From positions 4,452 through 68,451 of the forward strand of contig CAOMRW010000002.1 of the NCBI GenBank assembly GCA_948485625.1: a stretch of DNA of 64,000 bases, written 5' to 3'. How positions within the stretch are numbered: the stretch's first letter is position 1; the number at the start of each line of letters is the position of its first letter. Below, in pieces: positions 1-64,000 of the stretch. Made by a program: the position numbers and the translations under genes. The DNA comes from an uncultured Clostridia bacterium (GTDB lineage: Bacteria; Bacillota; Clostridia; TANB77; CAG-508). The notes below the pieces were generated by a model. The model was not told where the DNA came from. It saw only the letters and a list, made by a program, of their open reading frames with translations, and searched no databases.

Positions 1-3000
1 TCTACTGTTCCATCTGTTACAGTTGTTTCATATTCTACACTAAATGACATTTCTGGTGTATAAGAATCCATTTTTGTATTTTTAATATATTCTGAACCAC
101 CATCATATGCTTTATTAATCTCATTTTCTAATGTATTATATTTTATTTTTTCCATTTCAGCATCTATTTTTCTTCTAGTAGTCATATTATCTAAAGCATC
201 TGTTTTTCTAACGTCTATATTATCATCTCTATACCAATATTTATTATTTTGGTCTCTTTTTTCATCATATACAGTACCTTTGTAATATTGAACTTTATAA
301 GTCTTATCTCCCCATGTATATGTAACAATATAATCACCTGGTATGTATCCAACAAATTCAAAGTTTCCTTGCTCATCTGTTGTTGTTGTCATTTCAATTC
401 TTTCTTCATCATAACTACTATCATCTTTTCCAGTTTCACGTAGTCTTACTTCAACTCCAGCAATAGTAGATTCACCATTATCAAATATACCATTACCCAA
501 TCTTTCTTCTCCACTGTATACATTTTCATCTTTTCCAGTTGAGTCTACAAATACTGTTCCTACTAAAGCTCTTTCGTTCTTTAATTCTAATCTTAAAGAT
601 CTTGCTGCATCTGTATCATCCTCATATGTTTCAACTTGACCTGGTACCATATTTCCTGGTACTGAATCATTATCAACTACTGCTAATGTTTTATTTACAT
701 CATTATCTTTAAATGTTGTATAAGAATTAATTTCAGCAACATTATTTAATAAATCTCCGTTATTCAATATTGTTAAAATAGCTGGTCTATCTAATTTAAA
801 TTGTAAATAAATATATTTTGCTTCAGCTGGATTTACCATCATATTAGTATCTATAGTATATTTTGAATATTCTTCATTGTATTCAGTTTTTGAACTAAAT
901 CCTAAATCTCCTGTTATTTCAGATGTTGTATTATCAATATTAGTTCCTGCTTTTATTAATTCATATCTATTATCACAATAATTAACTATATTATTAATTC
1001 TTCCTAAAAATGTGCTTTCATTTTTTAGAGCTATTTTATATGTTACATATACTCTTAACTCATTATCTTTATGATTTGGTGCATCATATTCTGCATCTGC
1101 AGTATATATTGCTCTTTGATATGTACCTGTATTTTTTTGGAATTTTACACCTACATTCCAAGCTGATTCTTCATTTACACTACCGTCTTTATTAAATCTA
1201 ACAGCTCCATATTTATATACATGTGCTTTTCCATTTACTTCTACTTTTACATTATCTATATCTTGAGATAATGCATAATCTGCTTGATTTTTTTCAAATA
1301 GTCCTAGATTTACATATCTTATTTCTTCAGAAGTTGGTTTAAATCCACTATATAAATCATATCCAGCTTCATTTGTTCTAGCAAATACTTCACATCCTGT
1401 ATGGCTATTAATTGTACTAATATAATTCTCTGTATTGTTATAATTTACTTTAACTCCATTTATATCTAAGTTTTGATTACCAGTAGAATCTACGCTTGTA
1501 AATTTATCATCTAATACTTTTCTAGTAGAATCATCTATAGCCTTTGAACCTGTATTTTGTTCTAATTTTTTAGCAACTGATTGATATGTTATTCCACAAT
1601 ATTCAAATTCTACATAATATTCTCCAGCTTGTAATTTATCTAAATCAATATCAACAAATTGATATTCTCCGCCTTCAATTTCACTATATAATCCTAATTC
1701 TGAAGTTGTTGTTCTCATAATTTCATTACCATTTTTATCTTTCAAGTAAACTGGTATTCCATTAAATCCTTTTTCAAAATCAGCATCATATTGGTCATTT
1801 CTGACTGTTGTCTTTCCTTCATTAACATCTAGCCAAACATATCCTGATAACTTAACTTTATTTTGATGGTTAGTTATTTTTATATTTTCATTAATTTTTC
1901 CTACATTATACTCTTTTCCTATATCATATCCATAATATGGATTCTCTACTTCTATGGCTTTCAAAGAATTTTTAAATACTGTCTCTCCAGATATATTTTC
2001 TATTTTTATAGAACCATCCGCTTCTGTATAGAAAGTTTTTGCATTTTCAATATTATCTTCACTCCAACACAAGTCATTTCCTAAATATCTTTCTTCTATT
2101 CTCCATCTAGCCTCTGAATTATCAAATCTATATGTTTTTGCCTTAAACTTAAATCCAACACCTTTTAATGGTACTCTTTCATCTCTATCATCAACTTTTA
2201 CTAATCCTATGTCTGAACTTAAAGGAATATCATAGTCTCCTGAATTTTCACCTTTTGATGGTTTTGATATATCTTCTCCTGGTATAGCAAACATTAGGTT
2301 TTGTCTATCTTTAGCATGGAAGAACCATATTTTAGCTGTATATACTTTTACTTCTTCATCTGTTTCTGATGAGCTTGTATTTAACTTTATTTCATCAATT
2401 TCTTTAACTCCTGCTGTTTTCTTAACATCTACATAAAAAGGTGTTCCACTTAATATTTCAGATGCTTTAACTTCTCTAGCTTCAGTATCCCAATATTGAA
2501 TAAATCTAATATCTGAATCTGAAACTTCTTTTTCAGCACTTTTTACTATTATATTCTTTAAGATTCCTTCAAATTCCCATCTATATGGACCTGTTCTAAA
2601 ATACTCACCAGCATCCATTGTTGTTATATCTTCTTTATTTGTTTTATCTGTAATAACTAGTTCTTTTTGAGATTCATCCCCATCTATTGAAGCTTTATGA
2701 TTTCCAACTTCTGTTGCATATTTCTCTGCTTCAAACTCCATATCATAATAATTTCCTTCTACTTCATCTCTTGTATTTCCACTCCAACTATATCTTCCAT
2801 CTCCAAACAATGTTGTTGTCCAATCATTTACCTTTTTCCACAAAACTTTTTGTCCAACATCAGCAGTTACTCCACCATGTCCTCGACCTTTATTTAAAAT
2901 ATAGGCAATTTGTGCATTCATCTCACTATTAATTATTACTGGTTCTGAATCATTTGCATTATCATATACCTTTGCTTCTCTACCATTTATTTCTACATAA

Positions 3001-3233
3001 TTCCTTATATTAAATGTTGTTGTTTTAAGTTCTTTTCCTCTCTGTGTACAATATAAATTTCTTTTATGATATAAATCGTCAGATGATAAAGTAATAGTTT
3101 TACCAATATCTTCTTTTCCTTGTAATGTATCTAAATCTTTTGCAGAAAGTGCATTTACTATTCCACTAGCTAAAAAGATACTTAACATTAATACTGTTAT
3201 TGCATAAAATATAGCTTTATTTCTTAATTTCAT
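1..3233 (-). CDS. giant secreted surface protein, B-type (partial; C-terminus lies beyond window edge)
   Basis: Uninterrupted minus-strand frame from the window edge up to ATG 3233..3231, preceded by GGAGGG RBS (3240..3245, 6-nt spacer). N-terminal signal peptide MKLRNKAIFYAITVLMLSIFLASG. Repeated SdrD-B/Cna-B-like modules ending in G-x-Y-Y-V-x-F-E-Y (e.g. DLDKLQAGEYYVEFEYCG read from 1591..1650). Paralogous to residues 1383-2951 of the 53461..62316 ORF. Absent from the ORF track only because no stop lies inside the window. Confidence 0.75.
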   Translation of the reverse strand, partial: MKLRNKAIFYAITVLMLSIFLASGIVNALSAKDLDTLQGKEDIGKTITLSSDDLYHKRNLYCTQRGKELKTTTFNIRNYVEINGREAKVYDNANDSEPVIINSEMNAQIAYILNKGRGHGGVTADVGQKVLWKKVNDWTTTLFGDGRYSWSGNTRDEVEGNYYDMEFEAEKYATEVGNHKASIDGDESQKELVITDKTNKEDITTMDAGEYFRTGPYRWEFEGILKNIIVKSAEKEVSDSDIRFIQYWDTEAREVKASEILSGTPFYVDVKKTAGVKEIDEIKLNTSSSETDEEVKVYTAKIWFFHAKDRQNLMFAIPGEDISKPSKGENSGDYDIPLSSDIGLVKVDDRDERVPLKGVGFKFKAKTYRFDNSEARWRIEERYLGNDLCWSEDNIENAKTFYTEADGSIKIENISGETVFKNSLKAIEVENPYYGYDIGKEYNVGKINENIKITNHQNKVKLSGYVWLDVNEGKTTVRNDQYDADFEKGFNGIPVYLKDKNGNEIMRTTTSELGLYSEIEGGEYQFVDIDLDKLQAGEYYVEFEYCGITYQSVAKKLEQNTGSKAIDDSTRKVLDDKFTSVDSTGNQNLDINGVKVNYNNTENYISTINSHTGCEVFARTNEAGYDLYSGFKPTSEEIRYVNLGLFEKNQADYALSQDIDNVKVEVNGKAHVYKYGAVRFNKDGSVNEESAWNVGVKFQKNTGTYQRAIYTADAEYDAPNHKDNELRVYVTYKIALKNESTFLGRINNIVNYCDNRYELIKAGTNIDNTTSEITGDLGFSSKTEYNEEYSKYTIDTNMMVNPAEAKYIYLQFKLDRPAILTILNNGDLLNNVAEINSYTTFKDNDVNKTLAVVDNDSVPGNMVPGQVETYEDDTDAARSLRLELKNERALVGTVFVDSTGKDENVYSGEERLGNGIFDNGESTIAGVEVRLRETGKDDSSYDEERIEMTTTTDEQGNFEFVGYIPGDYIVTYTWGDKTYKVQYYKGTVYDEKRDQNNKYWYRDDNIDVRKTDALDNMTTRRKIDAEMEKIKYNTLENEINKAYDGGSEYIKNTKMDSYTPEMSFSVEYETTVTDGTV

Positions 3234-3249
3234 TCTTTTCCCTCCTTTC

Positions 3250-6200
3250 CTACATTAATCTTTTGTCTATAATTAATTTTTTTATTATAAATCCTGCTAT
3301 TCCAACCATTACAATTGTTGCAACAATTAAAGATACTGTCATAACAACTTGACCTGTTCTTATACTTATAATTAGGTCTGCTGCTCCCATATCGTTTTCA
3401 CCTTTTACCTTATTTCCTTCAGTTGAGTTTACATCAGTTAATCCTAATTCATTATATGAACTTGCTATTTCAGCTGTATTATTAATTAATCCTGTGTTAT
3501 TCTCTTTCATTTCTTTTATTACTGTTAAAGTAACCTCTCTACTTTCACCAGGTGCTATTTTCTCATTTGCAAGGCTTGTACAATATACATCTTTTCCAGA
3601 TTGATACCAGTCTTTATTTAATTCAGAATTAAACTTATAATCACTTGATAAATAATCTGCTATCTTCTTAACATATGCTGCCACATCACCCTTATTTGTT
3701 ACTTTTATTGTATATTCAACTACTATTATCGTAGAGTTAACTTGTTTTGCATCTATTTCTTGTTTTACTAATGTTGCATCTTTGTATGTATTTGTTACTG
3801 TCTTATTATTCTGTACTGTAACTTTACTTATATATTTATCTAATTGTAAATCATAATTTTTAGCAGTTACTAACCCAATATTGATATTTGATATATTATT
3901 ATCATTTATATTTATTATTTGTGTTGCTGCTACTTTACTCTCTTTTCCATCAATCTTTATAGTTTTTGTAATTACATTTGAATTCAAGTCATCAGAAATT
4001 CCTTCTTTTTCAAATATAGTTAATCCATATTTAGTATTATCATATTCAAATATAACTAAGTATTGACCTTTTACTACTTTATCAAAACTATAAAATCCTG
4101 TTGAACTTGTTGTTGTAGATAAAATGTTTCCATTTTTGTCTTTTACAAATTCATTTTTAGATGTATCAAGTAATTTCACTGTCATACCTTCTATTGTTTT
4201 TTCATTAGAATCTCTTTTTCCATCATCATTTTCATCTATCCAAGCAACACCTGAAATTATTTTATACTCTTCAGGTTTTGAAGTATCACCATTATTGCCA
4301 TTGTTTCCATTGTTTTCATTATTCTCATTATCTTCATCTCCAGTTGTTCCATCTCCACCATTATTTAAACCTTCTTCTGGTTGTAAAATATGTGTAATTT
4401 TTGCTTTAGAAATCACTGTAGAAAATATCTGTAATGAAGCCTCATCTATTATTTCAATTGACTTTGTGTTTCCTAATAATAAATTTACAACTACTTCAAT
4501 TTCATATTCAATAGTTTCTCCAACATTTAATGGATTGTGTTTCAATACTAATAATTTCTGATTTTTAGTATCATCAACTTTTAATGAATAGTCTTCTTCT
4601 GATAACTGTGTTCCATTTTTCATTACTTTTACTAATGAAACTTCATTTGAAATCCAGTTTCTTAGAGTTATAGCATTAGCAACTCTTTCCCCATTATTTC
4701 TAATAGTAATATTATATTTTATTCTATCTCCTGCTTTTACATATTTTCCACTATTTTCTGAATCCATATTCATACTTACTTGTAAATCAGACTGTGCTAT
4801 TACATTAACTTCATTTGAATTATATTTTTCATTATTAACTTCACAATTTGCTGTAATATATACTTCTTTTGAAGAAACATCATCAAATATCTCTACTGTT
4901 GTATAAATTACCAATTCAATAGTTTCACCTGGTTGAATTTCTGCTATTGTTATATTATTTGAATTTTTCTCTGTAATAATTCTGTCATTATAATCATAAT
5001 AAATCTCAAAAATATCTATAAAATCATTTGTATCTATTGTAGCTTTAACATTTTTTAATACTCTATCTGAATTGTTCTTAACATTTAAAACATATCTATA
5101 CTCAAATCCACTTTTAACAATATTACTAATAGCATCAATAGAAATCAATTGTAATTCTAATAGTCCATCTTTTACAGTTGTTTTAGTCTCATTTGAATTT
5201 TTAGTAACCTCCCCATATTGTGTTGTAACAGTATTAGCAATATCTTTTCCAGACATTCCTTTATTTACTTTTACTTCATAATATCTTGTTACTTTTTGTC
5301 CTTTTGGCAAATTATCTATATTAAATTCAACTTGTTTCTTATTAACATCTTCAAATTCTAAGTCATCTAAAGCAACTTCATTATTTAAAAAGTCTGTATT
5401 AACATATGTTGTACCATCAGGAACATTTGCTTTAACTTTTACATTTGATATATCTTCTGAACCCACATTAGCCACAACAACTGCATATCTTAATACTTCA
5501 TTTTCTCTTACTTCATTAGTTTCTTTTCTTGCAACCAATGTCTTCAATGTAGTCTCAAGAACTGTTCCTTTTGGAGTTCCCAATCTAATAGCCTTTGTAT
5601 TAACTTGTTCATCTATTGTCACGTTTTTATAGTATACTGTATATCCCTCTTCCGCTGTCTCATTATATTCAAGATTAGATGGTATAGTTATATCATATGA
5701 TATATTAATAGTTTCTAATAAATCTAACTCATCAATAACAACTAAATATTTTTTAACAAGTTTATTATCTTCTATACTATCAGTCCAATTATTATCTTTA
5801 TTAGATAAATCTTCTGTTGCCATTTCATTATTTGAATAATATACTTTTACTCTACTAGCATCTATATCAGATATTTGTAAGTTCCCAACTTCTATATCCA
5901 TATTGTTAACATCCATTGCTTCTTTTGTTGGAAATGCTCCTAATATTTTTACATCTGAAATTTTATTTTCTTTGTTATTTATTATTTCTTTTCTAATTGT
6001 AACACTCTTTGTATCTGTTGCAAGAGCTAACTCTCCTGCAAGTGTTCCTTCATTATTTACAACATCTATTCCATATTCTGAAATTTGATTTGTTGTTACA
6101 ACACCAGCATAAGAAACTATATTTATATCTTTGCTAACTGTTCCTTCATTTGAATTTCCTGTTACATTATTATTCACATATGTTAATTTAATTTGTTCTA

Positions 6201-8139
6201 CACTAGTTGGAATCTTTTTACTTGTCATTAAATTAGCATTTATTATAATTACTGCACCTTCTATAGCTTCTTCTTTATATTTAGTTTGTTCTCCATCTAA
6301 AACCATTTCAATAGTTCTACCATTTAAAACCGCTGATTTTATTACTAACTCATCCTCATAAAGTAATTTGATATAATTAACTTTTATATCTTGTATTTTC
6401 TCAGGCAATTCTAATCTTATAACTGGATTTTTAAATAATTGATTATTCTCTTCTCTAGAATTCAAAACAACTCTAAATTCAACATTATCATTAGATGTCA
6501 TTGCTGATAATTCTGTTCTATTAATTTGTAAATCTACTGATGTCTCTGTTTCTTTTAATTCAATGTTTGATTCAATAGTTCCTAATGAAACTTCATTATT
6601 ATCCTTAACATATGAAACAGCAGATTTCAAATTTATAGAATTTGAATCTTTAACTATATTTCTATCATTATCAATTATTGTCTTTGTATTCTGTATTTCT
6701 AATTTCCCTATTCTTTCAGACTCTACAAATCTAAATACAACAGTTTTTATATTTTCTGGATATGTAACAACTACAAATCCACTTTCATCTGATGCAGTAT
6801 CTTTATTTATTGTTGTTATAATATTTCCTGTTACAGCATCTAAAATATTTAATAATCCTTTTTCACCTAATAAATTATCTATATCAGATTTTTTAATTCT
6901 AGTAGTTCTATAATTTGCATTTAATGTACTTTCACCTATAGTTTGAATCTCTTCTCTAAGATTAATCTCATCTGCAACATTATTCAAATTAACATTTACT
7001 ATATTTTTATAAGTAATATCTCTTGAAATACCTGAATATAAGTTTCCTTTATAAATACTTGCTTCATTCTGATATGTATCTATAGTAACAATAGAGTCCT
7101 TTTCATTTTTATCTAATGTAATTTCATTAGAAGCTTTCATAACTGTATTACCCAAATCATAAAGCTCAATATTTGAACTTATGCTACTCTTTTCATCATT
7201 TATTTCTACATCTTTGTCTAGAACATATGTAATTATAAATTTATCTTCTCCATTTTTTCTCCAAGAAACTTTATTATTTTCATTAACATTTTCTATATTA
7301 ATAGAAATTACACCTGATTCATTATTATAATTCCAATCATTTTTTGATAGCATTTTACCATTTGTCATCAAAACATCATTTGAATTAACTAATACACTTT
7401 CAGGATATTTATCTAAAATTTTAGGAGCTTGAATATTAACTATAGTTTTTTCTATTGGAAACAAATTATCTTTCAATCCAGCTCTAACTTGTAATTGTAT
7501 AACTCTTTTATCTTCACCATTAAAATTAAGAATTTTATTAGTTATAATTTCTTGTGATAATATTATGCCATCATCAACATTATCATATGGACTAACTAAT
7601 CTCAAAGATATATTTCTATTAGAATTTATAGCAATATCTTTTTGTAAACTGTCTCTATAAATACCCTCTATAGAAACATCACTTTCCATATTAATAAAAT
7701 TCAAATCAAATTGCTCCTCTTTTAATAAGTCAATTCCTACTTCTATTTCTTTAGTTTCTCCAGCATTTATTTGATTTAAAACTATAACATTATTCTCTAT
7801 TCTACTTATTGACTCACTTAATACTTCTGGTTTAATTCTAAAATTAGCATTATTTAAAACTATATTTCCATTAAAATATCCCTCTTGTTTTACAGATATT
7901 TGAAAATATACTTTTAGATTACCATTATTTGTATAAGTATCTAACTCTGTAATCTTATTTTCTCTTTCATCCTTAAAATAAGCCATAAATTCTATATTTT
8001 TATGGTTTGTGTTCTTATTTACATTCATTGCATCAGCTGCATAAGATACCACATCAACACATAACAATAAAAAATTTGCCATTGTCAATGTCACAATTAA
8101 TAGCATTGATGTTATAACTTGTAAAATTCTTTGTTTCAT
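3250..8139 (-). CDS. giant secreted surface protein, A-type (1629 aa): DUF11-like repeats, SdrD-B/Cna-B-like module, C-terminal TM anchor
   Basis: Single 4.9-kb ORF with N-terminal signal peptide (MKQRILQVITSMLLIVTLTMANFLLL). SdrD-B-type module SGVAWIDENDDGKRD...GFYSFDKVVKGQYLVIFEYD. C-terminal DUF11-like domain (YDLQLDKYISK...EYTIKVTNKGDVAAYVKKIADYLSSDYKF...APGESREVTLTV). It ends IISIRTG + hydrophobic helix + KKLIIDKRLM, which resembles a sortase-type sorting signal without LPXTG. Confidence 0.8.
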   Translation of the reverse strand: MKQRILQVITSMLLIVTLTMANFLLLCVDVVSYAADAMNVNKNTNHKNIEFMAYFKDERENKITELDTYTNNGNLKVYFQISVKQEGYFNGNIVLNNANFRIKPEVLSESISRIENNVIVLNQINAGETKEIEVGIDLLKEEQFDLNFINMESDVSIEGIYRDSLQKDIAINSNRNISLRLVSPYDNVDDGIILSQEIITNKILNFNGEDKRVIQLQVRAGLKDNLFPIEKTIVNIQAPKILDKYPESVLVNSNDVLMTNGKMLSKNDWNYNNESGVISINIENVNENNKVSWRKNGEDKFIITYVLDKDVEINDEKSSISSNIELYDLGNTVMKASNEITLDKNEKDSIVTIDTYQNEASIYKGNLYSGISRDITYKNIVNVNLNNVADEINLREEIQTIGESTLNANYRTTRIKKSDIDNLLGEKGLLNILDAVTGNIITTINKDTASDESGFVVVTYPENIKTVVFRFVESERIGKLEIQNTKTIIDNDRNIVKDSNSINLKSAVSYVKDNNEVSLGTIESNIELKETETSVDLQINRTELSAMTSNDNVEFRVVLNSREENNQLFKNPVIRLELPEKIQDIKVNYIKLLYEDELVIKSAVLNGRTIEMVLDGEQTKYKEEAIEGAVIIINANLMTSKKIPTSVEQIKLTYVNNNVTGNSNEGTVSKDINIVSYAGVVTTNQISEYGIDVVNNEGTLAGELALATDTKSVTIRKEIINNKENKISDVKILGAFPTKEAMDVNNMDIEVGNLQISDIDASRVKVYYSNNEMATEDLSNKDNNWTDSIEDNKLVKKYLVVIDELDLLETINISYDITIPSNLEYNETAEEGYTVYYKNVTIDEQVNTKAIRLGTPKGTVLETTLKTLVARKETNEVRENEVLRYAVVVANVGSEDISNVKVKANVPDGTTYVNTDFLNNEVALDDLEFEDVNKKQVEFNIDNLPKGQKVTRYYEVKVNKGMSGKDIANTVTTQYGEVTKNSNETKTTVKDGLLELQLISIDAISNIVKSGFEYRYVLNVKNNSDRVLKNVKATIDTNDFIDIFEIYYDYNDRIITEKNSNNITIAEIQPGETIELVIYTTVEIFDDVSSKEVYITANCEVNNEKYNSNEVNVIAQSDLQVSMNMDSENSGKYVKAGDRIKYNITIRNNGERVANAITLRNWISNEVSLVKVMKNGTQLSEEDYSLKVDDTKNQKLLVLKHNPLNVGETIEYEIEVVVNLLLGNTKSIEIIDEASLQIFSTVISKAKITHILQPEEGLNNGGDGTTGDEDNENNENNGNNGNNGDTSKPEEYKIISGVAWIDENDDGKRDSNEKTIEGMTVKLLDTSKNEFVKDKNGNILSTTTSSTGFYSFDKVVKGQYLVIFEYDNTKYGLTIFEKEGISDDLNSNVITKTIKIDGKESKVAATQIININDNNISNINIGLVTAKNYDLQLDKYISKVTVQNNKTVTNTYKDATLVKQEIDAKQVNSTIIVVEYTIKVTNKGDVAAYVKKIADYLSSDYKFNSELNKDWYQSGKDVYCTSLANEKIAPGESREVTLTVIKEMKENNTGLINNTAEIASSYNELGLTDVNSTEGNKVKGENDMGAADLIISIRTGQVVMTVSLIVATIVMVGIAGFIIKKLIIDKRLM

Positions 8140-8592
8140 AATATTACCTCCTAAAATGGTTACTTTTCTTCTTATATAGAATATAAATAATAAATAAAAA
8201 TGTCAATAACATTAATTTACTGATATTTAAAGCCTTTACGGATGCTCATAAAAAATAATTATATCAATTTTATTAAATTTATATTACATTTTCATTTCAT
8301 AATTCATTTTACATAATCACCTATAATAAATTATACACTAAATACAGTCATTTTTCAATGATTTTTTACATCTTTATAGAAATTTCTTCACATTATTTTA
8401 TAAAAATCCGTAAACCAATCAAAAAGCTTCCTACATTTTAAAAAATCAAAAGATAAAAACAACTATTTTCGACAAAAAATGTCAAAAATAGTTGTCTTAC
8501 CATATAATATTTTAATTAATCAAATACTCAATAAAAAATTTTTATATTTTTAAATTACAAACTTAATTTGAAATCTCAAAGCAATTCATCTA

Positions 8593-9903
8593 CTAGTAAA
8601 GTGTGGCACGTGGACTAATGCTAATGTAGCTGTGAGAAGTAGTGGTGATGCCACGACAAGAAGCTGAATAGTCGGAACCATTAAGGTAGTAAACACCTCC
8701 CCTGTAAGCACAAGGATTAATGCTATCAAACATCCATCGCTCTAGTGTCCATTCAAATTCATTACCAGCCAAATCATAAATATTCATCTTATTAGTCTGC
8801 TCTGATGATCCTGTTGTTAATAATTGATAATAACTTGTATTACTTGAGGTTTGACTTGATGTTACATAGTTTTCTGTATCTTCATTAAATGGTTTCCATA
8901 TACTTGTTGGACTCTCTGGGTATACATTATACTTCCCTCTACTTAGTGTTAAACTACTATCAGTATAATTCCCCCATTCTTTACAATCTCCTTTTGTTAT
9001 TGCACTTCCTGCCTTTTCATCTATAAATTTACATGTTAAGTCCCATTGTATTCCAAATAATAAACTTGTTGTTTTATTTGTATCTGGTTTCATTCTATCT
9101 GCTAGTGTTTGAGCTTGACTACATGTTACATAATTATATGGTATTTGGTCTATTCGACTTACTGCCTCTCCTGTTATTCCACTTGACGCTGTTCTTGTTT
9201 TATTACTAGCTGTTGCAGTAGCATCACCTATTTCATATCTACTTATCCAAAATCCTCCATTTGAAAATACACTACTTAACATTTTTTCATAATTTTCTTT
9301 ATATTCATAATATGTTAATCCACATCCATTATTCAATTTCTTTTGCTCTTCTGTTAAATTTGTAGTTCTTTCATTTACTAATATCTCTCCATCTAAGGCA
9401 TGCCATTCATCTGCGAAACTACTAGTTCTATAATTTGTTGGAGTTGTTACATAATTTATTAAATCTGCTTTTATTGTATCATATTGCTTTGATTCTGTTG
9501 CAGTAAATATAGTCTTAGGCACTTCCACCCATGTCCATTCATTATCTTTACTATCTTTTATTACTATTCCTTTATTTGCATCTCCCTCTACAACTTCTTT
9601 TGTTCCATCTGGCATTGCACTTACTGGGTCTGTTATAGATGTATCTACATTTTTTATTTCTTCTCCTAAATTACTTCCTCCACTTAAATTATTTCCTAAA
9701 AATCCATTTATTGTATCTTCATATTCTTTTAATGTAGTATTTTCTCCTTCTTGAGCTTCTACTGATTTATTTTTTGCCTCTCCTGCTTTCTCAAATAATC
9801 CACTTCCTGTTAGACTTGCTATTGATATTCCTGCCAATATTAAAAGAATTATTATTGTTATTACTAGAGCAATTAGTGTTATTCCTTTGTTTTGTTCTTT
9901 CAT
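8593..9903 (-). CDS. membrane-anchored extracellular protein: pilin-like N-terminal signal anchor + FGE-sulfatase (SUMF1-like) domain
   Basis: N-terminus MKEQNKGITLIALVITIIILLILAGISIASLTGSG is a class-III/prepilin-like signal lacking Glu+5. C-terminal motifs GGFWISRYEI, IYDLAGNEFEWTLE and CAYRGGVYY match FGE-sulfatase family hallmarks (GFYMxKYEVT, DMSGNVWEWT, RGGSW). First gene of the cluster that continues with A1 and B1. Confidence 0.7.
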   Translation of the reverse strand: MKEQNKGITLIALVITIIILLILAGISIASLTGSGLFEKAGEAKNKSVEAQEGENTTLKEYEDTINGFLGNNLSGGSNLGEEIKNVDTSITDPVSAMPDGTKEVVEGDANKGIVIKDSKDNEWTWVEVPKTIFTATESKQYDTIKADLINYVTTPTNYRTSSFADEWHALDGEILVNERTTNLTEEQKKLNNGCGLTYYEYKENYEKMLSSVFSNGGFWISRYEIGDATATASNKTRTASSGITGEAVSRIDQIPYNYVTCSQAQTLADRMKPDTNKTTSLLFGIQWDLTCKFIDEKAGSAITKGDCKEWGNYTDSSLTLSRGKYNVYPESPTSIWKPFNEDTENYVTSSQTSSNTSYYQLLTTGSSEQTNKMNIYDLAGNEFEWTLERWMFDSINPCAYRGGVYYLNGSDYSASCRGITTTSHSYISISPRATLY

Positions 9904-10206
9904 ATTTTTATTATTTCCTCCTTTGTTTTTATATCCTCTTCTTTATTTAACATTATATTTTTTATTTATTTTTTACACAATAAAATAACAAATTTTAATT
10001 GTAAATAATTTTACATAAATTCTACTATCAAAACAATTCATCTCATATCCACAATACATAGAGTAGTAAAATTATAAATATATAATTTTTACAACTTATA
10101 TATATCACCAACCACTGTAACAAAATTCCCACAAAAACATATAATAAAATAATATATTCTACATATATCAAAACAAAAATAATATATTATACTAGAGGTG
10201 ATAAAA

Positions 10207-10656
10207 ATGAACAATATAAATATTGACGAAAACACAATGAACAACATCAAAAACATGGTTGATAATGGAAACATATCAGAAGCACTCTCAAACATATCTC
10301 CAGAAATGATACAAAACTTTACACAAATGCTATCAAATCAGCAAAATCAACCAAACCAAGCAAACAACAATTCTCAAGGAGAAACAACAACAAATAACTT
10401 CAATCAATCAAACGCAAACTCCACACCAAGCAACAATAACTTTGACTTTAGTAACATAGACATGAACACAATCATGAAAATGTCTTCTGTCCTAGGAAAA
10501 ATGAACACAACAAAAGACGACCCAAGAGCCAATCTACTAAACTCTCTAAAACCATATTTAAGAGATGGCAAAAAAGGAAAATTAGACAACTACATGAACT
10601 TATTAAACGTTGCAAAAATAGCAGACATAATGAAAGATAATAATAAAGGAGAATAA
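10207..10656 (+). CDS. hypothetical Asn/Gln-rich low-complexity protein
   Basis: ATG 10207 with RBS AGAGGTG 10194..10200 (track start 10198 is GTG). N/Q-rich composition. Stop overlaps the RBS of the next ORF (operon). Confidence 0.45.
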   Translation: MNNINIDENTMNNIKNMVDNGNISEALSNISPEMIQNFTQMLSNQQNQPNQANNNSQGETTTNNFNQSNANSTPSNNNFDFSNIDMNTIMKMSSVLGKMNTTKDDPRANLLNSLKPYLRDGKKGKLDNYMNLLNVAKIADIMKDNNKGE

Positions 10657-10661
10657 AAACA

Positions 10662-10985
10662 ATGTTTAGATTTCCATTCTATGGTTATCCATACAATAAC
10701 CCATACCATAGATACTACAATAACTATCCCAACAATATACAATATAATCAAAATACAAAAACTCAAGAAGTTGAAAAAAAAGATAGTATTACTAATTCAC
10801 ATGAAATTAGTAATACTATCAATTCAAGGTCTTCTGAAAAAGCAGAAGAAGCTCTATTTGAGATATTAGGAATCAAATTATATCTAGATGATATAATAAT
10901 TCTTGGTGTACTTTTTTTCCTATATGAACAAAAAGTAAAAGACGAAATGTTATATATTATATTATTCTTATTATTATTTGCATAA
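10662..10985 (+). CDS. hypothetical Tyr/Pro/Asn-rich protein with C-terminal hydrophobic segment
   Basis: ATG 10662 with AAAGGAG RBS 10646..10652. N-terminus FPFYGYPYNNPYHRYYNNYPNN. C-terminal TM-like tail IIILGVLFFLY. Convergent with minC. Confidence 0.45.
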   Translation: MFRFPFYGYPYNNPYHRYYNNYPNNIQYNQNTKTQEVEKKDSITNSHEISNTINSRSSEKAEEALFEILGIKLYLDDIIILGVLFFLYEQKVKDEMLYIILFLLLFA

Positions 10986-10987
10986 TA

Positions 10988-11620
10988 CTATTCAATTACA
11001 ATATCCTCACCATCTATATAAACATATGCCTGTTTATGCATAGGTTCTTCATCCCTATTAATTTCCTTAACAACATTAGAAATTCTTATTTGAACAGTAT
11101 CTAAATAACCAGCAGCGATTATAGCATTTTTATTTCCTTTTGCACCAGCATGAGCAAGCCCTCTTAAATTTCCTAAAACTACAATATTGTCTGATGCAAT
11201 TACTTCTGCACCTGAATTAACATCTCCCAAAATAACAATACTACCTTCAGCTTCTATTCTTTGTCCAGACCTTAAAGAACCTCTATGAAATTTAGTTTCA
11301 GAAATGGCAATTTCTTGTTTAAATGTTCTTGTTATACTTGCCAACCCTAAACTCTTAGGCATATCAAATTCAACATCAACATCAATATTCTCTTTTATTA
11401 GCTGTTGAATCTCATCAATTTCCTTATTCTTTAGCACTTTTCCAACAATCTTTATTGGAGTTTTTTCATCTTTATATAACTTCTTTAACTCTGGTAACTT
11501 TTTAGTAAGCTCCGTTATAATTTTAATTTGTTCTGCATCTTCAAAAATTTTAATCATAATATAATCTTTCTTTAAATTAATTGCAATACAACTTTTCATT
11601 TCTACATCCATTCCTCTCAA
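10988..11620 (-). CDS. minC: septum site-determining protein MinC
   Basis: C-terminal MinC beta-helix domain (GSIVILGDVNSGAEVIASDNIVVLGNLRGLAHAGAKGN). Track start 11620 is TTG. A more likely ATG is at 11599 (MKSCIAIN) downstream of GAGAGG. No minD/minE follows. Confidence 0.8.
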   Translation of the reverse strand: MRGMDVEMKSCIAINLKKDYIMIKIFEDAEQIKIITELTKKLPELKKLYKDEKTPIKIVGKVLKNKEIDEIQQLIKENIDVDVEFDMPKSLGLASITRTFKQEIAISETKFHRGSLRSGQRIEAEGSIVILGDVNSGAEVIASDNIVVLGNLRGLAHAGAKGNKNAIIAAGYLDTVQIRISNVVKEINRDEEPMHKQAYVYIDGEDIVIE

Positions 11621-11624
11621 ATAT

Positions 11625-13742
11625 TTATCTCATACTTTCGTTATATGAAATTGCTCTCATATCTTCAGTTATATTTTGAGTATTCATACCAAAATATTCT
11701 GCCATTATATTTCTTACCGCTTCTGCAGTATAATTTCCATGTCCACCATTTTCAACCATAACAACAACTGCAATCTCTGGCTCTTCATATGGTGCAAAAG
11801 CAGCAAACCATGCATTTACCAAATCATTATTATTCTCATCTTTTCCAGCCTCTGCTGAACCAGTTTTACCACCTACTGAAATATCAAAATTTGCAAATCT
11901 CGTAGCAGCAGTACCAGACTCACCACTTGTAACAGACTTCATTCCTTCTTTCACAGCATTCACATAACTAGGATTTAAAGTTATATCTTCACTTTGTCCA
12001 TCATCTTTAACTCCTAATTTTTCATTCACAAACTTATTAATCTCACTCCTTGATACCTCTGTTCCATCAGGATTTTGAATTGATTTTATTATACTCACAT
12101 CCACATCATTGCCACCATTAGCAATCATACTTATATACTTAGTCATTTGTAAAGGTGTAAACTTATTATATCCTTGGCCTATAGCTGCATTTATTGTATC
12201 ACCAGGATTCCATGTTCTATTTATAGATGCAACATAATCTTTACTAGCCAAAGTCCCCATTGCCTCTCCAGGAAGCTCTATTTGAGTTTTAACTCCTAAT
12301 CCAAAATATTTAGCATATTTATCTAATACATCTATTCCCATTCTATCAGCAGTTTCATAGAAAAAGAAATTACAAGATTTCTCAATAGCACCAATTACAT
12401 TAAGATATCCATGTCCTCTATGATAATCTGTATAATACCAACATTTCCATGCTGCTCCATATTTTTCATAAACACCAGTATCATTCATTCTCTCTGTCAA
12501 AGTAATATTACCTGACTCTAACCCAGCAATTGCTGTAATCATCTTAAATATAGAACCTGGTTCATAAGCACTTTGAATCGTTTTATTTAATAATGGATAC
12601 GCCTTATTTTCTGAATAATTTTTCCACTCTTCATTACTAATTCCATCTGCAAACGATTGAGGATTATAATCTGGATAACTAGCCATAGCCAAAACTTCTC
12701 CAGTTTTTACATTCATTACAACACAAGAACCACCTTTTGCATCATAAGACTTTCCAAATCCACCATTTCTTATCTTCTCAACATTAGATTTCAAGGCCTC
12801 TTCTGTTATCTTCTGAAGCTTAGAATCTATTGTAAGTATAACATTAGACCCAGCAACAGCCTCTTTATCTATAACCTCTGCTGTTATAGTACCATCAACA
12901 GCCATATCTATTTGTTTTGTACCTTTTTTACCTCTTAAATAATCTTCAAAAATATATTCAATACCAGTTTTCCCTATAATATCATTCTGGCTATATTTAT
13001 CTTTTCTAGTCTGATATTCTGAATCACTTATTTTAGCCGCATAACCTAAAACATGAGAAGCCAAAGTACCTTCTTTATATTGTCTTACTGGTTGCACAAC
13101 AATATTTATCCCTGGAAACTCATCTCCATTTTCGCTAAATTCTGCCACAGCTTCTCTTGGTATATCTTTTGCAATTGTTAAAGACTTTGTACTACTATAT
13201 CCCTCTTTTACAATAGCATATCTAATCGCAATAATTTTTCTTATTTCAGATATATCTTCATTTTCTATTTTATATTTATCTTTAAATTTATAAAATGCTT
13301 GCTCAGCAGTAAAGCTATCATCAATATCATTATTTTTTTTCCAATTTTTTAATGAATCATCACTTATTGTAAATTCAAATGGCTCTATTTTAATCGGAAA
13401 AGAATCTATATATTTTATATTATACTTCTCCAACACATTAATAATTCTAAGTATAGTATCATTCAATGTATTCACATCTATTTTACTTTTATATAACTCT
13501 AAATTAAACTTTTGATTAGAAGTAACAAGTACATTTCCTGACCTATCCAATATTTCTCCCCTTGCTGCTTCCAATGTACTCTCTCTAGTTAATCTTGTAT
13601 TTGACTGTTCTCTATATTCAGAACCATGTACAATCTGAAGGTTAAACAATTGAATAATTAAAACTACTCCAATAATATATGTAAAAATAGTTGCTATATT
13701 ATATCTAAAATTAATACTTCTTTTATTAATCCCTTTTGACAA
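11625..13742 (-). CDS. mrdA: penicillin-binding protein 2 (elongasome transpeptidase, MrdA/SpoVD family)
   Basis: N-terminal TM, PBP dimerisation region and transpeptidase domain. Sits in the conserved position after mreBCD. Confidence 0.85.
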   Translation of the reverse strand: MSKGINKRSINFRYNIATIFTYIIGVVLIIQLFNLQIVHGSEYREQSNTRLTRESTLEAARGEILDRSGNVLVTSNQKFNLELYKSKIDVNTLNDTILRIINVLEKYNIKYIDSFPIKIEPFEFTISDDSLKNWKKNNDIDDSFTAEQAFYKFKDKYKIENEDISEIRKIIAIRYAIVKEGYSSTKSLTIAKDIPREAVAEFSENGDEFPGINIVVQPVRQYKEGTLASHVLGYAAKISDSEYQTRKDKYSQNDIIGKTGIEYIFEDYLRGKKGTKQIDMAVDGTITAEVIDKEAVAGSNVILTIDSKLQKITEEALKSNVEKIRNGGFGKSYDAKGGSCVVMNVKTGEVLAMASYPDYNPQSFADGISNEEWKNYSENKAYPLLNKTIQSAYEPGSIFKMITAIAGLESGNITLTERMNDTGVYEKYGAAWKCWYYTDYHRGHGYLNVIGAIEKSCNFFFYETADRMGIDVLDKYAKYFGLGVKTQIELPGEAMGTLASKDYVASINRTWNPGDTINAAIGQGYNKFTPLQMTKYISMIANGGNDVDVSIIKSIQNPDGTEVSRSEINKFVNEKLGVKDDGQSEDITLNPSYVNAVKEGMKSVTSGESGTAATRFANFDISVGGKTGSAEAGKDENNNDLVNAWFAAFAPYEEPEIAVVVMVENGGHGNYTAEAVRNIMAEYFGMNTQNITEDMRAISYNESMR

Positions 13743-13757
13743 TTTTTCACCTTCCTC

Positions 13758-14300
13758 TTAAAAATATCTAGTTAAAATCTTATTTCCTTTGTACTCATTT
13801 TCTATATAATATCCAAATTTTTGTATTAAAGGATATATTATTATAGTTATTAAAATATTATAAATAACTTCTAATATAAGAATCTTCACAAATTCTAATA
13901 TCTCTATATTTATAGAATTTAAAATATAATTCATAAAATATGAAACAATCTCAAAAACCATAGTGGTTCCAAATACCATAAACATTATAGTTATTCTACT
14001 ATCTTTAGAAAAATTCTTATCAAAGATGATTGATAATATACCAATTAATGCTAGTCCAATTAAATTAGTACCTATCTTATCTCTAAATAATAAATCTATA
14101 ATAATACCAAATACAGAACCATATATAATCCCCATACTTTTACTTCCGAATAACCCTATAAACAATGTATAAATCACAAAAAGATTAGGCTTTACTCCAG
14201 CAATTGTAAACCAATTAAATAAATTAGCTTGTAAAAAATAAATCAAAAAACCAATTAATATTAAAGCTAAATTTATAAAAGCTTTTCTCAATACTACCAC
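13758..14300 (-). CDS. mreD: rod shape-determining protein MreD
   Basis: 180-aa polytopic membrane protein directly downstream of mreC. Confidence 0.6.
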   Translation of the reverse strand: MVVLRKAFINLALILIGFLIYFLQANLFNWFTIAGVKPNLFVIYTLFIGLFGSKSMGIIYGSVFGIIIDLLFRDKIGTNLIGLALIGILSIIFDKNFSKDSRITIMFMVFGTTMVFEIVSYFMNYILNSINIEILEFVKILILEVIYNILITIIIYPLIQKFGYYIENEYKGNKILTRYF

Positions 14301-14375
14301 CTCTTTTTACAAAATCTCTTACACTCTTCCAGTTTCTATTTCTATGTGTTTTTATATATAATAATAACCACACAC

Positions 14376-15191
14376 TTAATTATTCTTCACAACCAAAACT
14401 GTATTTAATTTATTAAAATCAACTGCAGTCTCAATCATAGCATATCTATCAGTTTTATTTTGGGTAGTAATAATCTTCTTTACATTACCTACATGTATCC
14501 CTTTAGGATAAATCCCCCCTAATCCAGATGTATCAACACTATCTCCTTGTACTAAATTAGCATCTGTAGATATATACATAGCCTTTAACTCTGTATTACT
14601 CTCTAAAGTACCTTTACAAACTATACTATCTTTATTAGTATTCATCAAACAACTTATTGAACTTGAAGTATCTATTATAGTTCTAACCTTTGCAGTATTA
14701 TCAGTAACAGATATAACATGCCCTACTAAACCTTCATCCGCAATTACTGTCATATTCTCTTTTATACCATCTTTTTTTCCTACATTTATAACTATCGTCT
14801 TTGAATAATTACTTATATCTTTATTTATAACATATCCTGGTATTGTCTTATACTCACCATACTTCTCTGTCAATCCTAAATATTCCTTTAATGTCTCATT
14901 CTCTGTTCTAATATTCTCAAGTTCTCTTAATAACTGTTCCAACTGACTATTTCTTTCTTTTAAATCTTGATTCTCTGTTCTCAAATTACTTATATCTGTA
15001 AAAAATGTAGAATTACCACTAAGCTTATTCTTCAAATATGTTAATCCATTTTGTACTGGCATTACTAGTTTATTAGCAACATTCTCAAAAAAAGGCGTAT
15101 TTGCTTCTCTATTAGAAAATATAACTATAAAAACTAAAACTATTATCGTAATAATAATCCCTAATAAACCACTTCTCTTATTTCTATACAT
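14376..15191 (-). CDS. mreC: rod shape-determining protein MreC
   Basis: N-terminal TM, coiled coil (LKERNSQLEQLLRELENIRTENETLKE) and MreC beta-domain. Follows mreB. Confidence 0.8.
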   Translation of the reverse strand: MYRNKRSGLLGIIITIIVLVFIVIFSNREANTPFFENVANKLVMPVQNGLTYLKNKLSGNSTFFTDISNLRTENQDLKERNSQLEQLLRELENIRTENETLKEYLGLTEKYGEYKTIPGYVINKDISNYSKTIVINVGKKDGIKENMTVIADEGLVGHVISVTDNTAKVRTIIDTSSSISCLMNTNKDSIVCKGTLESNTELKAMYISTDANLVQGDSVDTSGLGGIYPKGIHVGNVKKIITTQNKTDRYAMIETAVDFNKLNTVLVVKNN

Positions 15192-15224
15192 ACTTATGTC
15201 TCCTTTCTACATTTTCTAAGTAAT

Positions 15225-16265
15225 CTATTTTCTTCTTCTTGAATTAATAAGTACTGTCTTCAATCTCTCTAAATCCTCCAAAGTTTTTCCTGTACCTCTT
15301 ACAACGCAATCTAATGGTTCATCAGAAATATAAACTGGCATTCCTGTTTCAATACTTAATAATTTATCTAAATTTTGTATCAATGCACCACCACCTGCAA
15401 GTACAATTCCTTTTTCCATAATATCTGAAGCAAGCTCTGGTGGTGTTTTTTCAAGAGTGCTCTTTACAATATCTACTATTTTAGAAATTGATTCTCTCAT
15501 AGCTTCTTCAACTTGAGTAGATGTTATTTTTTCATTTCTAGGTAACCCATTTGTTAAATCTCTTCCTCTTATTTCCATTGACATTGCAGTCATAAGTGGC
15601 ATTGCACATCCAATTTGCATTTTTATTTGTTCTGCTGTTGTTTCTCCAATTGCTAAATTCATTTCTCTTTTTATATAATTTACAATATCTTCATCAAGTT
15701 CATCTCCAGCAATTCTTAAAGAATGGCTAATTACAACTCCCCCTAATGAAATGACTGCAACCTCTGTTGTTCCTCCACCAATATCAACTATAATATTTCC
15801 ACTTGGTTCGGCAACATCTAATGCTGCTCCTATTGCTGCTGCCATAGGTTCTTCAATTAAATAAACTTCTTTTGCACCAGCCTGAATAACAGATTCTTCA
15901 ACTGCTCTTTCTTCAACTTCAGTAATTCCAGATGGAACTCCAACTACAACTCTAGGTCTTCCAATATTATATCTTTTTTCTACCTTTTCAATAATATTTT
16001 TAAGCATTAATTGAGTAGCTGTAAAATCTGCAATAACACCATCTTTTAATGGTCTTACTGCTTTTATTTGTTCTGGTGTTCTACCAAGCATTTCTTTTGC
16101 TTCATTTCCAGTAGATAATATATTTCCTGTTCTTCTATCAATTGCAACAACAGAAGGCTCTTTTAAAATTATTCCTTTCCCCTTTAATGTTACTAAAATA
16201 TTAGCTGTTCCTAAGTCAATTCCAATATCTTTTGAACCAAATGTAAAAAATTTCATATATTTCAT
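15225..16265 (-). CDS. mreB: rod shape-determining actin homologue MreB
   Basis: Actin-fold motifs DLGTANILV and GGGTT. Alternative ATG at 16256. Confidence 0.9.
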   Translation of the reverse strand: MKYMKFFTFGSKDIGIDLGTANILVTLKGKGIILKEPSVVAIDRRTGNILSTGNEAKEMLGRTPEQIKAVRPLKDGVIADFTATQLMLKNIIEKVEKRYNIGRPRVVVGVPSGITEVEERAVEESVIQAGAKEVYLIEEPMAAAIGAALDVAEPSGNIIVDIGGGTTEVAVISLGGVVISHSLRIAGDELDEDIVNYIKREMNLAIGETTAEQIKMQIGCAMPLMTAMSMEIRGRDLTNGLPRNEKITSTQVEEAMRESISKIVDIVKSTLEKTPPELASDIMEKGIVLAGGGALIQNLDKLLSIETGMPVYISDEPLDCVVRGTGKTLEDLERLKTVLINSRRRK

Positions 16266-16289
16266 ATCCTTTCTTAAAATAACATTATT

Positions 16290-17015
16290 CTATTTAGTAG
16301 TCTTCTTCAGTTTTTCTACTAATTTCTTTGTCTCTTCAAAAACACTTTTATATGCATTATTACCAATTACTATATGGTCTAATAATTGTATATCAAATAA
16401 CATGGCAGCATTATAAATTTTATCTGTTGCTCTAATGTCTCCTTGACTAGGCGTTGGGTCACCTGTTGGATGATTATGAACTAATATCATTTTAGGAGCT
16501 TCTATTTTTAAAGCTTCATATATAATTTCCTTAATACTTACATTTGCAAAATTAGTTCCACCTTTTGCAATATCAATATTGTTTAATATTTCATTTTTGT
16601 TATTTAATAAAAATAATTTAACATATTCTCTTTTTTCAAACCTCATTTCCTCCATCACTAAGTTTGCCATAATATCTGTATTTTTTACCTTTATCTTTTT
16701 ATAATTAGATGGCTTAGACATTCTAATAGCTAATTCACAAACAGCCTTTAATTGTATTGCTTTAACTCGTCCAATTCCTTTTATCTGTGTAAACTCTTGC
16801 AAACTCATAGATTTTAAAAAATTCAAATCTCCCATTTGAGGATCATAACTTAAATTTAAAATTCTTTGTGCTATCTGCACTGAGGTTTCATCTTTGGTTC
16901 CAGATTTTATTATTATAGCTAATAATTCTGCATTTGATAAATTTTTCTCTCCATATAACTCTAATTTTTCATATGGTCTTTCTGTTTCAGGTAATTCTTT
17001 TATTTTTAATGACAA
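16290..17015 (-). CDS. radC: RadC-like JAB-domain protein (UPF0758)
   Basis: HhH N-terminal part plus JAMM motif HNHPTGDPTPSQGD. Canonical position upstream of mreB. Confidence 0.85.
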   Translation of the reverse strand: MSLKIKELPETERPYEKLELYGEKNLSNAELLAIIIKSGTKDETSVQIAQRILNLSYDPQMGDLNFLKSMSLQEFTQIKGIGRVKAIQLKAVCELAIRMSKPSNYKKIKVKNTDIMANLVMEEMRFEKREYVKLFLLNNKNEILNNIDIAKGGTNFANVSIKEIIYEALKIEAPKMILVHNHPTGDPTPSQGDIRATDKIYNAAMLFDIQLLDHIVIGNNAYKSVFEETKKLVEKLKKTTK

Positions 17016-17065
17016 ATTAAAACTTCCTTTCTTTACAATAGTTTTATATTTGTCCCACTTTTTTA

Positions 17066-17323
17066 TTACACTTTTCTATATATAAATACAGATAGTATCA
17101 TACCAATAATACTTGCAACATTTATTCTTATCATTAGTCCAAATGTTAATTTTAATACATTCAAATCTAATATTAATGGATTTTCTAATCCAAATGCTTG
17201 CTCATATGATAACCACCAAAGCCATGGTACTCCTGATGCTAACTTTCCAAGTAGTCCCCCTACTACTAAACCTGCTAATAAAAATACTAACAATACCCAT
17301 ATATTTTTTTCTCTTGTTGCCAT
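17066..17323 (-). CDS. DUF4321 family small membrane protein
   Basis: Probable start MATREKNIWVLLV at 17323 behind a GGAGG RBS (track ORF extends to 17410). Two TM helices. Commonly found beside radC/mreB in Firmicutes. Confidence 0.55.
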   Translation of the reverse strand: MATREKNIWVLLVFLLAGLVVGGLLGKLASGVPWLWWLSYEQAFGLENPLILDLNVLKLTFGLMIRINVASIIGMILSVFIYRKV

Positions 17324-17438
17324 TTTTATACCTCCATTTTTTCTTTCGTCCTTACGGATAATACCTTTTCTAATATACTGTATTATATATTGATTTACGT
17401 TTTTTTTCAAGTAATTTATATAAATTTAAGAAAAATGA

Positions 17439-17467
17439 TTTACATTCTTTATAATCCATTATATAAT
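17439..17467 (+). promoter_or_regulatory. sigma-70-type promoter for the kinase-CYTH gene
   Basis: TTTACA (17439..17444), 17-nt spacer, TATAAT (17462..17467). Followed by GGAGG RBS at 17505..17509 and ATG at 17518. Confidence 0.55.
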
Positions 17468-17517
17468 TCGTTTACGCAACTTTATTAACCTTTTCTATTA
17501 TTTTAGGAGGTAATCAC

Positions 17518-18621
17518 ATGAAAAAACAGGTTTGGAATTTTGTTCTCACTGGAGGCCCTTGTGCAGGAAAAACAACTGGTCTTTCTACTATGGAACAAGA
17601 ACTACAAAATCGGGGATATTATGTATTAATTGTCCCTGAAACAGCAACAGAATTAATTTCAACTGGTATTCGTCCTTTTAATAATTCTTTAGATTTATTA
17701 CCTTTTCAATATGTAGTATTTGAAAAACAAATTCATAAAGAAGAATTATACAGAAAAGTAGCACAAATGATACCAGCTGAAAAAGTTATTATTATCCATG
17801 ATCGTGGTATAATTGATAACAAAAGCTATATAACAAATAAACAATTTCAAGAAATTCTATCTCACTTTTCCTTTAATGAAGTAGAAGCACGAGATAGATA
17901 TGATGCTGTATTTCATCTTGTAACAGCTGCAAATGGAGCTGAAGAATTCTATACTTTAGCAAATAATGTTTCTCGAACAGAAACACCAGAAGAAGCACGG
18001 AAACTAGATGAACTAGGAATTTCAAATTGGACTGGACACCCACATTTTAGAATTATTAATAACAGTACAGATTTTGAAAGGAAGATGGAAAGATTAATGT
18101 GTGAAGTATATTCAGCTCTTGGAGATCCTACACCTATTGAAATTGAAAGAAAATACCTTATTAAAAAACCTGACATCAATACACTTGCAAAATACGTCTC
18201 TATTACTGTTATTGATATCGTTCAAACATATCTCAAGTCAACGGGAAATATCGAACGACGTGTACGTCAGAGAGGTCAAAATGGTAACTTTTCATATTAT
18301 TTAACAGAAAAACGTGAAATTGATTCATTAAAACGTGCTGAATCAGAAAGAAAAGTTTCTGAAAAAGATTATATTCATTATCTTTCAGAAATAGATACAA
18401 CTCTTCATCCAATCATAAAAAAACGAATCTGCTTTGCATACAAATCGCAATATTTCGAATTGGATGTTTTCGATTTTTCCAAAGATTTAGCTTTGATGGA
18501 AATTGAGCTAACTAATGTAAACTCTTCTGTTGAATTACCTAACTTTATTGATATTATTAAAGAAGTTACAGATGACCCAAAATATCGTAACCATCAAATT
18601 GCTAAAACACAAACCTTGTAA
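17518..18621 (+). CDS. P-loop nucleotide kinase-like (AAA_28/NadR-like) domain fused to CYTH (triphosphate tunnel) domain
   Basis: Walker A VLTGGPCAGKTT at the N-terminus. CYTH signature EIERKYLI plus downstream acidic/basic tunnel residues (ERRVRQRG, FELDVFDF, MEIELT) at the C-terminus. Visibly higher GC and different codon choice (CGG, CGT, ACG, GGC, CTC) than neighbouring genes. Confidence 0.7.
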   Translation: MKKQVWNFVLTGGPCAGKTTGLSTMEQELQNRGYYVLIVPETATELISTGIRPFNNSLDLLPFQYVVFEKQIHKEELYRKVAQMIPAEKVIIIHDRGIIDNKSYITNKQFQEILSHFSFNEVEARDRYDAVFHLVTAANGAEEFYTLANNVSRTETPEEARKLDELGISNWTGHPHFRIINNSTDFERKMERLMCEVYSALGDPTPIEIERKYLIKKPDINTLAKYVSITVIDIVQTYLKSTGNIERRVRQRGQNGNFSYYLTEKREIDSLKRAESERKVSEKDYIHYLSEIDTTLHPIIKKRICFAYKSQYFELDVFDFSKDLALMEIELTNVNSSVELPNFIDIIKEVTDDPKYRNHQIAKTQTL

Positions 18622-18670
18622 TTAATAATAATGTTGTATTAGAATATTATTATCTGCAAAGAAAGCTGTA

Positions 18671-18770
18671 AAAAATCTGTGGTGATTGGAGATGATGATT
18701 TTTGGAGCCAAGACCTGGCCTAAAAAACACTACTCCAATCACTACAAACTTTTTTACAGACTTTTTTATT
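18671..18770. repeat. palindromic MITE/REP-like intergenic element (copy 1)
   Basis: Arm ctgtaaaaaatctgtggtgattggag pairs with ctccaatcactacaaacttttttacag. Core ccaagacctggcc sits between the arms. Ends ...acagacttttttat. Related copies at 41783..41885 and 63961..64000. Confidence 0.6.
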
Positions 18771-18867
18771 TTTTATATTTAATTTAGAATTTAATTACCA
18801 AAAATTACTCCTTTAAATATAATAATAATAGTAGTATAATATAATTAATGATACTGGAGGTAATCTA

Positions 18868-19497
18868 ATGAAAATTGAAAAATTAACAGAAAATAAAATT
18901 AGAATAATACTAAAACAAGAAGACTTTAAAAATAAGTCAATAGATTTAAAAAAATTTATTCTAACAGAACCTGAAACTCAAAGTTTATTTTTAGAAATAT
19001 TAAATAAAGCAAAAAAAGAAGTTGACTTTGACACAGATGGTCACAAATTATTAATAGAAGCTTATTTTCAAAATAGTGATGTATTCATATTTACAATAAC
19101 AAAATATACTGAATCTAATACAACTCTAAAAAACAATACAAAAAAACTTTTATCAATAAGAAAAAAAGTTTCAACTCTACATAGCCCCTGTCATATTTAT
19201 CAATTTGATAATTTTGAAAACTTTTGTGATTATTGCAATTATATACATAAAAAAAGCACAATTAACTTAAAAACTATATTCAAATCATGTATTTTGTATC
19301 TATACAATAATACATACTATTTAGTATTTGATGGAATAAACATATCTCATAAATCATTAGCTCTATTCCATTCATCTTTATTAGAATTTTCTACTTGTTT
19401 TAACTGTACGAAAAATTTCAAGTTTAAATTAAAAGAACATGGAAAAATAATTATAAAAAATAACGCCATAAATACAGGAATCAAATATTTTGCATAA
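18868..19497 (+). CDS. mecA: adaptor protein MecA-like
   Basis: N-terminus MKIEKLTENKIRIILKQEDF...LFLEILNKAKKEVDFDTDGHKLLIEAYFQNSDVFIFTITKY resembles the MecA N-domain (MKIEKINDNTIKIFLTYDDL...). C-terminal YYLVFDGINISH resembles the MecA C-domain. Confidence 0.55.
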   Translation: MKIEKLTENKIRIILKQEDFKNKSIDLKKFILTEPETQSLFLEILNKAKKEVDFDTDGHKLLIEAYFQNSDVFIFTITKYTESNTTLKNNTKKLLSIRKKVSTLHSPCHIYQFDNFENFCDYCNYIHKKSTINLKTIFKSCILYLYNNTYYLVFDGINISHKSLALFHSSLLEFSTCFNCTKNFKFKLKEHGKIIIKNNAINTGIKYFA

Positions 19498-19532
19498 TAA
19501 AATTATAAAATTCCCTTATATAAAAGTAAACA

Positions 19533-19568
19533 ATCCACAATTTAAAACTAAATTGTGGATTATTTTAA
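19533..19568. terminator. bidirectional intrinsic terminator between mecA and the M23 peptidase gene
   Basis: atccacaattt-aaaact-aaattgtggat stem-loop followed by tattttaatt. Confidence 0.55.
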
Positions 19569-19603
19569 TTATTAAAATATATACTAATTTTATATTACAA
19601 TAT

Positions 19604-20611
19604 TTAGTACAAATAATTTTGTGGATTATAAGCCACTCCATTAACTCTAATCTCAAAATGCAAATGAGGACCTGTTGAATTACCAGTAGAACCCACAGCT
19701 GCTATAGTTTGTCCTTGTGATATAGTTTCACCAGTTGAAGCATATAATGCATTACAATGTCCATAATATGTCTGTACTCCATTACTATGTGTTATTACAA
19801 TCAATTTTCCATAAGAACCTTTCCAACCTGAAAATGTAACTGTTCCTGCTGCAGCAGCTTTCACTGGTGTTCCTGTTGAAGTTGCAATATCTAACCCTGT
19901 ATGAGCTGAACTTCTTATACTACTTCTTGACCCAAATCTAGAAGAAATTATTCCTGATACAGGTTTTATTAAAGAAACCCCTAAACTTACTTTATTGCTA
20001 GAAATATTTGTAGCAGTATTTACTGTTCCTGAAGAAGTTTTACTACTACTTTTTTTATTTGAAGCAACAACTACCTTTTTAGGTTCAACATATAACTTAG
20101 AAACAGCATCATCTGTTGAAGTCATTTCCTTTAATTCTGTTTCATACTTTTCAGCAATAGTTATATTCTCCATATTAGAACTTTTCTTTTCTTTTAATTT
20201 ATTAACAATACTCTCTGCCTCTGTAAAATTAGGAACATATATCTTCTCTTCTTGATTTTCTAAAATTGCATAATATCTATAATATGTAGTTCCATCAGAT
20301 TTTATTGTATCAAAAATTTTATTGTCATCAGAATCAACATCTTTTTTTAATAAACAAATATTATATTCTGGTAAACTATCAACTTGCACAAAAGCAGTAT
20401 TGTCACTTTCACCATTTTCAATATAATCATTTATTTGTGATTGTAATTTACTCTTATTATCAGTATACCCAACCATCTCACCATCAATACTCACACTATA
20501 ACTTACTTTATAAAAAGAAGCAATAAAACTTATTACAATCAATAATGATATAGAAATCAATATTATTAATTTTATTGACCTCCTTGTATGTATTAATACT
20601 TTTTTTAACAT
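19604..20611 (-). CDS. M23 family metallopeptidase (LytM-like), membrane anchored
   Basis: N-terminal TM. C-terminal M23 motifs HTGLDIA, YGHCNALY, GSTGNSTGPHLHFEI. Confidence 0.85.
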   Translation of the reverse strand: MLKKVLIHTRRSIKLIILISISLLIVISFIASFYKVSYSVSIDGEMVGYTDNKSKLQSQINDYIENGESDNTAFVQVDSLPEYNICLLKKDVDSDDNKIFDTIKSDGTTYYRYYAILENQEEKIYVPNFTEAESIVNKLKEKKSSNMENITIAEKYETELKEMTSTDDAVSKLYVEPKKVVVASNKKSSSKTSSGTVNTATNISSNKVSLGVSLIKPVSGIISSRFGSRSSIRSSAHTGLDIATSTGTPVKAAAAGTVTFSGWKGSYGKLIVITHSNGVQTYYGHCNALYASTGETISQGQTIAAVGSTGNSTGPHLHFEIRVNGVAYNPQNYLY

Positions 20612-20796
20612 TACAAATTCTCCTTATAATATTATAAAAATATATTATACTTTTTTTTAAAATTTTGCAAGAGGATGTACATTAATTTTCCGTAAGTTTT
20701 TTTATCTTTCTTCTATTAATCTCCTATTTATTAATTTTTTCTTTCAATTTCAAAATTTGCCAAAAGGAATCTAAATATTCCTTTTGGCAAATTTAA

Positions 20797-21042
20797 TTAT
20801 TGTTGTAATTCAGTTTTAACAGTTTCAACTTCAGTTGTAGTAGCTTTTTGAGCTGGCTTATAATACCCTTTGCTTTGAGCAATTTTAAAAAGCTCAAATT
20901 GAAAACTTTCATCACTATTTCTTATTTGTTGAAAAGTTTGTCTTAAATTCATATTCTCAGATTCTGATATAGCTGTTTGATATGCTGTCAAATCTGATTT
21001 TACCCCAGACAAAATATCATTTACCATAGTTTTCTCATCCAT
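20797..21042 (-). CDS. spore coat protein, Coat F domain family
   Basis: MVNDILSGVKSDLTAYQTAISESENMNLRQTFQQIRNSDESFQFELFKIAQSKGYY fits the Coat_F pattern (LNDLLs.EK....Y..AitEa..p.LRq.l........q.elf.ym.qkGwY). Confidence 0.55.
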   Translation of the reverse strand: MDEKTMVNDILSGVKSDLTAYQTAISESENMNLRQTFQQIRNSDESFQFELFKIAQSKGYYKPAQKATTTEVETVKTELQQ

Positions 21043-21059
21043 TATTTACTTCCTCCTAA

Positions 21060-21248
21060 TTAATTATTTAAAAACGACATTAATTTTTGTTTAGTATTTA
21101 AACTATCTTGAGCAGCCTTTGTAAATATCTGTTTAATTTGAGGATCAACTGCTTGAGCTGAATAAGTATTTAATTTTTGATATACTGTGTCATGTGCTCC
21201 TATTAAATGTCTTAAATGTTGTAATTCTAACTGATTTAAATCTGCCAT
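21060..21248 (-). CDS. small protein, possible second Coat F-like spore coat protein
   Basis: Likely start MADLNQLELQHLRHLIG at 21248 (track start 21278). Weak Coat_F-like pattern. Paired with the previous gene. Confidence 0.35.
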   Translation of the reverse strand: MADLNQLELQHLRHLIGAHDTVYQKLNTYSAQAVDPQIKQIFTKAAQDSLNTKQKLMSFLNN

Positions 21249-21534
21249 TTTTTTCCTTCCTTTCCTTTCAATCATCACAAAATAAAAACTTTCAATTTTT
21301 ATTTTGCAAATCTCTACGCTTCACTTCATTCATCGTCATACAAAAAATTTTCTAGTTTTCTATATATTAAATGTATTTACTCTTTCTAACTAGTTATTAG
21401 TAACATTCTTTAATTTTTAATCTGACAAATCTTATGAGTTATTCTCTATTTAATATTTACACTTTTCTATTTTTTATACATCATTAAATATAATTTAAAT
21501 TTCATTTTTTCAAAAATATGATTAATATACATGA

Positions 21535-21565
21535 CAAAAAAAGCGACAATTTGTCGCTTTTTTAT
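21535..21565 (-). terminator. intrinsic terminator after pcrA (bidirectional)
   Basis: aaaaa-agcgacaa-ttt-gtcgct-tttttt: GC stem flanked by an A-run and a T-run. Confidence 0.6.
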
Positions 21566-21593
21566 ATCCTTTGAAAGTCATATAGTAAACTCG

Positions 21594-23909
21594 TTATATA
21601 ATCTCTAAATTAGCAAACTTAGCCATTAATCTTTTATGTCCAACCTTATCAAAATTAATATCAACTTTTAAGTCATCTCCCTCAGGCTCTACATTACTAA
21701 TAGTACCCTCACCGAACTTCTTATGGAATACTCTAACACCTGAATCATATTTAGATAAATCTACATTACTTCCCAAAGATTTCTTGTTCAAATTATTTAA
21801 GAAACTCTCTGCTGTTCTAAACATAAATCCATTACTATTTGAATTTGAAGATGCTGCGCTCATTGCTGGCTCTTTACTATCAATTTTATATGTCTTAATA
21901 TTTCCATTATCTTTACTACCATATGTCCAACTATATTTTGAATCTCCGAAAATCCTATTAGACTCTTGCTTTTCTCCTAATGCTTCATCATAACCATCTA
22001 ACAATTCACATGGAATTTCCTTTAAAAATCTAGAAACTTGATTACAACTTGTAGAACCAAAAATTGTCCTTTGCTTACTACATGTTAAAAATAAATTCTC
22101 TTTTGCTCTTGTAATTCCAACATAGCATAATCTTCTTTCTTCTTCTAGCTCTTTTGGTTCAGAAATTGATTTATACCCTGGAAAAATTCCCTCTTCCATT
22201 CCAACTAAAAATACAACTGGGAATTCCAAGCCTTTTGCACTATGTAACGTCATAAGAGTAACTGTATCTTCAGTTTCCTCCAAATTATCAATATCACTAG
22301 ATAATGTTATTCCCTCTAAGAAATCACTTAACTTGTTATCAGCAGATTCCTCCTCAAATTCTATAGCAACAGTTAAAAATTCATCTAAATTCTCTATTCT
22401 ATTTTCTGCTTCTATAGTATTTTCATTTTCTAAAGCTTTTGTATATCCTGATTTTTTAAGAGTTTCTTTAATTAATTCAGAAATTTGCATATCATCTTTC
22501 TTTGCTCGTAACTCTTCTATAGCATTTATAAATTCTCTTGAATTCATAAATACTCTATTTAAACCATATTGGTCTGCATGTTCTATAATTTCATACATAG
22601 AAATACCACTAGTATTTGAAATCTCTTCAATTTTATCTAAACTCGTTTTTCCAATTCCTCTTTTAGGTTCATTTATTACTCTTTTTAAACTTAAATTATC
22701 TGATGGATTTTGTATCAATCTTAAATATGAAATAATATCTTTAATTTCTTTTCTTTCATAGAATTTAAGACCACCTATAATTTTATAAGCAATATTTTCT
22801 CTCCTTAAAATATCTTCTATAGCTCTTGATTGTGTATTCATTCTATAAAGAATAGCAAAATCTGAATACTTATAATATTCTTCTCTTCTTAAATGTTCAA
22901 TTTGTTCAGCAATATATGTTCCCTCATCATATTCATTACCTGCAGAATATACTTTTGGTAAATTCCCAACATCATTTTGTGTCCATAATTCTTTTTTATA
23001 TGTAACTTCATTATTTTTTATTACGGAATTGGCAGCTTTTAGTATATTTCCTGTACATCTATAATTTTGCTCCAATTTAATTATTTTAGTTCCTGGAAAA
23101 TCTCTTTCAAAATTTAAGATATTTGAGATATCTGCCCCTCTAAAACTATAAATTCCTTGGTCATTATCACCAACAACAGTTATATTTCCATTTTTAGAAG
23201 CAAGCATTGTAACTAATGTAAATTGTGCTTTATTAGTATCTTGATACTCATCAACTAAAACATATTTAAATTTATCTGAATAATAGTCTAATACATCTGG
23301 ATTCTCCATTAAAATTTTAATTGTATAATTTATAATATCATCAAAATCTATAGCATTATTTTCTTTCAATCTTTTTTGATACAACTCATAAACTAATGCA
23401 ATTTTCTCTTTTCTAAAATCACCATTCGCTCTAACAGCATATTGTTCAGGCTCTAGCATTTCATTTTTTGCATTACTTATTTCTGATAAAACAGATCTAT
23501 CTGTAAACATTTTATCATCTAATCCAATACTTTTTATACAAGCCTTTATTAATGTTCTTTGGTCAGATGTATCAAATATTATAAAAGAAGAATCAAATCC
23601 TATTCTGTCTATAAATCTTCTTAAAATACGTACACATATTGAATGGAAAGTTCCCATCCATATATCTTTAGCAACATCTCCTACTAAATTTGCAATTCTC
23701 TCTTTCATTTCATTTGCAGCCTTATTTGTAAATGTTATTGCTAATATATTCCAAGGCAATACTCCTTTTTCTCCTATTAAATAAGCAATTTTATGTGTTA
23801 ATACTTTTGTTTTTCCACTTCCTGCTCCAGCAATTACTAAACATGGCCCTTCTGTATTTACTACAGCCTCATATTGTTTATCATTTAATCCATTTAATAA
23901 ATCTTGCAT
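21594..23909 (-). CDS. pcrA: ATP-dependent DNA helicase PcrA (UvrD family)
   Basis: Walker A AGAGSGKT, motifs VDEYQDTN and FHSICVR, C-terminal Tudor-like tail. 771 aa. Confidence 0.9.
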   Translation of the reverse strand: MQDLLNGLNDKQYEAVVNTEGPCLVIAGAGSGKTKVLTHKIAYLIGEKGVLPWNILAITFTNKAANEMKERIANLVGDVAKDIWMGTFHSICVRILRRFIDRIGFDSSFIIFDTSDQRTLIKACIKSIGLDDKMFTDRSVLSEISNAKNEMLEPEQYAVRANGDFRKEKIALVYELYQKRLKENNAIDFDDIINYTIKILMENPDVLDYYSDKFKYVLVDEYQDTNKAQFTLVTMLASKNGNITVVGDNDQGIYSFRGADISNILNFERDFPGTKIIKLEQNYRCTGNILKAANSVIKNNEVTYKKELWTQNDVGNLPKVYSAGNEYDEGTYIAEQIEHLRREEYYKYSDFAILYRMNTQSRAIEDILRRENIAYKIIGGLKFYERKEIKDIISYLRLIQNPSDNLSLKRVINEPKRGIGKTSLDKIEEISNTSGISMYEIIEHADQYGLNRVFMNSREFINAIEELRAKKDDMQISELIKETLKKSGYTKALENENTIEAENRIENLDEFLTVAIEFEEESADNKLSDFLEGITLSSDIDNLEETEDTVTLMTLHSAKGLEFPVVFLVGMEEGIFPGYKSISEPKELEEERRLCYVGITRAKENLFLTCSKQRTIFGSTSCNQVSRFLKEIPCELLDGYDEALGEKQESNRIFGDSKYSWTYGSKDNGNIKTYKIDSKEPAMSAASSNSNSNGFMFRTAESFLNNLNKKSLGSNVDLSKYDSGVRVFHKKFGEGTISNVEPEGDDLKVDINFDKVGHKRLMAKFANLEII

Positions 23910-24225
23910 CTTATTCTCCTATTCTATTTAACTTTTATTTTTTATACTATAATAATTCAAAAATTTTCATTTTCCATTATATATTTTCAAACCATAAAAG
24001 TCAAGAAAACACAAAAACTTTTTCAAACATTTTTTCGTCATACATTATAATTCAAAAGCAACCTAATATCTACTAATATAGAGTAGTTGAAATATCCCAT
24101 AAAAATTAAAAAACTAATTTCACTCCACTCTCTTCTAATAACCAAAAATCATCCATCATTAATTGACATAATGTTTTTTATATGATACAATAATAAACAT
24201 AAAAAATTAGAAAGGTGGTTTATAT

Positions 24226-24555
24226 ATGAAACGGATTGAGACTGACAATTTTATATTAACCCAAAGCATAGTTGATTCAAATGGTGATAGCACATGGCTT
24301 GTTACTAGAAAAAAGAATTCAAGAATATTTTATATTCATGTATTTGATGTAAATCATATAAATATTAAGTTCTTCAATTTTATACAAAGTCCAAGTGAAG
24401 CCATCACTGCATTATGCAAGCACATTGTATCAGAAACTGGTAAAACTCCTTATATAAATATTCATTACACTAATAAGGATTTAATTATAGCTTGCCAAAA
24501 AGCAGGTTTCCGGAAAGTAAAAAATATAAAACATCTATATAGATTTAAAATTTAA
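24226..24555 (+). CDS. hypothetical protein
   Basis: ATG 24226 behind AAAGGTGG. No recognisable domain. Confidence 0.45.
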   Translation: MKRIETDNFILTQSIVDSNGDSTWLVTRKKNSRIFYIHVFDVNHINIKFFNFIQSPSEAITALCKHIVSETGKTPYINIHYTNKDLIIACQKAGFRKVKNIKHLYRFKI

Positions 24556-24577
24556 AATTAATTTTAAATTTAAAACT

Positions 24578-24620
24578 CCCCCTAAAGTAAAATCAAAATA
24601 TTACTTTAGGGGGTCTTTAT
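24578..24620 (+). terminator. intrinsic terminator
   Basis: ccccctaaagtaa / ttactttaggggg 13-bp stem, then T-rich tail. Confidence 0.5.
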
Positions 24621-24924
24621 AAAGAAATTTAAAAAACTCACAATTAAAAATAAGCATATATTTTTCTAATTAAAATAAAAGTGCAGATTTTTATAGTTAT
24701 CTATATAGTAGAACTTTATTTTTATCATCTAAATTAACAATCTTATATATCTAAACTCTCCTTTCGACTATTTTAACTTTCAATATTATTATAGTCGAAA
24801 GAATTATCTTTTATAAATAAAATCATTCAAAATCATAAGAACTCATTTATAAATTGCAAATCACACACAACTTAAAATCCCTTAATATAGAGTAGTTGAA
24901 ATTGTAAATATATCCACTACAATA

Positions 24925-25671
24925 TTATATCTTAGTCGCAAAAATCCCAAGAATAAAACCAATCATATTACCAATAGCTGACATTCTCCCTCTATACAAT
25001 TTATTAGATTCAGGTATCAATTCTCCAGACACAATATATAACATTGCACCAGCCGCAAAACTTAAACAAATAGCAATTACAGATTCAGATATAGCTCCTA
25101 TAATAGCACCAAAAAAAGCACCTATTCCAGTAGTTATTCCAGATAATAAAACATAAAAAATAACTCTTGATTTTTTCATTCCACCATTTTTCATAGGAAC
25201 AGCCATTGATATCCCCTCTGGTATATCATGCAAACAAATTGCTATTGCTAAACCCAATCCTAATTTCAATGAAGCCTCAAATCCAGACCCAATAGCCAAT
25301 CCCTCTGGAAAATTATGAATAGCCAAACCAATAGAAACAATTATTCCTGTTCTTAATAAATCATTTTTACTACTATATTCTTTTTCTTTTTTACTAAACT
25401 TTTTCTGAACTACAATATCACAAAAAATCATTGATATAATTCCAATAAATATTCCAAAAATTATACTATAAATACTACTTATTCCTAATGCCTCTGGAAT
25501 CAAATCAAAACATATAATAGCCATCATTAATCCTGATGCAAAAGATAATATAAAACTTAAAAATTTATTCGAATTTTTTTTAATAACTATTCCTAATATA
25601 CCACCCAATGTAGTACCAAATGTACCAAAAAATAACCCAAGTAATGTTGTTTTTAAAATCTCATTCATCAA
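24925..25671 (-). CDS. zupT: ZIP family divalent metal (zinc) transporter
   Basis: Eight TM segments. Signature HNFPEGLAIG and DIPEG motifs. Confidence 0.85.
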   Translation of the reverse strand: MMNEILKTTLLGLFFGTFGTTLGGILGIVIKKNSNKFLSFILSFASGLMMAIICFDLIPEALGISSIYSIIFGIFIGIISMIFCDIVVQKKFSKKEKEYSSKNDLLRTGIIVSIGLAIHNFPEGLAIGSGFEASLKLGLGLAIAICLHDIPEGISMAVPMKNGGMKKSRVIFYVLLSGITTGIGAFFGAIIGAISESVIAICLSFAAGAMLYIVSGELIPESNKLYRGRMSAIGNMIGFILGIFATKI

Positions 25672-25722
25672 AAAACTCCTTAAAATATACTTTACATTAA
25701 GTATATTCTAAGGATAATATTT

Positions 25723-26784
25723 TTATTCTTCATCACCTTTTAATCTTTCAGCTCTATCGGCAGCAATTAAATTATCAACCATTTCATCAATATTTCCATT
25801 TAAGAAGTTCTCCATTTGATAAATGCTCATACCAATTCTATGGTCTGTAATTCTACCTTGAGGATAATTATAAGTTCTAATCTTCTCACTTCTATCTCCA
25901 GAACCAACTTGTGATTTTCTTGCATTTGCAACTTCACTATCTTGCTTTTGCTTTTCGATTTCATAAAGCTTTGTTCTAAGCATTCTCATTGCATTATCTT
26001 TATTTTGGAATTGAGACCTTTCAGTCTGACATTCAACAACGATTCCTGTTGGTTCATGTATAAGTCTTACGGCTGATGATGTTTTATTAATATGTTGTCC
26101 TCCAGCACCTGAAGCACGGAAAACCTCCATTTTTATATCAGATGGGTTTATTTCAATCTCAACATCTTCGACAACTGGAAGTACTGCAACCGTAGCAGTT
26201 GAAGTATGAATTCTACCACTACTTTCTGTATCAGGAACTCTTTGTACTCTGTGTACTCCACTCTCAAATTTTAATCTACTATATACACCTTTTCCTGTAA
26301 CCATAAAAGTTATTTCTTTGTATCCACCAAGACCTGTTTCATTTTCATTTAAAACATCTACTTTCCAATGTTTTGTTTCAGCATACATAGTATACATTCT
26401 AAATAATGTTCCAGCAAATAATGCAGCCTCTTCTCCTCCAGCACCAGCTCTAATTTCACATATAATATTTTTATCATCATCTGGATCTTTTGGAATTAAT
26501 AAAAATTTTAATTCTTCTTCTATTTTAGGCAACTTTTCTTTTGACTCATAATATTCCATTTCAGCTAATTCTTTTAATTCTTTGTCTTCCATCATCTCTT
26601 TAGCTTCATCCATTGATTCTTTTACTTTTTTATATTCTCTAAATTTCAAAACTATATCTTCTATACTTGCATGTTCTTTCATCAATTTTTGCCATTCTGC
26701 TTGATTTGATATTACTTCTGGGTCACTAATCATTTTTGTTAACTCATCATATCTCTTTTCAACTGCTTCCAATTTTTCAAACAT
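25723..26784 (-). CDS. prfA: peptide chain release factor 1
   Basis: GGQ motif [11 protein letters not shown] and RF1-type domain 2/4 ([13 protein letters not shown]). Real start [15 protein letters not shown] at 26784 behind GAGGGGAG RBS. The tripeptide-anticodon position reads PDT (26227..26235) rather than the usual PAT/PVT. Confidence 0.9.
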
Positions 26785-26816
26785 AAATATTCTCCCCTCA
26801 TTATAAATCACTTTTA

Positions 26817-26845
26817 TATTATACACTATATTTGTTACATTTACA
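26817..26845 (-). promoter_or_regulatory. sigma-70-type promoter for prfA
   Basis: Minus strand reads TTGTAA - 17 nt - TGTATAAT (extended -10). Confidence 0.45.
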
Positions 26846-27002
26846 AGCAAAATTTTAAGACATAAATAAATTTATTTAAGTTCACATATTAATTAATATA
26901 GAGTAGTTGAAATTATAAATATATAAATAAAATCATTTTATCCAAATGTGATTAAGCAAATCTAAAAAGCTCTAAAATATTACTTCAAAAACATTACACA
27001 TA

Positions 27003-27036
27003 GAAAAACCTCACTCTTCAAAAAGAAAAGTGAGGT
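27003..27036 (-). terminator. intrinsic terminator after the 27048 gene
   Basis: cctcac-ttttctttttgaaga-gtgagg followed by ttttt on the minus strand. Confidence 0.55.
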
Positions 27037-27047
27037 AAATGACTTAA

Positions 27048-27410
27048 CTATTTTAATATCTCTGTTAAAGCACTTTCATATTCTGGAATAATAGTATCAA
27101 ATGGAGAAATAATCTTTCCAAACTCTTCCAGAAATATCTCTCTAATCTGGGCAAAATATTTTTCAAGTGCCATACCTAATTCAAAATCAGTATAATCGGA
27201 AATACTTCTAGAATTAAGTTTACGTTCTTCCAAATCCAAACGCTTTACTCTTGGTCTTAGAACTTGAATCCATTGTTTTCTTGGGCATTCATCTCTTGTT
27301 GCAAAAAGCTCTGGAAACATGAGTCCTGAATAGAAAATATCTATTTTCTCTAAGAGCTCTTTCTGTAACCCTATAAGCTTTTGGATTTGTTCATCAGTCA
27401 ATTTTTTCAT
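27048..27410 (-). CDS. hypothetical protein downstream of yhaN-like gene
   Basis: Probable start MKKLTDEQ at 27410 behind GGAGGA. No recognised domain. Confidence 0.45.
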   Translation of the reverse strand: MKKLTDEQIQKLIGLQKELLEKIDIFYSGLMFPELFATRDECPRKQWIQVLRPRVKRLDLEERKLNSRSISDYTDFELGMALEKYFAQIREIFLEEFGKIISPFDTIIPEYESALTEILK

Positions 27411-27474
27411 ATCTTTCCTCCATATCAATAAAGAAAATATTTATATTAGCGTCAATTACAATTATATATCAACT

Positions 27475-29451
27475 TTACATAATTGTCAAATTATAATTTA
27501 TTTTAGCCTCATCCAAAATATCTTTTTCTCTATTAGTACAAGTAAAAATAATTATCTGCCTATTCTTAAATTCACTACTCAAATACATTAAAATATTCCT
27601 TAATCTCTCATCATCATAAAAAGCAAAAGCCTCATCTAATAAAATTGGTACTTTTTCATCTGACATCTCATCTATCATAGAAAGTCTTAATGACAAATAT
27701 AATTGGTCAATTGTTCCTATACTTAATCTATTAGCAGAAACATAGTCTCCACTTTCTAGTTCAACAATTAACCCTTCTGCCTCATTAAACATAACTTTAG
27801 TATATTTTTTATCTGTAATCTCAGAAATATTATTAGACAAATTCTCTGTAAACTTAGGGGCAACTAAATTCTTCATATTTTCATAAGCTGAATTCAAAAC
27901 ATCTTTTGCTAAATTCATACTTAAATCTAACTTTTTTAAAGTTAACATTCTTTCATTATTGTTAACTAATTCTTCTTCTATTTTTGCAAGATTATCCAAT
28001 TGAGGTTCTATATTTTTTTTATCCAAATTTAAAGAATGTAATCTTAATTTTTTATCATTTATCAATTTTTGAATTTTTTCAATTTCAAAATTTATATTTT
28101 CTAAATTATTTAAATTAATAAAATTATTTATTTTATTTTTTTCTAATTTATTTAAATAATTATTTTTTATTTTTTCTTTTTCCAAATTTATTTTTAAATT
28201 AAAATTATTTTTTAATTTATTTAATTCTTCATTTAAATTATTTAAATTATTTTCTATTAATTTTTTTTCATTTTTTAAATTAATTAATTCTAAATTAATT
28301 TTATCAAAATTATTTTTTTCTATTTTTTCTTTATTTTTTATTTTTTTATTTTGATGGTTTATAAAAAATAAATAAAAAATTAAAAACGTTGGTACTGTAA
28401 GGAGAAAAATATATCTAAAAATATTATTTTTTATAAAAATAAATTGAAAAATATTAATTAAAATTAATAAAATAAAAATAATATTTAATTTATTTATTTT
28501 TTTATTATTTATTTTATTTTTATTATTTTTTATTTTTTTATTTTTTAAATTATTTTCAGAATATTTTTCGAAAATATTTTGATTATTATTTTTTAATTCA
28601 TTTATTTTATTATTTAATAAATTTATTTTTTCTAAATTATCATTTTTTATATTTTCTTTTATTTTTATTTTTTCATTTTCTATTTTTTCATTTTCATTTA
28701 ATAATTTTATTTCTTTTAAAAAACTATTTTCATTTTCTAAATTTAAAATTTCTTCATTTAAATTATTTTCTTCATTTTCAAATTCATATCTAAAATTTTT
28801 ATATTTTTCTAATTCCTCTTTTTCTTCTTGCAAATTATTTATATTTCTAGCAATTATATTAATTGGCTTTTCCCTAGACCTTTCAGTCCCAACCTCATCT
28901 AATTGTCTTCTATTTATTCTATCAATTACCCTTTTAAAAGAAACACTATCATCACCTGTCTGTGCTAAATTCGCAATTTTCTGAATTAAAAAGTTTTGTT
29001 CTTGATTTTGTAATTTTACTTCATTTTGATTTATTGCAAGAGTCGATAAAAATAAATCTTCATCTATTTTAGTTTGTTCATAAAAGAATTCATTTCCCTT
29101 ATTTTTATCAATATTAAACTCCTTAGAAATATCCTCCATATTTTCATTAAATATCTTAGGATTCTTCTTATTAAAATCCCTATAAATTTCATATTTATTA
29201 TTATTATCTAATTGATATTCCACTTTCCCAGAAAAATCCTCACCACTCCAAGGCTTATATCTATCATAATCTGAAAAGTCTTTACCTCTCTTATTTTTAG
29301 AAATACCATAAAAAGTATTAATCATAAAATTTATTAGAGTAGATTTTCCAGCTTCGTTTTTTCCATAAATGATATTTATTCCATCTTCTAATTTAATTTC
29401 TTTATTCCTTAATTTTCCATAAGAATTAATCATTAATTTATTTATCTTCAA
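27475..29451 (-). CDS. yhaN: SbcC-family AAA ATPase with membrane-spanning insert (YhaN-like)
   Basis: Walker A GKNEAGKST at the N-terminus. C-terminal Walker B/D-loop ILLDEAFAFYDDERL. Central part is extreme N/K/I/E low-complexity coiled coil with a hydrophobic hairpin (IIFILLILINIFQFIF...YIFLLTVPTFLIFYLFFI), as in B. subtilis YhaN. Paired with a YhaO-like nuclease. Confidence 0.75.
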   Translation of the reverse strand: MKINKLMINSYGKLRNKEIKLEDGINIIYGKNEAGKSTLINFMINTFYGISKNKRGKDFSDYDRYKPWSGEDFSGKVEYQLDNNNKYEIYRDFNKKNPKIFNENMEDISKEFNIDKNKGNEFFYEQTKIDEDLFLSTLAINQNEVKLQNQEQNFLIQKIANLAQTGDDSVSFKRVIDRINRRQLDEVGTERSREKPINIIARNINNLQEEKEELEKYKNFRYEFENEENNLNEEILNLENENSFLKEIKLLNENEKIENEKIKIKENIKNDNLEKINLLNNKINELKNNNQNIFEKYSENNLKNKKIKNNKNKINNKKINKLNIIFILLILINIFQFIFIKNNIFRYIFLLTVPTFLIFYLFFINHQNKKIKNKEKIEKNNFDKINLELINLKNEKKLIENNLNNLNEELNKLKNNFNLKINLEKEKIKNNYLNKLEKNKINNFINLNNLENINFEIEKIQKLINDKKLRLHSLNLDKKNIEPQLDNLAKIEEELVNNNERMLTLKKLDLSMNLAKDVLNSAYENMKNLVAPKFTENLSNNISEITDKKYTKVMFNEAEGLIVELESGDYVSANRLSIGTIDQLYLSLRLSMIDEMSDEKVPILLDEAFAFYDDERLRNILMYLSSEFKNRQIIIFTCTNREKDILDEAKINYNLTIM

Positions 29452-29500
29452 ATCTTTATCCTCCTAAACTGTTTTTTTCCTCCGTCCCCAAAAACAGTTT

Positions 29501-30601
29501 TTATTCCAAAGCATCAAAACCAATTTCAATTGCTTTTTCTATTATATCTTTCTCATCATCAGACCACTCTTCATTTTTTAGCTTTTGTAACATCTCTTTA
29601 GCAAATAATCCTTTCAAAGTATTTTCATTTGCTAATTTATTTAAATCATAATTTATTTTCGTCTTATCTTTAATTTTTATTATACTATCATTAGAAATCA
29701 ACTTATATAATTCATATCTATTAATTTCAAAGTTTCTTTTTCCTACTAAAATAATCTCTATAAAGCAATCATCACTAAATTCTAGTTCATTAATTGCTTC
29801 TATTAACTCCTCTTTTGAAACAAAAGGTGTGACATCAACATCTTTTAATTTGAATTGTGTCTCATCTAATGGAATAAATTCTAAATCTATATTTGTTTTT
29901 TCTGTATTTCCTTTTTCTAAATTTCCTACTATCATTCCATGTTTGCCAAGTTCATCAAATCCTAAAGAAACTAATGAACCTGGATACACTATATTTTGAT
30001 TTTCTTCTTGATTGTAATCTAATTTATGAATATGACCTAAAGCAATATAATCAAAACCTTTTTCTTTTAACATTTTTCTAGATAAAGGATTATATTGTTT
30101 TTCTTCTGTTGTGCTTGCATCTAATGAACCATGAATTAATAAAACATTTAATTTACTTTTATCATCGATAATAACATTTTCTATATCACTACCTTCACAA
30201 TAAAATTCATCAAAACCATGTCCATATACATTTATATCTTTTAATTCGACTTTTTCTATTTCTGACTTAAAAATCTTAACATTATCATTCCACATAAATT
30301 TATTATAATAAGAATTCTTTATATATGGATCATGATTACCTGGAGCAATAAAAACTTTTGTATTTGGAATCTCCTTAAACAAATTATTTATATAATCAAT
30401 TGTTGATCTCTTCACATATTTTTGTTCATACAAATCTCCAGAAATAAATAAATATTCTATATCATTCTCTTTTATATATTCAATTACCTTTTTAAAAACC
30501 TTTCTCTGCTCTAATCTTCTTAAATCTCCTAGACTATCTTTATCAGAAAGATTAACAAAAGGACTATCAAAATGCATATCTGCTATATGTACAAACTTCA
30601 T
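29501..30601 (-). CDS. yhaO: SbcD-family metallophosphoesterase (YhaO-like DNA repair exonuclease)
   Basis: Calcineurin-like motifs HIADMHFD, GDLYE, GNHD, GHIH. Start MKFVHIADMHF at 30601 behind GGAGG. Confidence 0.8.
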   Translation of the reverse strand: MKFVHIADMHFDSPFVNLSDKDSLGDLRRLEQRKVFKKVIEYIKENDIEYLFISGDLYEQKYVKRSTIDYINNLFKEIPNTKVFIAPGNHDPYIKNSYYNKFMWNDNVKIFKSEIEKVELKDINVYGHGFDEFYCEGSDIENVIIDDKSKLNVLLIHGSLDASTTEEKQYNPLSRKMLKEKGFDYIALGHIHKLDYNQEENQNIVYPGSLVSLGFDELGKHGMIVGNLEKGNTEKTNIDLEFIPLDETQFKLKDVDVTPFVSKEELIEAINELEFSDDCFIEIILVGKRNFEINRYELYKLISNDSIIKIKDKTKINYDLNKLANENTLKGLFAKEMLQKLKNEEWSDDEKDIIEKAIEIGFDALE

Positions 30602-30698
30602 AATTTCCTCCATATTTTTATTTGACTTTTAATAAAAAACTGTGTATAATAAATATAGAAAACAAAACACAGAAATGTGTTGTTACATAAATCTTGTT

Positions 30699-30746
30699 AA
30701 TACACTACATTGCCTGCCAAAGCTAAATGTAGTGTATTTTTATTTA
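30699..30746 (+). terminator. intrinsic terminator-like hairpin
   Basis: aatacactacatt-gcctgccaaagct-aaatgtagtgtatt 13-bp stem, followed by ttttatttatt. Confidence 0.45.
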
Positions 30747-30757
30747 TTCCTTATTAG

Positions 30758-30847
30758 TTAAAAGTATGTAACAACTGTTAATACGGCTACGTTTATAGTT
30801 AGTGATATCATAAATCCTATAATTAAAGATAGTAAAAAATCCACCAT
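30758..30847 (-). CDS. candidate 29-aa hydrophobic peptide (MVDFLLSLIIGFMISLTINVAVLTVVTYF)
   Basis: ATG 30847 with GTGAGGTGG RBS 5 nt upstream. Single predicted TM helix. Below the ORF-track size cutoff. Confidence 0.25.
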   Translation of the reverse strand: MVDFLLSLIIGFMISLTINVAVLTVVTYF

Positions 30848-31113
30848 AAACACCACCTCACTTTCTCATAGTAAAACTATGAAGTTTAGTGGCAACTCTC
30901 ACATCTGCTTTTATCTCATTTCCTATAACAAACACTATACATTATATTTTTCCAAAAAACAAGCGAACACAACAATTTTTACAAAATTCATATCACAACC
31001 AAACAATCTATTCCCCAACATTACTACACACTACCAAAACAACACACTCTAAAGTGGAGTAGTTGAAAAAATAATTTTATTGATATATTAACTTTTTCAA
31101 CGGCCCATTTAAA

Positions 31114-31148
31114 TCAAAAAAGAAGATGCTTTCTACAAAACATCTTCC
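31114..31148 (-). terminator. intrinsic terminator after the T4CP gene
   Basis: gaagatg-ctttctacaaaa-catcttc followed by tttttt on the minus strand. Confidence 0.55.
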
Positions 31149-31154
31149 CTAAAT

Positions 31155-33234
31155 CTAATTCTCATCCAAAGGCCCAAACAATTCATCAAACTTAGCCTCT
31201 AACTCTTTTTGTAAATCATAAGAATCCTCTTCTTCTTGCTGTGGAAGTACTGGAGCATCATCTTCAAAATTTAAATCTAATATATTATCTACTGCCTTTT
31301 CTTCTTTTAAAGTTTTATCTTCAATACCTACTTTAGCTGTCACTTTATCTTCTACTTTTTCATTAATATTATCTTGTTTTTTCTCTTTGTTATTATCTTT
31401 TTTATCATCCTTATCAATGTCTTCAAATAAATCATCTAAAGACTCAATATCTAAATTATCTACTGCTTTTTCTCCTTTATCCTCAACAAAAGGATTATAA
31501 GGATTATATTTTCTCCAAGGTCCTCTATCAATTTCTCCTATGTCATTATGGCTAATCTCATATCTAGCAAGTTCTTTAACCATTGGATGTTTAAAATAAT
31601 AAAACTTATTTGCTTTAACAGGTTTAATACCTTTTTCATAAATAATACATAAGTCATTGTCCATTCTTCTCAATTCATCTGGAGTCATAAGAGCTCTAGC
31701 CATTACTTGATCTGACTTATTATATCCTTGTCTCCACATATGTTTATCTTTACTTACAGACCAATTATCTCTAGATATTGTCTTTTCTCCTAAGGCTTTT
31801 GAAAAGTACTCTACTGTTTTAAATGAGTTACTTCCTAAAAATACATGTGTATCACAGTTACCCATTATAGTTTCATAAGATTTCTCATAAACAGCTTCTA
31901 ATTGATCAATATTTTGTAAAATAACACTAAAAGATATTCCTCTACTTCTTGAAGTAGAAATCTTTTTATCGAAATCTGGTATTTTACCAATATTAGCAAA
32001 CTCATCTAATATAAAATATGTTCTTTCTTTTAATGCTCCACCATTTTTATCTGCAAAATCATATAATTGTTGTATCATTTGTGAAAAGAATATAGTAAGT
32101 AAAAAGTCATATGCTGTATGCGTATCAGACGAAATTACATATACTGCTGTTTTTTTGCTTCCTATTTCCTCAAAATTTATTGTATCAGTTGATGTCAATT
32201 CTGCAATTTCCTTTGAATCAAATTTACCAAGCTTTGATTGCAAAGAACTTAATATTGAGCCATATGTCTTCTCTGGAGCTATTTCAATTGATTTATAATA
32301 CATTCTTGCTGGATGGTCATATGGTAATTGATTTATCAAATCTGAAAGTAAGTTACTACCTCCATTTTTATTCGCAGCTCTTACAAGTTCTGCACAACTT
32401 GCCAAGTTCTGTTCTTCTTCTGGTCTTGTTGCTATTAAATAATAAATTAAAGCTTTTAATAACATTTCTGCCATATCATCCCAATATGGGTCTGAACCAC
32501 TCTCAGTCTTTTGTCCTTTTACAACTGTATTTGCAATAACATCTACATCCAATTCAGATGAAATATGCATTAATGGATTGTATCCATCACTATATTGTGG
32601 TCTAACTAAATTTAAAACTTTTATTTCATAGCCATGTTCTTTCAAATATCCTGCAGTTCTATCGTAAAGTTCACCCTTTGGATCTGTAAATATATAAGAA
32701 CCTAAACATTGATATGCATTAGGAATTGAATATGATGCAGATTTACCAGAACCTGAACCGTCCAACTACTAATACATTTACATTTCCTCTTTTATCAAGT
32801 GGTAAATAATTGTCCTCTGCTAAAATAATACCTTTATTTTTACTTAATATTTGATATTGCTCTCCTCTTTGACTCCAATCACTTGAACCATGCTCTATAT
32901 CTGTAAATTGATTTTTAGGAGCTGATTTCGCAAATCCTATAAAAAATACTACTAAATAAACTATTGTAAATCCTAGTAAAAATGATATAAAATCATGTGT
33001 TACTCCATTTGTAAATATTCCAGCAAAAGTCCCAAATGGATTTGACATATTAGAAACTATTTTTTCCATAAATATTTCTAAAGAAATCCCTCCATCTACC
33101 TTTGCCTGAAATGTAGTATATGAAAATGGCGCAACAAATACTATGACTAATAATAGCCATAGTATTGAACATATTATAAAACTTTTTTTATTTTTTCTTA
33201 TTGCACCCTCTATTTTGTAGTTCATATATTTCAC
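31155..33234 (-). pseudogene. type IV secretion coupling protein (VirD4/TraG/TraD family), interrupted by a frameshift near 32745..32765
   Basis: ORF 32743..33234 holds the N-terminal TM helices plus HGSSDWS and ...NVNVLVVG. ORF 31155..32765 begins in another frame with SGSGKSASYSIPN...IFTDPKGEL. Together they rebuild the Walker A (VLVVG|SGSGKS) of a single T4CP of about 690 aa. Confidence 0.7.
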
Positions 33235-33250
33235 CTTCTCTTTTGTTATA

Positions 33251-33583
33251 TTATCTATCTTCTACAGATAATTCTTGACTATCTTCTTTTTGTTCTCTAA
33301 TTCTAGCTAATTGCATTTCTCTATCTTTTTTATTTATTCTTATATTAGTCCTTTGGCCACTTGTAAGTTCCCTATAACCATCTAAACTAACCTCATGAGT
33401 TTCTACACTAGCATCAATAGTTGGCATTAAAGTATCAACTACATCTATAGTTGCACTTGCAGTAGTTTTAGTAGCATCTCCATTTCTTTGTCCTTTTTCT
33501 AATGTATTATCAAGAGCTGCCATTGCCATAAATGAAATTACTGTTCTAGCTCCTTCTACGTTTTCTATTGGACTTCTATTCAT
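33251..33583 (-). CDS. hypothetical protein (mobile-element remnant)
   Basis: ORF only. Tightly spaced with flanking minus-strand genes. Confidence 0.4.
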   Translation of the reverse strand: MNRSPIENVEGARTVISFMAMAALDNTLEKGQRNGDATKTTASATIDVVDTLMPTIDASVETHEVSLDGYRELTSGQRTNIRINKKDREMQLARIREQKEDSQELSVEDR

Positions 33584-33595
33584 TTAACTTCCTCC

Positions 33596-34117
33596 TTAAT
33601 ATTCTTTCTTGTCTCTGATTTCAAAGGCAAAATAAGATTTATATGGTTTTAACTTACATTTACCCCTTACTTCATTTGTTCTTTCATCAAAATAAAGTAT
33701 TGGTTTTAATTCTTCTGTAGTTTCTGGATCTATTATACAAATAGGTCTTTTTAAATTCGGTGTATATTTAAAATCTTTTACTTCTTTTTCTTCTTCTGAA
33801 TATATGCTATCAAATTTAAGTGGCATTGGTTTTTTGCTTATTGAAATTTTATCATCAACCATTACTGCTGTATTGACAACTACTCTTTCATTTGCAAAAG
33901 ATAATATTAATAATTCATCTTCTTGTGTTGGGAAGTCTACATAAAATGTTTTTCTTTTCATATTTCCCCTAATCTCTTCTGTATAATCTAATCTATCAAC
34001 TGTATATTTTGGATATTCCTTTAAATATTCTTTTGGCGTTTTATTTATTTGATATATAACTGTATTTACTCCTTCTGGATCAGTTATACTAAAATGTTTT
34101 CCTTGCCACGTTTCCAT
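33596..34117 (-). CDS. hypothetical protein (mobile-element remnant)
   Basis: ORF only. No recognisable domain. Confidence 0.4.
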   Translation of the reverse strand: METWQGKHFSITDPEGVNTVIYQINKTPKEYLKEYPKYTVDRLDYTEEIRGNMKRKTFYVDFPTQEDELLILSFANERVVVNTAVMVDDKISISKKPMPLKFDSIYSEEEKEVKDFKYTPNLKRPICIIDPETTEELKPILYFDERTNEVRGKCKLKPYKSYFAFEIRDKKEY

Positions 34118-34439
34118 AATTTACACCTCACTTCTATGTTTCAGTCCATAGTTCGTCTTTTGTTTCATCACTATTTATAATTATAGCCAATTTCTAGGGA
34201 TTTGTCAACACTTTTATGTAAATTTGAGTAATAAATAAAAATCGCTATTTAAAATATGTAGTAATAGAAAAGTTATTAATTCTTCCTCACTAGTTTTTGG
34301 AGAAATTTTTATATATTTTTTATATATTAACTCTGGAATGTCTTTTTTTAGGTAACTCATACAAATCACTTGCATAAAATAAAAGTATATGCTATAATAT
34401 TTATATCAAGCAAATAGTAAAATTTAGGAACAAAACAAT

Positions 34440-34476
34440 AAAAACCCTCGTAGCTGCTACTACGAGGGGTTTTGCT
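34440..34476. terminator. bidirectional intrinsic terminator
   Basis: aaaaa-ccctcgtag-ctgcta-ctacgaggg-gtttt: 9-bp GC-rich stem with an A-run on one side and a T-run on the other. Confidence 0.75.
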
Positions 34477-34567
34477 ATTTATGTAATTTTTCAATTATCT
34501 CTATTGCTAGAATAACTACATCAACTACAACAGCAAATATCTTTAGTATAATTTTTGCTAGGAACAT
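34475..34567 (-). CDS. candidate 30-aa hydrophobic peptide (MFLAKIILKIFAVVVDVVILAIEIIEKLHK), type-I-toxin-like
   Basis: ATG 34567 with GGAGGC RBS (34576..34581). Single TM helix with a charged C-terminus. Stop at 34475 abuts the terminator hairpin. Confidence 0.3.
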   Translation of the reverse strand: MFLAKIILKIFAVVVDVVILAIEIIEKLHK

Positions 34568-34691
34568 TATGTTTTGCCTCCTTTCTTCAAGATTTCCTTG
34601 AAATAAGGATAGGCTTATTATATATCAAAGCACATACATTGTCTATAACTTTTTATAATTCATTAATAAATATTAACTAATAGTGTTTTAA

Positions 34692-35561
34692 TTACTCTCC
34701 CCTTGGATTAAAACTTGACATTTCCTTTAATTTTTCAAACATCTCTTGTTCATCCAATTCCAAGTTTTTAGGAACCATTATCTTAACATCTGCTATTAAA
34801 TCTCCTCTACCACCTTTTCCATCTTTATAACCTTTATTAGGTATTTTTACTTTTTCACCGCTCTGTATTCCTTGTGGTATATAAACTTTAGTTTCACCAT
34901 CAATAGTTTTTATATTAACTCTTGTTCCTAAAGCAGCCTCCCATGGTGTAAGTTTCAAATCTGTACATAAATCACATCCAAATAATTTAAATACTCTATT
35001 ATTTTCTATATCTATTTTTATAAATAAATCTCCATTTTTTCCACCATTACTTCCAGCTTTCCCTTGTCCAATTAATCTTATTTTTTCTCCATTTCTAATA
35101 CCCTCTGGAATCTTTACTGAAAATGTTTTCATTTTTCCTTCTACAGTTCTTAAAGAAATTTTCTTTTCTAGACCATAAAAAGCATCTTCCAAACTTACCT
35201 TTATCTCTGTTTCTACATTTTCTCCTTTTATCGGGTTTTTTTGTTTTTTTACTTTATCTCTATCTATATTTTCTACATTTCCTAAAAACATATCAAAAAT
35301 ATTTCTTCCTTTAATATTTTGATAGTTCTTTACATTATTTTTTGAATTCCAAATCCTATCATATTTTCTTTTAGAAGCTGGAACAGATAAAGTTCTATAT
35401 GCTTCATTTATATCTTTTATTCTTTCTTCTGCTAATAAATCTCCAACATTTAAGTCTGGATGATATTTTTTAGCTGCTAATCTATATGCACTTTTTATTT
35501 CATCAATTGAAACTCTACTAGTCTCTAATCCCAACAATTTATAATAATCTTTATATTTCAT
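34692..35561 (-). CDS. J-domain protein, DnaJ/CbpA-like without zinc finger
   Basis: J domain DYYKLLGL...KYHPD. DnaJ C-terminal beta-sandwich domains. No CxxCxGxG repeats. Confidence 0.8.
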   Translation of the reverse strand: MKYKDYYKLLGLETSRVSIDEIKSAYRLAAKKYHPDLNVGDLLAEERIKDINEAYRTLSVPASKRKYDRIWNSKNNVKNYQNIKGRNIFDMFLGNVENIDRDKVKKQKNPIKGENVETEIKVSLEDAFYGLEKKISLRTVEGKMKTFSVKIPEGIRNGEKIRLIGQGKAGSNGGKNGDLFIKIDIENNRVFKLFGCDLCTDLKLTPWEAALGTRVNIKTIDGETKVYIPQGIQSGEKVKIPNKGYKDGKGGRGDLIADVKIMVPKNLELDEQEMFEKLKEMSSFNPRGE

Positions 35562-35638
35562 TTAACATCCTCCCAAAATTAGGTAGATATATTATATCAC
35601 AAAATAGAAAAAAATCCATACGTTTTATGGATTTTTTA

Positions 35639-37379
35639 TTAAAATGTTTCCATTTTTACTTGTTTTCCATTAAAGCAAAATACCATTTTTGTAATATTAG
35701 AAAATCCTCTCTCTTTCAGATTTTCTTCATATTTTTTATTATCAATTTGTTTTTTAGCATTCTCTATTGTTTTTTCTAATGTTTCTTCTTTTTCATCTTC
35801 TAAAACCTTAAACTCTATAATAAAACTATTTGCATTTTTATCTTTTGGCTCTAGCATTATATCATATCTTCCATACCCTGATTCTCTATTTGAATTCACA
35901 TAGTATGTATCCCTTAATCCAACTAACATCCCTAGTACAAATGCATGATAAAAATTCTCTGCTGTGTTTTCTCCTACATCCATATAACTAAACATTTCTC
36001 TTACTAGTACTTTGAATTTTTTTTCAAACTCTTCAAGATTTAATGTTACTAAATCATTTAATATACTTTTTAAATTATTTCCTACTACTTTATCATTAAA
36101 CCAATTTCTTATTATTCCTCTAAATAATTCTTTTATCTCTTTGTTTGGTATTTTTACTTTATATAGCCCCTCTGAAATATCTATTGTTTCTACTACCTTT
36201 AAATAGCCTGTCCCTAGTAATAATCCCCATATATTATTTTCATTTTTTTCTATTCCAACTATTACTGTTTCTTGATCTAAATATACCTCAATTGCTTCAT
36301 CATTTAATAATCTTTCTATTTTTTCTTTCAATATCAAAGAATTTTCCAATATTATTTTTATTAAATCATTTGAACTTGTATTCACCCAATATGGAATCAA
36401 CTCTCTTCTTTTTAAATAGTTTAATATGCTCCATGGATTATAAATTCCATTTGTATTACCTATTCTATAACCATCATACCATCTTTTTATTTCCTCTTTA
36501 TCATCTTGAATTTGGAAGTCCTCTACAACTTTATCCATTTCTTTTTCTGTAATTCCAAAATCATTACTAAACTCATCATTTAAAACTGTATATACATCAA
36601 AATTATTTGCTCCGACTAAATATACTCTCTTTTGCGACTCTACTTACACCTGTTATTACTGTTTTCTCTAAATATGGGTTATCTTTGAATGTTGTCCCAA
36701 AAAATGTCTTAAAAAATTTTATAGATTCATCATAATATCCTTCTACATAAAAATTTTGCAATGGTACATCATATTCATCCAGAAATAGCATTACTGGTCT
36801 ATTATAGTATCTATTTAAATATTTTGAAAGTTGTTTTACACTATTTTTCAATACATTTTCATCTGCTCTAAACCATAATATATCATTTATCTGTTCCTTT
36901 TCTTCAGGATATATTATATCACTATCTAATAAATATCTATGTTCTTGATACATATCTGATATTGCAGATTTTAAATTTAATAGCATTTTTTCATAAGTAG
37001 TATCATTTACATCCTTTAATGTCATATATATACATGGATATGCTCCTAATTTAGATATATATTTTTCTTCTTGTTCTAATATTTTTAACCCATTGAATAA
37101 TTCTCTATTATCTTTTTGTGAACAATCAAAATAATATCTTAGCATACTCATATTTAATGTCTTACCAAATCTTCGTGGTCTTGTTACTAAAATTACACTA
37201 GATTGATTATCTATAATATCTTTAATATATAAAGATTTATCTATAAAATAATTATCTCTCGTTCTTAACATTTTAAAATCACTAACTCCGATTCCAATTC
37301 CCTGCATTTTAACACCTTCCTTTTCTAGTATTTCTCTATATTTTAGATTTATTCTACTATAAAAAAATATAAATTTCAA
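35639..37379 (-). pseudogene. AAA-ATPase-like (PF09820) + PD-(D/E)XK nuclease (DUF1703) protein, split by a +1 frameshift plus stop at about 36540..36605
   Basis: Upstream ORF 36603..37379 carries GIGVSDFKMLRTRDNYFIDKS...RPRRFGKTL. Downstream ORF 35639..36538 carries the PDDEXK_9 core GYGRYDIMLEPKDKNANSFIIEFKV. The sequence between them (FDVYTVLNDEFSNDFGITEKE) continues the protein in the +1 frame, across an aaataatttt run. Confidence 0.65.
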
Positions 37380-37683
37380 CAGTTTTGAAAATTTATTTAA
37401 ACTTTTAAATAAACATTGACAAATACAACAATATTTATTTAAATTATATAAGATAGTGAAACATATATAATTTCAGATAATTTTTCCTGTGTTAAGTTTG
37501 TTTCTTTTTAACTTAATTCTTTCTCCAATTTCTATATAATTTAATTCGTACATAAAAACCCTTATTATTATAATATTTTATAGTGAAAGAAAAATAAACA
37601 AAATCACCTTAACGTATTGAAGTTCATTTATAAGTGTACTAAAATATTTTTAACTTAAAGCAAAAGAAGAGGAAAAAATAATT

Positions 37684-38808
37684 ATGAAGAAAAATAGAAA
37701 TAAAGGAATAACATTAATAGCATTAGTTATAACGATAATAATTCTGTTAGTCTTAGCAGGAATATCAATAGCAAGTCTAATAGGAAGTGGAGTATTTGAA
37801 AGAGCAAAAGAATCAAAAGAAAAATCAGAACAAGCACAAATAAAAGAAGAAATAGAAATGGTGATAATGGACATACAAGTAGAAGAAATATCAAAGGGAA
37901 ACAATGTAACATTAGAATTGCTAGAAAAAGTGTTACCAAATAAATTAAAAGACATTGAAACTGAATTAAGTAATGAAAAAATAGATGGAACATATAAAGG
38001 CTACATCTATACAATAGATAAAAATTTAAAGGTAACAATAAATAACCAAATGACTGAAGAAGAAGAAAAAAGACTTTCAATAAAAGCTAGTTATACTTTT
38101 TTAAAATTACCAACAAATGAAAATGATATGAATGCTAAAATTAACTTAAAAATAAATAGTAAAAATTTAATAACTAATATTACATATCCAGATGGAACTT
38201 CATTTGAAAACAATGATGAAAGACAAGAAATAGAGCAGGAATTAAATGTTACTTTAAATACAGAATATATAATAAAATGTACATTAAGTGATAACAGTAT
38301 TGTAAATAAAAAAATAACTATACCTATAAGTGAACTCCTTATTACAAAAATGATAAATAATACAACAAATGACAAATCAGAAACAATTGCTAACATAACA
38401 TCTGATACATATTTCAGTCAAGAATATTTACCTTATTATGCATTTGACCGAAATATTACTACTTCTTGGTGTACTGAAGCTAATGCAGTATTTCCGCAAA
38501 ATTTGTATTATGAATTTACAGATGGTAAAAAAAGGAAAGTAGAAAATGTGCAATTTACAACAGATTTTATTGCACATCATAATGCATATGATGTACAAGT
38601 ATATGGAACTAACGATGATATAAATTGGTTCCCAATAATTGAAAGAACGACATTACCATTAAAATATGGGGAAAATTATACTGTATTAAATGGACTTTCT
38701 AACGAATCATTTAAAAAATTCAAATTTACCTGTTATAACTATTCTTTTAGTGTATATGCTGATGCAGCTATTTGGGATGTTCAAATGTATGGAAAAGTAG
38801 TAAATTAA
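37684..38808 (+). CDS. membrane-anchored extracellular protein: pilin-like N-terminal signal anchor + C-terminal discoidin (F5/8 type C)-like domain
   Basis: N-terminus MKKNRNKGITLIALVITIIILLVLAGISIASLIGSGVFERAKESKEKS is nearly identical to those of the 8593..9903 and 41911..42996 genes. C-terminus YYAFDRNITTSWCTE...YDVQVYGTNDD...AIWDVQMYG is discoidin-like. Confidence 0.7.
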   Translation: MKKNRNKGITLIALVITIIILLVLAGISIASLIGSGVFERAKESKEKSEQAQIKEEIEMVIMDIQVEEISKGNNVTLELLEKVLPNKLKDIETELSNEKIDGTYKGYIYTIDKNLKVTINNQMTEEEEKRLSIKASYTFLKLPTNENDMNAKINLKINSKNLITNITYPDGTSFENNDERQEIEQELNVTLNTEYIIKCTLSDNSIVNKKITIPISELLITKMINNTTNDKSETIANITSDTYFSQEYLPYYAFDRNITTSWCTEANAVFPQNLYYEFTDGKKRKVENVQFTTDFIAHHNAYDVQVYGTNDDINWFPIIERTTLPLKYGENYTVLNGLSNESFKKFKFTCYNYSFSVYADAAIWDVQMYGKVVN

Positions 38809-38828
38809 AAAACTGAAAAACAAAAAAA

Positions 38829-38870
38829 TTCCTTAAAATACATTTATGTTATTTTTAAGGAATCTTTTTG
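38829..38870 (+). terminator. intrinsic terminator after the 37684 gene
   Basis: ttccttaaaa-tacatttatgttat-ttttaaggaa followed by tcttttt. Confidence 0.6.
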
Positions 38871-39230
38871 TTTAAGAATATACGAAAATATTTAAATGAT
38901 ATCTTTTTTCAATATATTTTTCTTTCTTCCATGCTTGAAATTATAACTTCATCTTTTTTCTTCCGATAATCTCTAAAAAAGTATTTTTCACTTTATTTAT
39001 TGATACTTGATTTAATTTCTGACTTAACAACTCTAATTTTTCTCTCTTCCATACTCCTCTAATACAAAGTAATACTTTAATGCAAAATAGCTTGTACATA
39101 TTTTATTAAAGTATTACTTTGGAATCAAACTATTAATCCCATAGTAATACTCTTATTCATTAATCATAAATTTTGCATTTTATAATAAAACTTACTATTT
39201 TCTTCTATTATTCATTTATTAATCAAAAAT

Positions 39231-40322
39231 CTATAGAGCTAGCTCAATTAATTTATCTAATAACTCACTATACCCAATACCCACATAATCAAAAAGTTTT
39301 GGATACATACTAATACTAGTAAATCCTGGTAAAGTATTTATCTCATTAATAAAAACCTTATCTGTATCATTCTCTATAAAAAAGTCCACACGAGACAATC
39401 CTTTCCCATCAATCGCCTTAAAAGCTTTTATAGCTAGTTCTCTAATTTCATTTGATTTCTCATCAGAAATATTAGTAGGAATCAACACCTTTGATTCTTG
39501 ATTATTATATTTTGCATCATAACTATAAAATTCGTCAGCAGCTTTAATTTCTCCTACACATGAACTAATAACTTCTTCATTTCCTAAAACTGCACATTCA
39601 ACTTCTCTACCAATAATTCCTTCTTCTATTAAAATTTTTCTATCAAACATTGAAGCTTCCACTATAGCTTCTCTTAATTCATCTTTACTATTAACTTTGC
39701 TTATTCCAACACTTGAACCAGAATTTGATGGCTTCACAAACATAGGAAACTTCAATTTATTTATTATTATATCAGAAATATCTTCTAAATCTAAAATAGT
39801 TTCATTAAATTCCTCATCAATATAAATATATTTTTCATCAAAACTTCTTAAATAAACATATTTAGTCTGACTTATACCAGCCTTATCAAAAGCAATTTTT
39901 GAATAAACTTTATCCATTCCAACACTAGAAGCTAAAACTCCACACCCAACATATGGTATCTTTAATAATTCAAAAAGACCTTGTATTGTACCATCTTCTC
40001 CATATAATCCATGTAATACAGGAAAAACAACATCAAGAGATTTTAAAAATTCAATAACATTATCTATATGTATTTTATCTTTTAGTTCTTCTCCTACTAC
40101 CTCATTCTCTTCTAAATTATTGACATTAAACCATTCTCCATTTTTATCTATATAAATTGAATAAATATTATATTTTTCTTTATTTAGATGTTTTATAACT
40201 GAAACACCAGATACACAAGAAACTTCATTTTCTGTTGACATTCCACCAAATATAACACCTAATTTTAACTTTTCCAAAATATTAATCATCTCCTTCAAAA
40301 TATAACCATTAATTTTTTGCAA
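39231..40322 (-). CDS. ddl: D-alanine--D-alanine ligase
   Basis: ATP-grasp motifs. HGLYGEDGTIQG, KPSNSGSSVGISKV, C-terminal NEINTLPGFT. Confidence 0.9.
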   Translation of the reverse strand: MQKINGYILKEMINILEKLKLGVIFGGMSTENEVSCVSGVSVIKHLNKEKYNIYSIYIDKNGEWFNVNNLEENEVVGEELKDKIHIDNVIEFLKSLDVVFPVLHGLYGEDGTIQGLFELLKIPYVGCGVLASSVGMDKVYSKIAFDKAGISQTKYVYLRSFDEKYIYIDEEFNETILDLEDISDIIINKLKFPMFVKPSNSGSSVGISKVNSKDELREAIVEASMFDRKILIEEGIIGREVECAVLGNEEVISSCVGEIKAADEFYSYDAKYNNQESKVLIPTNISDEKSNEIRELAIKAFKAIDGKGLSRVDFFIENDTDKVFINEINTLPGFTSISMYPKLFDYVGIGYSELLDKLIELAL

Positions 40323-41703
40323 GGCTTTCTGCTATCTCAAAAAACCTCATTCCATTTGAAGCTTTAAATAAAATAGCATCTCCGTCTTTCCAATTTTCCT
40401 TAATAAAAGTATCTATTTTTCTCTTATCTTCAAAATAAAAAATATTACAAGAATCCATTCCATTTTTCTCGGCTTCTTCTGCAATATATTTTGCATTTTC
40501 TCCACTACAAATTAGAATATCTATATCATTTTCAGTAACTTCTTTTCCAACTTTTTCATGAAGCTCCTTTGAATATTCACCAAGTTCAAACATATCTCCT
40601 AATACTGCAATCTTCCTATTGTTCTTTAATGCACTCAAATATTTTAAAGATGCTTGCATTGATTCAAAACTTGCATTATAACTATCATTTATAATTGTCA
40701 CTCCATTTTTCAATTCTGTTATATCCATTCTTTTTTTAGTTAGCTCAAATGTTTCAATTCCTCTTTTTATTTGTTCAATACTTAGTCCCAATATATTTCC
40801 AACAGTAGCAGCACACAATGCATTATATACAAAATGAATTCCTCCTACTGGAACTAATACTTTAAATCTTTCTCCTTTTAAATTACAAACGAATTCACTG
40901 TTATTTTCATTTAAAACAATATCTTCTGCCATAACTTCAGATTTGTTTTCAATTCCATATGTATATATTTTTATATCTTTGCTTTTTAAAGATAAATCAT
41001 GCAACAAATCATTATCATTATTAACAACTAATAACTTTTTTTCCATTCCATCTAATATTTCTAACTTAGCTTTCAGAATATTCTCTCTAGAACCTAAATT
41101 ACCAATATGTGATGTCCCTATATTAGTAATAACTGAAATTGTTGGTTTAGCTATTTGAGTTAATTCACTTATTTCTCCAAAATGATTCATCCCCATTTCA
41201 ATTACAGCTGATTGATGGTTTTCAAGTCTAAATATTGTAAATGGCAATCCTATATTATTATTATTATTCCCTTGTGTCTTTAATGTTTCATATTTTTGAG
41301 AAACAACATTTGCTATTATATCTTTTGTACTTGTTTTCCCTACACTTCCTGTTATACCAACAACTGGAAAATTCTCTCCATATAAACTTCTTTTATATTT
41401 TGCAATATCAGAAATTGCCTTAATTGTATCTTCTACTTCTATAATATTTCTATCTTCCAAGCCACTTAACTCTTCTTTTGTAAAATCCACACCTTGTATT
41501 ATTACAGTACTAGCACCTTTTTCAAATGCTTGCTTCCAAAGTAGATTTCCATCAAAATTTTCTCCTTTTATTCCTATATATGTATCACCTGGATTTATTA
41601 TTCTTGTATCTTTACAAAATTCTCTACATTCTGAATTGATATTTCCTTTTATTAATGTTCCTTTTGTTACATCTATTATTTCTTTTATTTTCATTTTTTT
41701 CAT
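40309..41703 (-). CDS. murF: UDP-N-acetylmuramoyl-tripeptide--D-alanyl-D-alanine ligase
   Basis: Mur ligase P-loop GITGSVGKTSTKD and Mur ligase C-domain. Overlaps the ddl start (operon). Confidence 0.9.
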   Translation of the reverse strand: MKKMKIKEIIDVTKGTLIKGNINSECREFCKDTRIINPGDTYIGIKGENFDGNLLWKQAFEKGASTVIIQGVDFTKEELSGLEDRNIIEVEDTIKAISDIAKYKRSLYGENFPVVGITGSVGKTSTKDIIANVVSQKYETLKTQGNNNNNIGLPFTIFRLENHQSAVIEMGMNHFGEISELTQIAKPTISVITNIGTSHIGNLGSRENILKAKLEILDGMEKKLLVVNNDNDLLHDLSLKSKDIKIYTYGIENKSEVMAEDIVLNENNSEFVCNLKGERFKVLVPVGGIHFVYNALCAATVGNILGLSIEQIKRGIETFELTKKRMDITELKNGVTIINDSYNASFESMQASLKYLSALKNNRKIAVLGDMFELGEYSKELHEKVGKEVTENDIDILICSGENAKYIAEEAEKNGMDSCNIFYFEDKRKIDTFIKENWKDGDAILFKASNGMRFFEIAESLAKN

Positions 41704-41782
41704 ATAATCACCTACTCATATTATTCTTGTTAGATTATATGCTTTTTTTATTTTTTTTGCAATCAATAATATTAAAAAAATC

Positions 41783-41885
41783 TGTCATAATCAAAAGCCA
41801 GGTCTTTCCCTCTTACTTTTATATATATAAAAGTAAGGATTAAAGACCTGGCCTCTCATTACTATCATATTAACACAGACTTTTT
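41783..41885. repeat. palindromic MITE/REP-like intergenic element (copy 2)
   Basis: aaaaaatctgtcataatcaaaa-gccaggtctttccctcttactttt...aaaagtaaggattaaagacctggc-...acacagacttttttat. Same termini (aaaaaatctgt / acagacttttttat) and ccaggtct/agacctgg core as copy 1. Confidence 0.6.
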
Positions 41886-41910
41886 TATGGCCCTTTTTTT
41901 TACATAAGTT

Positions 41911-42996
41911 TTATACATCCATTAAATTTGATAAATATTTTTGATTAAATATCTTTGTTGGGATGCATACAACTGGACGAACTGGCAGTATATTTGTATT
42001 AACATATGAATACACCGATAAACTACAATCAGTATCCACATAATATTCTGATTCAGTTCCATATCCAGTTCCAGCAGGAGATGCTAACCAATAATAATTT
42101 ATTGTATCAGATCCATATATTCCATGATTAGAACCTAATTCACTTACACTATTTTTTATTAAACTATATCCTATATTATTAGTTTCAATTTCAATTATAT
42201 TATCTTTATTGTTTCTATTATTATATGAAGCAACTATAAGTTCTAATGTTGGACTACCTATTGCAAACAAAGCATCTTCGTTAGTATAATGACTCCATAA
42301 TTCTGCATCAGTCAGCCATGCAGTAACTCGTATGTTATTGCTTGTATTTTCTTCTGTAAATAATGATTTTATCATAGGATTTAATTTTTGCCCAACTAAA
42401 CTAACATCTGCACCATTTTGATAATTCTCACAATACCTTAATGGTACTTTATCTGCTACTGAATTATCTAAATTATCAGAAATTATATATGTACAACTTG
42501 TATCTTGATAAAATAATCTCCAACCATTTGTTATATCTTCTTTTACATTATAGTTTGTTACTTTCCATCCATATTTATCAGTGTTTATAGCTCTTTTCTT
42601 CCCTATTGTTAATTCTTCTATTGTAATATCTTCATAATTATATGCTACTATTATTGTATATCCATTTCTATATATATTAATACTATTTTCTTCTAAAATT
42701 TCATATTCATCTATTTGATTGTTTTGAACTTTTTCATCTAAAAATTCTTCAAAAGTTATTTTATTAATTTCTTTTTCTATCTCCCATTCATCTAGCACTA
42801 ATCCTATCTCTTCTTCTGCCTGTGCCTTTTCACTTTTCTGCTTACTTTCTTTCGCTTTTTCAAATAATCCGCTTCCTGTTAAACTTGCTATTGATATTCC
42901 TGCTAGTATTAATAATACAATAATGGTTATAATTAATGCTATCAATGTAATCCCTCTAGTATCTCTCATTTCCTTTTTCCTCCTATGTTTCAACAT
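41911..42996 (-). CDS. membrane-anchored extracellular protein: pilin-like N-terminal signal anchor + unknown C-terminal domain
   Basis: N-terminus ...RGITLIALIITIIVLLILAGISIASLTGSGLFEKAKESKQKS is the third paralogue of the conserved signal anchor. The C-terminal 260 aa have no recognised motif (Cys/His-containing, possibly hydrolase-like). Confidence 0.65.
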   Translation of the reverse strand: MLKHRRKKEMRDTRGITLIALIITIIVLLILAGISIASLTGSGLFEKAKESKQKSEKAQAEEEIGLVLDEWEIEKEINKITFEEFLDEKVQNNQIDEYEILEENSINIYRNGYTIIVAYNYEDITIEELTIGKKRAINTDKYGWKVTNYNVKEDITNGWRLFYQDTSCTYIISDNLDNSVADKVPLRYCENYQNGADVSLVGQKLNPMIKSLFTEENTSNNIRVTAWLTDAELWSHYTNEDALFAIGSPTLELIVASYNNRNNKDNIIEIETNNIGYSLIKNSVSELGSNHGIYGSDTINYYWLASPAGTGYGTESEYYVDTDCSLSVYSYVNTNILPVRPVVCIPTKIFNQKYLSNLMDV

Positions 42997-43467
42997 TTTT
43001 CTATATTTATTTCCCTCTCTTAATATAACTTAATAAAACTATGTAGTGGATAACAAAAGAGTAAGAATGTAATATTATCAATCCTTAAAAGCACTGGTAT
43101 TACTGCATCATTGTCTTAAATAGCAACTTCTACTAATACATGTATTCTCTATGAGTTATTATATATTTTGCTATATTATAAAACAATAAAAGTATCTACT
43201 TTTTGTAGTCACTTTTTAACATAATATCTTAACAATCAAATACTTTTTTATAATCATTATTCACTACTTATATTAATACTAGTATTATATAAATACTATC
43301 ATCACTACTAATACAACTAATTTTATTTTCTTATTGCCTTTTTATAAACATTCATAATACTCTCTCTTTTGCCTATTATCAATTATTTTAATAGTTGCAA
43401 TAATTAATAATATAAATAAAAATATTAGAACATTGCTAAAAAACAACATTCTAATATTAAAAATAAA

Positions 43468-43647
43468 CTACTTATTTTCAACTGAACGATTTGCTATCTC
43501 TATAGCCTTAGTAACTATATTCCCACAATCTCTAGAAGAAACACTTGCCCAACTACCACCATCTTTTTTTACTTGGTCATAAACACCTAACTCTTTGGCA
43601 ATTTCTTCTCTTAAATTTTCAGATATTAACTTACTATTTCTAGACAT
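43468..43647 (-). CDS. small acid-soluble spore protein, alpha/beta type
   Basis: MSRNSKLISENLREEIAKELGV...GGSWASVSSRDCGNIVTKAIEIA matches the SASP alpha/beta signature. ATG 43647 with AAGGAGG RBS 5 nt upstream (track start 43671 is GTG). Confidence 0.85.
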   Translation of the reverse strand: MSRNSKLISENLREEIAKELGVYDQVKKDGGSWASVSSRDCGNIVTKAIEIANRSVENK

Positions 43648-43953
43648 AACATCCTCCTTACTAATCAGCACTATAATCCTATCAAAATAAAATCACAATA
43701 CCAATTCATTAATAAAGTTTATTTAAACTTTATCAATATTATTATTAACAAAAAAACAAATAATATTTTGCCAATAAAAGACCATTAAACAACAAATTGA
43801 CAAATCACCAAAAAATATCCAACATTAAAAATACAAATTAAAATTAAAAATTAACCACCAGCAGGCAATTTCAAAGAATAATTTTCAAAATTAATAGTAG
43901 TAAAAATCTCAAACACATGATATACTATAATAGACTAAAAAAAGGAGAAAAAC

Positions 43954-45477
43954 ATGGAAGTAAAAGAAAAAGCAAAACTAATAACGGAAGAAACGACTTC
44001 ATTAGTTATAAATAATTATGAAAACAAAAAACGATCAGATATATTCACAATCTTTGGAATACTATGTTTTATATTTATATTGCTACTATTAATAACATTC
44101 TGTATATTTACACTAATAAATACTAAAAGTAACAAAATAGCAAATGGTGTTTATATAAAAGGAATTGATGTATCCAATTTAACAAAAGAAGAAGCAAAAC
44201 AAAAAATATCTCAATATATAAATTCCTCAATACCAGAAGAAATAAAACTAAAACACAATGATTTTGAAACATCTATATCTCCATCACAATTAACAATATA
44301 CTTCAATACAAATCAAGCTATCGATATAGCATATCAAATTGGTAAAAATGATAATATATTTCAAAACAATTTAGAAATTTTAAAAGCATTATTTTTTAAA
44401 ATACATATAGACCCTGGATTCACAATTAATGAAGAACAGTTAAAACATAATTTACAAGACATATCATCAAAATTACCAGACAGAGTAATTGAAAGTAGCT
44501 GTTATATTGATGGAAATAATCTAATAATAACAAAAGGTTGTAAAGGAACAATAATAAAAGTAGAAGAATCCGCAAATTATATAAAAAATAATATAAACAT
44601 TTTAAACTTACAAAATGGCCCTTTAGAATTAATAACAGAAACCCAATCACCAACACCAATAAATTTAGATGCCATATATAATGAAATACATAAACCTCCT
44701 GTTGATGCATACTACACACAAAATCCATATAGAGTACATCCAAGTGAAAATGGATTAGACTTCAATATCTCATTAGAAGATGCAAAAAAACTACTACAAG
44801 AAGAAAAAGAGGAATATATAATTCCACTAAAAATAGTTTACCCAAATATAACAACAAATATGATTGGAACAGAAGCTTTTCCAGACTTATTATCAGAATT
44901 CTCAACAAAATATGCAACAAGTAATAGAAATCGTACAACAAATCTAATTTTAGCAGCAAACAAAATAAATGGAACAGTATTAATGCCAGGAGAAACATTC
45001 TCTTACAACAAAGTAGTTGGAGAAAGAACAATAGAAGCAGGATACAAAGAAGCACCAATATATGTTGAAGGCAGAGTTGAAGATGGTTTAGGAGGAGGAA
45101 TCTGCCAAATAACAACAACTCTATATAATGCAGCATTATTTGCCAATTTAGATATAATAGAAAGAAGTAATCATCAATTCATACCATCATATGCAAATGC
45201 TAGTAGAGATGCAACAGTTGTCTATGGAGCTATTGATTTCAAATTTAAAAACAATAGAAATTATCCTATAAAAATTACATGTTCTGTTGCAAATGGAATC
45301 GCAAATTTCAAAATATTTGGTCTAAAAACAGATGAAGATTATGATGTAGAAATAACCTCTAGAATAACAGGAACAACATCTAATGCAATATATTCAGAAG
45401 CATACAAAATTTTAAAGAAAAATGGAGCAATCATAAGTAGTGAAATTTTATCAAAAGATACATATAAAAAACATTAA
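43954..45477 (+). CDS. VanW family protein
   Basis: N-terminal TM. VanW core GGGICQITTTLYNAALFANLDIIERSNHQF...ASRDATVVYG. Confidence 0.8.
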   Translation: MEVKEKAKLITEETTSLVINNYENKKRSDIFTIFGILCFIFILLLLITFCIFTLINTKSNKIANGVYIKGIDVSNLTKEEAKQKISQYINSSIPEEIKLKHNDFETSISPSQLTIYFNTNQAIDIAYQIGKNDNIFQNNLEILKALFFKIHIDPGFTINEEQLKHNLQDISSKLPDRVIESSCYIDGNNLIITKGCKGTIIKVEESANYIKNNINILNLQNGPLELITETQSPTPINLDAIYNEIHKPPVDAYYTQNPYRVHPSENGLDFNISLEDAKKLLQEEKEEYIIPLKIVYPNITTNMIGTEAFPDLLSEFSTKYATSNRNRTTNLILAANKINGTVLMPGETFSYNKVVGERTIEAGYKEAPIYVEGRVEDGLGGGICQITTTLYNAALFANLDIIERSNHQFIPSYANASRDATVVYGAIDFKFKNNRNYPIKITCSVANGIANFKIFGLKTDEDYDVEITSRITGTTSNAIYSEAYKILKKNGAIISSEILSKDTYKKH

Positions 45478-45616
45478 AATATTTTTTATCTCATATTAGA
45501 AATTGTAAAATTTTACTTTGTTCGCTTGAATAAAGTAGAAAACTATTGTAATATATTACCAACCTTTCGATGTCAAAGGTAGTTCTTACATAAGGACGGA
45601 AAAGGGGTAAACAAGA

Positions 45617-45727
45617 TGACACAGCCTAACCTTATTCTAAAGTTGATTGAACAGTTATTATCAGAAAGAGAAAAGAACATCAAACTTCAATTACAATTAG
45701 AAGAATACAAAAAGAGTAAAGACTAGA
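45617..45727 (+). CDS. candidate 36-aa coiled-coil peptide (MTQPNLILKLIEQLLSEREKNIKLQLQLEEYKKSKD)
   Basis: ATG 45617 with AAAGGGG RBS. Lies alone in a 450-bp intergenic region with flanking hairpins. Below the track cutoff. Confidence 0.2.
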
Positions 45728-45926
45728 ATGTGTCATACATAATCGAAAGTGGAAAAGCTATTACGGGAGTTTTTCTGCTTTTTAATTTTGGACATAAAAA
45801 AAGTAGTGTATTACGGTACACTACGAGCAAACAATATACACAAGCCTGACCTAAAGTACATTGTTTTAATGTAACTATATGATAACATCTTTTTTAGATT
45901 TGTCAAATCAAATCTCTTTGAAAAAT

Positions 45927-47288
45927 TTACATAGTTAAAGTCCCATTAGGAGTATTAGTAATAATCAAAACATCCTCTTCTCTACCATTCTGAGCATTAA
46001 TATATACTAAAAATTCTCTATCATCAACTTTCCCCTTAAATTCATAACATAAAATCTCTGTTTTATACTCAGTTGGAATAATAGCTAACCCTTCAGAAGC
46101 AATATTTAAATCTTTATTTAATGTTTTTTTAGCCTCATCTTTTGTTATTTTAACATTAGAAATATCTCTTTGAGTATGATTATTCAAATAACCAGTTGTC
46201 TCAATTCCTAGTACTTCCCCATTATCCAATGCCACTTTTACTTTTATTAAATCTGAATAAATTATTACATCATTTTGAGTATAAGCATAATTAATAGTAA
46301 CAATTCCATCCCTTTTCAAATAATAAGTCTCTTTCATATTTTGAAAACCATGTTTATTTAAAAAGTCTTTTCCTTTTTGATTAGCATCTTCTTGAGAAAT
46401 TATTTCAGTATTCACATCTCTATTTGAATTCATATAAACTATATGGCCACCTTTTTTAGAAACTGATATACTAATATTATCTCCTGTTACTGTTGTTATA
46501 GAAAAATTATATTCTGGAATATTAGCATTTTCAGAATAACCAAGATTCTGGATTTCTTTAATATTATTATTTCCTACAAACTCAATAACTTTTTGTTTAG
46601 CCATTTCTTCATCTATATCTTCACCTATTAATCCCTTTTTTTCACTACTAGTTAAATGTTCAGAAAAAGCACCATCATATATTAAACCTGAATATTCATG
46701 AAAATTTTCTTCTAAATTACTAAAACCATCCAAAGAACTTGTACTTACTTGTTGAGCAAAAGCTACTTCTCCCTTATTTGCAAGTTCATTCCATTTAATT
46801 CTTCCAGAATTTATATCATCTGACAATTGATTTAATGTATTTTCAAGTTCAACACTATATGAATGTAAATTTTTCAAATTATTTAAATCTTCATCTGTTA
46901 AATTCTCATTATAAATATTTTTTCTTGACAAAGAATAACTATAATCACTAACCTGATTTAAAAATCTTTCAGTATTCTCTAATTCTTGGCTTTCTATTGG
47001 TAATTGAGCAAGATATGCTTGAGCCAAATTTGCCTCTCTCCATACATTTGTCAAAGTCTCTGCACCATGCTCAGGAGTACTTGAAATCAAAGACTTAGCA
47101 AGAAAAGTTTCTACATTTTGAACATAATCTACCAATTCATAAAAAGCCATATTATAAGAATTTTCTGAAGCTTGTTTAGCCTCTTTTCTTCTATTTATTA
47201 AAACAGCTACTAGACATATAATCACAACTAAAAATATTGTAATTATACTTAACATATGTGCCTTTTTTAATCTATCTATCCAATTCAT
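45927..47288 (-). CDS. ypeB: germination protein YpeB (PepSY-domain)
   Basis: N-terminal TM, YpeB-type central region, C-terminal PepSY repeats. Immediately downstream of sleB/cwlJ. Confidence 0.8.
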   Translation of the reverse strand: MNWIDRLKKAHMLSIITIFLVVIICLVAVLINRRKEAKQASENSYNMAFYELVDYVQNVETFLAKSLISSTPEHGAETLTNVWREANLAQAYLAQLPIESQELENTERFLNQVSDYSYSLSRKNIYNENLTDEDLNNLKNLHSYSVELENTLNQLSDDINSGRIKWNELANKGEVAFAQQVSTSSLDGFSNLEENFHEYSGLIYDGAFSEHLTSSEKKGLIGEDIDEEMAKQKVIEFVGNNNIKEIQNLGYSENANIPEYNFSITTVTGDNISISVSKKGGHIVYMNSNRDVNTEIISQEDANQKGKDFLNKHGFQNMKETYYLKRDGIVTINYAYTQNDVIIYSDLIKVKVALDNGEVLGIETTGYLNNHTQRDISNVKITKDEAKKTLNKDLNIASEGLAIIPTEYKTEILCYEFKGKVDDREFLVYINAQNGREEDVLIITNTPNGTLTM

Positions 47289-47309
47289 AATATTATCATC
47301 CTTTCAATT

Positions 47310-47783
47310 TTATTTACAAAATCTATGTTTTCCAATAGTCTTAACTAATGGTCTAGACCAAATCCACTTATTTGTAGCAGTTGCTGGATTAAAATAATAT
47401 ACACAACCACCTGTTGGATCCCAACCATTCATAGCATCTTGTGCAGCCTTATAAACAGTTGAACCTTTATCAATTGAAACATTTATCTGCCCATCTGCAA
47501 CAGCAGTAAAAGCACCAGATTGATATATTACTCCAGAAATAGAATTTGGAAACCTTGAATCTTTTACTCTATTTAAAATAACTGCTCCGACAGCAACTTG
47601 TCCTTCATAAGGCTCTCCCCTAGCCTCTCCATTTATTGCCCTTGCCATTAACTGAATATCTGAAGTATTAGAAGAAGCCGCTAAACTTACCGTATTTACA
47701 TTCCCTTTATCCACAATAAATATACAAATTGTGGATAGTATTATAAGAAATACTATCAAAATCACCTTTATAAAATTTTTCAC
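47310..47783 (-). CDS. sleB: spore cortex-lytic enzyme, SleB/CwlJ hydrolase domain only
   Basis: Signal peptide plus Hydrolase_2 motifs LMARAINGEARGEPYEGQVAVGAVILNRV...GVIYQSGAFTAV. No peptidoglycan-binding domain (CwlJ-like length). Confidence 0.8.
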   Translation of the reverse strand: MKNFIKVILIVFLIILSTICIFIVDKGNVNTVSLAASSNTSDIQLMARAINGEARGEPYEGQVAVGAVILNRVKDSRFPNSISGVIYQSGAFTAVADGQINVSIDKGSTVYKAAQDAMNGWDPTGGCVYYFNPATATNKWIWSRPLVKTIGKHRFCK

Positions 47784-48000
47784 AAAATCACCCTTTATAT
47801 ATTTTTATCGATTTAAATATAATATATAAAACATATTATTTAATCATTATTTATATTCTGTATAAAAATTTGAAAAATATACCACATTTGAAAAAAAACT
47901 TTTTATATGGTAAAATTATTACAGAAATTATATTAATGTAAAATAAACATAATTTATATTAATATTATCTCTAATATTTATTAAATAAAGGAGACATTCT

Positions 48001-49125
48001 ATGAAAAAAGTTTTAATATTTTATGCCTCATATGGTGGGGGACATTTAAATGCTGCAAAATCAATAAAAGAATATATAGATAAAAATCACCATGATTTTG
48101 AGACAGAACTAATAGATTGTATGAAATATATAAATAAACCAATAGAAAAAATAACAACTGCTGCATACAGAGAAATGGCTAAAAAATTACCATGGGCATG
48201 GGGCAAAATATATTCTGACTCTCAAAAAGGACCATTAGCACACATTACTTCAAGATCAAATATGATATTTGCAATAAAGCTTTTAAAATTATTAAGAGAA
48301 AAACAACCAGATATAATAATTTCAACTCATCCATTTGGAAGTCAAATGTGTAGCTATTTAAAAAGAAAAGATAAAATAAATGCAAAAATAGCAACAATAA
48401 TGACAGACTTTTCTCCACATGACCAATGGCTTGTAGGACATGAACATACAGACTTTTTCTTTGTGGCACATGACAAAATGAAAAATTATTTAATTTCAAA
48501 AAATATACCTGAAAATAAAATATTTCCAACAGGAATACCTATATCGTCAAGATTTTTAGAATATTACAATAGGAAAGAAATTTTATCAGAATTTAATTTA
48601 GAAGAAAATAAAAAAAATATACTATTTTTTGGCGGAGGAGAATTTGGTCTAGGAAAATCTAGAACTATTCAAATTTTTGAAGATTTAGTGAAAAACTTTA
48701 ATAACATACAAATAATTGCAATTGCAGGAAAAAACCAAAAAATGAAATCTCACTTCGAAAATATAGTTAAAGAATACCATAAAGAAAACTCCACAAAAAT
48801 ATTAGAATACACTAATAAAGTACCTGAACTAATGTCAATTTCAGACTTAGTAATTTCAAAACCTGGAGGACTAACAACCTCAGAAAGCCTAGCATCAGAA
48901 TTACCAATGATAATAATAAATCCTATCCCAGGTCAAGAAGAAGAAAATGCTGAATTTTTAGAAAGTAAGGGAACAGGAATATGGATTAAGAAAAATGACT
49001 CATGCTATGAAATATTCAAAGATTTACTTTATAATCCACAAAAACTACAAAAAATGAAAGAAAACACAAAAACACTAGCAAAAAAACACTCTACTGAAGA
49101 CATTTGCAAAATAACTTTATCTTAG
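48001..49125 (+). CDS. ugtP: glycosyltransferase family 28, processive diacylglycerol glucosyltransferase UgtP/MGDG-synthase-like
   Basis: MGDG_synth N-domain (MKKVLIF...GGGH..AAKSI) plus Glyco_tran_28_C. Confidence 0.75.
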   Translation: MKKVLIFYASYGGGHLNAAKSIKEYIDKNHHDFETELIDCMKYINKPIEKITTAAYREMAKKLPWAWGKIYSDSQKGPLAHITSRSNMIFAIKLLKLLREKQPDIIISTHPFGSQMCSYLKRKDKINAKIATIMTDFSPHDQWLVGHEHTDFFFVAHDKMKNYLISKNIPENKIFPTGIPISSRFLEYYNRKEILSEFNLEENKKNILFFGGGEFGLGKSRTIQIFEDLVKNFNNIQIIAIAGKNQKMKSHFENIVKEYHKENSTKILEYTNKVPELMSISDLVISKPGGLTTSESLASELPMIIINPIPGQEEENAEFLESKGTGIWIKKNDSCYEIFKDLLYNPQKLQKMKENTKTLAKKHSTEDICKITLS

Positions 49126-49218
49126 CACCATGTCCAATTGGAACAGATATTGCTATATAATATTTAACAATAAGAAATTGAGTAACAAAATCTTAAAAAA
49201 CACATAAAATAGCACGAG

Positions 49219-49419
49219 GTGTATTTTATGTGTTTTTCTGATTTTTCAAGTTGTAATTTAATTGGACTTTCTAGTAGTATTGCTATATCAATTAGCAATA
49301 ACTTATCTGCTGATGAAATAAGTATATTATCAATATTTTTAAATTCATTAGCTGATAATTTAGGAATTATTGCAACTAAAAAATCAATAGAAGAATCTAA
49401 TAAAAACTATTCCTTATAA
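49219..49419 (+). CDS. hypothetical small protein
   Basis: ORF only. Ser/Ile-rich. Weak. Confidence 0.25.
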   Translation: MYFMCFSDFSSCNLIGLSSSIAISISNNLSADEISILSIFLNSLADNLGIIATKKSIEESNKNYSL

Positions 49420-49477
49420 ATTAACATCTGTCCCCACTGGGACAAAAATGTCCCAAAAGAAACGTCCCCATGGGACA

Positions 49478-50077
49478 TCAAATTTCTCTTCTACCCTCTA
49501 AAGCCTTAGTTAAAGTAATCTCATCAGTATATTCTAAATCTCCTCCAACAGGAATTCCATGGGCAATTCTAGTAGCTTTAATTCCTAAAGGTTTAATTAA
49601 CTTAGATAAATACATAGCTGTTGCTTCTCCTTCAACTCTAGGATTTGTAGCTAGTATAACCTCTTTAACTTGTCCATCCATAAGTCTTGAAAGTAATTCT
49701 TTTATTTTTATATCATCTGGTCCTATTCCATTCATTGGAGATATTGAACCATGTAATACATGGTATACTCCTTTAAATTCATGTGTTTTTTCCATAGCTA
49801 CTATATCTCTTACATCTTCTACAACACATATTGATGTTTGGTCCCTTTTAGGACTTGAACATATTGGACATGGGTCTGTATCTGATATATTATAACATTT
49901 ACTACAATATCTTAGATTTTGCTTTGCATCTATTATCGATTTTACAAATTCATTTGTTTCTTCTTGAGTACAATTTAAAATATAAAAAGCAAGCCTAGCA
50001 GCCGTCTTATGACCTATACTAGGCAACTTTTCAAAACTTTCTATTAATTTCTCTATTGATGGTGAATATAGTGACAT
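49478..50077 (-). CDS. recR: recombination protein RecR
   Basis: HhH, C4 zinc finger CxxC...CxxC and Toprim domain. Confidence 0.9.
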
Positions 50078-50078
50078 T

Positions 50079-50423
50079 TTACATCAACCCCGGTATATTG
50101 AATTTTCCAAGTTCTTGGCTTTGTGCAGAGTCAACTTTTCTTAATGCTTCATTTACACATGTTAAAATTAAATCCTCTAACATTTCTACATCATCTGGGT
50201 CAACTACATCTGGTTTAATTTTTATTTCTTTTATAACTTTTTCTCCAGTAACTTTTACACTTATTGCTCCTCCACCAGCTGTACTATCAAATTCTTTTGT
50301 TGCTAATTCCTCTTGTGATTTTTGCATTTCTGCTTGCATTTTTTTTGCTTCTTTCATTAAGTTATTTATATTCATTCCGCCAAATCCTCCCATTCCTCCT
50401 GGAAATCCTCCTCTTTTTGCCAT
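50079..50423 (-). CDS. ybaB: nucleoid-associated protein YbaB/EbfC
   Basis: 114 aa, [13 protein letters not shown]...[13 protein letters not shown] signature. Sits between dnaX and recR. Confidence 0.9.
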
Positions 50424-50485
50424 TTTTAACTCCTCCTTATATTATTATTTTCTTATTTTTTATACTTTTTATTTTATTTTAATAG

Positions 50486-52120
50486 TTACTCTATAACATT
50501 AAATGGTATATCAGAATCTAAAGCTAATTTTTGTATATCATCTTCTGGATTATGTTTTACAACTTGATTTTGTACATCTGATATATATTTTATTTGCATA
50601 TCTTTTCCACATGCCATTGAAACTAAATTAGATATTTCTTTTACATTTTCTTGTTTTTCCAAAACAGCTTTTCCAAAAGCAGTTATTCCTCTTTGAAATT
50701 TAATTTCTACTGTTTTATCATTTATTTGTTCAGCTTTTGTATTTATCAAATTTGTATATAATACTATTTTTCCATTTTGTTTTAAATCATTAACTATTTT
50801 AGGCCAACTCTTATTTAAATCACTTGAATAACTTTTTGCATTATTATTAGATGTTCTTACAGCTGGTGCACTCACTTGTATCGTTTTATTATCATTTTCA
50901 TTTGCAATAACTCTTGTAACTGAAGAATTATTTGCATTTTGCATAACTGGATTTGAAACTACTTGTTGCATAGATACTTTACCTGATTTTAAATAATTTT
51001 CTATTTTTTCAAGTCTTTCTTCAATATTATTTCCACTTCCAATTTCATTACTACATAATTTTATCATACCAGCTTCAAACATTATACTTTTTTGAGTAGA
51101 CCATTTCATATCATTTTCTATATTTGACAACTCGTAAATCAAGTTAACTAATTTCTCTTTTGTTACTTTATCAGATATCTTTTTTATATTAGAAATTTCT
51201 TCATCACTATATAAATCTACTTTACCTGAAGATTTATAAATTAATATATCTTTTACATATTTTATAATTTCCCATAAAAAATTATCTAAATCTTTTCCTT
51301 GATTTAATATTTCACTTATACTTTCAAGTGCCTTATCAATATCATATTCAATAATTGCTTCTGTGATACTATGAACAAAAGTTATTTTTGGAATTCCTAC
51401 TAAATCCCTGATTTTGTCTTCATCAATTTTATTTTCTCCATCTTGTATACATCTCTCTAATATTGACAATGCATCTCTCATTGCACCCTCTGATAAAACT
51501 GCTATAATATTTAAAGCACCATCTGTAGTTTCAATATCACTCTCTTTACAAACAATTTTTAATCTCTTTATAATATCATCATTTGATATCCTTTTAAAAT
51601 CAAATCTTTGACATCTAGAAAGTATTGTTGCAGGTAATTTTTGAGGCTCTGTTGTTGCTAAAATAAATTTAACATGCTCAGGTGGTTCTTCTAATGTTTT
51701 CAATAATGCATTAAATGCCCCTGTAGAAAGCATATGAACCTCATCTATAATATATACTCTATATTTTGCCTTTGTAGGCAAAAAATTAACTTCCTCTCGA
51801 ATACTTCTAATATCTTCAACACTATTATTAGAAGCAGCATCCATTTCTACAATATCTGTAAGAGAACCATTAATAGCTCCTTTACAAATCTCACATTCAT
51901 TACAAGGCTCTCCATCTTTTGGACTTAGACAATTTATTGCTCTTGCCAAAATCTTAGCAGAAGAAGTCTTTCCTGTTCCTCTTCCTCCATTAAATAAATA
52001 TGCATGTCCAACTCTATCAGCTATAATCTGATTCTTTAAAGTTCTTGTAATATGTTCTTGACCAACAAGTTCTGAAAAAGTTGTAGGTCTAAACTTTCTA
52101 TAAAGAGCTGTGTACCCCAT
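50486..52120 (-). CDS. dnaX: DNA polymerase III subunit gamma/tau
   Basis: AAA+ clamp-loader motifs GGRGTGKTS, zinc module C..C..C, SRC motif. Likely true start MGYTALYRKFRP at 52120 (track ORF extends to 52258). Confidence 0.9.
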   Translation of the reverse strand: MGYTALYRKFRPTTFSELVGQEHITRTLKNQIIADRVGHAYLFNGGRGTGKTSSAKILARAINCLSPKDGEPCNECEICKGAINGSLTDIVEMDAASNNSVEDIRSIREEVNFLPTKAKYRVYIIDEVHMLSTGAFNALLKTLEEPPEHVKFILATTEPQKLPATILSRCQRFDFKRISNDDIIKRLKIVCKESDIETTDGALNIIAVLSEGAMRDALSILERCIQDGENKIDEDKIRDLVGIPKITFVHSITEAIIEYDIDKALESISEILNQGKDLDNFLWEIIKYVKDILIYKSSGKVDLYSDEEISNIKKISDKVTKEKLVNLIYELSNIENDMKWSTQKSIMFEAGMIKLCSNEIGSGNNIEERLEKIENYLKSGKVSMQQVVSNPVMQNANNSSVTRVIANENDNKTIQVSAPAVRTSNNNAKSYSSDLNKSWPKIVNDLKQNGKIVLYTNLINTKAEQINDKTVEIKFQRGITAFGKAVLEKQENVKEISNLVSMACGKDMQIKYISDVQNQVVKHNPEDDIQKLALDSDIPFNVIE

Positions 52121-52169
52121 AATTTCACATCCTTTATATATTTTTCTACAATAAAAAGTTGATATATAA

Positions 52170-52440
52170 CTGAACAAAATTATATTTATATACCAACTTT
52201 TAAATATATCGTCCCTTATAGTATAAAATTCAATCCCTCTATGGAAAGTATTCCACATAAAGATAATCTACTTATTGCTGCTTCCTTCCGGACCTGACAA
52301 GATTCGTAGGTCTCTATTGGATTACTCTCCATACAAAGATTAAACTTTATACAACTGTAATTATATACTGTCTTTCTAAATTTATCAAGTATTTTTTATA
52401 AACTAATTAAATTATATTATATTCTTCTAAAATTATATCC
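52170..52440 (-). ncRNA. ffs: signal recognition particle RNA (long Bacillus/Clostridium-type scRNA)
   Basis: Minus strand carries the invariant domain-IV motif GTCAGGTCCGGAAGGAAGCAGC (plus strand 52278..52299 = gctgcttccttccggacctgac). Conserved synteny scr-dnaX-ybaB-recR as in B. subtilis. End coordinates approximate. Confidence 0.7.
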
Positions 52441-52445
52441 ACAAA

Positions 52446-53210
52446 CTATAATCTTTTAAAAATAATATCCTTTAAATCAGTATATTCTACACTTTGAGTT
52501 CCATTATTCACAATATCATTAACAGGAAACTCTAAATTAATACTAGACTTATATGCTTTATTTGAATTAAGATTAATACAAATATCAAATGAAACCCTAA
52601 ATTTCAAATCATCATTATTAATAGACAATTTCTTCAATAACTGACTATGATTAATCTCTTCATCATCATTTGAAACATAATTTCCTATATTATTAACTGC
52701 ATACCTAAAAGTAACTAAACCACCTTGATTAGATATTTTCATGTCTTTTATACTTGACTCCATACCACCTAAATATTCTATCTTATCTACTTCATTTTCA
52801 ACTATATTTTTAAAGATAACACTTTCTACATTACTATCAGGTTTTAACAGTTTTATTTCTCCTATTTTTGGACCTTGCACAATATTAAAATTGTCTAACT
52901 TTATACTCTCAATTATCTCTGAATTCTTATAATTATCATTTTTCTTAATATATAAATATATATCATTATTCTGATTAACAGATAAACTCCATCTATTTGA
53001 ATTATCTTCTATATCAGTACCCTCTATATTACTTATTACAGATATTTTTGATAAATAAAATGGTAAATTAGTTTCACCTTCTACATTATATTTCAAAACA
53101 ACAAGACCTACAAAAAACAATATAGTAATAACTATAAAAGCTACCATAAACATATTAAATTGTGCTGTATTTACTATTCTTTTTATTTTATCTCCCAACT
53201 TTTCCTCCAA
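52446..53210 (-). CDS. hypothetical N-terminally anchored extracellular protein
   Basis: One TM helix, then a 220-aa Asn/Ile-rich domain. ORF only. Confidence 0.45.
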   Translation of the reverse strand: MEEKLGDKIKRIVNTAQFNMFMVAFIVITILFFVGLVVLKYNVEGETNLPFYLSKISVISNIEGTDIEDNSNRWSLSVNQNNDIYLYIKKNDNYKNSEIIESIKLDNFNIVQGPKIGEIKLLKPDSNVESVIFKNIVENEVDKIEYLGGMESSIKDMKISNQGGLVTFRYAVNNIGNYVSNDDEEINHSQLLKKLSINNDDLKFRVSFDICINLNSNKAYKSSINLEFPVNDIVNNGTQSVEYTDLKDIIFKRL

Positions 53211-53297
53211 TTTTCTAATATCTCATTACTAGACAATTTTTATTATATGTAGTCACACAGAAATAAAAATTGCCTGATAATAAAATCTAATATATAT

Positions 53298-53373
<76 letters not shown>

Positions 53374-53460
53374 ATAACATAAATATAATATAACAAATTT
53401 TTATAATTTTGTAAATAAATATTACAAAAGAATGCAACATTTCTGTTACATTCTTTTATT

Positions 53461-56400
53461 TTAGTCTAATAATTTTTTCTTAATTAACACTATTCCACAT
53501 GATAAAATTACTAAACTTCCTAATCCAACTAAAACATAAATAATTATATTCTCTGCTCCTGTTGGAGGTACTATTACTAATTTTGCATCATGAGGTGTAT
53601 ATGGTTCATCTGGTGGCACATTTGGGTCTGGGTCTGTTCCTGGACTTGGCTTTGGAATCTCTGTGTCATTTATATATCTATTATATCTTCCATAATAACT
53701 ATTATCACACTCGTCATTACTACTGTTTTTATCTGTTGCATTTCTTACATTAAAGTTTCCTGGTGTCGCTAATTCCCATCCTTTATTTTCAACCATTTCT
53801 CCATAGAATCTACCTACTGAGTTTGATACTTCTAGTAATTCAATATAATTGTCAAATACTTGGTCATTATTATTTAAGTCTGTTAATAATTTTTTAGCTG
53901 ATAAATTCATTCTTGTGTACTCATTTGGTGCAAGTTCTTTTTTCTCAAGATTTTTTACAACTATATTATTTCTGTTTTTTATTGCATTATATACATCTGG
54001 TGAAATATCTATTCCTGTAAGTTTATTATCTGCTAACATTGCTACATCTCCTTGTAATTGCCATCTAGTTTCATTAGTATTTGATGGATTATAATATGTA
54101 AATTCACTACTATTATTAATATCATATGTTATTGATAATTTTTCATCTACATAGTCTACAATAGAGTGTAATGCTATTTTTACAGGCGTTAATCCATTTG
54201 TATCTCCATATCTATAATATTTTGTATCATCATAATCAAGCTCTGATCTATTGTCAATTCTTATATCATATGTCATATCTAATGTTGCACCTTCAATAAT
54301 TTCATTATCTACTTCTATTTTTACAGGTCCAAAATCTGGATAAGTTACATAATTTATGTCATCTTTTCTAGGATCTCCTTCTATTAACACTTGTTTATTT
54401 GCTAATACTACTGCTATTCTACTTATCTCTTTATTTACTTGTATACTTTGTCTTGGTCTTTCTGCTATACCAAAATTAATCTTATATACTCTTGAACCCT
54501 CACTATATTCATTAGGCGTTGTTTGTTGTCTATGGTCTTCTATAGCAAAATCCATGATTCCTGTATAAGCTAACATATTTTTATATTCATTACTTTCAGA
54601 ATTTTCATAATCAGTCTTTGTTGCATAATTTATAGTACTTAGATAATTATTAATGTTGTTTCTTATTTCTTTATCATCTACTGCTGAAGAATCTAATGAA
54701 TTCTCATTTCTTCTATACCAGTACCATATATCATCTGGATTTGATTCATTTTCATGGATTAATCCACTAGCTAATAAATTTTGACGTCCATTTGGTGTTT
54801 CTTTTTTATTGTTTTCAATTAATACTTTATATTTACTTTCATTAACAATTGTAGATTTATAATCTTGAGTTGTAATTGGTATATCTCCCATTTTTGTTTG
54901 TATATTAATCACTTTATTAGCATCATTTGTATCAGTATAATCATATTTTCCATATTGATATTGTATATAATATTCTCCTGGAACTAATCCTTGAATTTTA
55001 TATTCACCATTACTATCAGTCAAATATTGTGCATTTTTTATTACAACATTTCCTTCTTCATCTAAATTATACAATTGTGTAGTTGTATCATCATCATAGT
55101 TCTGTACTTTAACTTCAACATTTTCTATTTTCTTTTCGCCATCATCATAAACACTATTTCCTTTTCTTTCTTGATTTGTTTTAAGTTCAGCACTTGTACT
55201 ATCTTCAAATACTAGACCAGAAATTATTTTTGATTCTTTTCTTGTGAATTTTAAATCTGGTGCTACATCTGTATCATCTTCATATGTATCTGATGAATTA
55301 TAATCTACATTTCCTGGAGCTGAATCTTCATCAATTCCACCATATTTACTTCCATCTTTAGCATATGTTGTATATGAATTTATTTCAGTAAGATTTCTAT
55401 TTATATTCAATTCTTGTCCATCTTTCAAATTAGCTAAACTTACAATTGTATCTGTATTTACTTCATATTTTAAGTATATCATTATACTTTCAGCAGGATT
55501 TATATTCTCTAATTCATTAGTCTGCCATATATTAGTTCCATTAGAATTTCCTACATTAGTCCAATTTACATTTACTCTTGCTCCACTATTATTAGTATAA
55601 TATGACTCTTCAACCTTTTCAAATCTTGTATCAGCATAATTATTTAAACTTACTCTTGAATATAAACTTCCACTTTCATTTTTTACTGCTATTTTATATG
55701 TTACAAATACTCTTAATCTATTCTCATTACTTGGATCTTCTTTTGTATATGCTATATATGAATCATATATTCCTCTTGTATAACTACAATTTTTATAATT
55801 TCCACTAGCATTTTTTACTCCAACAGAGAATCCATCTAAAGCTGCATCATATCCTTTATTTATATCAACATCTGGCACTCCATTATTCATATATGGATTT
55901 CTTTGTTTATATTCATATGTATGTGTATATCCATTAATTGCTAGTTGTATATCATCTATATCTGTTGCAATCGCTAAATCTGGTTGTGCTCTTCTATAAA
56001 TACCTAAATTTATATTCCTAATTGTTTTTACACCTGTACTCCATCTTATTGCATACCCTGCTGTCCCTGTATCCGCTAACATTTTTGCTTTGCTTACATC
56101 TGTACTTCCTGTTAGTGATTCCGCTGTATACCCTGTATTTTGTACTAATTCTGAATTCCAATTTTCTCCACTAGTATAGTTCAATTCTACACCTGTTCCT
56201 GTTTTTCCTTCTGTTCTTGTAGATGTTTTTGTATTTCCTCCTGATATACTTGAATAATTATCATTTAACGTTGTTCTATCTACTGATTTTTCATCTGCCT
56301 TTGAACCATTATCTCTTGTTAAATTTTTAATTACACTTTGATATTTTAATCCATTATATTCAAACTCTACTGAATATTGAGATAATTCACTTATATTTAT

Positions 56401-59400
56401 TGTATACTGACTTCCTGTTCCATTTGCATTATATGTTCCTTTTGCTGGGAATACATATTCACCATTTGCATTTGTTCTTCTTTGAGCAATTATTGTTCCA
56501 TTTTTCTTCAAACTTACTAATATGTTTCCTATTCTTTTATCTATTCCATTATTATCATATAACTCATTTCTTGTTGCAGTCTTACTTGTTTGTATATCCT
56601 CCCATACATATCCCTCTAAATCAACTCGTAATTGTGCATTTGGGAATTGTGTATTTGTATTTGTTCCATCAGCATTATTTTGTAATGTAACTGAAAGTAT
56701 ATTTGAACTAACATCATAATACTGAGACATATCACTTGGTATTTCAATCTCTTTTATATGATATGTATAATATTGTGGTATATTATTTAATCTAAATTGA
56801 CCATTATTATCTGTTACAAATACTTTCGCATTATTTTCATCAGTTGGCGTAAATGTCGATGGTGCACTTCCATTCTCTCTGTAATCACTACCTATAAATC
56901 TTGGTGTTCCATCTGTTGGAGTCGTATAATAAATCTTAAACTTAACATTTCTAAATACAATATCTTCTAATTGATGTAATGTATTTCCTGTCATATTATC
57001 CTGTTTCTTACTTTGGTCTACTTTCTCTACAATTAAGTTTCCATATTTTTTATTTGTAAAAGTAATATTAGATGTTTTACCAGAAACTATATTTACTGTT
57101 GTACTTGCTACTTGTAAAGACATATTATATCCATTAGGTGCTCCTACTTCCTGAACATAATAATCACCTGGCAAAAGATTTGTAACTTTTATTGTTGAAG
57201 CCTCCATTGTAAAAGTTTGGTCATATCCATTAGGACCTGTAATTCTTATTTGTGCTCCTGTTAATCCTGCATTTGTATCAGCATCTTTCTTAGTTATTTC
57301 TATGTTTCCTCCTAACATAGTATTAATTCCTTTAGTATCTGTTGCAGCTCCATATACTTCTTCTGGGTTCATAGTAATAAGAGTCTGATATCCATTTTTA
57401 GGATTACCTGCTGTACATTTACATCTATAATAAAGATTCACTCTTGCATCAATATATAACAACACTTTCTCAGTATTTAACTGTAAGTCGAAATATAATT
57501 GTCCTATAGAACTTTCAGACACATAAATATATATATTATCTCCATTATTTATATTTCTGACTGTATTTCCATTTATATCACATATATTGGCATTAACTTC
57601 TTTCCCATCTACCTTACAACTAACTATTTCTCCAGTTACATTTGAAGTAGTAGTTGTATAATTAACTTTATATGGCCCTACAATACTATATGTAGATGTA
57701 TTTTTTACCATTTTAGCATTACTATTATCTATAGCATCTAATGTTATACCTGCAGAACCTGTTGAACTAACATTGCTAAATAAATTATGATAGTATTCTC
57801 TCATTGTACCATTATAATTAAATGGTATACTACAAGGACCTCTTTCTACCCAAGCCATTACTTCTTGTTCACTAGTTCCTACTGAATATTCTTGTTTCCA
57901 ATAGTATAAATCACATCCATTTTTACTTAAATGCTCTCCTGGATCTAAACACCAATATGGTTGACCTTGATTAACAGTAGACCATGTGCCACTTTGATAA
58001 TGTTCTCCTAATGAAAACCATTTTATTATAAAATGTCCATTTTCTTCTACAGTATCTCCATTATTAGGACAATCTGTTCCATCTAAATGTTGATAATGAC
58101 GTTGAAAAGCAATAACTGATACTGATTTTATAAAAATTGTTGAAATTGCCAAAATTATAATACATATCATAAAAATATATCTTTTCTTTTTATTTTTTAT
58201 TATAACTGCAATAATTAGCATTGCAACTAATCCTATTATTCCATATATAAGATATGTAACAATTCCTGTCTTTACAGAAATAATCACTTCTGCCTTTGAA
58301 TAATCATCTTCTGTTTGACTTCTATTTCCTGCTACTGAATCAATATCTTTTAAATTTTTTGTATTAACTAATTCACTTATTTCTGCCTCATTCACTATTC
58401 TACCAATATTATTTTGTGACAATCTCTTTGATAATACTAATGTTAATTCCTTACTTTCCCCTGGCTGTACCTTTACATTAGATAAAGTCGTATTTTTTAA
58501 ATCTCCACTTGAATTTCTAATCCATCCTTTATTTAGTTCATTACTAAATGTCAATTCACTTGGTAAATAATCTACAATTTCCTTTATATATCCTTCTACT
58601 TCTCCTTCATTTGTAATTATAATCTTATATTCTATTAACACATCACTACTATCTAATTGTTTTGCAGGTATCTCTACTTTTGCCAATTTTGAATTATTAT
58701 ACTCTGTTACTTTTGTTCCACTATTATTATTTACTGTTATTTTACTTACATATTTATCTAATCTAAAATCAAATGTTGGATTCAATATAAGTCCTAAATC
58801 TATATTATTTAAATCTTTATTATCCACTTTAAGTATATCTGTTATTCCAACTTCTTTTTCGATTCCATCTATTGAAACTATTTTATTTATTGCATCTGAA
58901 TTTAATGAATCAGTTACACCATTTCTTTGATATTTGGTTATACTATATCTATTTGTATCATATTCAAATAATACAAGATAATTACCTTGTTCTATATCTT
59001 CAAATTTATACTTTCCATCATTGCCAGTTAGAGTTTTTACAATATTATTATTTTTATCTACTACAATAGAATTTGTATCTGAATCAAATAATTTTACTGT
59101 AACACCTCCTAATAATTCTTCTTTCTCATCCCTCTTTCCATCTCTATTTTGGTCTATCCAAACAATCCCACTTATATTATAGGCTTTATTTTCTTCTGAG
59201 CCATTTGGATTATCTGGTTCTTCAGGATTTACAGGTTTATCTGGATTATCTGGTTCTTCTGGATCTTCATAGTCCACTGGTAAAATAGTGTTCTTTATGC
59301 TATTTGATATCTTTGTTTCTATATTATCTCCATATACTATTGCTGTATTCTCTGCTTCCATAATCTCATCAACTGGTTCAACATATGCAAAAATCTTTAT

Positions 59401-62316
59401 TTTCAAACTTGATTCTTTTAGTATATATGTTTTTAATTCAAAATCATTCTCATCAGTTTCTTTCCCAGAAGTAAGACTTCTTTCTTCTGTAACCTTTTCA
59501 TCTTTACCAGTATCTGGATTAAATTTATAATACTCATATATTGCCTTGGTAGCTTTTATTCCTTTTGGCATATTATCTACTATCTTGATTGTTGTTGCTA
59601 TTAAACCATTATTAGTTACAGTTATATCATACTCAATTTCATCAAAACTTTTTAATTTTTGACCTTCAGTAGGACTTTCTTTTATTACACTTACACCTGT
59701 GTGATATACAATTTTTTCTTGATTATCAGCTCTATATTTATCTGTATTCTCTCCATATACAATTACATTTATAGGAATATTATATTCATACTTATCATCC
59801 TTTAAATTTGTAGCAGCTAGAGTTACTAAAAATCCATGTTCTGAATTTGCCTTAATCTCATCAAACTTTAATTTCAAATTTCTACTTTCTTTATCATAAT
59901 CTGCATCTGAATTAGCATCAGTACATTTAAGGAATTCCATTTCTTCTGAAAAGTCAAACTCTGCAATTAGGTTTTTAATATCTTCATCTGTCTTATTCTT
60001 TATATTAACTAAAAAAGTCCATGCATCTTTTGAATTAAGAAAGAACTGTTGCTTTCCTGGATAAAGTTCAATACTCAATTTAGCATTTTTAGCAATAGAT
60101 TTTATTGTCTTACTTAATATTTGTTTATCATTATTAGAAATATTTATTACATTATCTATGTCTTTCTGTAATGTTCCTTCTAAATCTTTTACCATTACCT
60201 TATAATTCTTAACAATCTTTCCTCCTACTGGTAATTCCTCTATCTGAAATTCTACTTGTTTTCTATCTTCCTCTTTTATATATAAATCATTATATATTTC
60301 ATCTTCTGATTCATCTCTATCAGGATTTGCTACCTCCCCATCTTTTGTAATATACACTGTACCCTCTGGTACATTTCCCATTAATTTTAAGTTTTTTATT
60401 GAATTAATACTATTATTAGTCATTGTAATTGTATAATTTATAACTTCATCTTCGTAAACTATATCACCATCTTTTAAAATGTCATTTCCAACTTGTGCTT
60501 TTATTTCAACATTTAATCCATCTATACTTGTAATATTCTCTTCATCATTTACAATACTACTTTGAGAATCATCCTCTAAATCATTTTTTGTATTAATAGA
60601 ATTTATCTTAATACTATACTGTTTTAAATCTTTCCCTTCATTTTGATAATCATTTACACTACTATTCTCATTTGAATATATAACAGATAAATTTGTCGTA
60701 ATCGCTGATATATCTTTCTTTACTATAACAGTAGCAGGAATCACAATATGTGCACCATCAACAATTGCACTTTCTATATATCCTTTTTGACTTCCATCTA
60801 CTTCTATTTTAATAACTTTACATCCATCTTTTTCTATAACTTCTGCACTCTTTATTTTTAAATTATCGTCATATAGTGCAGAAACATCTCCTAGAATAAC
60901 TTTTTCAACTTCTGATGGTAACTTAATTTCAATTACAGGATTTTTAAATAAACTATATCTAACATTATTAGTAACTAGTATAGCTGTCATAATAACATCA
61001 TTTTGTATACTATTTGTCCATTCTGTCTTATCAAGTGATAAATCAATCTTTGTTTCAGAATCTTTTATTTCTATTTCATTATTATTTACAAAACTATATA
61101 TCTCTTTATTATCTTCTACAATCTCTTCTGTTTCTTCATTTTTATCTTGTACTTTATCAATACAACTAATACTACTTGTAACTTTAATTCTATTATTATC
61201 TACTTCGGTCATATCTTCTTTAATTTGTTTTGTATTTTGAAGTGAAAGCTTACCAATATTTATTAATTTACTTGTTCTTATGCTTAAGCTATTTACTTCA
61301 TTTTCATATATAATTTCATAAATGCCATTTTCTCCAACTTCAGTATCTTTGTTTATTTCTCCTAAAACATCACCATCTTTATCTAAAATTTGTAAATAAC
61401 CATTTTCACCTAACATATTCATTAAATCATTTTTGTTAATTTTTGTTGATTTATATATTATTGACTCTGTATCAATATTATCACCTTTTTTATTTACAAA
61501 ATTATTATCTATACTTACATTAACCTCATCAGACACATCTTTCTTGCTTATATCTATCTCAAAATTCTCAATATATTCAGTTCCATATGTTGTAGCATTT
61601 TGAGCATTAGAATTTATATATCCATTATAAATTTCAGATGATTTTACATTTGTTGATATTAATCCAGAAATATTTTCTGTTACTGTATATTCTTGCATAA
61701 TATCACATTTTACTTTAACTTCACTATCATCTTCATTTTTTATAATTGATTGAACAAATCCTGAAAATTCTAGTACTCTTTCAATATCACTATCATTATA
61801 GCAATTAGAATCATAATAGCAAATAACAGTATATTCATCTCTTGCACCATCTACATTTTCACTATAAATATTTCCATTATCATCTTTTTCATTAACAGCT
61901 ACAATTCGAAGTTCTCCTGTCTCTTTATCATAATCAAAAGAAAAATCCTTTGCTTCATCATTTCCATTTGTTGCTTTTGTAGATTTGCCTATAACTTCTA
62001 CACTATCTGGATATTTACTATTAATTTCAGAAAGTTTTAATGAACCCCCCATTGCCTGTAATGGCTTATATTCTTCTCCCTCTCCATATTCAATTCCAGT
62101 CTTTAAATTAATTTGCATCAATACCCCTGTATTATTATCAATATTATAATTGACATATTTCTCCAAATTAATTTCATACAATAAATGTATTTTAGACTCA
62201 TCAATAATTCCTTGTATTGCATCAACTGCTTTAGACACAAGCAATAACAATGAACTATTTATTAATAACATCATCAAGACTAAAATAACAACTATCTTTT
62301 TCATTAGTTCTTTCAT
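53461..62316 (-). CDS. 2951-aa surface protein ORF = in-frame fusion of an A-type (aa 1-1382) and a B-type (aa 1383-2951) giant adhesin-like protein; C-terminal VPPTG sorting signal
   Basis: Signal peptide at the N-terminus. A-type part ends ...IISVKTG-IVTYLIYGIIGLVAMLIIAVII-KNKKKRY (sorting-signal-like), then runs without a stop into MICIIILAISTIFIKSVSVIAFQ (signal-peptide-like; ATG 58170..58168, in frame). B-type part carries Cna-B/SdrD-B modules (GYVWEDIQTSK...GEYVFP; LVFEDSTSAE...GEYYIQYQYG). C-terminus VPPTG + hydrophobic helix + KKKLLD. Confidence 0.8.
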   Translation of the reverse strand: MKELMKKIVVILVLMMLLINSSLLLLVSKAVDAIQGIIDESKIHLLYEINLEKYVNYNIDNNTGVLMQINLKTGIEYGEGEEYKPLQAMGGSLKLSEINSKYPDSVEVIGKSTKATNGNDEAKDFSFDYDKETGELRIVAVNEKDDNGNIYSENVDGARDEYTVICYYDSNCYNDSDIERVLEFSGFVQSIIKNEDDSEVKVKCDIMQEYTVTENISGLISTNVKSSEIYNGYINSNAQNATTYGTEYIENFEIDISKKDVSDEVNVSIDNNFVNKKGDNIDTESIIYKSTKINKNDLMNMLGENGYLQILDKDGDVLGEINKDTEVGENGIYEIIYENEVNSLSIRTSKLINIGKLSLQNTKQIKEDMTEVDNNRIKVTSSISCIDKVQDKNEETEEIVEDNKEIYSFVNNNEIEIKDSETKIDLSLDKTEWTNSIQNDVIMTAILVTNNVRYSLFKNPVIEIKLPSEVEKVILGDVSALYDDNLKIKSAEVIEKDGCKVIKIEVDGSQKGYIESAIVDGAHIVIPATVIVKKDISAITTNLSVIYSNENSSVNDYQNEGKDLKQYSIKINSINTKNDLEDDSQSSIVNDEENITSIDGLNVEIKAQVGNDILKDGDIVYEDEVINYTITMTNNSINSIKNLKLMGNVPEGTVYITKDGEVANPDRDESEDEIYNDLYIKEEDRKQVEFQIEELPVGGKIVKNYKVMVKDLEGTLQKDIDNVINISNNDKQILSKTIKSIAKNAKLSIELYPGKQQFFLNSKDAWTFLVNIKNKTDEDIKNLIAEFDFSEEMEFLKCTDANSDADYDKESRNLKLKFDEIKANSEHGFLVTLAATNLKDDKYEYNIPINVIVYGENTDKYRADNQEKIVYHTGVSVIKESPTEGQKLKSFDEIEYDITVTNNGLIATTIKIVDNMPKGIKATKAIYEYYKFNPDTGKDEKVTEERSLTSGKETDENDFELKTYILKESSLKIKIFAYVEPVDEIMEAENTAIVYGDNIETKISNSIKNTILPVDYEDPEEPDNPDKPVNPEEPDNPNGSEENKAYNISGIVWIDQNRDGKRDEKEELLGGVTVKLFDSDTNSIVVDKNNNIVKTLTGNDGKYKFEDIEQGNYLVLFEYDTNRYSITKYQRNGVTDSLNSDAINKIVSIDGIEKEVGITDILKVDNKDLNNIDLGLILNPTFDFRLDKYVSKITVNNNSGTKVTEYNNSKLAKVEIPAKQLDSSDVLIEYKIIITNEGEVEGYIKEIVDYLPSELTFSNELNKGWIRNSSGDLKNTTLSNVKVQPGESKELTLVLSKRLSQNNIGRIVNEAEISELVNTKNLKDIDSVAGNRSQTEDDYSKAEVIISVKTGIVTYLIYGIIGLVAMLIIAVIIKNKKKRYIFMICIIILAISTIFIKSVSVIAFQRHYQHLDGTDCPNNGDTVEENGHFIIKWFSLGEHYQSGTWSTVNQGQPYWCLDPGEHLSKNGCDLYYWKQEYSVGTSEQEVMAWVERGPCSIPFNYNGTMREYYHNLFSNVSSTGSAGITLDAIDNSNAKMVKNTSTYSIVGPYKVNYTTTTSNVTGEIVSCKVDGKEVNANICDINGNTVRNINNGDNIYIYVSESSIGQLYFDLQLNTEKVLLYIDARVNLYYRCKCTAGNPKNGYQTLITMNPEEVYGAATDTKGINTMLGGNIEITKKDADTNAGLTGAQIRITGPNGYDQTFTMEASTIKVTNLLPGDYYVQEVGAPNGYNMSLQVASTTVNIVSGKTSNITFTNKKYGNLIVEKVDQSKKQDNMTGNTLHQLEDIVFRNVKFKIYYTTPTDGTPRFIGSDYRENGSAPSTFTPTDENNAKVFVTDNNGQFRLNNIPQYYTYHIKEIEIPSDMSQYYDVSSNILSVTLQNNADGTNTNTQFPNAQLRVDLEGYVWEDIQTSKTATRNELYDNNGIDKRIGNILVSLKKNGTIIAQRRTNANGEYVFPAKGTYNANGTGSQYTINISELSQYSVEFEYNGLKYQSVIKNLTRDNGSKADEKSVDRTTLNDNYSSISGGNTKTSTRTEGKTGTGVELNYTSGENWNSELVQNTGYTAESLTGSTDVSKAKMLADTGTAGYAIRWSTGVKTIRNINLGIYRRAQPDLAIATDIDDIQLAINGYTHTYEYKQRNPYMNNGVPDVDINKGYDAALDGFSVGVKNASGNYKNCSYTRGIYDSYIAYTKEDPSNENRLRVFVTYKIAVKNESGSLYSRVSLNNYADTRFEKVEESYYTNNSGARVNVNWTNVGNSNGTNIWQTNELENINPAESIMIYLKYEVNTDTIVSLANLKDGQELNINRNLTEINSYTTYAKDGSKYGGIDEDSAPGNVDYNSSDTYEDDTDVAPDLKFTRKESKIISGLVFEDSTSAELKTNQERKGNSVYDDGEKKIENVEVKVQNYDDDTTTQLYNLDEEGNVVIKNAQYLTDSNGEYKIQGLVPGEYYIQYQYGKYDYTDTNDANKVINIQTKMGDIPITTQDYKSTIVNESKYKVLIENNKKETPNGRQNLLASGLIHENESNPDDIWYWYRRNENSLDSSAVDDKEIRNNINNYLSTINYATKTDYENSESNEYKNMLAYTGIMDFAIEDHRQQTTPNEYSEGSRVYKINFGIAERPRQSIQVNKEISRIAVVLANKQVLIEGDPRKDDINYVTYPDFGPVKIEVDNEIIEGATLDMTYDIRIDNRSELDYDDTKYYRYGDTNGLTPVKIALHSIVDYVDEKLSITYDINNSSEFTYYNPSNTNETRWQLQGDVAMLADNKLTGIDISPDVYNAIKNRNNIVVKNLEKKELAPNEYTRMNLSAKKLLTDLNNNDQVFDNYIELLEVSNSVGRFYGEMVENKGWELATPGNFNVRNATDKNSSNDECDNSYYGRYNRYINDTEIPKPSPGTDPDPNVPPDEPYTPHDAKLVIVPPTGAENIIIYVLVGLGSLVILSCGIVLIKKKLLD

Positions 62317-62540
62317 ATAAAATCCTCCTTGTTATAAAAAAACAATTATCCTTATGTTAATTATAGTTGCAATACTCTACATATTCAAGTCACATTTTTT
62401 TCCAAAGTTTTTATATTACAACATTAATATTTGAACTCTTTAGGGAAAAACGTTTTTATAATATTTATATATCTAAAATTAAGTTTATTTTACATTTTTA
62501 TTACAAAGTTTTTACTTCAGACAAAATAGATATATAAAAA

Positions 62541-62590
62541 TTTTAAAAAACGTTGTTAAAATGGTTAAAATTCAACCATTTCAACAACGT
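62541..62590 (-). terminator. intrinsic terminator after the DUF4143 ATPase gene
   Basis: 17-bp stem acgttgttaaaatggtt / aaccatttcaacaacgt (one mismatch), followed on the minus strand by ttttttaaaattttt. Confidence 0.6.
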
Positions 62591-62626
62591 CTATTCTAGT
62601 TTCCCCTCACTTTTTAGTATTATATG

Positions 62627-63824
62627 TTAATTCATTAAGAAATCTATTATATTAATTACTTTAATACCATCAATTTCTTTATTTTTTACTTTATCCATAG
62701 TTAATATAATTTTAGGATAGTTATCTTTAATTGAAAGTAAAGATTTTTTTTCTCTTTCCTCAACTTTTTCATCAAGTATACTTCTTGATACTTGATAATA
62801 AACTCTTTCATCTGGTTTTATTGCTATAAAATCTATCTCTATATCATTATATTTACCAACATATACTTCGTATCCGTCTACGTAAAAGTTCGATATATAT
62901 TAAATTTTCATAACTACTTCCAGTATCATATAAAGAAAAACCACTAATTATATTTTTAAGTCCATTATCCACAAAATAATATTTTCCCTGTGTTTTTAAT
63001 AATTGTTTTCCTTTTAATTCATATCTAGGAACTCTATAAATAAAATAAGCATTTTCAATCATCTTTAGGTAAGAATCTACTGTCTCATTAGTAATATTAC
63101 TTCCATTTTTCTTCATAAAATCAGCAATTGAATTTGGGGTAGTTAAATTTCCTATACAAGTAGACATATATTTTATTAAATTATCTAAAAATACAACATC
63201 TTTAATACTATTTCGGTTTATAACATCCTTTTTTAAAACAACTTCCTTGATATCATTTAAATAATTAGTCATTAAGTTTTCATTATCATTCATATTTATT
63301 AACATTGGCATACCACCAAATTTTAAATATTTATCAAATTTATCAAATTTATCTTCATCATTATTAAATGGATATTCCGCTAAAAACTCTTTGAAAGAAA
63401 AAGGATAAATTTTAATAGTTAATACTCTTCCTGCAAGTAATGTTGTAAGTTCACTAGATAAAAGATATGCATTAGAACCTGTTATATAAATATCACAATC
63501 AATATCCACTAATAAAGAATTAACAGCTTTTTCCCACATTTGTACATTTTGAACCTCATCTAGTAAAATATAATTTTTACCTTTTGTAATCTTATCTTTA
63601 ATATAGTTATATAAATCTTTATAATCCTTTATATCATACCATTCTGCACTCTCAAAATTGATATATATAATATTTCTTGAGGATATTCCTTGAGATATTA
63701 GATAGTCTCTATATTGAAGTAACAATGTACTTTTACCACTTCTTCTAACACCAGTAATTACTTTTATTAAATTTAAATCTTTGCTTTCAATTAATTGATT
63801 TAAATATTTTTCTCTTTTTAGCAT
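62627..63824 (-). pseudogene. AAA_14 + DUF4143 ATP-binding protein, C-terminal part displaced by a frameshift near 62880
   Basis: ORF 62853..63824 carries the P-loop GVRRSGKST and ILLDEVQ and ends ...ELLRRRIRSICW*. The expected DUF4143 C-terminus (GYEVYVGKYNDIEIDFIAIKPDERVYYQVS...IDGIKVINIIDFLMN*) continues in another frame from about 62880 to 62627. Confidence 0.65.
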
Positions 63825-63960
63825 ACTATCACCTCTAATAATATTTTATAATATTTTTCAAAAATAGTCAAGTTTTACGTTTATAACCGTAAAACTTTAT
63901 TTTTTATTTTTTTTTACGTTTATATATTATATGCAAAAAAGTACAATATATACAATAAAA

Positions 63961-64000
63961 GAAACTGTGGTGATTAGGGGCCAGGTCTTAAATCCTCATT
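63961..64000. repeat. palindromic MITE/REP-like element (copy 3, truncated by window edge)
   Basis: aaactgtggtgattaggggccaggtcttaaatcct shares ctgtggtgatt and ggccaggtct with copies 1 and 2. Confidence 0.45.

Follow-up and report, generated by a model that had tools for sequence, protein, structure and literature searches.

A conserved operon for a putative thioester adhesin and its candidate stalk partner in uncultured gut Clostridia

Organisation of the A1-B1 locus

We analysed a stretch of 64,000 nucleotides from an uncultured Clostridia bacterium, hereafter called the window. The three open reading frames predicted earlier at its start were confirmed on the minus strand. P1 (8593..9903, 436 aa), a pilin-like "FGE" gene, encodes a stand-alone surface protein. 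A1 (3250..8139, 1629 aa) encodes a fibrillar surface protein, and B1 (1..3233, open at the window edge) a TIE-type adhesin. The window covers 1077 aa of B1, and an identical public contig gave its full length of 1365 aa.

The gap between P1 and A1 was 453 bp, in line with the 450 bp given originally. After P1, a terminator-like hairpin of 19 bp with a T-run lies on the minus strand (8456..8498). Its RNA fold had a dG of −24.6 kcal/mol and a z of −7.7, which 0 of 200 shuffles equalled. The P1 transcript is thus expected to end before A1. A consensus scan identified a promoter-like region before A1 (8178..8358, minus strand) containing TTGAAA-17-TATAAT (11/12 matches) and TTGACA-17-TATTCT (10/12 matches); these sites come from the scan only, and in this AT-rich DNA they showed no enrichment over shuffles.

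A1 and B1 are separated by a spacer of 16 nt (3234..3249, minus strand), which holds the ribosome-binding site AAGGAGGG before the ATG of B1. This site had been correctly predicted, together with a spacer of 17 nt that was one nucleotide too long. No terminator-like site was found between A1 and B1, and terminators were located downstream of B1. Based on the short spacer with its ribosome-binding site, the promoter-like sites upstream, and the terminators preceding these sites and following B1, A1 and B1 comprise a bicistronic operon and are a genuine unit. The results support a dedicated, co-expressed surface-fibre pair.

Domain content of the A and B proteins

N-terminal hydrophobic segments were present in both A and B, in agreement with the predicted signal peptides. 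The motif GxY[YL]VxFEY was read directly in the translations of A1 and B1, and the SdrD_B domains of both proteins and the DUF11 domains of A1, which the original prediction had also named, all exceeded the Pfam cut-offs.

A putative class II thioester domain was located in B1 at 2229..3131 (minus strand, aa ~35-335). Class II thioester domains (TED) of the TIE type carry the motifs [YFL]C, TQxxΦW, and ΦQ (PMC6194298). All three were present in the B1 tip in the correct order, as Cys62 within LYCTQ (3048..3050), GQKVLW (aa 128-132), and Gln311 within RQNLM (2301..2303). Across the tips, Q311 was invariant and C62 and W132 were conserved at 90% or more. In the predicted structure, a strand bears the Cys and a helix bears QxxxW; a beta-sandwich follows, and then a hairpin with the Gln. 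The nearest structure was a TIE protein of Bacillus anthracis. Among 72 tips, Pfam TED was the most recurrent family, with 6 matches (best E 9.6e-5). B1 itself was not matched by Pfam TED, and a profile of the 72 tip sequences reached no solved TED by sequence. Judging from the motifs and the model, B probably carries a reactive thioester tip able to bond covalently to a target. The protein would be exported by Sec and would display the class II thioester domain (Cys62-Gln311) N-terminally on a stalk that combines SpaA/CnaB, SdrD_B, and CLIPPER-like domains.

In this stalk, a SpaA/CnaB-type pilin-like isopeptide domain follows the tip of B1 (1869..2201, minus strand, aa ~345-455). Its profile matched PDB 4oq1 (E 1.2e-13), 9lty, 3phs, EbpB, and SpaA, and Pfam SpaA was detected in 10 of 19 family members. 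SdrD_B was found in two stretches of B1 (E 5e-11, above the Pfam cut-off). CLIPPER and SdrD_B have been described as isopeptide stalk families (10.1101/2025.04.25.650565), and the stalk domain families of A and B can contain intramolecular isopeptide bonds.

Beyond the window, B1 ends with I-P-S-T-G, a transmembrane segment (TM), and KK, scoring 14.7 with TIGR01167, just below the cut-off of 15.9. Over 80 related loci the B motif was [TIV]P[NASP]TG, whereas the motif of A is proline-less. Together with the TM and the basic tail, the B motif would act as a sortase signal, at which a sortase encoded elsewhere would cleave B and attach it covalently either to the cell wall or to a partner. As predicted, no sortase was found within the window. 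A sortase lies near the operon in just 1 of the 80 related loci, and the clade does have sortases (Pfam Sortase E 6e-14 at one locus). These results support the prediction that the assembly factors of A and B are encoded elsewhere.

A1 consists of a signal peptide, an N-terminal region of ~870 aa, CLIPPER/DUF11-type domains (three stretches, E 3.8e-15), SdrD_B (aa 1298-1396, E 1.3e-12), DUF11 (aa 1463-1564), S-I-R-T-G, a TM, and a basic tail, with the domain matches above the Pfam cut-offs. The profile of the N-terminal ~870 aa had no PDB or Pfam match, and no relatives of this region were detectable outside the clade. We found 86 A1 homologues, and the only named ones were annotated as hypothetical protein of Clostridia. 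The C-terminal module of A is homologous to that of B (E 1.7e-8). A would be a partner stalk composed of an uncharacterised N-terminal region, CLIPPER and SdrD_B domains, and this B-homologous module.

The S-I-R-T-G motif of A1 (3352..3366, minus strand) abuts the C-terminal TM (aa 1601-1619), which is followed by a KK..K.R tail. Among the A proteins of the 80 loci the pattern was S[IV][RK]TG, with SIRTG (42), SIKTG (20), and similar motifs. Since this motif has no proline, we infer from the sequence that the TM helix of A most likely keeps the protein in the membrane. The TG is conserved, which suggests that A may likewise be processed by some enzyme and leaves the membrane retention tentative.

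The A-B pair across related genomes and known adhesins

We compared 80 related A/B loci from uncultured gut Clostridia. A followed by B was the order in essentially all of them, with a median gap of 20 nt (99 pairs). The patterns included AB (25 loci), ABAB (24), and AB with a fused pair (16). A and B were fused into a single ORF in 18 of the 80 loci and also in the present window, where the paralogous pair A2-B2 forms one ORF of 2951 aa (53461..62316, minus strand). A2-B2 contains, in order, an A-like part, S-V-K-T-G, a TM, KKKR, a signal-peptide-like TM, a B-like part, V-P-P-T-G, a TM, and KKK. Pfam detected four SpaA domains, SdrD_B, and DUF11 in it, and the B2 signal passed TIGR01167 LPXTG_anchor (18.7 against a cut-off of 15.9).

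The shared gene order was mreCD-PBP2-minC, two small ORFs, A, B, an optional second A-B pair, and spoIIE. The flanks between minC and spoIIE were syntenic in 65 loci from 65 species-level genomes, and protein identities across the clade reached as low as 31%. The A-B pair is a syntenic core feature of one uncultured gut Clostridia clade. The conserved order and the fusions bear out the prediction that A and B form a dedicated surface structure. The reading that we favour, by somewhat better than even odds, is that A1-B1 is an operon of a thioester adhesin, B, and its stalk partner, A, which may contact each other physically, and that P1 is an independent neighbour.

A and B belong to the already known sortase-dependent TIE and fibrillar adhesins. 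B resembles BaTIE (BasC/BA5258) of Bacillus anthracis and other class II TIE proteins (PDB 6FWV, 6FWY) in its N-terminal TED motifs with an inserted beta-sandwich, and BaTIE was the best structural match of the B1 tip model. As in B, CnaB-type isopeptide stalk domains follow the TED of BaTIE and precede an LPXTG-like sorting signal. Unlike BaTIE, B falls short of the Pfam TED threshold, contains additional SdrD_B and CLIPPER-like modules, uses T/I/V-P-x-T-G, and is always encoded directly behind the gene of a 1600-aa partner, to which it is sometimes fused. B1 is also longer (1365 aa) than the solved BaTIE chains (~520 residues). The tandem Ig-like domains of A and B are shared with CLIPPER (DUF11)/SdrD_B stalks such as Acinetobacter silvestris B9T28_05395 (PDB 9IFR) and S. 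aureus SdrD. Compared with these fibrillar adhesins, A has no recognisable adhesive tip and its anchor motif has no proline.

The thioester adhesin Cpa (Spy0125), found at the tip of the FCT pilus in Streptococcus pyogenes, carries VPPTG, as does B2. This motif is accepted by a class B sortase, which joins Cpa to another subunit (PMC3019223). A sortase might accordingly assemble A and B into a fibre of two subunits. In such a minimal heterodimeric pilus, a class B-like sortase would cut within the [TIV]PxT|G motif of B and couple the Thr to a lysine on membrane-anchored A, placing the thioester tip atop the A stalk. The likeness of the B motif to that of Cpa, a substrate of the class B sortase Spy0129, is consistent with this route, as are stalk domains nearest to pilin domains and a sorting motif directly after the last Ig-like domain, as in pilins, without a wall-spanning linker. 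Strict 1:1 pairing and recurrent gene fusions also argue for a physical partnership. However, the YPKN-type pilin motif is absent from A and B, and no feature points to an acceptor lysine. Genes for a dedicated sortase, the chaperone-like protein SipA, and a polymerising major pilin are part of the FCT locus, and none of these was found beside A/B. At 1600 aa and with a TM anchor, A is also unlike a small pilin. We therefore consider such a pilus unlikely.

Tandem adhesin genes are common in Firmicutes. A and B each have their own signal peptide and C-terminal anchor, and could be two unconnected adhesins that happen to be expressed together, A anchored in the membrane and B on the wall, neither depending on the other physically or functionally. 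Against this stand an order and spacing that do not vary throughout a deep clade of such divergent proteins, the repeated independent fusions into one ORF, and the consistently complementary C-terminal motifs of A and B, which make independence quite improbable.

P1 and other genes in the window

In P1, a pilin-like leader and helix (aa 1-69) precede a head of the FGE/C-type-lectin fold (aa ~80-436). The family profile matched geopilin (E 2.4e-4) and SUMF2 (E 6.5e-3). The AF2 model (pLDDT 81) matched mostly FGE/CLec folds in Foldseek (best E 2.5e-3), namely CarF, Mtd, FGE, TvpA, TaqVP, PorK, and PvdO. The original FGE label thus held at the level of profile and fold and failed as a Pfam assignment, as the FGE-sulfatase match was non-significant (E 0.026, 14.6 bits against a cut-off of 23.3). 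P1 shares the fold class and a GN-x-x-EW...RGG signature with FGE/SUMF2, Mtd, and TvpA. In contrast to FGE/SUMF2, its head lacks the copper-binding Cys pair and is joined to the pilin-like leader. The head therefore probably binds a ligand rather than acting as an enzyme, and the predicted role of P1 as a modifier is unlikely. In comparison with Mtd and TvpA, no DGR template repeat or reverse transcriptase was found in the window.

P1 resembles type IV pilins and pseudopilins in its short basic leader with Gly as the last residue, its hydrophobic helix of ~20 aa, and its long alpha-1 helix. It differs from type IV pilins in having Ala instead of Glu at +5 and Ile at +1, and N_methyl scored 15.4 against a Pfam cut-off of 21.2. 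No pilus machinery was seen beside the P1-family copies examined. More than 7000 homologues were found, and paralogues and homologues were dispersed among housekeeping genes with no adhesins nearby. P1 is a member of a very large dispersed surface-protein family with a common pilin-like leader and interchangeable binding heads.

The original prediction had grouped P1, A1, and B1 as a three-gene module, with an FGE-domain protein on a pilin-like anchor that would modify A and B or serve as a lectin-like accessory. P1 does lie on the same strand immediately upstream of A1, and an independent assembly showed the same arrangement. Pilin-like genes also occur directly before an A gene at three other loci: L076 and L078, in the same slot, and L046, where a frameshifted FGE-like gene precedes the second A. 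These adjacencies may reflect a loose association of pilin-like genes with A genes; with three pilin-leader genes in the 64-kb window, they are at about chance level. A P1-type gene was missing upstream of A in ~76 of the 80 loci. In the 65 syntenic loci, this slot held only two small divergent ORFs, here located beyond P1. Of the 80 loci, only one had an FGE-like head in the neighbourhood of A/B, and A2-B2 has no P1. Together with the strong terminator, the dispersed paralogues, the missing Cys pair, and the sub-threshold Pfam score, these results make the three-gene module very improbable. P1 is an unrelated multicopy neighbour, separately transcribed and outside the adhesin unit, and its position beside A1 is a lineage-specific insertion.

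It is scarcely credible that the pair serves a mobile element in mating or aggregation, in the manner of the class II TED adhesin encoded by plasmid pLS20. That adhesin is reported to be required for conjugation to proceed efficiently in B. subtilis (PMC8092201), and the window contains a T4SS coupling-protein gene (31155..32765), but A1-B1 lies ~23 kb away from it in the stable chromosomal synteny from minC to spoIIE, and no plasmid or phage matches were obtained.

The window had also been predicted to lack glycosyltransferase and chaperone genes. Both are present, as an MGDG-synthase-type glycosyltransferase (48001..49125) and a DnaJ chaperone (34692..35561), and they look like housekeeping genes unrelated to the adhesins.

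Organization and conservation of the A-B gene pair

Three minus-strand ORFs were found at the positions originally predicted: P1 (9903..8593, 436 aa), which encodes a pilin-like leader and an FGE-like region; A1 (8139..3250, 1629 aa), which encodes a giant surface protein; and the adhesin gene B1, which starts at 3233 and runs past the window end. The full-length B1 sequence, read from an identical public contig, comprises 1365 aa and is followed on that contig by a 76-aa ORF and then spoIIE. Terminator-like hairpins are located 3' of B1. The gap between A1 and B1 contains AAGGAGGG and was correctly described as carrying a ribosome-binding site, and only the exact gap lengths needed correction, from 17 to 16 nt for A1-B1 and from 450 to 453 bp for P1-A1.

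The window, with a GC content of ~27%, is chromosomal DNA from a spore-forming Clostridia bacterium. It carries radC-mreBCD-PBP2-minC, pcrA, prfA, murF-ddl, ypeB, and dnaX-recR. A plasmid or phage origin was rejected, as megablast with window 1-25000 returned only trivial matches and the context is chromosomal. The stretch with the lowest GC content (28001-30000, 18%) lies mostly within a 658-aa ORF (27475-29451) with an SbcC-like N-terminal AAA_27 domain, adjoined by an SbcD-like metallophosphoesterase gene. A type IV secretion coupling-protein gene (T4SS-DNA_transf/TraG-D_C, E 1e-76) and three small ORFs without a family match occupy 31155-34117 on the minus strand and may be the remnant of an integrative conjugative element.

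We searched species-representative genomes with the B-family alignment and obtained at least 414 relatives. Eighty loci were kept, all from metagenome-assembled genomes (MAGs) of uncultured gut Clostridia such as Clostridium sp. CAG:575 and 28_17. In essentially all of them, an A-type ORF (~1600-1660 aa) directly precedes a B-type ORF (~1300-1480 aa), with a median gap of 20 nt (99 pairs). The pair occurs as AB in 25 loci, as ABAB in 24, as AB plus a fused pair in 16, and as a fused pair alone in 2. None of the A or B proteins is annotated beyond "hypothetical protein".

The window itself contains a fused paralogue, A2-B2, encoded by a 2951-aa minus-strand ORF (62316..53461). It consists of an A-like part, SVKTG, a transmembrane (TM) segment, KKKR, a signal-peptide-like TM segment, a B-like part, VPPTG, a further TM segment, and KKK. 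This order is predicted to keep both large parts outside the cell. The repeated, independent fusion of A and B argues for a functional partnership, not mere co-location. A2-B2 is ~45 kb from A1-B1, while most relatives have the second pair straight after the first; its position apart, between tRNA-Arg(CCT) (53298-53373) and an AAA_14/DUF4143 ATPase gene (62853-63824), suggests a rearrangement.

Thioester-like tip of B and stalk domains of both proteins

An exhaustive search of 1.84 billion representatives with the B1 tip (first 460 residues) detected 56 related clusters, most of them proteins of 1350-1630 aa. A word-indexed protein search with the same tip gave no scored match even though B1 itself is in the collection, and this result is not evidence of absence. 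When the motif definitions of thioester domains (TEDs) were applied (PMC6194298), all three motifs were present in the B family in the correct order. The [YFL]-C-Φ-ζ motif is LYCTQ in B1, with Cys62 (family consensus YC[IV]QH); the Cys was invariant in sets of 25 and 19 sequences and, in a set of 72, conserved to at least 90%. The TQxxΦW motif is GQKVLW in B1 (aa 128-132; family xQxxΦW), with G replacing T; the model places it in helix 99-116, and W132 is at least 90% conserved. The Φ-Q-ζ-Φ-Φ motif is RQNLM (family xQNLI), and its Gln311 was invariant in the 72 sequences. Cys62 and Gln311 are 249 residues apart, with a beta-sandwich between them in the model; in class II TEDs, the bond-forming Gln follows the Cys by ~170-205 residues or more (PMC6194298).

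Profile matches to known TEDs were few. Pfam PF08341 did not match B1 at E ≤ 1, matched 6 of the 72 family tips weakly (best E 9.6e-5), and matched two tips in the 19-sequence set. Against PDB sequences, neither phmmer nor profile searches gave a match to the B tip. Judged from its sequence motifs, the B tip is probably a very divergent TED with a putative Cys-Gln thioester. The tip of B2, the B-like part of A2-B2, gave a weak partial match to the B1-type tip profile (hhalign probability 35%, E 4e-4), in which the GPY and YQTLI segments were aligned.

Residues 327-437 of B1 matched the CnaB/SpaA domains of pilins strongly (4oq1, E 1.2e-13), and SdrD_B domains follow in the stalk. In protein A, a signal peptide precedes ~870 residues for which neither Pfam nor the PDB (by phmmer and profile search) yielded a relative; these are followed by CLIPPER/DUF11-type domains, a single SdrD_B domain, and, in last position, a DUF11 domain. 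The repeat domains proposed in the original prediction were recovered above the Pfam gathering thresholds: DUF11 (now CLIPPER; 56.6 bits, cut-off 24.6) and SdrD_B (48.3 bits, cut-off 29.7) in A1, and SdrD_B (43.1 bits, cut-off 29.7) in B1. The DUF11-type repeat of A1 was also found by NCBIfam. We detected 86 homologues of A, and the few named ones are "hypothetical protein" entries from Clostridia.

C-terminal signals and possible assembly

B1 ends with IPSTG, a TM segment, and KK, and its TIGR01167 score (14.7) was just under the cut-off of 15.9; B2 ends with VPPTG and scored 18.7, above the cut-off. The clade-wide B motif is [TIV]P[NASP]TG, and the combination of an LPXTG-like motif, a hydrophobic segment, and a basic tail is present. 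VPPTG is the motif of Cpa, a TED-bearing pilus tip adhesin, and is accepted by a class B sortase (PMC3019223); B2 shares this motif exactly.

Homology (E 1.7e-8) links the C-terminal ~210 residues of A with the C-terminal ~280 of B. Where B has xPxTG, A has S[IV][RK]TG, without Pro (SIRTG in 42 and SIKTG in 20), and LPXTG_anchor did not match protein A. C. difficile SrtB does not cleave NVQTG, a motif that likewise has no Pro. By this analogy, sortases probably do not act on A, and its TM helix would hold it in the membrane; its conserved TG could also mean that some enzyme processes A. No sortase gene was found within the window. Among the 80 loci, one sortase ORF was detected, 3 kb from B in L020, which indicates that the A-B clade has sortases.

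In the most likely picture, A1 and B1 would share a transcript, the Sec pathway would export both proteins, and a sortase encoded elsewhere would process B. B would then show a reactive thioester tip, putative in its chemistry, at the end of a long stalk built from isopeptide-type domains, and a second giant stalk, anchored in the membrane, would be formed by A. The sortase may join B onto A in a pilus-like manner or attach B to peptidoglycan. Joining to A gains support from the Cpa-type motif, from the pilin-like stalk domains, from the absence of a linker that would span the wall, and from the A-B gene fusions, but it is weakened because the locus has no pilus-specific sortase gene and neither family has a conserved YPK[NDG] pilin motif. 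A canonical pilin motif with its acceptor lysine was looked for in A and B, and none was found. We consider it unlikely that A and B together make up a two-part organelle for covalent adhesion that is inherited vertically and shared clade-wide in an uncultured, low-GC gut Clostridia family, and in which a distant class B-type sortase would move thioester-tipped B onto the giant, membrane-anchored stalk A. Such an organelle would be a heterodimeric fibre without a pilin motif or a locus sortase, and in A the proline-less S-I-R/K-T-G, derived from a sorting signal but made purposely non-cleavable, would hold the base in the membrane.

TED-bearing (TIE) proteins (PMC6194298) and fibrillar adhesins whose stalks contain CLIPPER and SdrD_B domains (10.1101/2025.04.25.650565) are known kinds of surface protein. 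What is unusual here is the obligatory A-then-B pairing with repeated fusion, the complementary C-terminal signals (cleavable-looking in B, proline-less in A), and the 870-aa head of A without known relatives. It is also unusual that the operon belongs to the syntenic core in a deep clade of uncultured gut commensals; a variable accessory island would be the more common expectation. To our knowledge, no bacterial adhesins other than the TIE proteins attach to their targets by a covalent bond, and the studied ones that we know of come almost exclusively from pathogens. Here, a probable and very divergent TED adhesin is one of the syntenic core genes throughout a clade of uncultured commensals of the gut. 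The A-B pair is thus a testable candidate for the attachment of unculturable gut Clostridia to mucus, host, or partner cells, and its C-termini offer a natural pair of putatively cleavable and non-cleavable signals for the study of sortase specificity.

P1 and the pilin-leader genes

P1 is outside the adhesin unit. A hairpin of 19 bp with a T-run is located 95-137 nt beyond its stop codon (folding energy -24.6 kcal/mol, z = -7.7), and promoter-like sites (11/12 and 10/12) lie between this hairpin and A1. The slot upstream of A holds just two small divergent ORFs, at a median distance of 266 nt, in 65 of the 80 loci, and P1 is therefore an insertion in the source lineage. These ORFs are homologues of plus-strand ORFs at window 10198-10656 and 10662-10985, which are of low complexity (N/Q or Y/N rich) and have no family match. 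As the sole conserved neighbours, they were considered as a third component of the A-B system and set aside; their conservation may reflect mere synteny.

The adjacency of P1 and A1 is real in this genome, as window 1-8867 is matched at 100% identity by an independent assembly. By sensitive tblastn, 10 of the 80 loci contain pilin-leader genes, and only in L076, L078, and L046 does such a gene immediately precede an A gene. Such genes occur roughly once per 20-60 kb, so these adjacencies are about the chance expectation. The copy upstream of A in L046 is a frameshifted FGE-like gene; together with transposase fragments, it lies between B1 and a second A gene (L046 14250-16844), indicating that the intergenic slots of the A-B locus accept insertions.

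The P1 family has more than 7000 detectable homologues, including P0002 with 88% identity to P1. A 64%-identical paralogue adjoins mraZ-rsmH-ftsL in MAG GCA_950096955.1, which also holds identical A1-B1, and further homologues stand singly among housekeeping genes. The proposed functional coupling of an FGE domain to the adhesins is therefore not supported, given the terminator-type hairpin, the empty slot in 65 of 80 loci, and the dispersed homologues.

The FGE assignment itself did not reach significance: FGE-sulfatase (PF03781) matched P1 at E 0.026, with 14.6 bits against a cut-off of 23.3. With a family profile of 50 sequences, the last 60 residues matched SUMF2 (E 6.5e-3), and the first 54 residues matched geopilin, a type IV pilin (E 2.4e-4). 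The AF2 model of P1 (pLDDT 81) has a long N-terminal helix. Foldseek with this model returned mainly FGE/C-type-lectin folds (CarF, Mtd, FGE, TvpA, TaqVP, PorK, PvdO, and EgtB), so P1 can be assigned to this fold, though the structural matches were weak (E-values from 2.5e-3). The catalytic Cu-binding cysteines of human FGE are C336 and C341. The P1 family consensus after R401-G402-G403 is xYxxxGSxxPASxR, without a conserved Cys, so that P1 does not have the Cu-binding pair, a lack shared with the inactive SUMF2 and with Mtd-type ligand-binding proteins. P1 as a true FGE enzyme was rejected because its Pfam score is below the cut-off and the Cys pair is absent. P1 was also rejected as a target of a diversity-generating retroelement, as its 3' end has no template-like repeat and no YxDD was found in window ORFs of more than 250 aa; no such retroelement was found in the window.

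The P1 leader has Gly at -1 and a hydrophobic helix but differs from type IV pilins at +5, which is Ala (ITLIA) instead of Glu. The Pfam N_methyl score was 15.4 bits, below the cut-off of 21.2, and no prepilin peptidase or assembly ATPase/platform gene was seen within the window. We interpret P1 as a surface protein in which a pilin-like leader or signal anchor is joined to a lectin-like binding head, and not as a modifying enzyme.

Three window genes share nearly the same leader, GITLIALVITIIxLLxLAGISIASL..GSGLFEKAxE, with unrelated heads: P1 itself (8593-9903, minus strand; FGE-like), a minus-strand gene at 41911-42996 with an unassigned head, and a plus-strand gene at 37684-38808 with a weak F5/8-type-C head. 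In related genomes, the leader is joined to BspA-LRR, fn3, or GLUG heads. The "FGE" neighbour of A1 thus belongs to what seems to be an unannotated family of surface proteins in these Clostridia, large and modular, with exchangeable binding heads. Pilin-leader genes repeatedly stand beside cell-division or cell-wall clusters, namely minC (window 8593-11620), murF-ddl (window 39231-42996), mraZ-rsmH-ftsL (L003 10001-13274), and minD-minE-rodA (L086 10001-13452), which may be coincidence.

Follow-up and report, generated by a model that had tools for sequence, protein, structure and literature searches.

Three genes in the window, the whole 64,000-nt stretch of DNA that we analysed, begin with almost the same pilin-like segment and then continue into proteins of different sequence. 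The segment carries no glutamate at position +5 (Glu5). Glu5 is described as almost invariant in bacterial type IV pilins and as needed for homopolymer assembly (PMC4471445, PMC10191384). Glu5 mutants make no homopolymeric pili in the bacteria that have been studied, although the residue is often missing in archaea (PMC4471445). The very AT-rich host genome belongs to an uncultured gut Clostridia; it is bacterial, judging by its clostridial housekeeping genes.

The shared N-terminal segment and its family

The first-pass annotation had recognised three ORFs with a common 45-residue N-terminus, and all three, here called W1, W2 and W3, were recovered at the positions and on the strands listed in Table 1. 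A scan of the whole window found the motif in these three ORFs only. Two of the genes, including W2, are reproduced exactly in a second public assembly, on a 14.5-kb contig (L005, GCA_950096955.1) that is 100% identical to window positions 28806-43299. W3 is called with 352 aa in L005, so its start may lie 9 codons further in than tabulated, at 42969.

Table 1. Positions in the window of the three genes and of their predicted parts.
Feature	Position	Strand	Description
W1, candidate modular pilin gene	8593..9903	-	436 aa; Ala5 pilin module + linker + predicted C-type-lectin/FGE-sulfatase-like domain
W1 predicted pilin module	9706..9903	-	residues 1-66; leader MKEQNK, Gly, alpha1 helix
W1 cargo domain	8596..9666	-	residues 80-436; predicted C-type-lectin/FGE-sulfatase-like fold
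W2, candidate modular pilin gene	37684..38808	+	374 aa; Ala5 pilin module + possible discoidin (F5/8 type C) domain
W2 tentative discoidin match	38395..38652	+	residues 238-323; Pfam F5/8 type C 21.9 bits (E 2.1e-4), cut-off 28.2
W3, candidate modular pilin gene	41911..42996	-	361 aa; Ala5 pilin module + small unit + C-terminal domain
W3 cargo domain	41914..42609	-	residues 130-361; weakly DUF6273 / Lcl-C (DUF1566)-like

The features of a class III signal that had been noted were seen directly. The leaders are short and basic, with Gly at -1 (MKEQNK-G in W1, MKKNRNK-G in W2 and (MLKHRRKKE)MRDTR-G in W3), the core after the Gly reads ITLIAL[VI]ITII..., the hydrophobic alpha1N stretch (ITLIALVITIIILLILAGISIA) is 22 residues long, and all three proteins have Ala instead of Glu at +5. 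In the AF2 models the N-terminal helix runs over residues 6-72 of W1, where it is broken at 33-36, and over residues 11-78 of W3. The W1 module is a bare helix in the model, without a globular pilin head. Judged from its sequence, the common segment consists of a class III (prepilin) signal and, after it, a pilin alpha1 helix.

Starting at the conserved Gly, any two of the 45-residue cores agree at 36-38 of 45 positions. This value (80-84%) falls slightly short of the ">85%" given earlier; the 31-residue hydrophobic core is 90-94% identical. The corresponding DNA differs at 23-39 of 135 bases (71-83% identity), and each pair of cores has 11-20 synonymous codon differences. So many synonymous changes at this level of protein identity indicate purifying selection on old paralogs and not a recent duplication. 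Together with the exact copies of two genes in L005, they also exclude an assembly artefact, the explanation that the first-pass annotation had itself raised.

Established pilin signatures score low on these proteins. Pfam N_methyl (PF07963) gave 15.4, 20.0 and 16.4 bits for W1, W2 and W3, all below the cut-off of 21.2 bits, which the operon pilin of a related locus (L002) clears with 22.4 bits. Neither TIGR02532, the model named by the earlier reader, nor any other prepilin N-terminal-domain model is among the NCBIfam matches listed at E ≤ 1 for W1-W3; those matches are sub-threshold full-length pilin and pseudopilin models only.

What had been taken for a family of three proved to have relatives by the thousand, which are unnamed and escape the N_methyl signature. 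The full-length architecture of W1 is represented by at least 6,593 sequence clusters, and some MAGs hold more than 10 copies of the family. Its carriers are uncultured low-GC Clostridia from the guts of human, rabbit and chicken. Because the family escapes N_methyl, and because no NCBIfam prepilin N-terminal-domain model is listed, censuses of pilins and modular pilins undercount it. Of 110 distinct family ORFs, 109 have Ala at +5, the presumptive major pilin among them. The Gly at -1 was found in 110 of 110 in a scan anchored on that Gly, and a few database relatives have Ala in its place. Ile stands at +1, and leaders range from 5 to 30 residues. Pilin-like proteins of one such uncultured order, TANB77, have already been linked to host immune effects, via a different, Tad-like cluster (PMC11680825).

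W1-W3 lie scattered in the genome and apart from the pilus operon, and their flanks contain no transporter genes. The mobile or repetitive DNA that had been placed beside two of the genes amounts to little: a lone TraG/VirD4-like gene lies 4.9 kb from W2, and a 20-30 nt motif that shows no evidence of being a MITE occurs 155 nt upstream of W1.

The grafted domains

Sequence similarity among W1-W3 is no longer detectable past approximately residue 60 (BLASTP E ≥ 0.085; profile-profile probability 0.2%). The earlier description of the C-termini as completely divergent and unrelated is therefore correct for sequence but not for fold, as two of the three appear C-type-lectin-like.

In the AF2 model of W1 (mean pLDDT 85.9, cargo domain mostly >90), a long helix at the N-terminus leads into a disordered linker (residues 67-76), after which a globular domain forms independently. 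In a Foldseek search of the PDB this domain matched best to the DGR variable proteins TaqVP (E 6.5e-4, probability 1.0) and TvpA; CarF, FGE (many entries) and PvdO followed, and Mtd was also among the DGR proteins matched. As modelled, the W1 cargo appears to have the C-type-lectin/FGE fold. The Pfam FGE-sulfatase model (PF03781) reached 14.6 bits against a gathering score of 23.3, and a few relatives are annotated with it. Among 112 module-bearing ORFs of related loci, at least 26 carry a homologue of the W1 cargo domain, and the W1 and W3 cargo domains both recur on the same pilin module across many genomes.

In W3, a small unit made of a helix (residues 82-91) and three strands (97-118) precedes a C-terminal domain of about 230 aa (AF2 model, mean pLDDT 89.1). 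This domain matches the C-type-lectin superfamily weakly; a C-type-lectin-like fold is probable, and the Lcl-C/DUF6273-like assignment is weakly supported. For W2, the sub-threshold Pfam match points tentatively to a discoidin (F5/8 type C) domain. Residues 238-323 had no sequence match in the PDB, and the W2 cargo had no homolog among the related loci fetched. Overall, the cargo domains of W1-W3 look lectin-like.

A type IV pilus operon and candidate processing enzymes

The assembly that shares the identical contig also carries, on its contig 22 (L086), a single, complete type IV pilus operon consisting of pilMN, pilO, a 72-aa pilin (P0014), a PilD-like gene, two minor pilins, pilB, pilT and pilC. 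The ATPases are PilB/PilT-type T2SSE proteins, and the platform protein is a PilC-type T2SSF protein. P0014 has 34-38 of the 45 core residues in common with W1-W3, and over its whole length it is 68% identical to W1 residues 1-70. Its mature form would have 66 residues and is helix-only by prediction. The W1 pilin module corresponds to the entire short major pilin, with 65-70% full-length identity to the 71-73-aa operon pilins P0014, P0068 and P0072. W1-W3 are thus associated with a pilus operon through a paralogous pilin in L086 and not by adjacency. This operon, with its PilD homolog, PilB, PilT, PilC and a pilin with the same N-terminus, bears out the shared machinery that the first-pass annotation had predicted.

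The same type of operon recurs in eight other genomes, with one to three Ala5 pilins in the major slot (L002, L023, L045, L051, L057, L070, L077 and L080). In 9 of 9 operons the major-position pilins carry Ala5, and Asp or Glu at +5 is retained in a single minor pilin.

The PilD homolog of the operon matched A24_N_bact with approximately 100-106 bits. Its methylase-type domain is strongly conserved, including the four cysteines of the CxxC...CxxC motif. No match to Peptidase_A24 was obtained at E ≤ 1-10 in six such homologs, and all 120 of 120 database relatives are PF06750-only. A control, Pseudomonas aeruginosa PilD, matched both A24_N_bact and Peptidase_A24. The GxGD motif was not found in the operon protein; the first Asp (GID) is conserved, as is another Asp 49 residues further downstream. 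Only in related MAGs was there a canonical A24 peptidase encoded as a stand-alone protein.

Competing explanations and known systems

We consider that W1-W3 are probably modular type IV pilins of a Glu5-less pilus lineage in uncultured low-GC gut Clostridia, and that they most likely act as adhesive cargo subunits of the genome's own type IV pilus. The alpha1 helix would insert each protein into the membrane, and a prepilin peptidase would cut off the leader after the Gly. The PilB/PilC machine would then add the proteins, via the common alpha1 helix, to filaments made mainly of the small helix-only pilin, and the lectin-like modules would be presented along the fibre or at its tip, where they would adhere to glycans or other ligands. 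Cleavage, pilus incorporation and adhesive function are what we infer for W1-W3.

W1-W3 could instead be membrane-anchored surface proteins with an uncleaved signal-anchor (type II topology) and a helical stalk, which never enter a filament. With Ala at +5 the proteins do lack the residue that homopolymers require for assembly in model systems (PMC4471445), the operon PilD homolog has no recognisable peptidase domain, the three genes are dispersed and distant from the pilus operon, and the pilin signatures stay below threshold. A generic anchor, however, has no need of Gly at -1, Ile at +1 and Thr at +2, which are near-invariant here, nor of high identity, under strong purifying selection, to the operon's own pilin. 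The same module makes up that entire 72-aa pilin, for which no other role is conceivable, and the strong conservation of the PilD homolog's four-Cys methylase-type domain implies that its substrate is a processed N-terminus. A canonical A24 peptidase also exists in related genomes. We regard the anchor explanation as rather unlikely. The undescribed, bindosome-like secretion or display route favoured by the first-pass annotation gives way to the simpler reading of modular type IV pilins (PMC8179133). That W1-W3 are processed and assembled by PilB/PilC into a short pseudopilus- or bindosome-like surface structure, or secreted, for substrate capture seems improbable to us, since the operon has the PilT-type retraction ATPase and the PilMNO proteins typical of true retractile type IV pili, the cargo is lectin/FGE-like and does not consist of solute-binding proteins paired with ABC transporters, and nothing positive sets this proposal apart from ordinary pilus display. 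In its favour are the class III signal that lacks Glu5, a trait also of archaeal bindosome proteins (PMC4471445), the major pilin of only 66 residues when mature, which is helix-only, and the carbohydrate-binding type of the cargo folds.

The match of W1 to DGR variable proteins (TaqVP, TvpA, Mtd) as its best structural neighbours, and the many paralogs that have a conserved 5' end in common but vary at the 3' end, might also indicate targets of a diversity-generating retroelement, or antigenic-variation cassettes that use the 5' module as a recombination handle. However, the window contains neither a template-repeat copy of the W1 3' end nor a reverse-transcriptase ORF (no long ORF with YxDD), and each paralog has its own start codon and leader, so that we give this explanation very little credence. 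Ongoing gene conversion is disfavoured because the 5' modules are 71-83% identical in DNA, with many synonymous differences.

Beyond the reading of W1-W3 as modular pilins, we put forward as a tentative possibility that the lineage may run its type IV pilus natively without the salt bridge between Glu5 and the N-terminus. The fibre, built from a 66-residue helix-only subunit, would be a general display scaffold for interchangeable lectin-like modules, and a stand-alone A24 peptidase would share the work of prepilin processing with a methyltransferase-only PilD derivative. This proposal counts on Ala5 in all major-position pilins and in dozens of orphan paralogs per genome, with Asp or Glu at +5 left in a single minor pilin. 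If it is true, the near-invariance of Glu5 in bacterial pilins would have a natural counter-example in this lineage, which would also be the first to separate the peptidase and methylase functions. The replacement of Glu5 by Ala in a whole, very abundant lineage, the major-position pilin included, amounts to a natural experiment on the purpose of Glu5 and N-methylation. For gut ecology, a repertoire of pilus-displayed lectin-like modules would largely determine what these bacteria adhere to, be it mucus, dietary glycans or other cells.

Type IV pili are well known in clostridia. The operons described here resemble the pil operons of Clostridium perfringens and Clostridioides difficile in their fused PilM-PilN, PilO, pilins, PilD, PilB, PilT and PilC and in belonging to a Gram-positive anaerobe. 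The major pilins of those species have the canonical Glu5 and their PilD has both Pfam domains, whereas here the major-position pilins have Ala5 and the PilD homolog lacks a recognisable Peptidase_A24. Very short helix-only pilins are also known, namely Geobacter PilA-N and the Flp/Tad pilins, and the 72-aa operon pilin (66 residues when mature), predicted to form approximately one long helix, is similar to them. It differs in having no Flp motif (G/XXXXEY), no adjacent PilA-C-like gene and PilB/PilT instead of Tad machinery. Membership among the Tad/Flp pilins was rejected on the mature N-terminus, ITLIAL without Glu5-Tyr6, and on the PilB/PilT-type ATPases and PilC-type platform.

Modular pilins, in which a functional domain is grafted onto a pilin module, have been described for Streptococcus sanguinis PilB and PilC and are widespread (PMC8179133); the attachment of adhesive or lectin domains to a pilin module is a well-established design (PMC8179133, PMC9934059). 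W1 and W3 each combine the module with a domain that is not pilus-specific, the defining trait of modular pilins; in W2 the match to such a domain is sub-threshold. Like S. sanguinis PilB (vWA) and PilC (lectin), the present proteins have a grafted domain that is not pilus-specific, a monoderm Firmicute host, cargo of lectin or adhesin type and predicted display on a filament. In contrast to them, they carry Ile at +1 and Ala at +5, and the IPR012902/PF07963-type signature used to define modular pilins fails on them. Moreover, the W1 module is a headless helix, the genes are orphans outside the pilus operon, and the family is hugely expanded, to thousands of clusters.

The tip-capping minor pilins GspK/PilK are likewise Glu5-less and bulky, with a predicted position at the tip (PMC10191384); in those systems a single capping subunit lacks Glu5, whereas here the pattern is inverted, with Glu5 absent from nearly all subunits. 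In archaea, class III signals without Glu5 (those of pilins, archaellins and the sugar-binding proteins of the bindosome) can likewise be attached to diverse extracellular domains (PMC4471445). Our proteins differ from these in being bacterial, in their PilB/PilT/PilC/PilMNO operon, in a PilD-type methylase domain and in cargo that is not solute-binding. The bacterial host and the lectin-like, not solute-binding, cargo led us to reject membership of the bindosome type. As modelled, the W1 cargo appears to share its fold with the FGE-sulfatase/DUF1566 C-type-lectin superfamily, including TaqVP, TvpA and Mtd (Foldseek probability 1.0), but the window holds no DGR and the domain is fused here to a pilin module. 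The features that are non-standard in the present system are Ala5, a very large family that pilin signatures miss, and a PilD homolog without a recognisable peptidase domain, alongside the stand-alone A24 peptidase of related genomes.

The shared N-terminal module and its cargo

Three open reading frames of the window, W1, W2 and W3, begin with a short basic leader followed by Gly and the sequence ITLIAL[VI]ITII[IV]LL[IV]LAGISIASL[TI]GSG[LV]FE[KR]A.E.K.KS..AQ, confirming the first-pass annotation, which had described a common pilin-like N-terminus with divergent C-termini. From the Gly onward, each pair of proteins shares 36–38 of 45 residues (the module), and beyond approximately residue 60 no sequence similarity among the three was detectable. 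At the DNA level, 23–39 of the 135 core positions differ in each pair, with 11–20 synonymous codon changes. The maintenance of the residues despite synonymous divergence indicates that the module is under purifying selection in old paralogs. Together with the identical genes in a second assembly, these synonymous differences rule out a recent duplication or misassembly, the artefact considered in the first-pass annotation: a public contig, L005 of GCA_950096955.1, is 100% identical to window positions 28806–43299 and includes W2 and W3. No exact match to W1 was found in the contig index. No further ORF with the module N-terminus is present elsewhere in the window, and a literature search with the peptide string GITLIAL gave no match. 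For W3 there are two candidate starts, 42996 and 42969; the downstream Met is that of the public gene call (352 aa, leader MRDTRG), and the longer ORF adds MLKHRRKKE.

The module is poorly captured by existing models. Pfam N_methyl scores it at 15–20 bits against a cut-off of 21.2. At E ≤ 1, no NCBIfam model of a prepilin N-terminal domain, such as TIGR02532, matched it; the NCBIfam matches were to full-length pilin and pseudopilin models only, all of them sub-threshold.

The AlphaFold2 model of W1, built from a 61-sequence alignment (mean pLDDT 85.9), consists of a helix over residues 6–72 that breaks at GSG, a disordered linker (67–76) and a confident globular domain (80–436). The best PDB structure matches of this domain are TaqVP, TvpA and Mtd, variable proteins with a C-type-lectin fold that belong to diversity-generating retroelements (DGRs); next come CarF, formylglycine-generating enzymes (FGEs), PvdO, EgtB and PorK. 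These matches make the earlier label "FGE-sulfatase-like" valid at the level of the fold. Since neither a template repeat nor a reverse transcriptase was found in the window, we rejected W1 as a DGR target. At E ≤ 1e-5, full-length relatives of W1 form at least 6,593 clusters; identity among the best 120 listed is 44–88%, and almost none is named. The discoidin domain suggested earlier for W2 is a less secure assignment: a Pfam match is present, but at 21.9 bits it falls below the cut-off of 28.2, and neither the comparison of loci nor a PDB sequence search with the W2 cargo, which returned nothing useful, gave it further support.

Features of the window and of the pilus operon loci
Feature	Sequence	Position	Strand	Remark
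W1	window	8593-9903	-	ORF, 436 aa
W2	window	37684-38808	+	ORF, 374 aa
W3	window	41911-42996	-	ORF, 361 aa
Giant surface-protein gene 1	window	3250-8139	-	1,629 aa
Giant surface-protein gene 2	window	3-3233	-	>1,077 aa, cut by window end
Giant surface-protein gene 3	window	53461-62316	-	2,951 aa
Motif ATATAGAGTAGTTGAAA, five copies	window	10058-10085, 24076-24092, 24885-24901, 26896-26912, 31052-31070		intergenic, ~20-30 nt
TraG/VirD4-type coupling protein gene	window	31155-32765	-	
Three small ORFs	window	32743-34117	-	no Pfam matches
PDDEXK_9 nuclease and AAA-ATPase_like domains, adjacent ORFs	window	35639-36538, 36603-37379	-	64 nt between
Small bacterial SRP RNA	window	52237-52333	-	
tRNA-Arg(CCT)	window	53298-53373	-	
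PilD homolog	L086	3455-4252		
PilD homolog	L002	10294-10920		
PilD homolog	L045, L051, L057, L070, L077, L080, L023			
Minor pilins	L086	4265-4699, 4850-5293		equivalents in eight other operon loci
Stand-alone Peptidase_A24	L034	964-1716		related MAG
Stand-alone Peptidase_A24, start	L046	12165-12320		same MAG as L077

Module-only pilins and their operon

The window contains no pilus machinery genes. The gene for P0068, a module-only pilin of 73 aa, lies in a Gram-positive type IV pilus operon of textbook layout, which encodes a fused PilM-PilN, PilO, a small membrane protein, the pilin itself, a PilD homolog, two minor pilins, PilB, PilT and PilC. A second such pilin, P0014 (72 aa), is encoded in an operon of like kind on contig 22 (L086) of GCA_950096955.1, the assembly whose contig 43 is the one identical to the window. 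The presence of both contigs in one assembly indicates that the machinery is encoded by the organism itself or by a near-identical strain. P0014 shares 34–38 of the 45 core residues with W1–W3. Furthermore, residues 1–70 of W1 are 65–70% identical to the operon pilins across the whole length of the latter, closer than they are to W2 or W3.

The layout is common to nine independent operons (L086, L002, L023, L045, L051, L057, L070, L077 and L080). In each, the major-pilin position is occupied by one to three pilins of 72–180 aa with Ala at +5, counted from the predicted cleavage after Gly (Ala5). Two minor pilins are also encoded in each operon: one of ~140 aa (79 aa as found in L077), in which +5 is Asp or Glu, and one of ~140–170 aa, in which it is Ser or Thr.

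The PilD homolog of these operons is unusual. Its methylase-type, four-Cys domain (A24_N_bact, PF06750) is strongly conserved, while Peptidase_A24 (PF01478) was undetected in the six homologs tested, and all 120 database relatives listed are PF06750-only. As a control, P. aeruginosa PilD matches both Pfam domains. Two Asp residues are conserved, the first catalytic-type one (GID) and another 49 residues downstream of it, at a cytoplasmic membrane interface; GxGD is missing. The L002 homolog is truncated to 208 aa, with Ser replacing the first Asp, and a PDB sequence search with the PilD homolog gave nothing useful. In related MAGs we found a canonical Peptidase_A24 (67 bits) without a methylase domain as a stand-alone gene. 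This points to a possible division of prepilin cleavage and methylation between two proteins in this lineage.

Spread of the family and genomic setting

A database search with a 52-residue consensus of the module returned 1,281 clusters, the best-ranked being mostly proteins of ~70 aa that consist of the module and ~25 further helical residues. When one genome per species was scanned, at least 373 matches were confirmed. Among the matches listed, all carriers are MAGs of uncultured gut Clostridia or genomes named "Clostridium sp. CAG", with 23–31% GC; they come from rabbit, chicken and human samples (Hadza among others), and a genome often has many copies. The 80 loci examined contain 110 distinct module-bearing ORFs of 42–715 aa, often arranged in tandem; 109 of the 110 have Ile at +1, and 109 have Ala at +5. 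Of 112 module-bearing ORFs in these loci, at least 26 have a domain homologous to the W1 cargo. Most of the genes, W1–W3 included, are orphans distant from the operon. The further proteins and machinery that the first-pass annotation had proposed to look for in this genome and its relatives exist, as these matches and the PilB-containing operon; the operon's PilD homolog has no detectable peptidase domain. A search of 2.9 million viral contigs gave five weak matches only; the family is essentially absent from them and is therefore not phage-borne. Recombination or antigenic-variation cassettes are also unlikely, as DNA identity among the 5' modules is only 71–83% and every gene has a separate start.

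Two members outside the window may be degenerate. One, of 91 aa, is the fourth in the same organism (L001 134–409, contig 13 of GCA_950096955.1); no long ORF lies on the same strand in the ~1.3 kb that follows, and the gene may be a truncated pseudogene. The other, a W1-type gene (module and FGE-like domain) adjoining murF in a related MAG, is present as two ORFs (L034 6665–7057 and 7092–7763), apparently split by a frameshift, that is, a family member in decay.

The gene content of the window is that of a chromosomal core (minC, PBP2, mreBCD, radC, mecA, pcrA, prfB, ddl, murF, ypeB, a sleB-like gene, recR and dnaX). The mobile setting described earlier, with a MITE copy and a conjugative-element remnant beside the genes, was not substantiated as a whole, since it comes down to a short motif and a lone TraG-like gene. 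Three copies of the motif are exact (0.1 expected by chance) and two are degenerate; one lies upstream of W1, at a distance of 155 nt. Neither terminal inverted repeats nor other signs of a MITE were found at the copies, and the motif could be a regulatory site. The TraG/VirD4-type gene, followed by the three small ORFs, may still be read as a remnant, but its surroundings hold no further conjugation genes. The PDDEXK_9/AAA-ATPase_like ORF pair is immediately upstream of W2, on the opposite strand; because these domains usually occur in one protein, the gene is probably disrupted. Giant surface-protein genes 1 and 2 are directly downstream of W1, and genes 1 and 3 have paralogous stretches in common (repeat spacing 54,658 nt). 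All three giant proteins contain SdrD_B, DUF11 and SpaA-type domains. The SRP RNA and tRNA-Arg(CCT) genes are located between dnaX and a giant surface-protein gene.

Interpretation and relation to known pilins

We consider it probable that W1–W3 are modular type IV pilins. The α1 helix would insert them in the membrane, the leader would be cut off after Gly, and the proteins would co-polymerise with the small helix-only pilin, so that lectin-like cargo is displayed for adhesion. Conservation of the module alone would be explained if it is the part that must be recognised by the prepilin peptidase, by the platform/ATPase machine and by the filament core. Because the main subunit would be a bare helix and the W1 linker is flexible, display along the fibre, besides the tip, is conceivable.

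The absence of Glu5 and the odd PilD homolog would also agree with an uncleaved signal-anchor, a reading we regard as unlikely because it leaves unexplained the near-invariant Gly –1, Ile +1 and Thr +2, the identity to a module-only operon pilin, and the conserved methylase domain of the PilD homolog. Placement of W1–W3 in a bindosome or pseudopilus-like structure appears more improbable still: nothing found speaks positively for it, PilT and PilMNO are encoded in the operon, and the cargo is not of the solute-binding protein type.

Modular type IV pilins would be a variant of a described design. In S. sanguinis, PilB and PilC are pilins onto which a vWA and a lectin module, respectively, are grafted; a catalogue based on the IPR012902 signature lists more than 1,200 modular pilins in 264 architectures (PMC8179133), and the present family escapes that signature. 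The class III signal and shared machinery proposed in the first-pass annotation stand, whereas its new secretion route does not. A conserved Tad-like pilus cluster has been reported in TANB77, an uncultured gut order, and the pilin-like protein of that cluster stimulates TLR4 and improves the anti-PD-1 response in mice (PMC11680825); this system differs from the PilB/PilT/PilC operon described here. What is new is the extension of a Glu5-less signal to the major-position pilin, the size of the family and its invisibility to annotation, the degeneration of PilD, and the ecological context. In bacterial pilins the hydrophobic stretch is "almost invariably" interrupted by Glu5. Homopolymer assembly depends on this residue but cleavage does not, and the tip-capping minor pilin is normally the sole subunit without it (PMC4471445, PMC10191384). 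The nine operons show the inverse arrangement, with Ala5 in the pilins at the major position.

Follow-up and report, generated by a model that had tools for sequence, protein, structure and literature searches.

The gene that lies between DUF4321 and mecA in the window, the whole stretch of 64,000 nucleotides analysed here, is probably an acquired, self-contained gene encoding a coupled kinase/triphosphatase and not a cyclase. Its product joins an N-terminal P-loop kinase-like domain to a C-terminal CYTH, or triphosphate-tunnel, domain and is an ordinary member of a large bacterial AAA_28-CYTH family with fixed two-domain architecture. The features of the locus are collected in Table 1.

Table 1 Features of the cassette, its product and its flanks, in window coordinates.
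Feature	Position	Strand	Details
Left anchor, DUF4321 gene	17066..17323	-	Pfam; 85-aa gene call in same-species contigs
Inserted cassette	17430..18792	+	~1.35 kb; promoter, 5' leader, ORF, terminator region
Cassette promoter, sigma-70 type	17439..17467	+	TTTACA-17-TATAAT, 11/12 consensus positions
Shine-Dalgarno AGGAGGT	17505..17511	+	6 nt upstream of ATG; read from sequence
ORF, AAA_28-CYTH two-domain protein	17518..18621	+	367 aa
P-loop kinase-like domain, Pfam AAA_28	17539..18084	+	residues 8-189, E 8.8e-22
CYTH / triphosphate-tunnel domain	18130..18603	+	residues 205-362
Imperfect palindrome, then T-run	18659..18767	.	108 nt; dG -49.2 kcal/mol, z -8.7
Right anchor, mecA	18868..19497	+	Pfam MecA, E 5e-28

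Domain architecture and nearest relatives

The AAA_28 domain displays a P-loop kinase fold of the thymidylate-kinase/NadR-RNK class and covers positions 2-164 of the 164 in the Pfam model, scoring 78.5 bits against a cutoff of 27. Walker A VLTGGPCAGKTT spans residues 9-20, and the kinase motifs comprise G12-G13-P14-x-x-G17-K18-T19, E41, the DRX motif D95-R96-G97 and a candidate lid arginine, R153. The P-loop, the DRX motif and the lid are named as hallmarks of P-loop kinases in a passage of PMC12995831 that cites Leipe et al. 2003. Residues G12, G13, G17, K18, E41, D95, R96, D100, Y128, Y145 and R153 are invariant in 45/45 distant representatives, which share 37-55% identity with the window protein. 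Foldseek searches with the AlphaFold2 model retrieve thymidylate, deoxynucleoside and deoxycytidine kinases, so that the fold resembles the thymidylate-kinase-like P-loop kinases, a group that includes PPK2 and PPK3; similarly, a PHROG thymidylate kinase matches with E 1e-5 and an alignment to Aquifex thymidylate kinase, itself weak (E 0.4), places D95-R96 on the DR of that enzyme. No NCBIfam family scores above its cutoff, with sub-threshold matches to dTMP kinase and MeaB, and no sequence-level match to NadR or PPK structures was found in the PDB. The ribosylnicotinamide kinase domain of NadR, also AAA_28, is alike in its full-length Pfam match, P-loop, DRX motif and lid, although the window protein lacks the NMN adenylyltransferase domain.

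The fusion of a P-loop domain to a CYTH domain in a 367-residue protein, proposed in a first-pass annotation made from the sequence, is borne out by both domains. Pfam CYTH (PF01928), a check fixed beforehand, matches residues 207-333 with E 5.3e-5, its 23.6 bits lying marginally above the gathering score of 23.2, and is backed by a family-profile match to NE1496 (3TYP/2FBL; E 5.5e-9) and by the fold. In the AlphaFold2 model (pLDDT 91.5), whose pTM of 0.90 also indicates confident inter-domain packing, the domain forms a tunnel-shaped barrel of eight β-strands (residues 209-216, 229-242, 245-254, 257-267, 273-280, 299-308, 311-318 and 324-331), and Foldseek matches the model to 2FBL/3TYP with E 1e-10 and a TM-score of 0.67 when normalised to the 2FBL target. 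The tunnel motifs are E208-x-E210-x-K212, the start of the EIERKYLI segment at residues 208-215, followed by R248-x-R250, K265, R273-x-E275-x-E277, K301-x-R303, E314-x-D316, E328-x-E330 and the C-terminal helix. The basic tunnel residues R248, R250, K265, K301 and R303 are conserved. The ExExK residues E208, E210 and K212 are kept in 40/41, 38/41 and 38/41 close relatives, and the ExE residues of strand β-8, E328 and E330, in 41/41 and 38/41; the protein thus has the whole set ExExK, RxR, KxR and ExE, each with a conservation of at least 90% among relatives of 52% identity or more.

According to Vogt et al. 2021 (PMC8233210), the second Glu of ExE binds metal 2 and serves as a criterion for hydrolases, and the criteria of these authors place the window tunnel with the hydrolases. 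These signatures argue for a predicted two-metal triphosphate hydrolase rather than a class IV cyclase or a thiamine triphosphatase. Assignment to the thiamine triphosphatases was rejected on the missing aromatic W/Y of W/YxRxR; E246, which is invariant in close relatives, aligns to a Glu of NE1496.

The best match to residues 205-362 in both sequence (27-28% identity) and fold is NeuTTM (NE1496, 2FBL/3TYP), a PPPi-specific enzyme and the best solved relative of the window tunnel. NeuTTM and CthTTM, bacterial stand-alone inorganic triphosphatases of CYTH cluster 2 of Vogt et al. 2021 (PMC8233210), share with it ExExK, RxR, KxR, ExE and the C-terminal helix. In contrast to these single-domain proteins of ~150 aa, the window tunnel is fused to a P-loop kinase-like domain. 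The only whole-length fold match is 7Z67 (E 2e-8), of Arabidopsis AtTTM1/AtTTM2, where an N-terminal kinase also precedes a C-terminal tunnel; these plant proteins show that a tunnel can pack against a P-loop kinase for small molecules and regulate it. However, superposition gives an rmsd of 20.9 Å, so the domain arrangement differs, and the plant kinase is a uridine/cytidine kinase (PF00485) whereas the window protein carries AAA_28 with no match to PF00485. Moreover, the AtTTM1/AtTTM2 tunnel lacks ExExK and ExE and is inactive as a triphosphatase, while the window tunnel has both motifs, and the plant proteins bear in addition a coiled coil and a membrane anchor. AtTTM1/2 and the window protein are analogous, independently assembled fusions.

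The domain that matches Pfam AAA_28 presumably bears the InterPro name 'NadR/Ttd14'. The Drosophila protein TTD14 (CG30118) displays the same order as the window protein, an N-terminal P-loop domain and a C-terminal CYTH-like domain, as judged from the motif positions and spacings quoted in PMC4624897. Both have a Walker A of the form GxPxxGKT with a proline at the third position (P75 of TTD14, functionally essential, and P14 of the window protein), and in both the CYTH domain starts ~200-215 residues after the start of the P-loop domain. In TTD14, 79 residues separate the hhhhDxG motif (152-158) from the preceding Walker A start; for its counterpart in the window protein, V/I-I-I-x-D95-R-G97, the distance is 78-79 residues. 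TTD14 differs in being eukaryotic, in a ~60-aa N-terminal extension and in its length of 475-515 aa. For TTD14 only binding has been demonstrated, of GTP, PI3P and phosphatidic acid, together with a role in membrane-protein trafficking (PMC4624897).

The family comprises at least 7,858 clusters of homologues at 90% identity. Representatives number 6,619 at a threshold of E<=1e-3 and 1,380 at E<=1e-30, or some 1,400 clusters at 50% identity, and nearly all of the top 150 representatives match over the full length. Close homologues (64-76% identity) are found in six other genomic contexts. No partner gene is conserved across the seven contexts that include the window locus, and in six of the seven the gene lies among housekeeping genes (cell shape, ribosomal proteins, groEL, nrdDG).

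Predicted function and competing readings

The kinase-like N-terminal domain and the complete C-terminal tunnel together suggest that the protein would most likely be a coupled kinase/triphosphatase that regulates how much of a (poly)phosphorylated nucleotide-type metabolite is present, as judged from its motifs. The AAA_28 domain would bind a purine NTP and either transfer the γ-phosphate to a small phosphate-bearing or nucleoside-like acceptor or hydrolyse the NTP; purely by analogy with TTD14, GTP is its likely ligand. The tunnel, of the NeuTTM/CthTTM type and predicted to be catalytically complete, would bind the triphosphate moiety of its ligand through the basic residues and hydrolyse it by a two-metal mechanism, the candidate substrates being inorganic PPPi, short polyphosphate or a nucleotide 5'-triphosphate. 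No enzymatic activity or characterisation of a bacterial member was found in the literature on AAA_28 and IPR038727. The physiological role of CYTH/TTM proteins is still described as elusive (PMC8233210), and an intact tunnel fused to a P-loop kinase-like domain in about a thousand 50%-identity clusters offers a place to seek the natural CYTH substrate. The AAA_28-CYTH family could also serve as a bacterial model for the animal protein TTD14.

A rather unlikely reading is that the protein acts mainly as a sensor or regulator, with the P-loop and the tunnel binding a nucleotide or (poly)phosphate and signalling to partners, as has been proposed for TTD14 and as the AAA_28 domain of NadR does. 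Fusions of HTH_3 with AAA_28 and CYTH, which mimic the HTH-plus-kinase logic of NadR, recur in four or more independent clusters at 50% identity, of which one has 34 members on many contigs. In the distant members the metal-binding glutamates E208, E210 and E330 are kept in 32/45, 33/45 and 34/45 sequences and replaced in ~20-30%, while R250, K301 and R303 are kept, and because of these replacements the tunnel of some family members may sense a ligand instead of catalysing a reaction. Precedents are TTD14, which binds GTP and phospholipids with no catalysis shown (PMC4624897), and the inactive AtTTM1 tunnel, which regulates its fused kinase (PMC9582702). Against a sensor, the window protein and all of its 41 relatives of at least 52% identity retain the full set of catalytic residues in both domains with hardly any variation, and the window protein has neither a DNA-binding or other output domain nor a conserved neighbour.

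A narrower version of the coupled kinase/triphosphatase is a speculative proposal, improbable as a whole, in which the pair works on a guanine-nucleotide alarmone or on inorganic tri-/polyphosphate and the gene spreads as a recombinase-free cassette. The protein would then, for example, synthesise and cut back a signalling nucleotide that bears a 5'-triphosphate, or pass phosphate back and forth between NTP and PPPi. Hints come from a few natural family members joined to a RelA/SpoT synthetase domain (P0248, adjoining a GGDEF-EAL gene) or to guanylate kinase (P0183), from the recurrent XRE-type HTH fusions, from the GTP specificity of TTD14 and from PPK2 and PPK3, thymidylate-kinase-like P-loop kinases that use polyphosphate.

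That the gene is a single-gene anti-phage or stress effector, which on activation would deplete or modify NTPs from within a small variable island, is quite improbable. Its distribution is patchy and prone to horizontal transfer, its composition is atypical, stand-alone CYTH triphosphatases are known in phages (phrog_6660; PMC7824862) and one homologue (P0051) adjoins a tyrosine integrase, an AIM24 protein and a 1,182-aa ResIII helicase. However, the only PADLOC-DB 2.0 match is mad8 over the P-loop (E 0.004, 14.7 bits) and is negligible, the promoter is conserved and of a constitutive type, the predominantly housekeeping contexts contain no sensor or effector partner, and homologues of the same architecture occur in insects and nematodes. 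The phage collection holds CYTH-only genes and no full-length homologue, and a single full-length homologue (37% identity) was found among 72,556 plasmids, on an 816-kb replicon of Miltoncostaea oceani; these collections yielded no phage or plasmid vehicle for the cassette. With no meaningful PADLOC match and with core genes on its flanks, the locus bears no mark of the stress, defence or signalling island first envisaged.

The suggestion that the protein makes a cyclic nucleotide signal is disfavoured because the hydrolase signatures are present and those of class IV cyclases absent. The latter (AC-IV) are an HF dipeptide four residues before ExExK, replacement of the first xRxR arginine by Cys, Val or Leu, and ExA for ExE (PMC8233210). 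Upstream of ExExK the window protein has no HF (HFxxxxExExK) but G202-D203, with G in 40/41 close relatives and E, D or V at position 203; R248 is kept in 41/41 and E330 in 38/41, so that the xRxR and ExA signatures are missing as well. A kinase joined to a CyaB-like class IV nucleotidyl cyclase that produces a cyclic second messenger is therefore very improbable: although class IV adenylyl cyclases have the CYTH fold and the Yersinia AC-IV (2FJT) is among the fold matches (rank 33, E 1e-5), the nearest solved relative is the PPPi hydrolase NE1496.

Insertion site, codon usage and spread of the cassette

The cassette occupies the spacer between the divergent promoters of mecA and of the DUF4321-radC-mreBCD operon, of which DUF4321 is the first gene. 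Its ends were defined by comparison with two empty sites, L006 and L007, and with the filled site L001 of the mouse-gut MAG MGBC165941, and nearly coincide with the segment 17439-18770 delimited in the first-pass annotation. The left junction, the same in the window and L001, falls between ...aaatttaa and gaaaaatgatttaca with an uncertainty of ~12 nt (17430-17441), and the right junction between ...tagaattt and aattaccaaaaatt. The insertion left intact the DUF4321 promoter (17382-17410, minus strand, from a promoter scan), and mecA has its own conserved promoter region (18795-18840), the sequence upstream of the gene being kept in both empty and filled sites. Pfam identifies radC, DUF4321 and mecA, confirming that the gene is wedged between core genes, of cell division and competence, and the locus is otherwise ordinary. 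The host is a very AT-rich gut Clostridia bacterium.

The order mreB-radC-DUF4321-mecA-M23-cotF-pcrA is kept in ~33 metagenomic or MAG loci (MecA identity 32-71%). In these related loci, representing ~21 non-redundant lineages with outgroups included, the DUF4321-mecA spacer is empty and the gene absent, so the gene is not universal at this locus; the gap measures 193-666 bp in these relatives against 1544 bp in the window, and local alignment, tblastn and blastn detected no cassette remnant above shuffle level in the empty spacers. The only carriers at this junction are the window species (MAG GCA_950096955.1) and its relative MGBC165941, which are ~20% diverged in protein sequence. A search for contigs encoding exactly this protein returned none; same-species contigs were located through the neighbour protein MecA, and the scan of species-representative genomes, a set that leaves out the window's own genome, gave two loci only.

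The codon usage of the gene is the strongest outlier of the window, with a synonymous codon z, calibrated on 35 genes, of -8.8 against all other genes (the next being -3.7) and of -6.0 against plus-strand genes only, which upholds the different codon preferences noted at first sight. Arginine is encoded by CGN in 13/21 cases against 27/487 elsewhere (Fisher p 8e-11), and isoleucine by ATA in 5/34 against 901/1645 (p 2e-6). The orthologue or homologue is likewise a codon outlier in five further genomes (z -10.2, -8.0, -16.6, -6.8 and -19.1). From the L046 copy, with its GC of 0.40, a donor of ~38-45% GC would be predicted. In contrast, the gene is not visibly GC-richer, as had been stated: its GC of 0.308 (30.8%) compares with an ORF mean of 0.274 (sd 0.033), 9 other ORFs of the 42 in the window are at least as rich and its GC3 of 0.147 equals the window mean exactly, so that windowed GC gives no signal of horizontal transfer in the window. 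The foreign gene is revealed by codon choice and empty-site comparison although its bulk GC has ameliorated, and a windowed GC scan is blind to it.

The promoter, recognised from the start as near-consensus sigma-70, is kept upstream of homologues in other genomes: the -35 box, the -10 box and the leader AACCTTTT...TTTAGGAGGT recur in five genomic contexts, and GGAGGT of the Shine-Dalgarno sequence is invariant in the alignment of homologue leaders. In the four of the six other contexts that were tested, the homologue is again a codon outlier with the same promoter and 5' leader. Rfam over 16.5-20 kb returned only a chance miRNA match on the palindrome, so no riboswitch or leader RNA is indicated. 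The empty sites in relatives, the codon outlier status and the homologues elsewhere with the same promoter and leader support horizontal acquisition of a self-contained single-gene cassette, as first proposed. No integrase or transposase ORF was found in 14-22.5 kb of the window, and no convincing direct repeat at the junctions when the window, L001 and the empty sites were compared. Under the speculative proposal above, the gene seems to move between very AT-rich Clostridia in the form of a minimal cassette that brings its promoter but no recombinase; such single-gene mobility would be unusual. An integron gene cassette was considered and rejected, given the conserved promoter of its own and a palindrome that has no GTTRRRY ends (no attC core sites), is missing from L001 and has its other copies unlinked to cassettes.

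The acquisition is old and precedes the divergence of the two carrier species, because the gene is common to both and its dS of 1.05 against the L001 orthologue falls within the flank range of 0.60-1.25. A single insertion into a spacer of ~190 bp would have taken place in the ancestor common to the window species and MGBC165941, followed by vertical inheritance under purifying selection; dN/dS against the L001 orthologue is 0.11. A neighbour-joining tree of the flanking genes in 21 taxa groups the window, L001 and L006, with a bootstrap of only 35% for the window and L001. The gene may instead have been gained in a slightly deeper ancestor and cleanly lost in L006, or may have passed early between lineages through homologous flanks. 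The CGN codons, which persist at dS ~1, could partly reflect selection and not incomplete amelioration.

It is exceedingly doubtful that the gene is ancestral at the locus, lost many times, with codons made odd by selection (for example for low expression) rather than by foreign origin: its co-divergence with the flanks, the persistence of the CGN bias in two lineages and the quartet of the window, L001, L006 and L007, which at 19/22/27 informative sites favours no topology, are set against the need for remnant-free loss in ~20 non-redundant lineages, including the outgroups L027, L032, L033 and L039, and against close homologues at six unrelated loci with their own promoter and a GC of up to 0.40 (L046), compared with ~0.27 in neighbouring genes.

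The palindrome downstream

The palindrome that follows the ORF probably acts as the terminator of the gene. L001 has a short simple terminator at this place, so the palindrome is not original to the cassette and was acquired after it; its presence in the window and absence from L001 represent turnover, in flanking sequence too diverged to define the ends of the element. The palindromic, MITE-like element noted earlier after the gene is confirmed as a palindrome. Two related copies lie in the window at ~41773-41890 and from ~63960 to the window end, where the last is cut; AAAAAATCTGTGGTGATT... at one end, ...ACAGACTTTTTT at the opposite end and the core GCCAGGTCTT/AAGACCTGGC are common to the three copies. 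Because of these related copies, the label of a putative MITE-like dispersed palindromic repeat is reasonable.

Empty and filled sites between DUF4321 and mecA

The AAA_28-CYTH gene is flanked on the left by the minus-strand genes for DUF4321, radC, mreB, mreC, mreD and PBP2, and on the right by mecA (plus strand), the M23 peptidase, Coat_F genes and pcrA. Three contigs of the window's own species (L003-L005, one from the NCBI MAG GCA_950096955.1) carry the identical arrangement, and in a mouse-gut MAG (MGBC165941, locus L001) the synteny is likewise kept, the equivalent position being occupied by an orthologue of 80% identity. Using MecA as a handle, 37 further metagenomic loci were collected, with three more from contig look-ups; the order mreB-radC-DUF4321-mecA-M23-cotF-pcrA is kept throughout at MecA identities of 32-71% (local tblastn). 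These relatives lack the gene: in every locus with both anchors (~33 loci, ~21 non-redundant lineages) the DUF4321-mecA gap measures 193-666 bp and contains no homologue, with no cassette remnants detectable in the empty spacers. At the filled sites this gap is 1,544 bp (window) or 1,453 bp (L001).

The left end of the insert lies just upstream of the -35 box, and its right end directly precedes the conserved mecA promoter region (aattaccaaaaatt...). The insert is thereby positioned exactly between the divergent DUF4321-operon and mecA promoters, both undisrupted. The window and L001 agree in their left junction, and a single common insertion event therefore underlies both. Neither a recombinase nor a target-site duplication was found at the site, and searches of plasmid and phage collections revealed no vehicle for the cassette.

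The neighbourhood also varies in other respects. One empty spacer (L014) is exceptionally long at 666 bp and holds no recognisable gene. In L028 an additional ~1.8 kb (4628-6437) separates mecA from the M23 peptidase gene, so the surroundings of mecA are variable on its other side too. In the window this convergent pair is separated by a perfect bidirectional terminator hairpin (19528-19565). The radC of the empty-site relative L007/L008 (4046-4510) is called as a 154-aa product with the UPF0758_N domain only; the remainder is found in another frame (tblastn), and the gene is probably frameshifted or a pseudogene. While pcrA is intact (771 aa) in the window (21594-23909) and in L004, it is called as two pieces in L003 and L005, split by a stretch bearing an opposite-strand 94-aa ORF (L003 6825-7109, L005 5652-5936); an insertion that varies between strains and a difference in assembly are both possible explanations.

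Features of the cassette, related palindromes and contexts of close homologues
Feature	Locus	Position	Strand	Remarks
Insert	window	about 17430-18792	+	junctions read against empty and filled sites
DUF4321-operon promoter	window	17382-17410	-	divergent from mecA promoter
Promoter TTTACA-17-TATAAT	window	17439-17467	+	11/12 positions match
Shine-Dalgarno AGGAGGT	window	17505-17511	+	upstream of ORF
ORF, AAA_28-CYTH protein	window	17518-18621	+	367 aa, sole ORF of region
Imperfect palindrome	window	18659-18767 (18655-18770 as repeat copy)		108 nt, ends in T-run, 3' of ORF
Related palindrome, second copy	window	about 41773-41890		intergenic; -35.7 kcal/mol, z -6.6
Related palindrome, third copy	window	about 63960-64000		intergenic; cut by window end
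Homologue	L002			between FAD/Rieske oxidoreductase and sigma-factor gene
Homologue	L046			polysaccharide deacetylase / LytTR two-component system
Homologue	L048			NfeD-Band_7 / two-component system
Homologue	L049			rpsU-YqeY / nrdG-nrdD
Homologue	L052			integrase, AIM24 and ResIII helicase
Homologue	L055			groEL plus 142-aa ORF / rplU

Origin, age and mobility of the cassette

The first-pass annotation had described the gene as visibly GC-richer than its neighbours. This does not hold, as its GC content is 0.308 against 0.274±0.033 for 42 window ORFs and its GC3 (0.147) equals the window ORF mean. The different codon preferences claimed with it are nevertheless real: synonymous codon choice gives z -8.8, the most atypical of 35 genes (next -3.7). 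Because strand skew is strong in the window and the minority strand carries the gene, the test was rerun against plus-strand genes only, where the gene retains z -6.0 and the other four range from -0.1 to +2.3. Arginine CGN codons are over-represented (13/21 in the gene vs 27/487, p 8e-11), isoleucine ATA is depleted (5/34 vs 901/1645, p 2e-6), and AGT serine and TTA leucine are rarer. The evidence for foreign origin is thus codon choice and the empty sites, not bulk GC, and on these two grounds the proposed horizontally acquired single-gene cassette is supported.

The acquisition is, however, old. Between the window and L001 the gene displays dS 1.05 and dN/dS 0.11, within both ranges of ten flanking genes (dS 0.60-1.25, dN/dS 0.05-0.23), and it has therefore been functional and co-diverged with its surroundings since the species split. 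When five flanking proteins from 21 lineages are concatenated, the neighbour-joining tree clusters the window with L001 and the empty-site L006, and every more distant lineage and outgroup has an empty site. Most parsimoniously, the gene was gained once near the base of this small group. An exclusive clade of the window and L001 receives 35% bootstrap and a four-taxon quartet is unresolved; the distribution could also stem from a slightly deeper gain, cleanly lost again in L006, or from an exchange at an early stage between lineages via the homologous flanks.

Close homologues (64-76% identity) occupy six other contexts, with no recurring partner gene across the contexts compared. The gene is again the codon-usage outlier in all four contexts tested (z -8.0 in L002, -16.6 in L046, -6.8 in L048 and -19.1 in L049) and in the orthologue L001 (-10.2), with a GC of 0.30-0.40 vs about 0.25-0.28 around it in these five loci. 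The donor pool is apparently somewhat GC-richer, with copies ameliorating to different degrees. The promoter, already recognised from sequence in the window and borne out there, recurs in the upstream 90 nt of five contexts, all with the same -35 box followed by an extended TTTTACATAA, the -10 box and a AACCTTTT...TTTAGGAGGT leader; thus promoter, leader and ORF move together. In L055 a 142-aa ORF (4576-5004) overlaps the homologue start by 4 nt, and in L052 ORFs of 122 and 115 aa (4533-4901 and 6126-6473) flank the homologue; none has a Pfam match.

The palindrome 3' of the ORF folds at -49 kcal/mol (z -8.7 vs shuffles). It and its two related copies (~110 nt) have common termini, AAAAAATCTGTGGTGATT... 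and ...ACAGACTTTTTT, and a GCCAGGTCTT/AAGACCTGGC core. L001 carries a short simple terminator (aaaaccaactcattgagttggtttt) in its place and related copies lie elsewhere in the window; the palindrome is accordingly a dispersed REP/MITE-like repeat and a more recent arrival than the cassette. The MITE-like element annotated behind the gene is thus present and dispersed, but is a later addition and not an original cassette part; it probably now acts as the cassette terminator. An integron attC reading was rejected, as core sites are lacking and the cassette has its own promoter. Elsewhere, window 27475-29451 is extremely AT-rich, especially 28001-29000 (12% GC per kb); this stretch is part of a 658-aa ORF with 18% GC and has many inverted repeats of low complexity.

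Domain architecture and predicted chemistry

The annotated fusion of a P-loop kinase with a CYTH (triphosphate-tunnel) domain is supported, and both motifs quoted for it were located in the product, VLTGGPCAGKTT at residues 9-20 and EIERKYLI at 208-215. AAA_28 covers residues 8-189 (E 8.8e-22, entire Pfam model), while CYTH at residues 207-333 is marginal (23.6 bits vs a gathering score of 23.2). The latter is corroborated by NE1496 (2FBL/3TYP), an inorganic triphosphatase of Nitrosomonas, in three ways: by phmmer (E 0.004), by a profile built from 41 relatives (5.5e-9) and by a Foldseek match of the AlphaFold2 model (pLDDT 91.5, pTM 0.90) at 1e-10 and 27-28% identity. For the N-terminal half, Foldseek gives superpositions on thymidylate, deoxynucleoside and deoxycytidine kinases, and a PHROG thymidylate-kinase family matches it at E 1e-5.

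Residues G12, G13, G17, K18, E41, D95, R96, D100, Y128, Y145 and R153 are invariant in 45 representatives of 37-55% identity. D95-R96-G97 constitutes a DRX motif, one of the three defining features of P-loop kinases alongside the P-loop and the lid (PMC12995831); D95-R96 aligns, weakly (E 0.4), with the DR of Aquifex thymidylate kinase. The tunnel motifs ExExK (208-212), RxR (248/250), K265, RxExE (273-277), KxR (301/303), ExD (314/316) and ExE (328/330) are all ≥90% conserved among relatives of ≥52% identity. No HF precedes ExExK, both arginines are kept with no aromatic ahead of them, and the last motif is ExE, not ExA. By the three discriminators of Vogt et al. 2021 (PMC8233210), these motifs predict a two-metal triphosphate hydrolase of the NeuTTM/CthTTM kind and not the cyclase previously suggested as an option. 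The same features reject a class IV cyclase, and the lack of an aromatic before the arginines rejects a thiamine triphosphatase. The P-loop domain would bind NTP and then transfer its gamma-phosphate or hydrolyse the NTP, and the coupled tunnel would hydrolyse PPPi, short polyphosphate or a nucleotide 5'-triphosphate.

The gene is an addition to a widespread family, already in databases and biochemically uncharacterised, of at least 7,858 clusters at 90% identity; at 50% identity there are 6,619 representatives with E≤1e-3 and 1,380 with E≤1e-30. Nearly all of the top 150 representatives match over the full length (about 365 aa), and one full-length homologue is from an actinobacterium. The main interest lies in the substrate question of this family and in how a cassette bearing its own promoter spreads with no recombinase. 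Fusions to an XRE-type HTH are recurrent (P0110, P0138, P0157 and P0264, the last a cluster of 34 members), with HTH_3, AAA_28 and CYTH in about 431-445 aa. Two enzyme fusions, each a single observation, add a guanylate kinase (P0183, L051 4004-6379, 791 aa) or a RelA_SpoT synthetase (P0248, L050 4435-6567, 710 aa, adjoining a GGDEF-EAL gene). These fusions point towards guanine-nucleotide/alarmone metabolism or sensing. A defence role has a low probability: one homologue (L052) lies in an integrase/helicase islet, but PADLOC models and phage collections gave no evidence for it, and the site itself is not the defence or signalling island that had been suggested.

Among distant members, 20-30% have other residues in place of the metal-binding glutamates but retain the basic residues of the tunnel, and part of the family may thus use the tunnel as a ligand sensor, by analogy with AtTTM1. 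In AtTTM1 an inactive tunnel regulates its kinase; in contrast, the window protein belongs, by its motifs, to the catalytically intact subgroup. The Arabidopsis TTM1 kinase+tunnel module (7Z67) is the sole whole-length structural match, with a different domain arrangement (rmsd 20.9 Å), and the plant TTM1/2 fusion is analogous, not homologous, because its kinase family differs and its tunnel is inactive. In architecture, Drosophila TTD14 comes closest among characterised proteins: it has an N-terminal P-loop GxPxxGKT, in which P75 is required for binding GTP, an hhhhDxG motif that follows the P-loop by 79 residues and a C-terminal CYTH-like domain, and its ligands are GTP, PI3P and phosphatidic acid (PMC4624897). 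It agrees in the identity and spacing of these motifs with the window protein, which on this basis is likely a member of the TTD14 family.

Follow-up and report, generated by a model that had tools for sequence, protein, structure and literature searches.

Conserved in-frame fusion of two clostridial surface adhesins points to a probable polyprotein resolved at an internal signal peptide

How does a bacterium obtain two surface proteins from a reading frame that has no stop codon between them? This question is raised by an adhesin locus of an uncultured Clostridia bacterium (GenBank assembly GCA_948485625.1, contig CAOMRW010000002.1), of which we analysed a stretch of 64,000 nucleotides, hereafter called the window. 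It carries two loci that each encode an A-type adhesin followed by a B-type adhesin. At the second locus, A2 and B2 form a single ORF of 2951 aa (53461..62316, ATG start, stop codon counted in; all features described here are on the minus strand). The original prediction left three options for this ORF: a true fusion product that is cut at an internal signal, two genes with re-initiation within the frame, or a sequencing or assembly error that had removed a stop. We find that the fusion is genuine and belongs to a conserved family of fused adhesins, and that such proteins are probably polyproteins which signal peptidase resolves at a signal peptide within the chain.

The first locus illustrates the separate arrangement. 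A1 is a stand-alone protein of 1629 aa (3250..8139) that ends in LIISIRTG, a transmembrane (TM) segment and KKLIIDKRLM, and is closed by a TAG at 3252..3250. The 16-nt spacer that follows contains a strong Shine–Dalgarno (SD) sequence, GAAAGGAGG (3241..3249, with GGAGG at 3245..3241; −16.1 kcal/mol), ahead of the ATG at 3233 of stand-alone B1 (1..3233), which has a signal peptide of its own, MKLRNKAIFYAITVLMLSIFLASGIVNALSA, and extends past the window start. A1 and B1 are hence separate genes, as had been proposed. The supposed paralogy of the two loci was also borne out, with A2 sharing 34% identity with A1 over 791 aa (E 9e-91) and B2 sharing 30% with B1 over some 800 aa (E 4e-65).

The fused gene is preceded by the sole strong SD of the unit, AAGGAGG (62324..62330), located 7 nt 5′ of the ATG at 62316. 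Further upstream lies a promoter-like TTGAAT-17-TATAAT (62360..62388, 10 of 12 matches), which is only suggestive because such matches occur across the region at chance frequency. Inside the ORF, promoter-like matches are again at chance level (82 observed, 81.7 expected) and thus provide no evidence for an internal promoter. A terminator-like hairpin with a 16-bp stem (53424..53459) begins right after the stop codon. A 15-residue Kyte–Doolittle scan of the protein returned exactly four hydrophobic segments (aa 3–28, 1351–1375, 1379–1402 and 2923–2946), the first of which forms the core of a signal peptide predicted at the N-terminus, with an AxA-like VDA, MKELMKKIVVILVLMMLLINSSLLLLVSKAVDA (aa 1–33, 62218..62316). 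The A part comprises 1382 aa, the codon at 58170..58168 specifies Met as residue 1383, and the C-terminus reads ...VIVPPTGAENIIIYVLVGLGSLVILSCGIVLIKKKLLD. ORF and translation agree with what had first been read from the sequence, i.e. a stop-less frame that passes the A anchor and a signal-peptide-like segment at M(58170) and continues to a VPPTG end.

Recognisable domains are present on both sides. The A part contains an SdrD B-like domain (aa 1048–1149, 58870..59175; PF17210, E 2.3e-13, 50.7 bits with a gathering threshold of 29.7) and a DUF11 domain (aa 1228–1317, 58366..58635; PF01345, E 9.6e-10, 39.2 bits against 24.6; also TIGR01451). In B2, a SpaA/CnaB-type prealbumin-fold domain is found in three stretches, the best of them at 57046..57309 (PF17802, E 4e-18, 65.8 bits against 23.1), and PF17802 was matched in 16 of 23 relatives. 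A profile of the B N-terminal region matched pilins and adhesins in the PDB, including 6fwv, 4oq1, 3kpt and 2ww8, through its SpaA/CnaB part only. A homologue search with the N-terminal 450 aa of B2 gave only two weak SpaA-domain matches, the domain being hypervariable. About 50 aa into mature B there is an invariant Cys; its reading as part of a thioester domain (TED) was not supported, either by Pfam, with PF08341 in none of 23 B N-termini (E ≤ 0.05), or by the PDB profile.

B2 closes with a cell-wall sorting signal made up of VPPTG, a TM segment and KKKLLD (53464..53571). The LPXTG_anchor model TIGR01167 scores 18.5 bits on the last 79 aa, above its cut-off of 15.9, and only 13.4 on the whole 1569-aa B part. 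LPXTG-type sortase substrates have their motif 17–45 residues from the C-terminus, with a hydrophobic segment and two or more basic residues in a row after it (PMC4155245); in B2, VPPTG is followed by 31 aa with the TM segment and KKK, in line with such a substrate. The motif is conserved as [VILT]P[PS]TG in nearly all complete fused ORFs.

Between the two parts, the fused protein reads ...AEVIISVKTGIVTYLIYGIIGLVAMLIIAVIIKNKKKRYIFMICIIILAISTIFIKSVSVIAFQRHYQ. In order, VIISVKTG and a 22-aa TM segment are followed by the loop KNKKKR, by a signal-peptide-like YIFMICIIILAISTIFIKSVSVIA/FQ (the slash marks the predicted cut) and then by the B-type adhesin. The A-type anchor motif VIISVKTG (aa 1344–1351, 58264..58287) includes a TG that is invariant family-wide (T328, G329), and the TM segment after it, TM1 (IVTYLIYGIIGLVAMLIIAVII, aa 1352–1373, 58198..58263), is a predicted stop-transfer anchor. 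The loop KNKKKR (aa 1374–1379, 58180..58197), with a net charge of +5 and a predicted cytoplasmic location, most likely gives the A anchor its charged tail and, at the same time, provides an n-region for the putative internal signal peptide. The latter, YIFMICIIILAISTIFI-KSVSVIA (aa 1380–1403, 58108..58179), includes the ATG at 58170 and leads to a predicted signal-peptidase site, VIA/FQ, directly after aa 1403. The predicted mature B2 adhesin (aa 1404–2951, 53464..58107) would begin with FQR, then HYQHLDGTDCPNNGDTVEENGHFIIK.

This syntax is uniform over 34 fused sequences, i.e. the window and 33 relatives, all of which combine a stop-transfer TM, a positive loop and a hydrophobic segment with small residues at −3/−1. 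TM1 measures 15–23 aa; in each of the 31 fused loci the loop has 6–15 aa and carries a net charge of +3 to +7, and the h- and c-regions of the internal signal segment together span 19–24 aa in most of the 34 sequences. By a simple −3/−1 heuristic, a crude stand-in for a trained predictor, the residue at −1 is A in 26 sequences and G or S in four each, and that at −3 is one of V, S, T and A in 31 of 34. Overall, the signal features at fused junctions resemble those of stand-alone B signal peptides.

Could the missing stop be an artefact or a recent lesion, with the A2 stop lost to a sequencing or assembly indel within the A-rich tract or to a mutation confined to this strain? The junction DNA, ATAATAAAAAATAAAAAGAAAAG, is indeed A-rich, a 1-nt deletion would yield ...TTATGA, a classic ATGA stop/start overlap, and frameshifts occur within B in some related contigs. 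Yet two further assemblies carry a 100% identical junction, namely GCA_950096955.1, a metagenome-assembled genome (MAG) deposited at NCBI under another name, and the Logan assembly of SRR10593864. Exact matches were obtained for the neighbouring recR and AAA_14 genes; the 2951-aa protein, its 254-aa neighbour and dnaX gave none. In a further strain, L083, with 98.5% identity over the 3′ portion of B, the junction allele is divergent and still in frame (...VKTGVVTYTFIAIIMIVILIIVLKILKNRKIIKFVIFPVIILFVGITMITSVKS/WS).

The fused state also recurs well beyond this strain. A contig search built on a six-sequence alignment yielded 79 loci from GTDB species genomes, of which 19 hold complete fused ORFs with 1390–1900 aa beyond the anchor, four are fused and run off the contig, seven are fused and shortened within B (including the metagenome loci L001 and L002), and 43 are separate. 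Fused syntax is found in about 30 species-level genomes. Among the best 150 matches in an independent representative library of 1.84 billion proteins, where this syntax was seen again, 49 of 89 anchor-bearing clusters were fused or partial fused: 38 fused proteins of 2313–3386 aa and 11 partial ones stood beside 40 separate ones. A single-query contig scan with an 800-aa junction protein retrieved no relatives, and the JGI metagenome contigs held no match to the junction DNA pattern or to a 400-aa junction protein. MAGs of the fused family come from human, mouse, chicken, rabbit and goat sources.

In the family tree, the separate loci form one clade that includes A1, and the fused loci, with A2, occupy the remaining deep branches. 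One fused and one separate locus coexist in six other genomes besides that of the window. Both arrangements have the partners in the same order and share the anchor motif, the features of the B signal peptide and the sorting signal of B. Separate loci consist of a stand-alone A, a gap of mostly 11–22 nt with GGAGG and a stand-alone B, the partners being divided by a stop codon, then an SD and then a start codon; their A part is also longer (~1570–1800 aa vs ~1345–1420 aa in fused loci). An identical junction in two other assemblies, a divergent strain allele that is fused all the same, and recurrence across species together establish that the fusion is not an error. That the junction sequences of ~30 other species and 49 clusters are unrelated, that their loops differ in length by whole codons and that the fused state follows phylogeny likewise speak against a lesion or artefact, which we regard as extremely improbable.

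If the frame is real, B might still be made partly or wholly from an internal start at ATG 58170 or nearby, with read-through from A being incidental. Of the 31 fused junctions, 14, among them that of the window, have an in-frame ATG where the h-region starts or close by, and the A-rich loop could perhaps allow weak, SD-independent, leaderless-like initiation, which is possible in those fused members that have such an ATG. The original prediction had credited 58170 with a weak ribosome-binding site, AAAGAAAAG. While the ATG is present, there is effectively no such site: the best anti-SD duplex anywhere at the window junction reaches −4.1 kcal/mol, compared with −16.1 kcal/mol before B1. A GGAGG-type site precedes B in 44 of 44 separate loci, all with a duplex of −11.5 kcal/mol or stronger (median −15.6 kcal/mol), and is absent from the fused loci, where the median is −5.9 kcal/mol.

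The start codons tell a similar story. No in-frame ATG, GTG or TTG exists in 12 of the 31 fused junctions, and just six have a start codon that would leave the n-region with one or more K or R residues. Initiation at M1383 itself would strip the n-region of all its positive charge, in contrast to the net +1 to +5 of stand-alone B signal peptides. Moreover, since A has no stop codon, ribosomes translating A necessarily run on into B. Given the lack of an SD at fused junctions, the 12 junctions without a start and the uncharged n-region that M1383 would leave, internal re-initiation is disfavoured, and we rate two genes sharing one frame as improbable.

A further route to two products would be a dnaX-like programmed −1 frameshift, or transcriptional slippage in the A-runs of the lysine codons, that sets the ratio of A-only to A–B protein. 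In the window there is an in-frame A_AAA_AAT heptamer, and the −1 frame meets a TAA at once, which would give an A protein ending in ...AVIIKK. However, slippery heptamers are neither enriched nor conserved (7 of 31 fused junctions vs 7 of 44 stand-alone A tails), and the longest A-runs are mostly 5–7 nt. As heptamers are not enriched, we rejected this idea and give it very little credence.

With translation as one chain as the starting point, it remains to be asked whether the chain is cut. In an uncleaved giant protein, a TM hairpin at the centre would join the two ectodomains, and sortase would anchor the C-terminus to the wall. The fusion and the geometry of the hairpin are observed features of the sequence, and hairpins with loops of 6–15 residues are stable membrane anchors, so that an uncut chain has a minor but real share of the probability; cleavage is what we infer from the features that follow. 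The second segment looks like a signal peptide rather than a TM segment, having a shorter hydrophobic core and a polar c-region. The small residues at −1 (A, G or S throughout the 34) and −3 are kept across sequences that are only 40–55% identical, and the segment matches the cleavable signal peptides of stand-alone B paralogues. Finally, a B domain tied at both ends would be unable to extend from the wall. Taken together, we favour a conserved adhesin polyprotein that signal peptidase probably cuts at the internal signal peptide.

For such a polyprotein, the following sequence of events can be envisaged. One mRNA with one ribosome-binding site would yield one chain, whose N-terminal signal peptide launches Sec export of the A part until transfer is halted by the A anchor (VIISVKTG and the 22-aa TM). 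The KNKKKR loop would be kept in the cytoplasm by the positive-inside rule, where it would serve as anchor tail and as n-region of the next signal, and the second hydrophobic segment would then restart translocation as an internal signal peptide. A cut by signal peptidase I after VIA (aa 1403) would free the B adhesin for export, and sortase would then attach it to the wall via its C-terminal VPPTG. A might remain in the membrane on the hairpin or might itself be released at the invariant TG. The fusion would in this way enforce a 1:1, co-localised output of A and B, which locus 1 approximates by tight translational coupling.

The fate of A deserves separate consideration. Its anchor motif, [IVL][IVL]S[IV]xTG, has no proline, and the NCBIfam LPXTG model gives no match; the TG is invariant in 44 of 44 stand-alone A proteins, 27–39 aa before the stop, a geometry that fits a sorting signal. 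In vitro, C. difficile SrtB did not cleave NVQTG, another clostridial motif that lacks the proline (PMC4155245). It is conceivable, if rather unlikely, that the hairpin is cleaved twice, with signal peptidase freeing B and a sortase cutting A at S[IV]xTG and joining it to B or to the wall. The product would be a stoichiometric, co-localised and covalent two-subunit fibre from one translation event, in other words a minimal heterodimeric pilus from a polyprotein, together with a new class of sortase signal. A sortase gene as part of the neighbourhood was considered and rejected: no ORF in the 64-kb window has a TLxTC motif, and a sortase-like ORF lies nearby in only two of about 80 related loci (L015 and L061).

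If cleavage is confirmed, these proteins would constitute a widespread natural case of a bacterial secreted polyprotein that is resolved by an internal signal peptide. They also illustrate how, in Gram-positives, one positively charged loop may combine the tail of a sorting signal with the n-region of a signal peptide. There is a consequence for annotation as well: gene callers report a hypothetical protein of ~3,000 aa and signal-peptide predictors inspect only N-termini, so the B adhesins of dozens of gut Clostridia species are invisible as separate surface proteins. Genomes that hold a fused and a separate paralogue offer a natural comparison for why stoichiometric coupling is selected.

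Resolution of a polyprotein by an internal signal peptide is textbook knowledge for enveloped viruses, and the structural polyproteins of flaviviruses and alphaviruses are processed in this manner. For the orthobunyavirus Gn-NSm-Gc glycoprotein precursor, cleavage at internal signal peptides has been demonstrated (PMC6784171). The viral glycoprotein polyproteins follow the same logic as proposed here—ectodomain, TM stop-transfer, short cytoplasmic segment, internal signal with signal-peptidase site, next ectodomain—but they mature in the eukaryotic ER through host signal peptidase, share no sequence kinship with the adhesins, and their cleavage is demonstrated rather than deduced. Our literature search returned nothing relevant on an internal signal peptide combined with sortase, or on a sorting signal followed by a second signal peptide.

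To our knowledge, bacterial precedents for this kind of resolution are few. Cleavage within the chain, at an internal signal sequence, is reported for the FbcH cytochrome b-c1 polyprotein of Bradyrhizobium japonicum (Thony-Meyer et al., around 1991). It resembles the present case in that one bacterial gene reportedly gives two envelope proteins through a signal-peptidase-type cut after a membrane-embedded upstream part, and differs in that these are Gram-negative respiratory proteins with a polytopic upstream partner and with neither sorting signal nor sortase.

In domain content, the closest likeness is to sortase-anchored adhesins and pilins such as SdrD, RrgA/RrgB, SpaA and Cna-type proteins, which have the same PF17802, PF17210 and PF01345 domains and likewise an N-terminal Sec signal peptide and, as in B, a C-terminal LPXTG-like signal (here VPPTG) with TM segment and basic tail. 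Unlike in these, the upstream partner uses the proline-less [IVL][IVL]S[IV]xTG that the LPXTG model misses, and whereas each known member is one protein that carries a single signal peptide and a single sorting signal, the fused adhesins place two such proteins in one chain.

The fused adhesin locus is a single minus-strand ORF (53461..62316) that starts with ATG, encodes 2951 aa and, as the original prediction had it, has no stop dividing the upstream part (A2) from the downstream part (B2). Its translation opens with a signal peptide (MKELMKKIVVILVLMMLLINSSLLLLVSKAVDA), passes through an A-type body (SdrD_B domain, PF17210; DUF11 domain, PF01345), the junction ...AEVIISVKTG-IVTYLIYGIIGLVAMLIIAVII-KNKKKR-YIFMICIIILAISTIFIKSVSVIA-FQRHYQ... 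and a B-type body (SpaA/CnaB domains, PF17802, E 4e-18), and closes with ...VIVPPTG-AENIIIYVLVGLGSLVILSCGIVLI-KKKLLD, the last 79 aa passing the LPXTG_anchor cut-off (NCBIfam). A hydropathy scan found four hydrophobic segments and no others (aa 3-28, 1351-1375, 1379-1402 and 2923-2946). All that was described earlier, including the mid-ORF anchor segment, the signal-peptide-like segment and the VPPTG terminus, was recovered; the Met at 58170 is residue 1383. The gene has its own SD (AAGGAGG, 62330..62324, minus strand), promoter-like site and terminator hairpin (53459..53424, minus strand), and promoter-like matches within the ORF remained at chance level in a scan for an internal promoter. 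The window has 26.6% G+C. The gene is adjoined by a 254-aa ORF without Pfam match (52446..53210, minus strand) that is conserved beside the fused gene, and called as 250 aa, in the related contigs L082-L084.

At the other adhesin locus in the window (locus 1), A and B are indeed separate genes: A1 (1629 aa; 3250..8139, minus strand) ends in TAG at 3252..3250, followed by GAAAGGAGG and the B1 ATG at 3233. Pairwise protein comparison (A2 with A1, 34% identity, E 9e-91; B2 with B1, 30% identity, E 4e-65) identifies the two loci as paralogues. A 436-aa ORF without Pfam match (8593..9903, minus strand) adjoins this locus. Both A parts carry the motif [IVL][IVL]S[IV]xTG (58264..58287 and 3328..3351, minus strand), whose TG is invariant in all A-type homologues. 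After the A-type TG come a transmembrane segment (TM1) and a basic tail, with a stop 27-39 aa later, a layout matching that of a cell-wall sorting signal. The motif lacks a proline and gave no match to the LPXTG model; C. difficile SrtB did not cleave the proline-less NVQTG motif (PMC4155245).

An exact look-up of the 2951-aa product returned no identical record, and assemblies of the same organism were reached via exact look-ups of two neighbouring genes. Two of these, L088 (NCBI GCA_950096955.1) and L089 (Logan assembly, run SRR10593864), share 100% identity with the window across 8.5 kb, junction included. Since both could share reads with the window, more weight falls on L083 (ENA ERZ28620489), which is 98.5% identical across the last 3.6 kb of B and carries, where A ends and B begins, a mosaic allele that cannot be aligned to the window and is likewise fused in frame (...VIISVKTGVVTYTFIAIIMIVILIIVLKILKNRKIIKFVIFPVIILFVGITMITSVKSWSMDG...). 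The fusion is confirmed as real and conserved, and a sequencing or assembly error that removed a stop, one of the options originally raised, is refuted. The unalignable stretch (L083:1-1604 against window 57066..58770) extends from the end of A across the junction into the start of B, and suggests that the adhesin tip region has been exchanged as a cassette by recombination. In two assemblies of the related strain (L082:4363-5989 and L083:6551-8177), dnaX (window counterpart 50486..52258) is split into calls of 470 + 75 aa by a frameshift near its 3′ end; a further assembly has a single gene of 544 aa (L084:1625-3259).

Queried with 800 aa spanning the junction, a homologue search returned A-type proteins, nearly all of which stop 28-37 aa past the invariant TG; two of them, P0001 (54% identity) and P0005, carry on past a charged loop and another hydrophobic segment into sequence resembling B. 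Scanning one genome per GTDB species with a 6-sequence alignment of the A C-terminus yielded 79 loci, all in uncultured gut Clostridia MAGs (hosts: human, mouse, chicken, rabbit and goat; genomes include Clostridium sp. CAG:389 and Clostridium sp. 28_17). A scripted classification of genome loci, the metagenome loci L001 and L002 and both window loci distinguished 44 separate loci (including A1-B1; stop 27-39 aa past TG), 20 complete fused ORFs (including A2-B2; 1390-1900 aa past TG), four fused ORFs running off the contig and seven with B interrupted or ending early. The A part measures ~1345-1420 aa in fused and ~1570-1800 aa in separate loci, and the window fits both classes (A2, 1382 aa; A1, 1629 aa). 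In an NJ tree built from the final 330 aa of A, the separate loci form one clade with A1, L050 being the sole exception, and the remaining deep branches are fused loci, with A2; six further genomes hold one locus of each type. An exhaustive phmmer search of 1.84 billion representative proteins, with the window A2 C-terminus as sole query, provided independent confirmation of the fused family: the anchor was present in 89 of the best 150 matches, namely 38 fused (2313-3386 aa), 11 partial fused and 40 separate proteins. Comparison with related genomes, proposed earlier as a check of the junction, thus finds the fused state recurring among the GTDB-species loci and in L083, and the suggested in-frame gene fusion is genuine.

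B is interrupted in six of the 31 fused loci, by a frameshift in five (L001:~3005-3033, beside an A7 run; L017:~8366; L031:~4745; L038:~7559; L062:~1930) and an in-frame TGA in one (L005:9234-9236); a long ORF resumes past each interruption, for which assembly error, pseudogenisation and phase variation are candidate causes. A switch of state is suggested for a few separate loci: in L018 and L021, A stops ~34 aa past TG with an end (KKEKINIKKFKI) that resembles fused loops and is followed by an SD, and L050 sits amid the fused branches of the tree. Fusion and fission hence seem to have occurred more than once.

Across 31-34 fused sequences, TM1 (15-23 aa) is followed by a loop of 6-15 aa with a net charge of +3 to +7 and a second uncharged segment plus polar c-region, mostly 19-24 aa long. 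The best -3/-1 site has A in 26, G in 4 and S in 4 sequences at -1, and V, S, T or A in 31 at -3. Because the loops differ in length by whole codons and are unrelated in sequence, it is the reading frame that is conserved. In stand-alone B proteins, the initial M leads into an n-region rich in K/R (net +1 to +5), followed by an h-region and an AxA-like site, so that the fused junction resembles a B signal peptide in which the n-region and the charged A-anchor tail have become one. At the C-terminus, nearly all complete fused ORFs carry [VILT]P[PS]TG, a TM segment and a K-rich tail. The N-terminal domain of mature B (window ~57950..58104, minus strand) is hypervariable (19% mean column identity in alignment A3 of 23 B N-termini), keeps one invariant Cys ~50 aa in and a GP pair, and showed no Pfam thioester domain in these 23 sequences.

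Could B nevertheless be made by partial internal initiation, for which ATG 58170 had been proposed? Anti-SD duplexes before B reach -11.5 kcal/mol or lower (median -15.6) in all 44 separate loci, with an SD-to-start spacing of 4-10 nt and a gap from A stop to B start of mostly 11-22 nt, whereas fused junctions remain at background (median -5.9; window -4.1), the few stronger values lying past the h-region or lacking a start codon. Moreover, between TM1 and the h-region an in-frame ATG, GTG or TTG is absent from 12 of 31 fused junctions, only six of 31 offer a start that would keep any K or R within the n-region, and ATG 58170 would leave none. Re-initiation is accordingly disfavoured. Programmed frameshifting is another rival: slippage at an in-frame A_AAA_AAT heptamer in the loop (58181..58187, minus strand), where the -1 frame reaches TAA immediately, would yield an A-only product ending ...IIKK. 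Yet the heptamer is not conserved across the fused family, and slippery heptamers are not enriched at fused junctions (7/31) relative to control tails (7/44).

The fused gene combines one ORF and one SD with a conserved in-frame syntax of stop-transfer segment, positive loop and signal peptide, and an LPXTG-type end. We infer that Sec would export the A part until TM1 stops transfer, leaving the loop in the cytoplasm; the second hydrophobic segment would re-open translocation, signal peptidase I would cleave after VIA (aa 1403) and sortase would anchor B to the wall, while A might stay on the hairpin or be processed at TG. Of the mechanisms considered, this predicted cleavage at the internal signal peptide has the best support; a further rival reading is an uncleaved protein with a central hairpin. 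A plausible selective logic is the obligatory 1:1, co-localised making of A and B, an output that the separate paralogue approaches through tight coupling.

By their domains, both halves belong with sortase-type Gram-positive adhesins and pilins. Our search of the available literature library found no paper tying an internal signal peptide to sortase substrates. The architecture is similar to that of the B. japonicum FbcH cytochrome b-c1 polyprotein. It also works like that of enveloped-virus glycoprotein precursors, whose processing takes place at internal signal peptides (PMC6784171).
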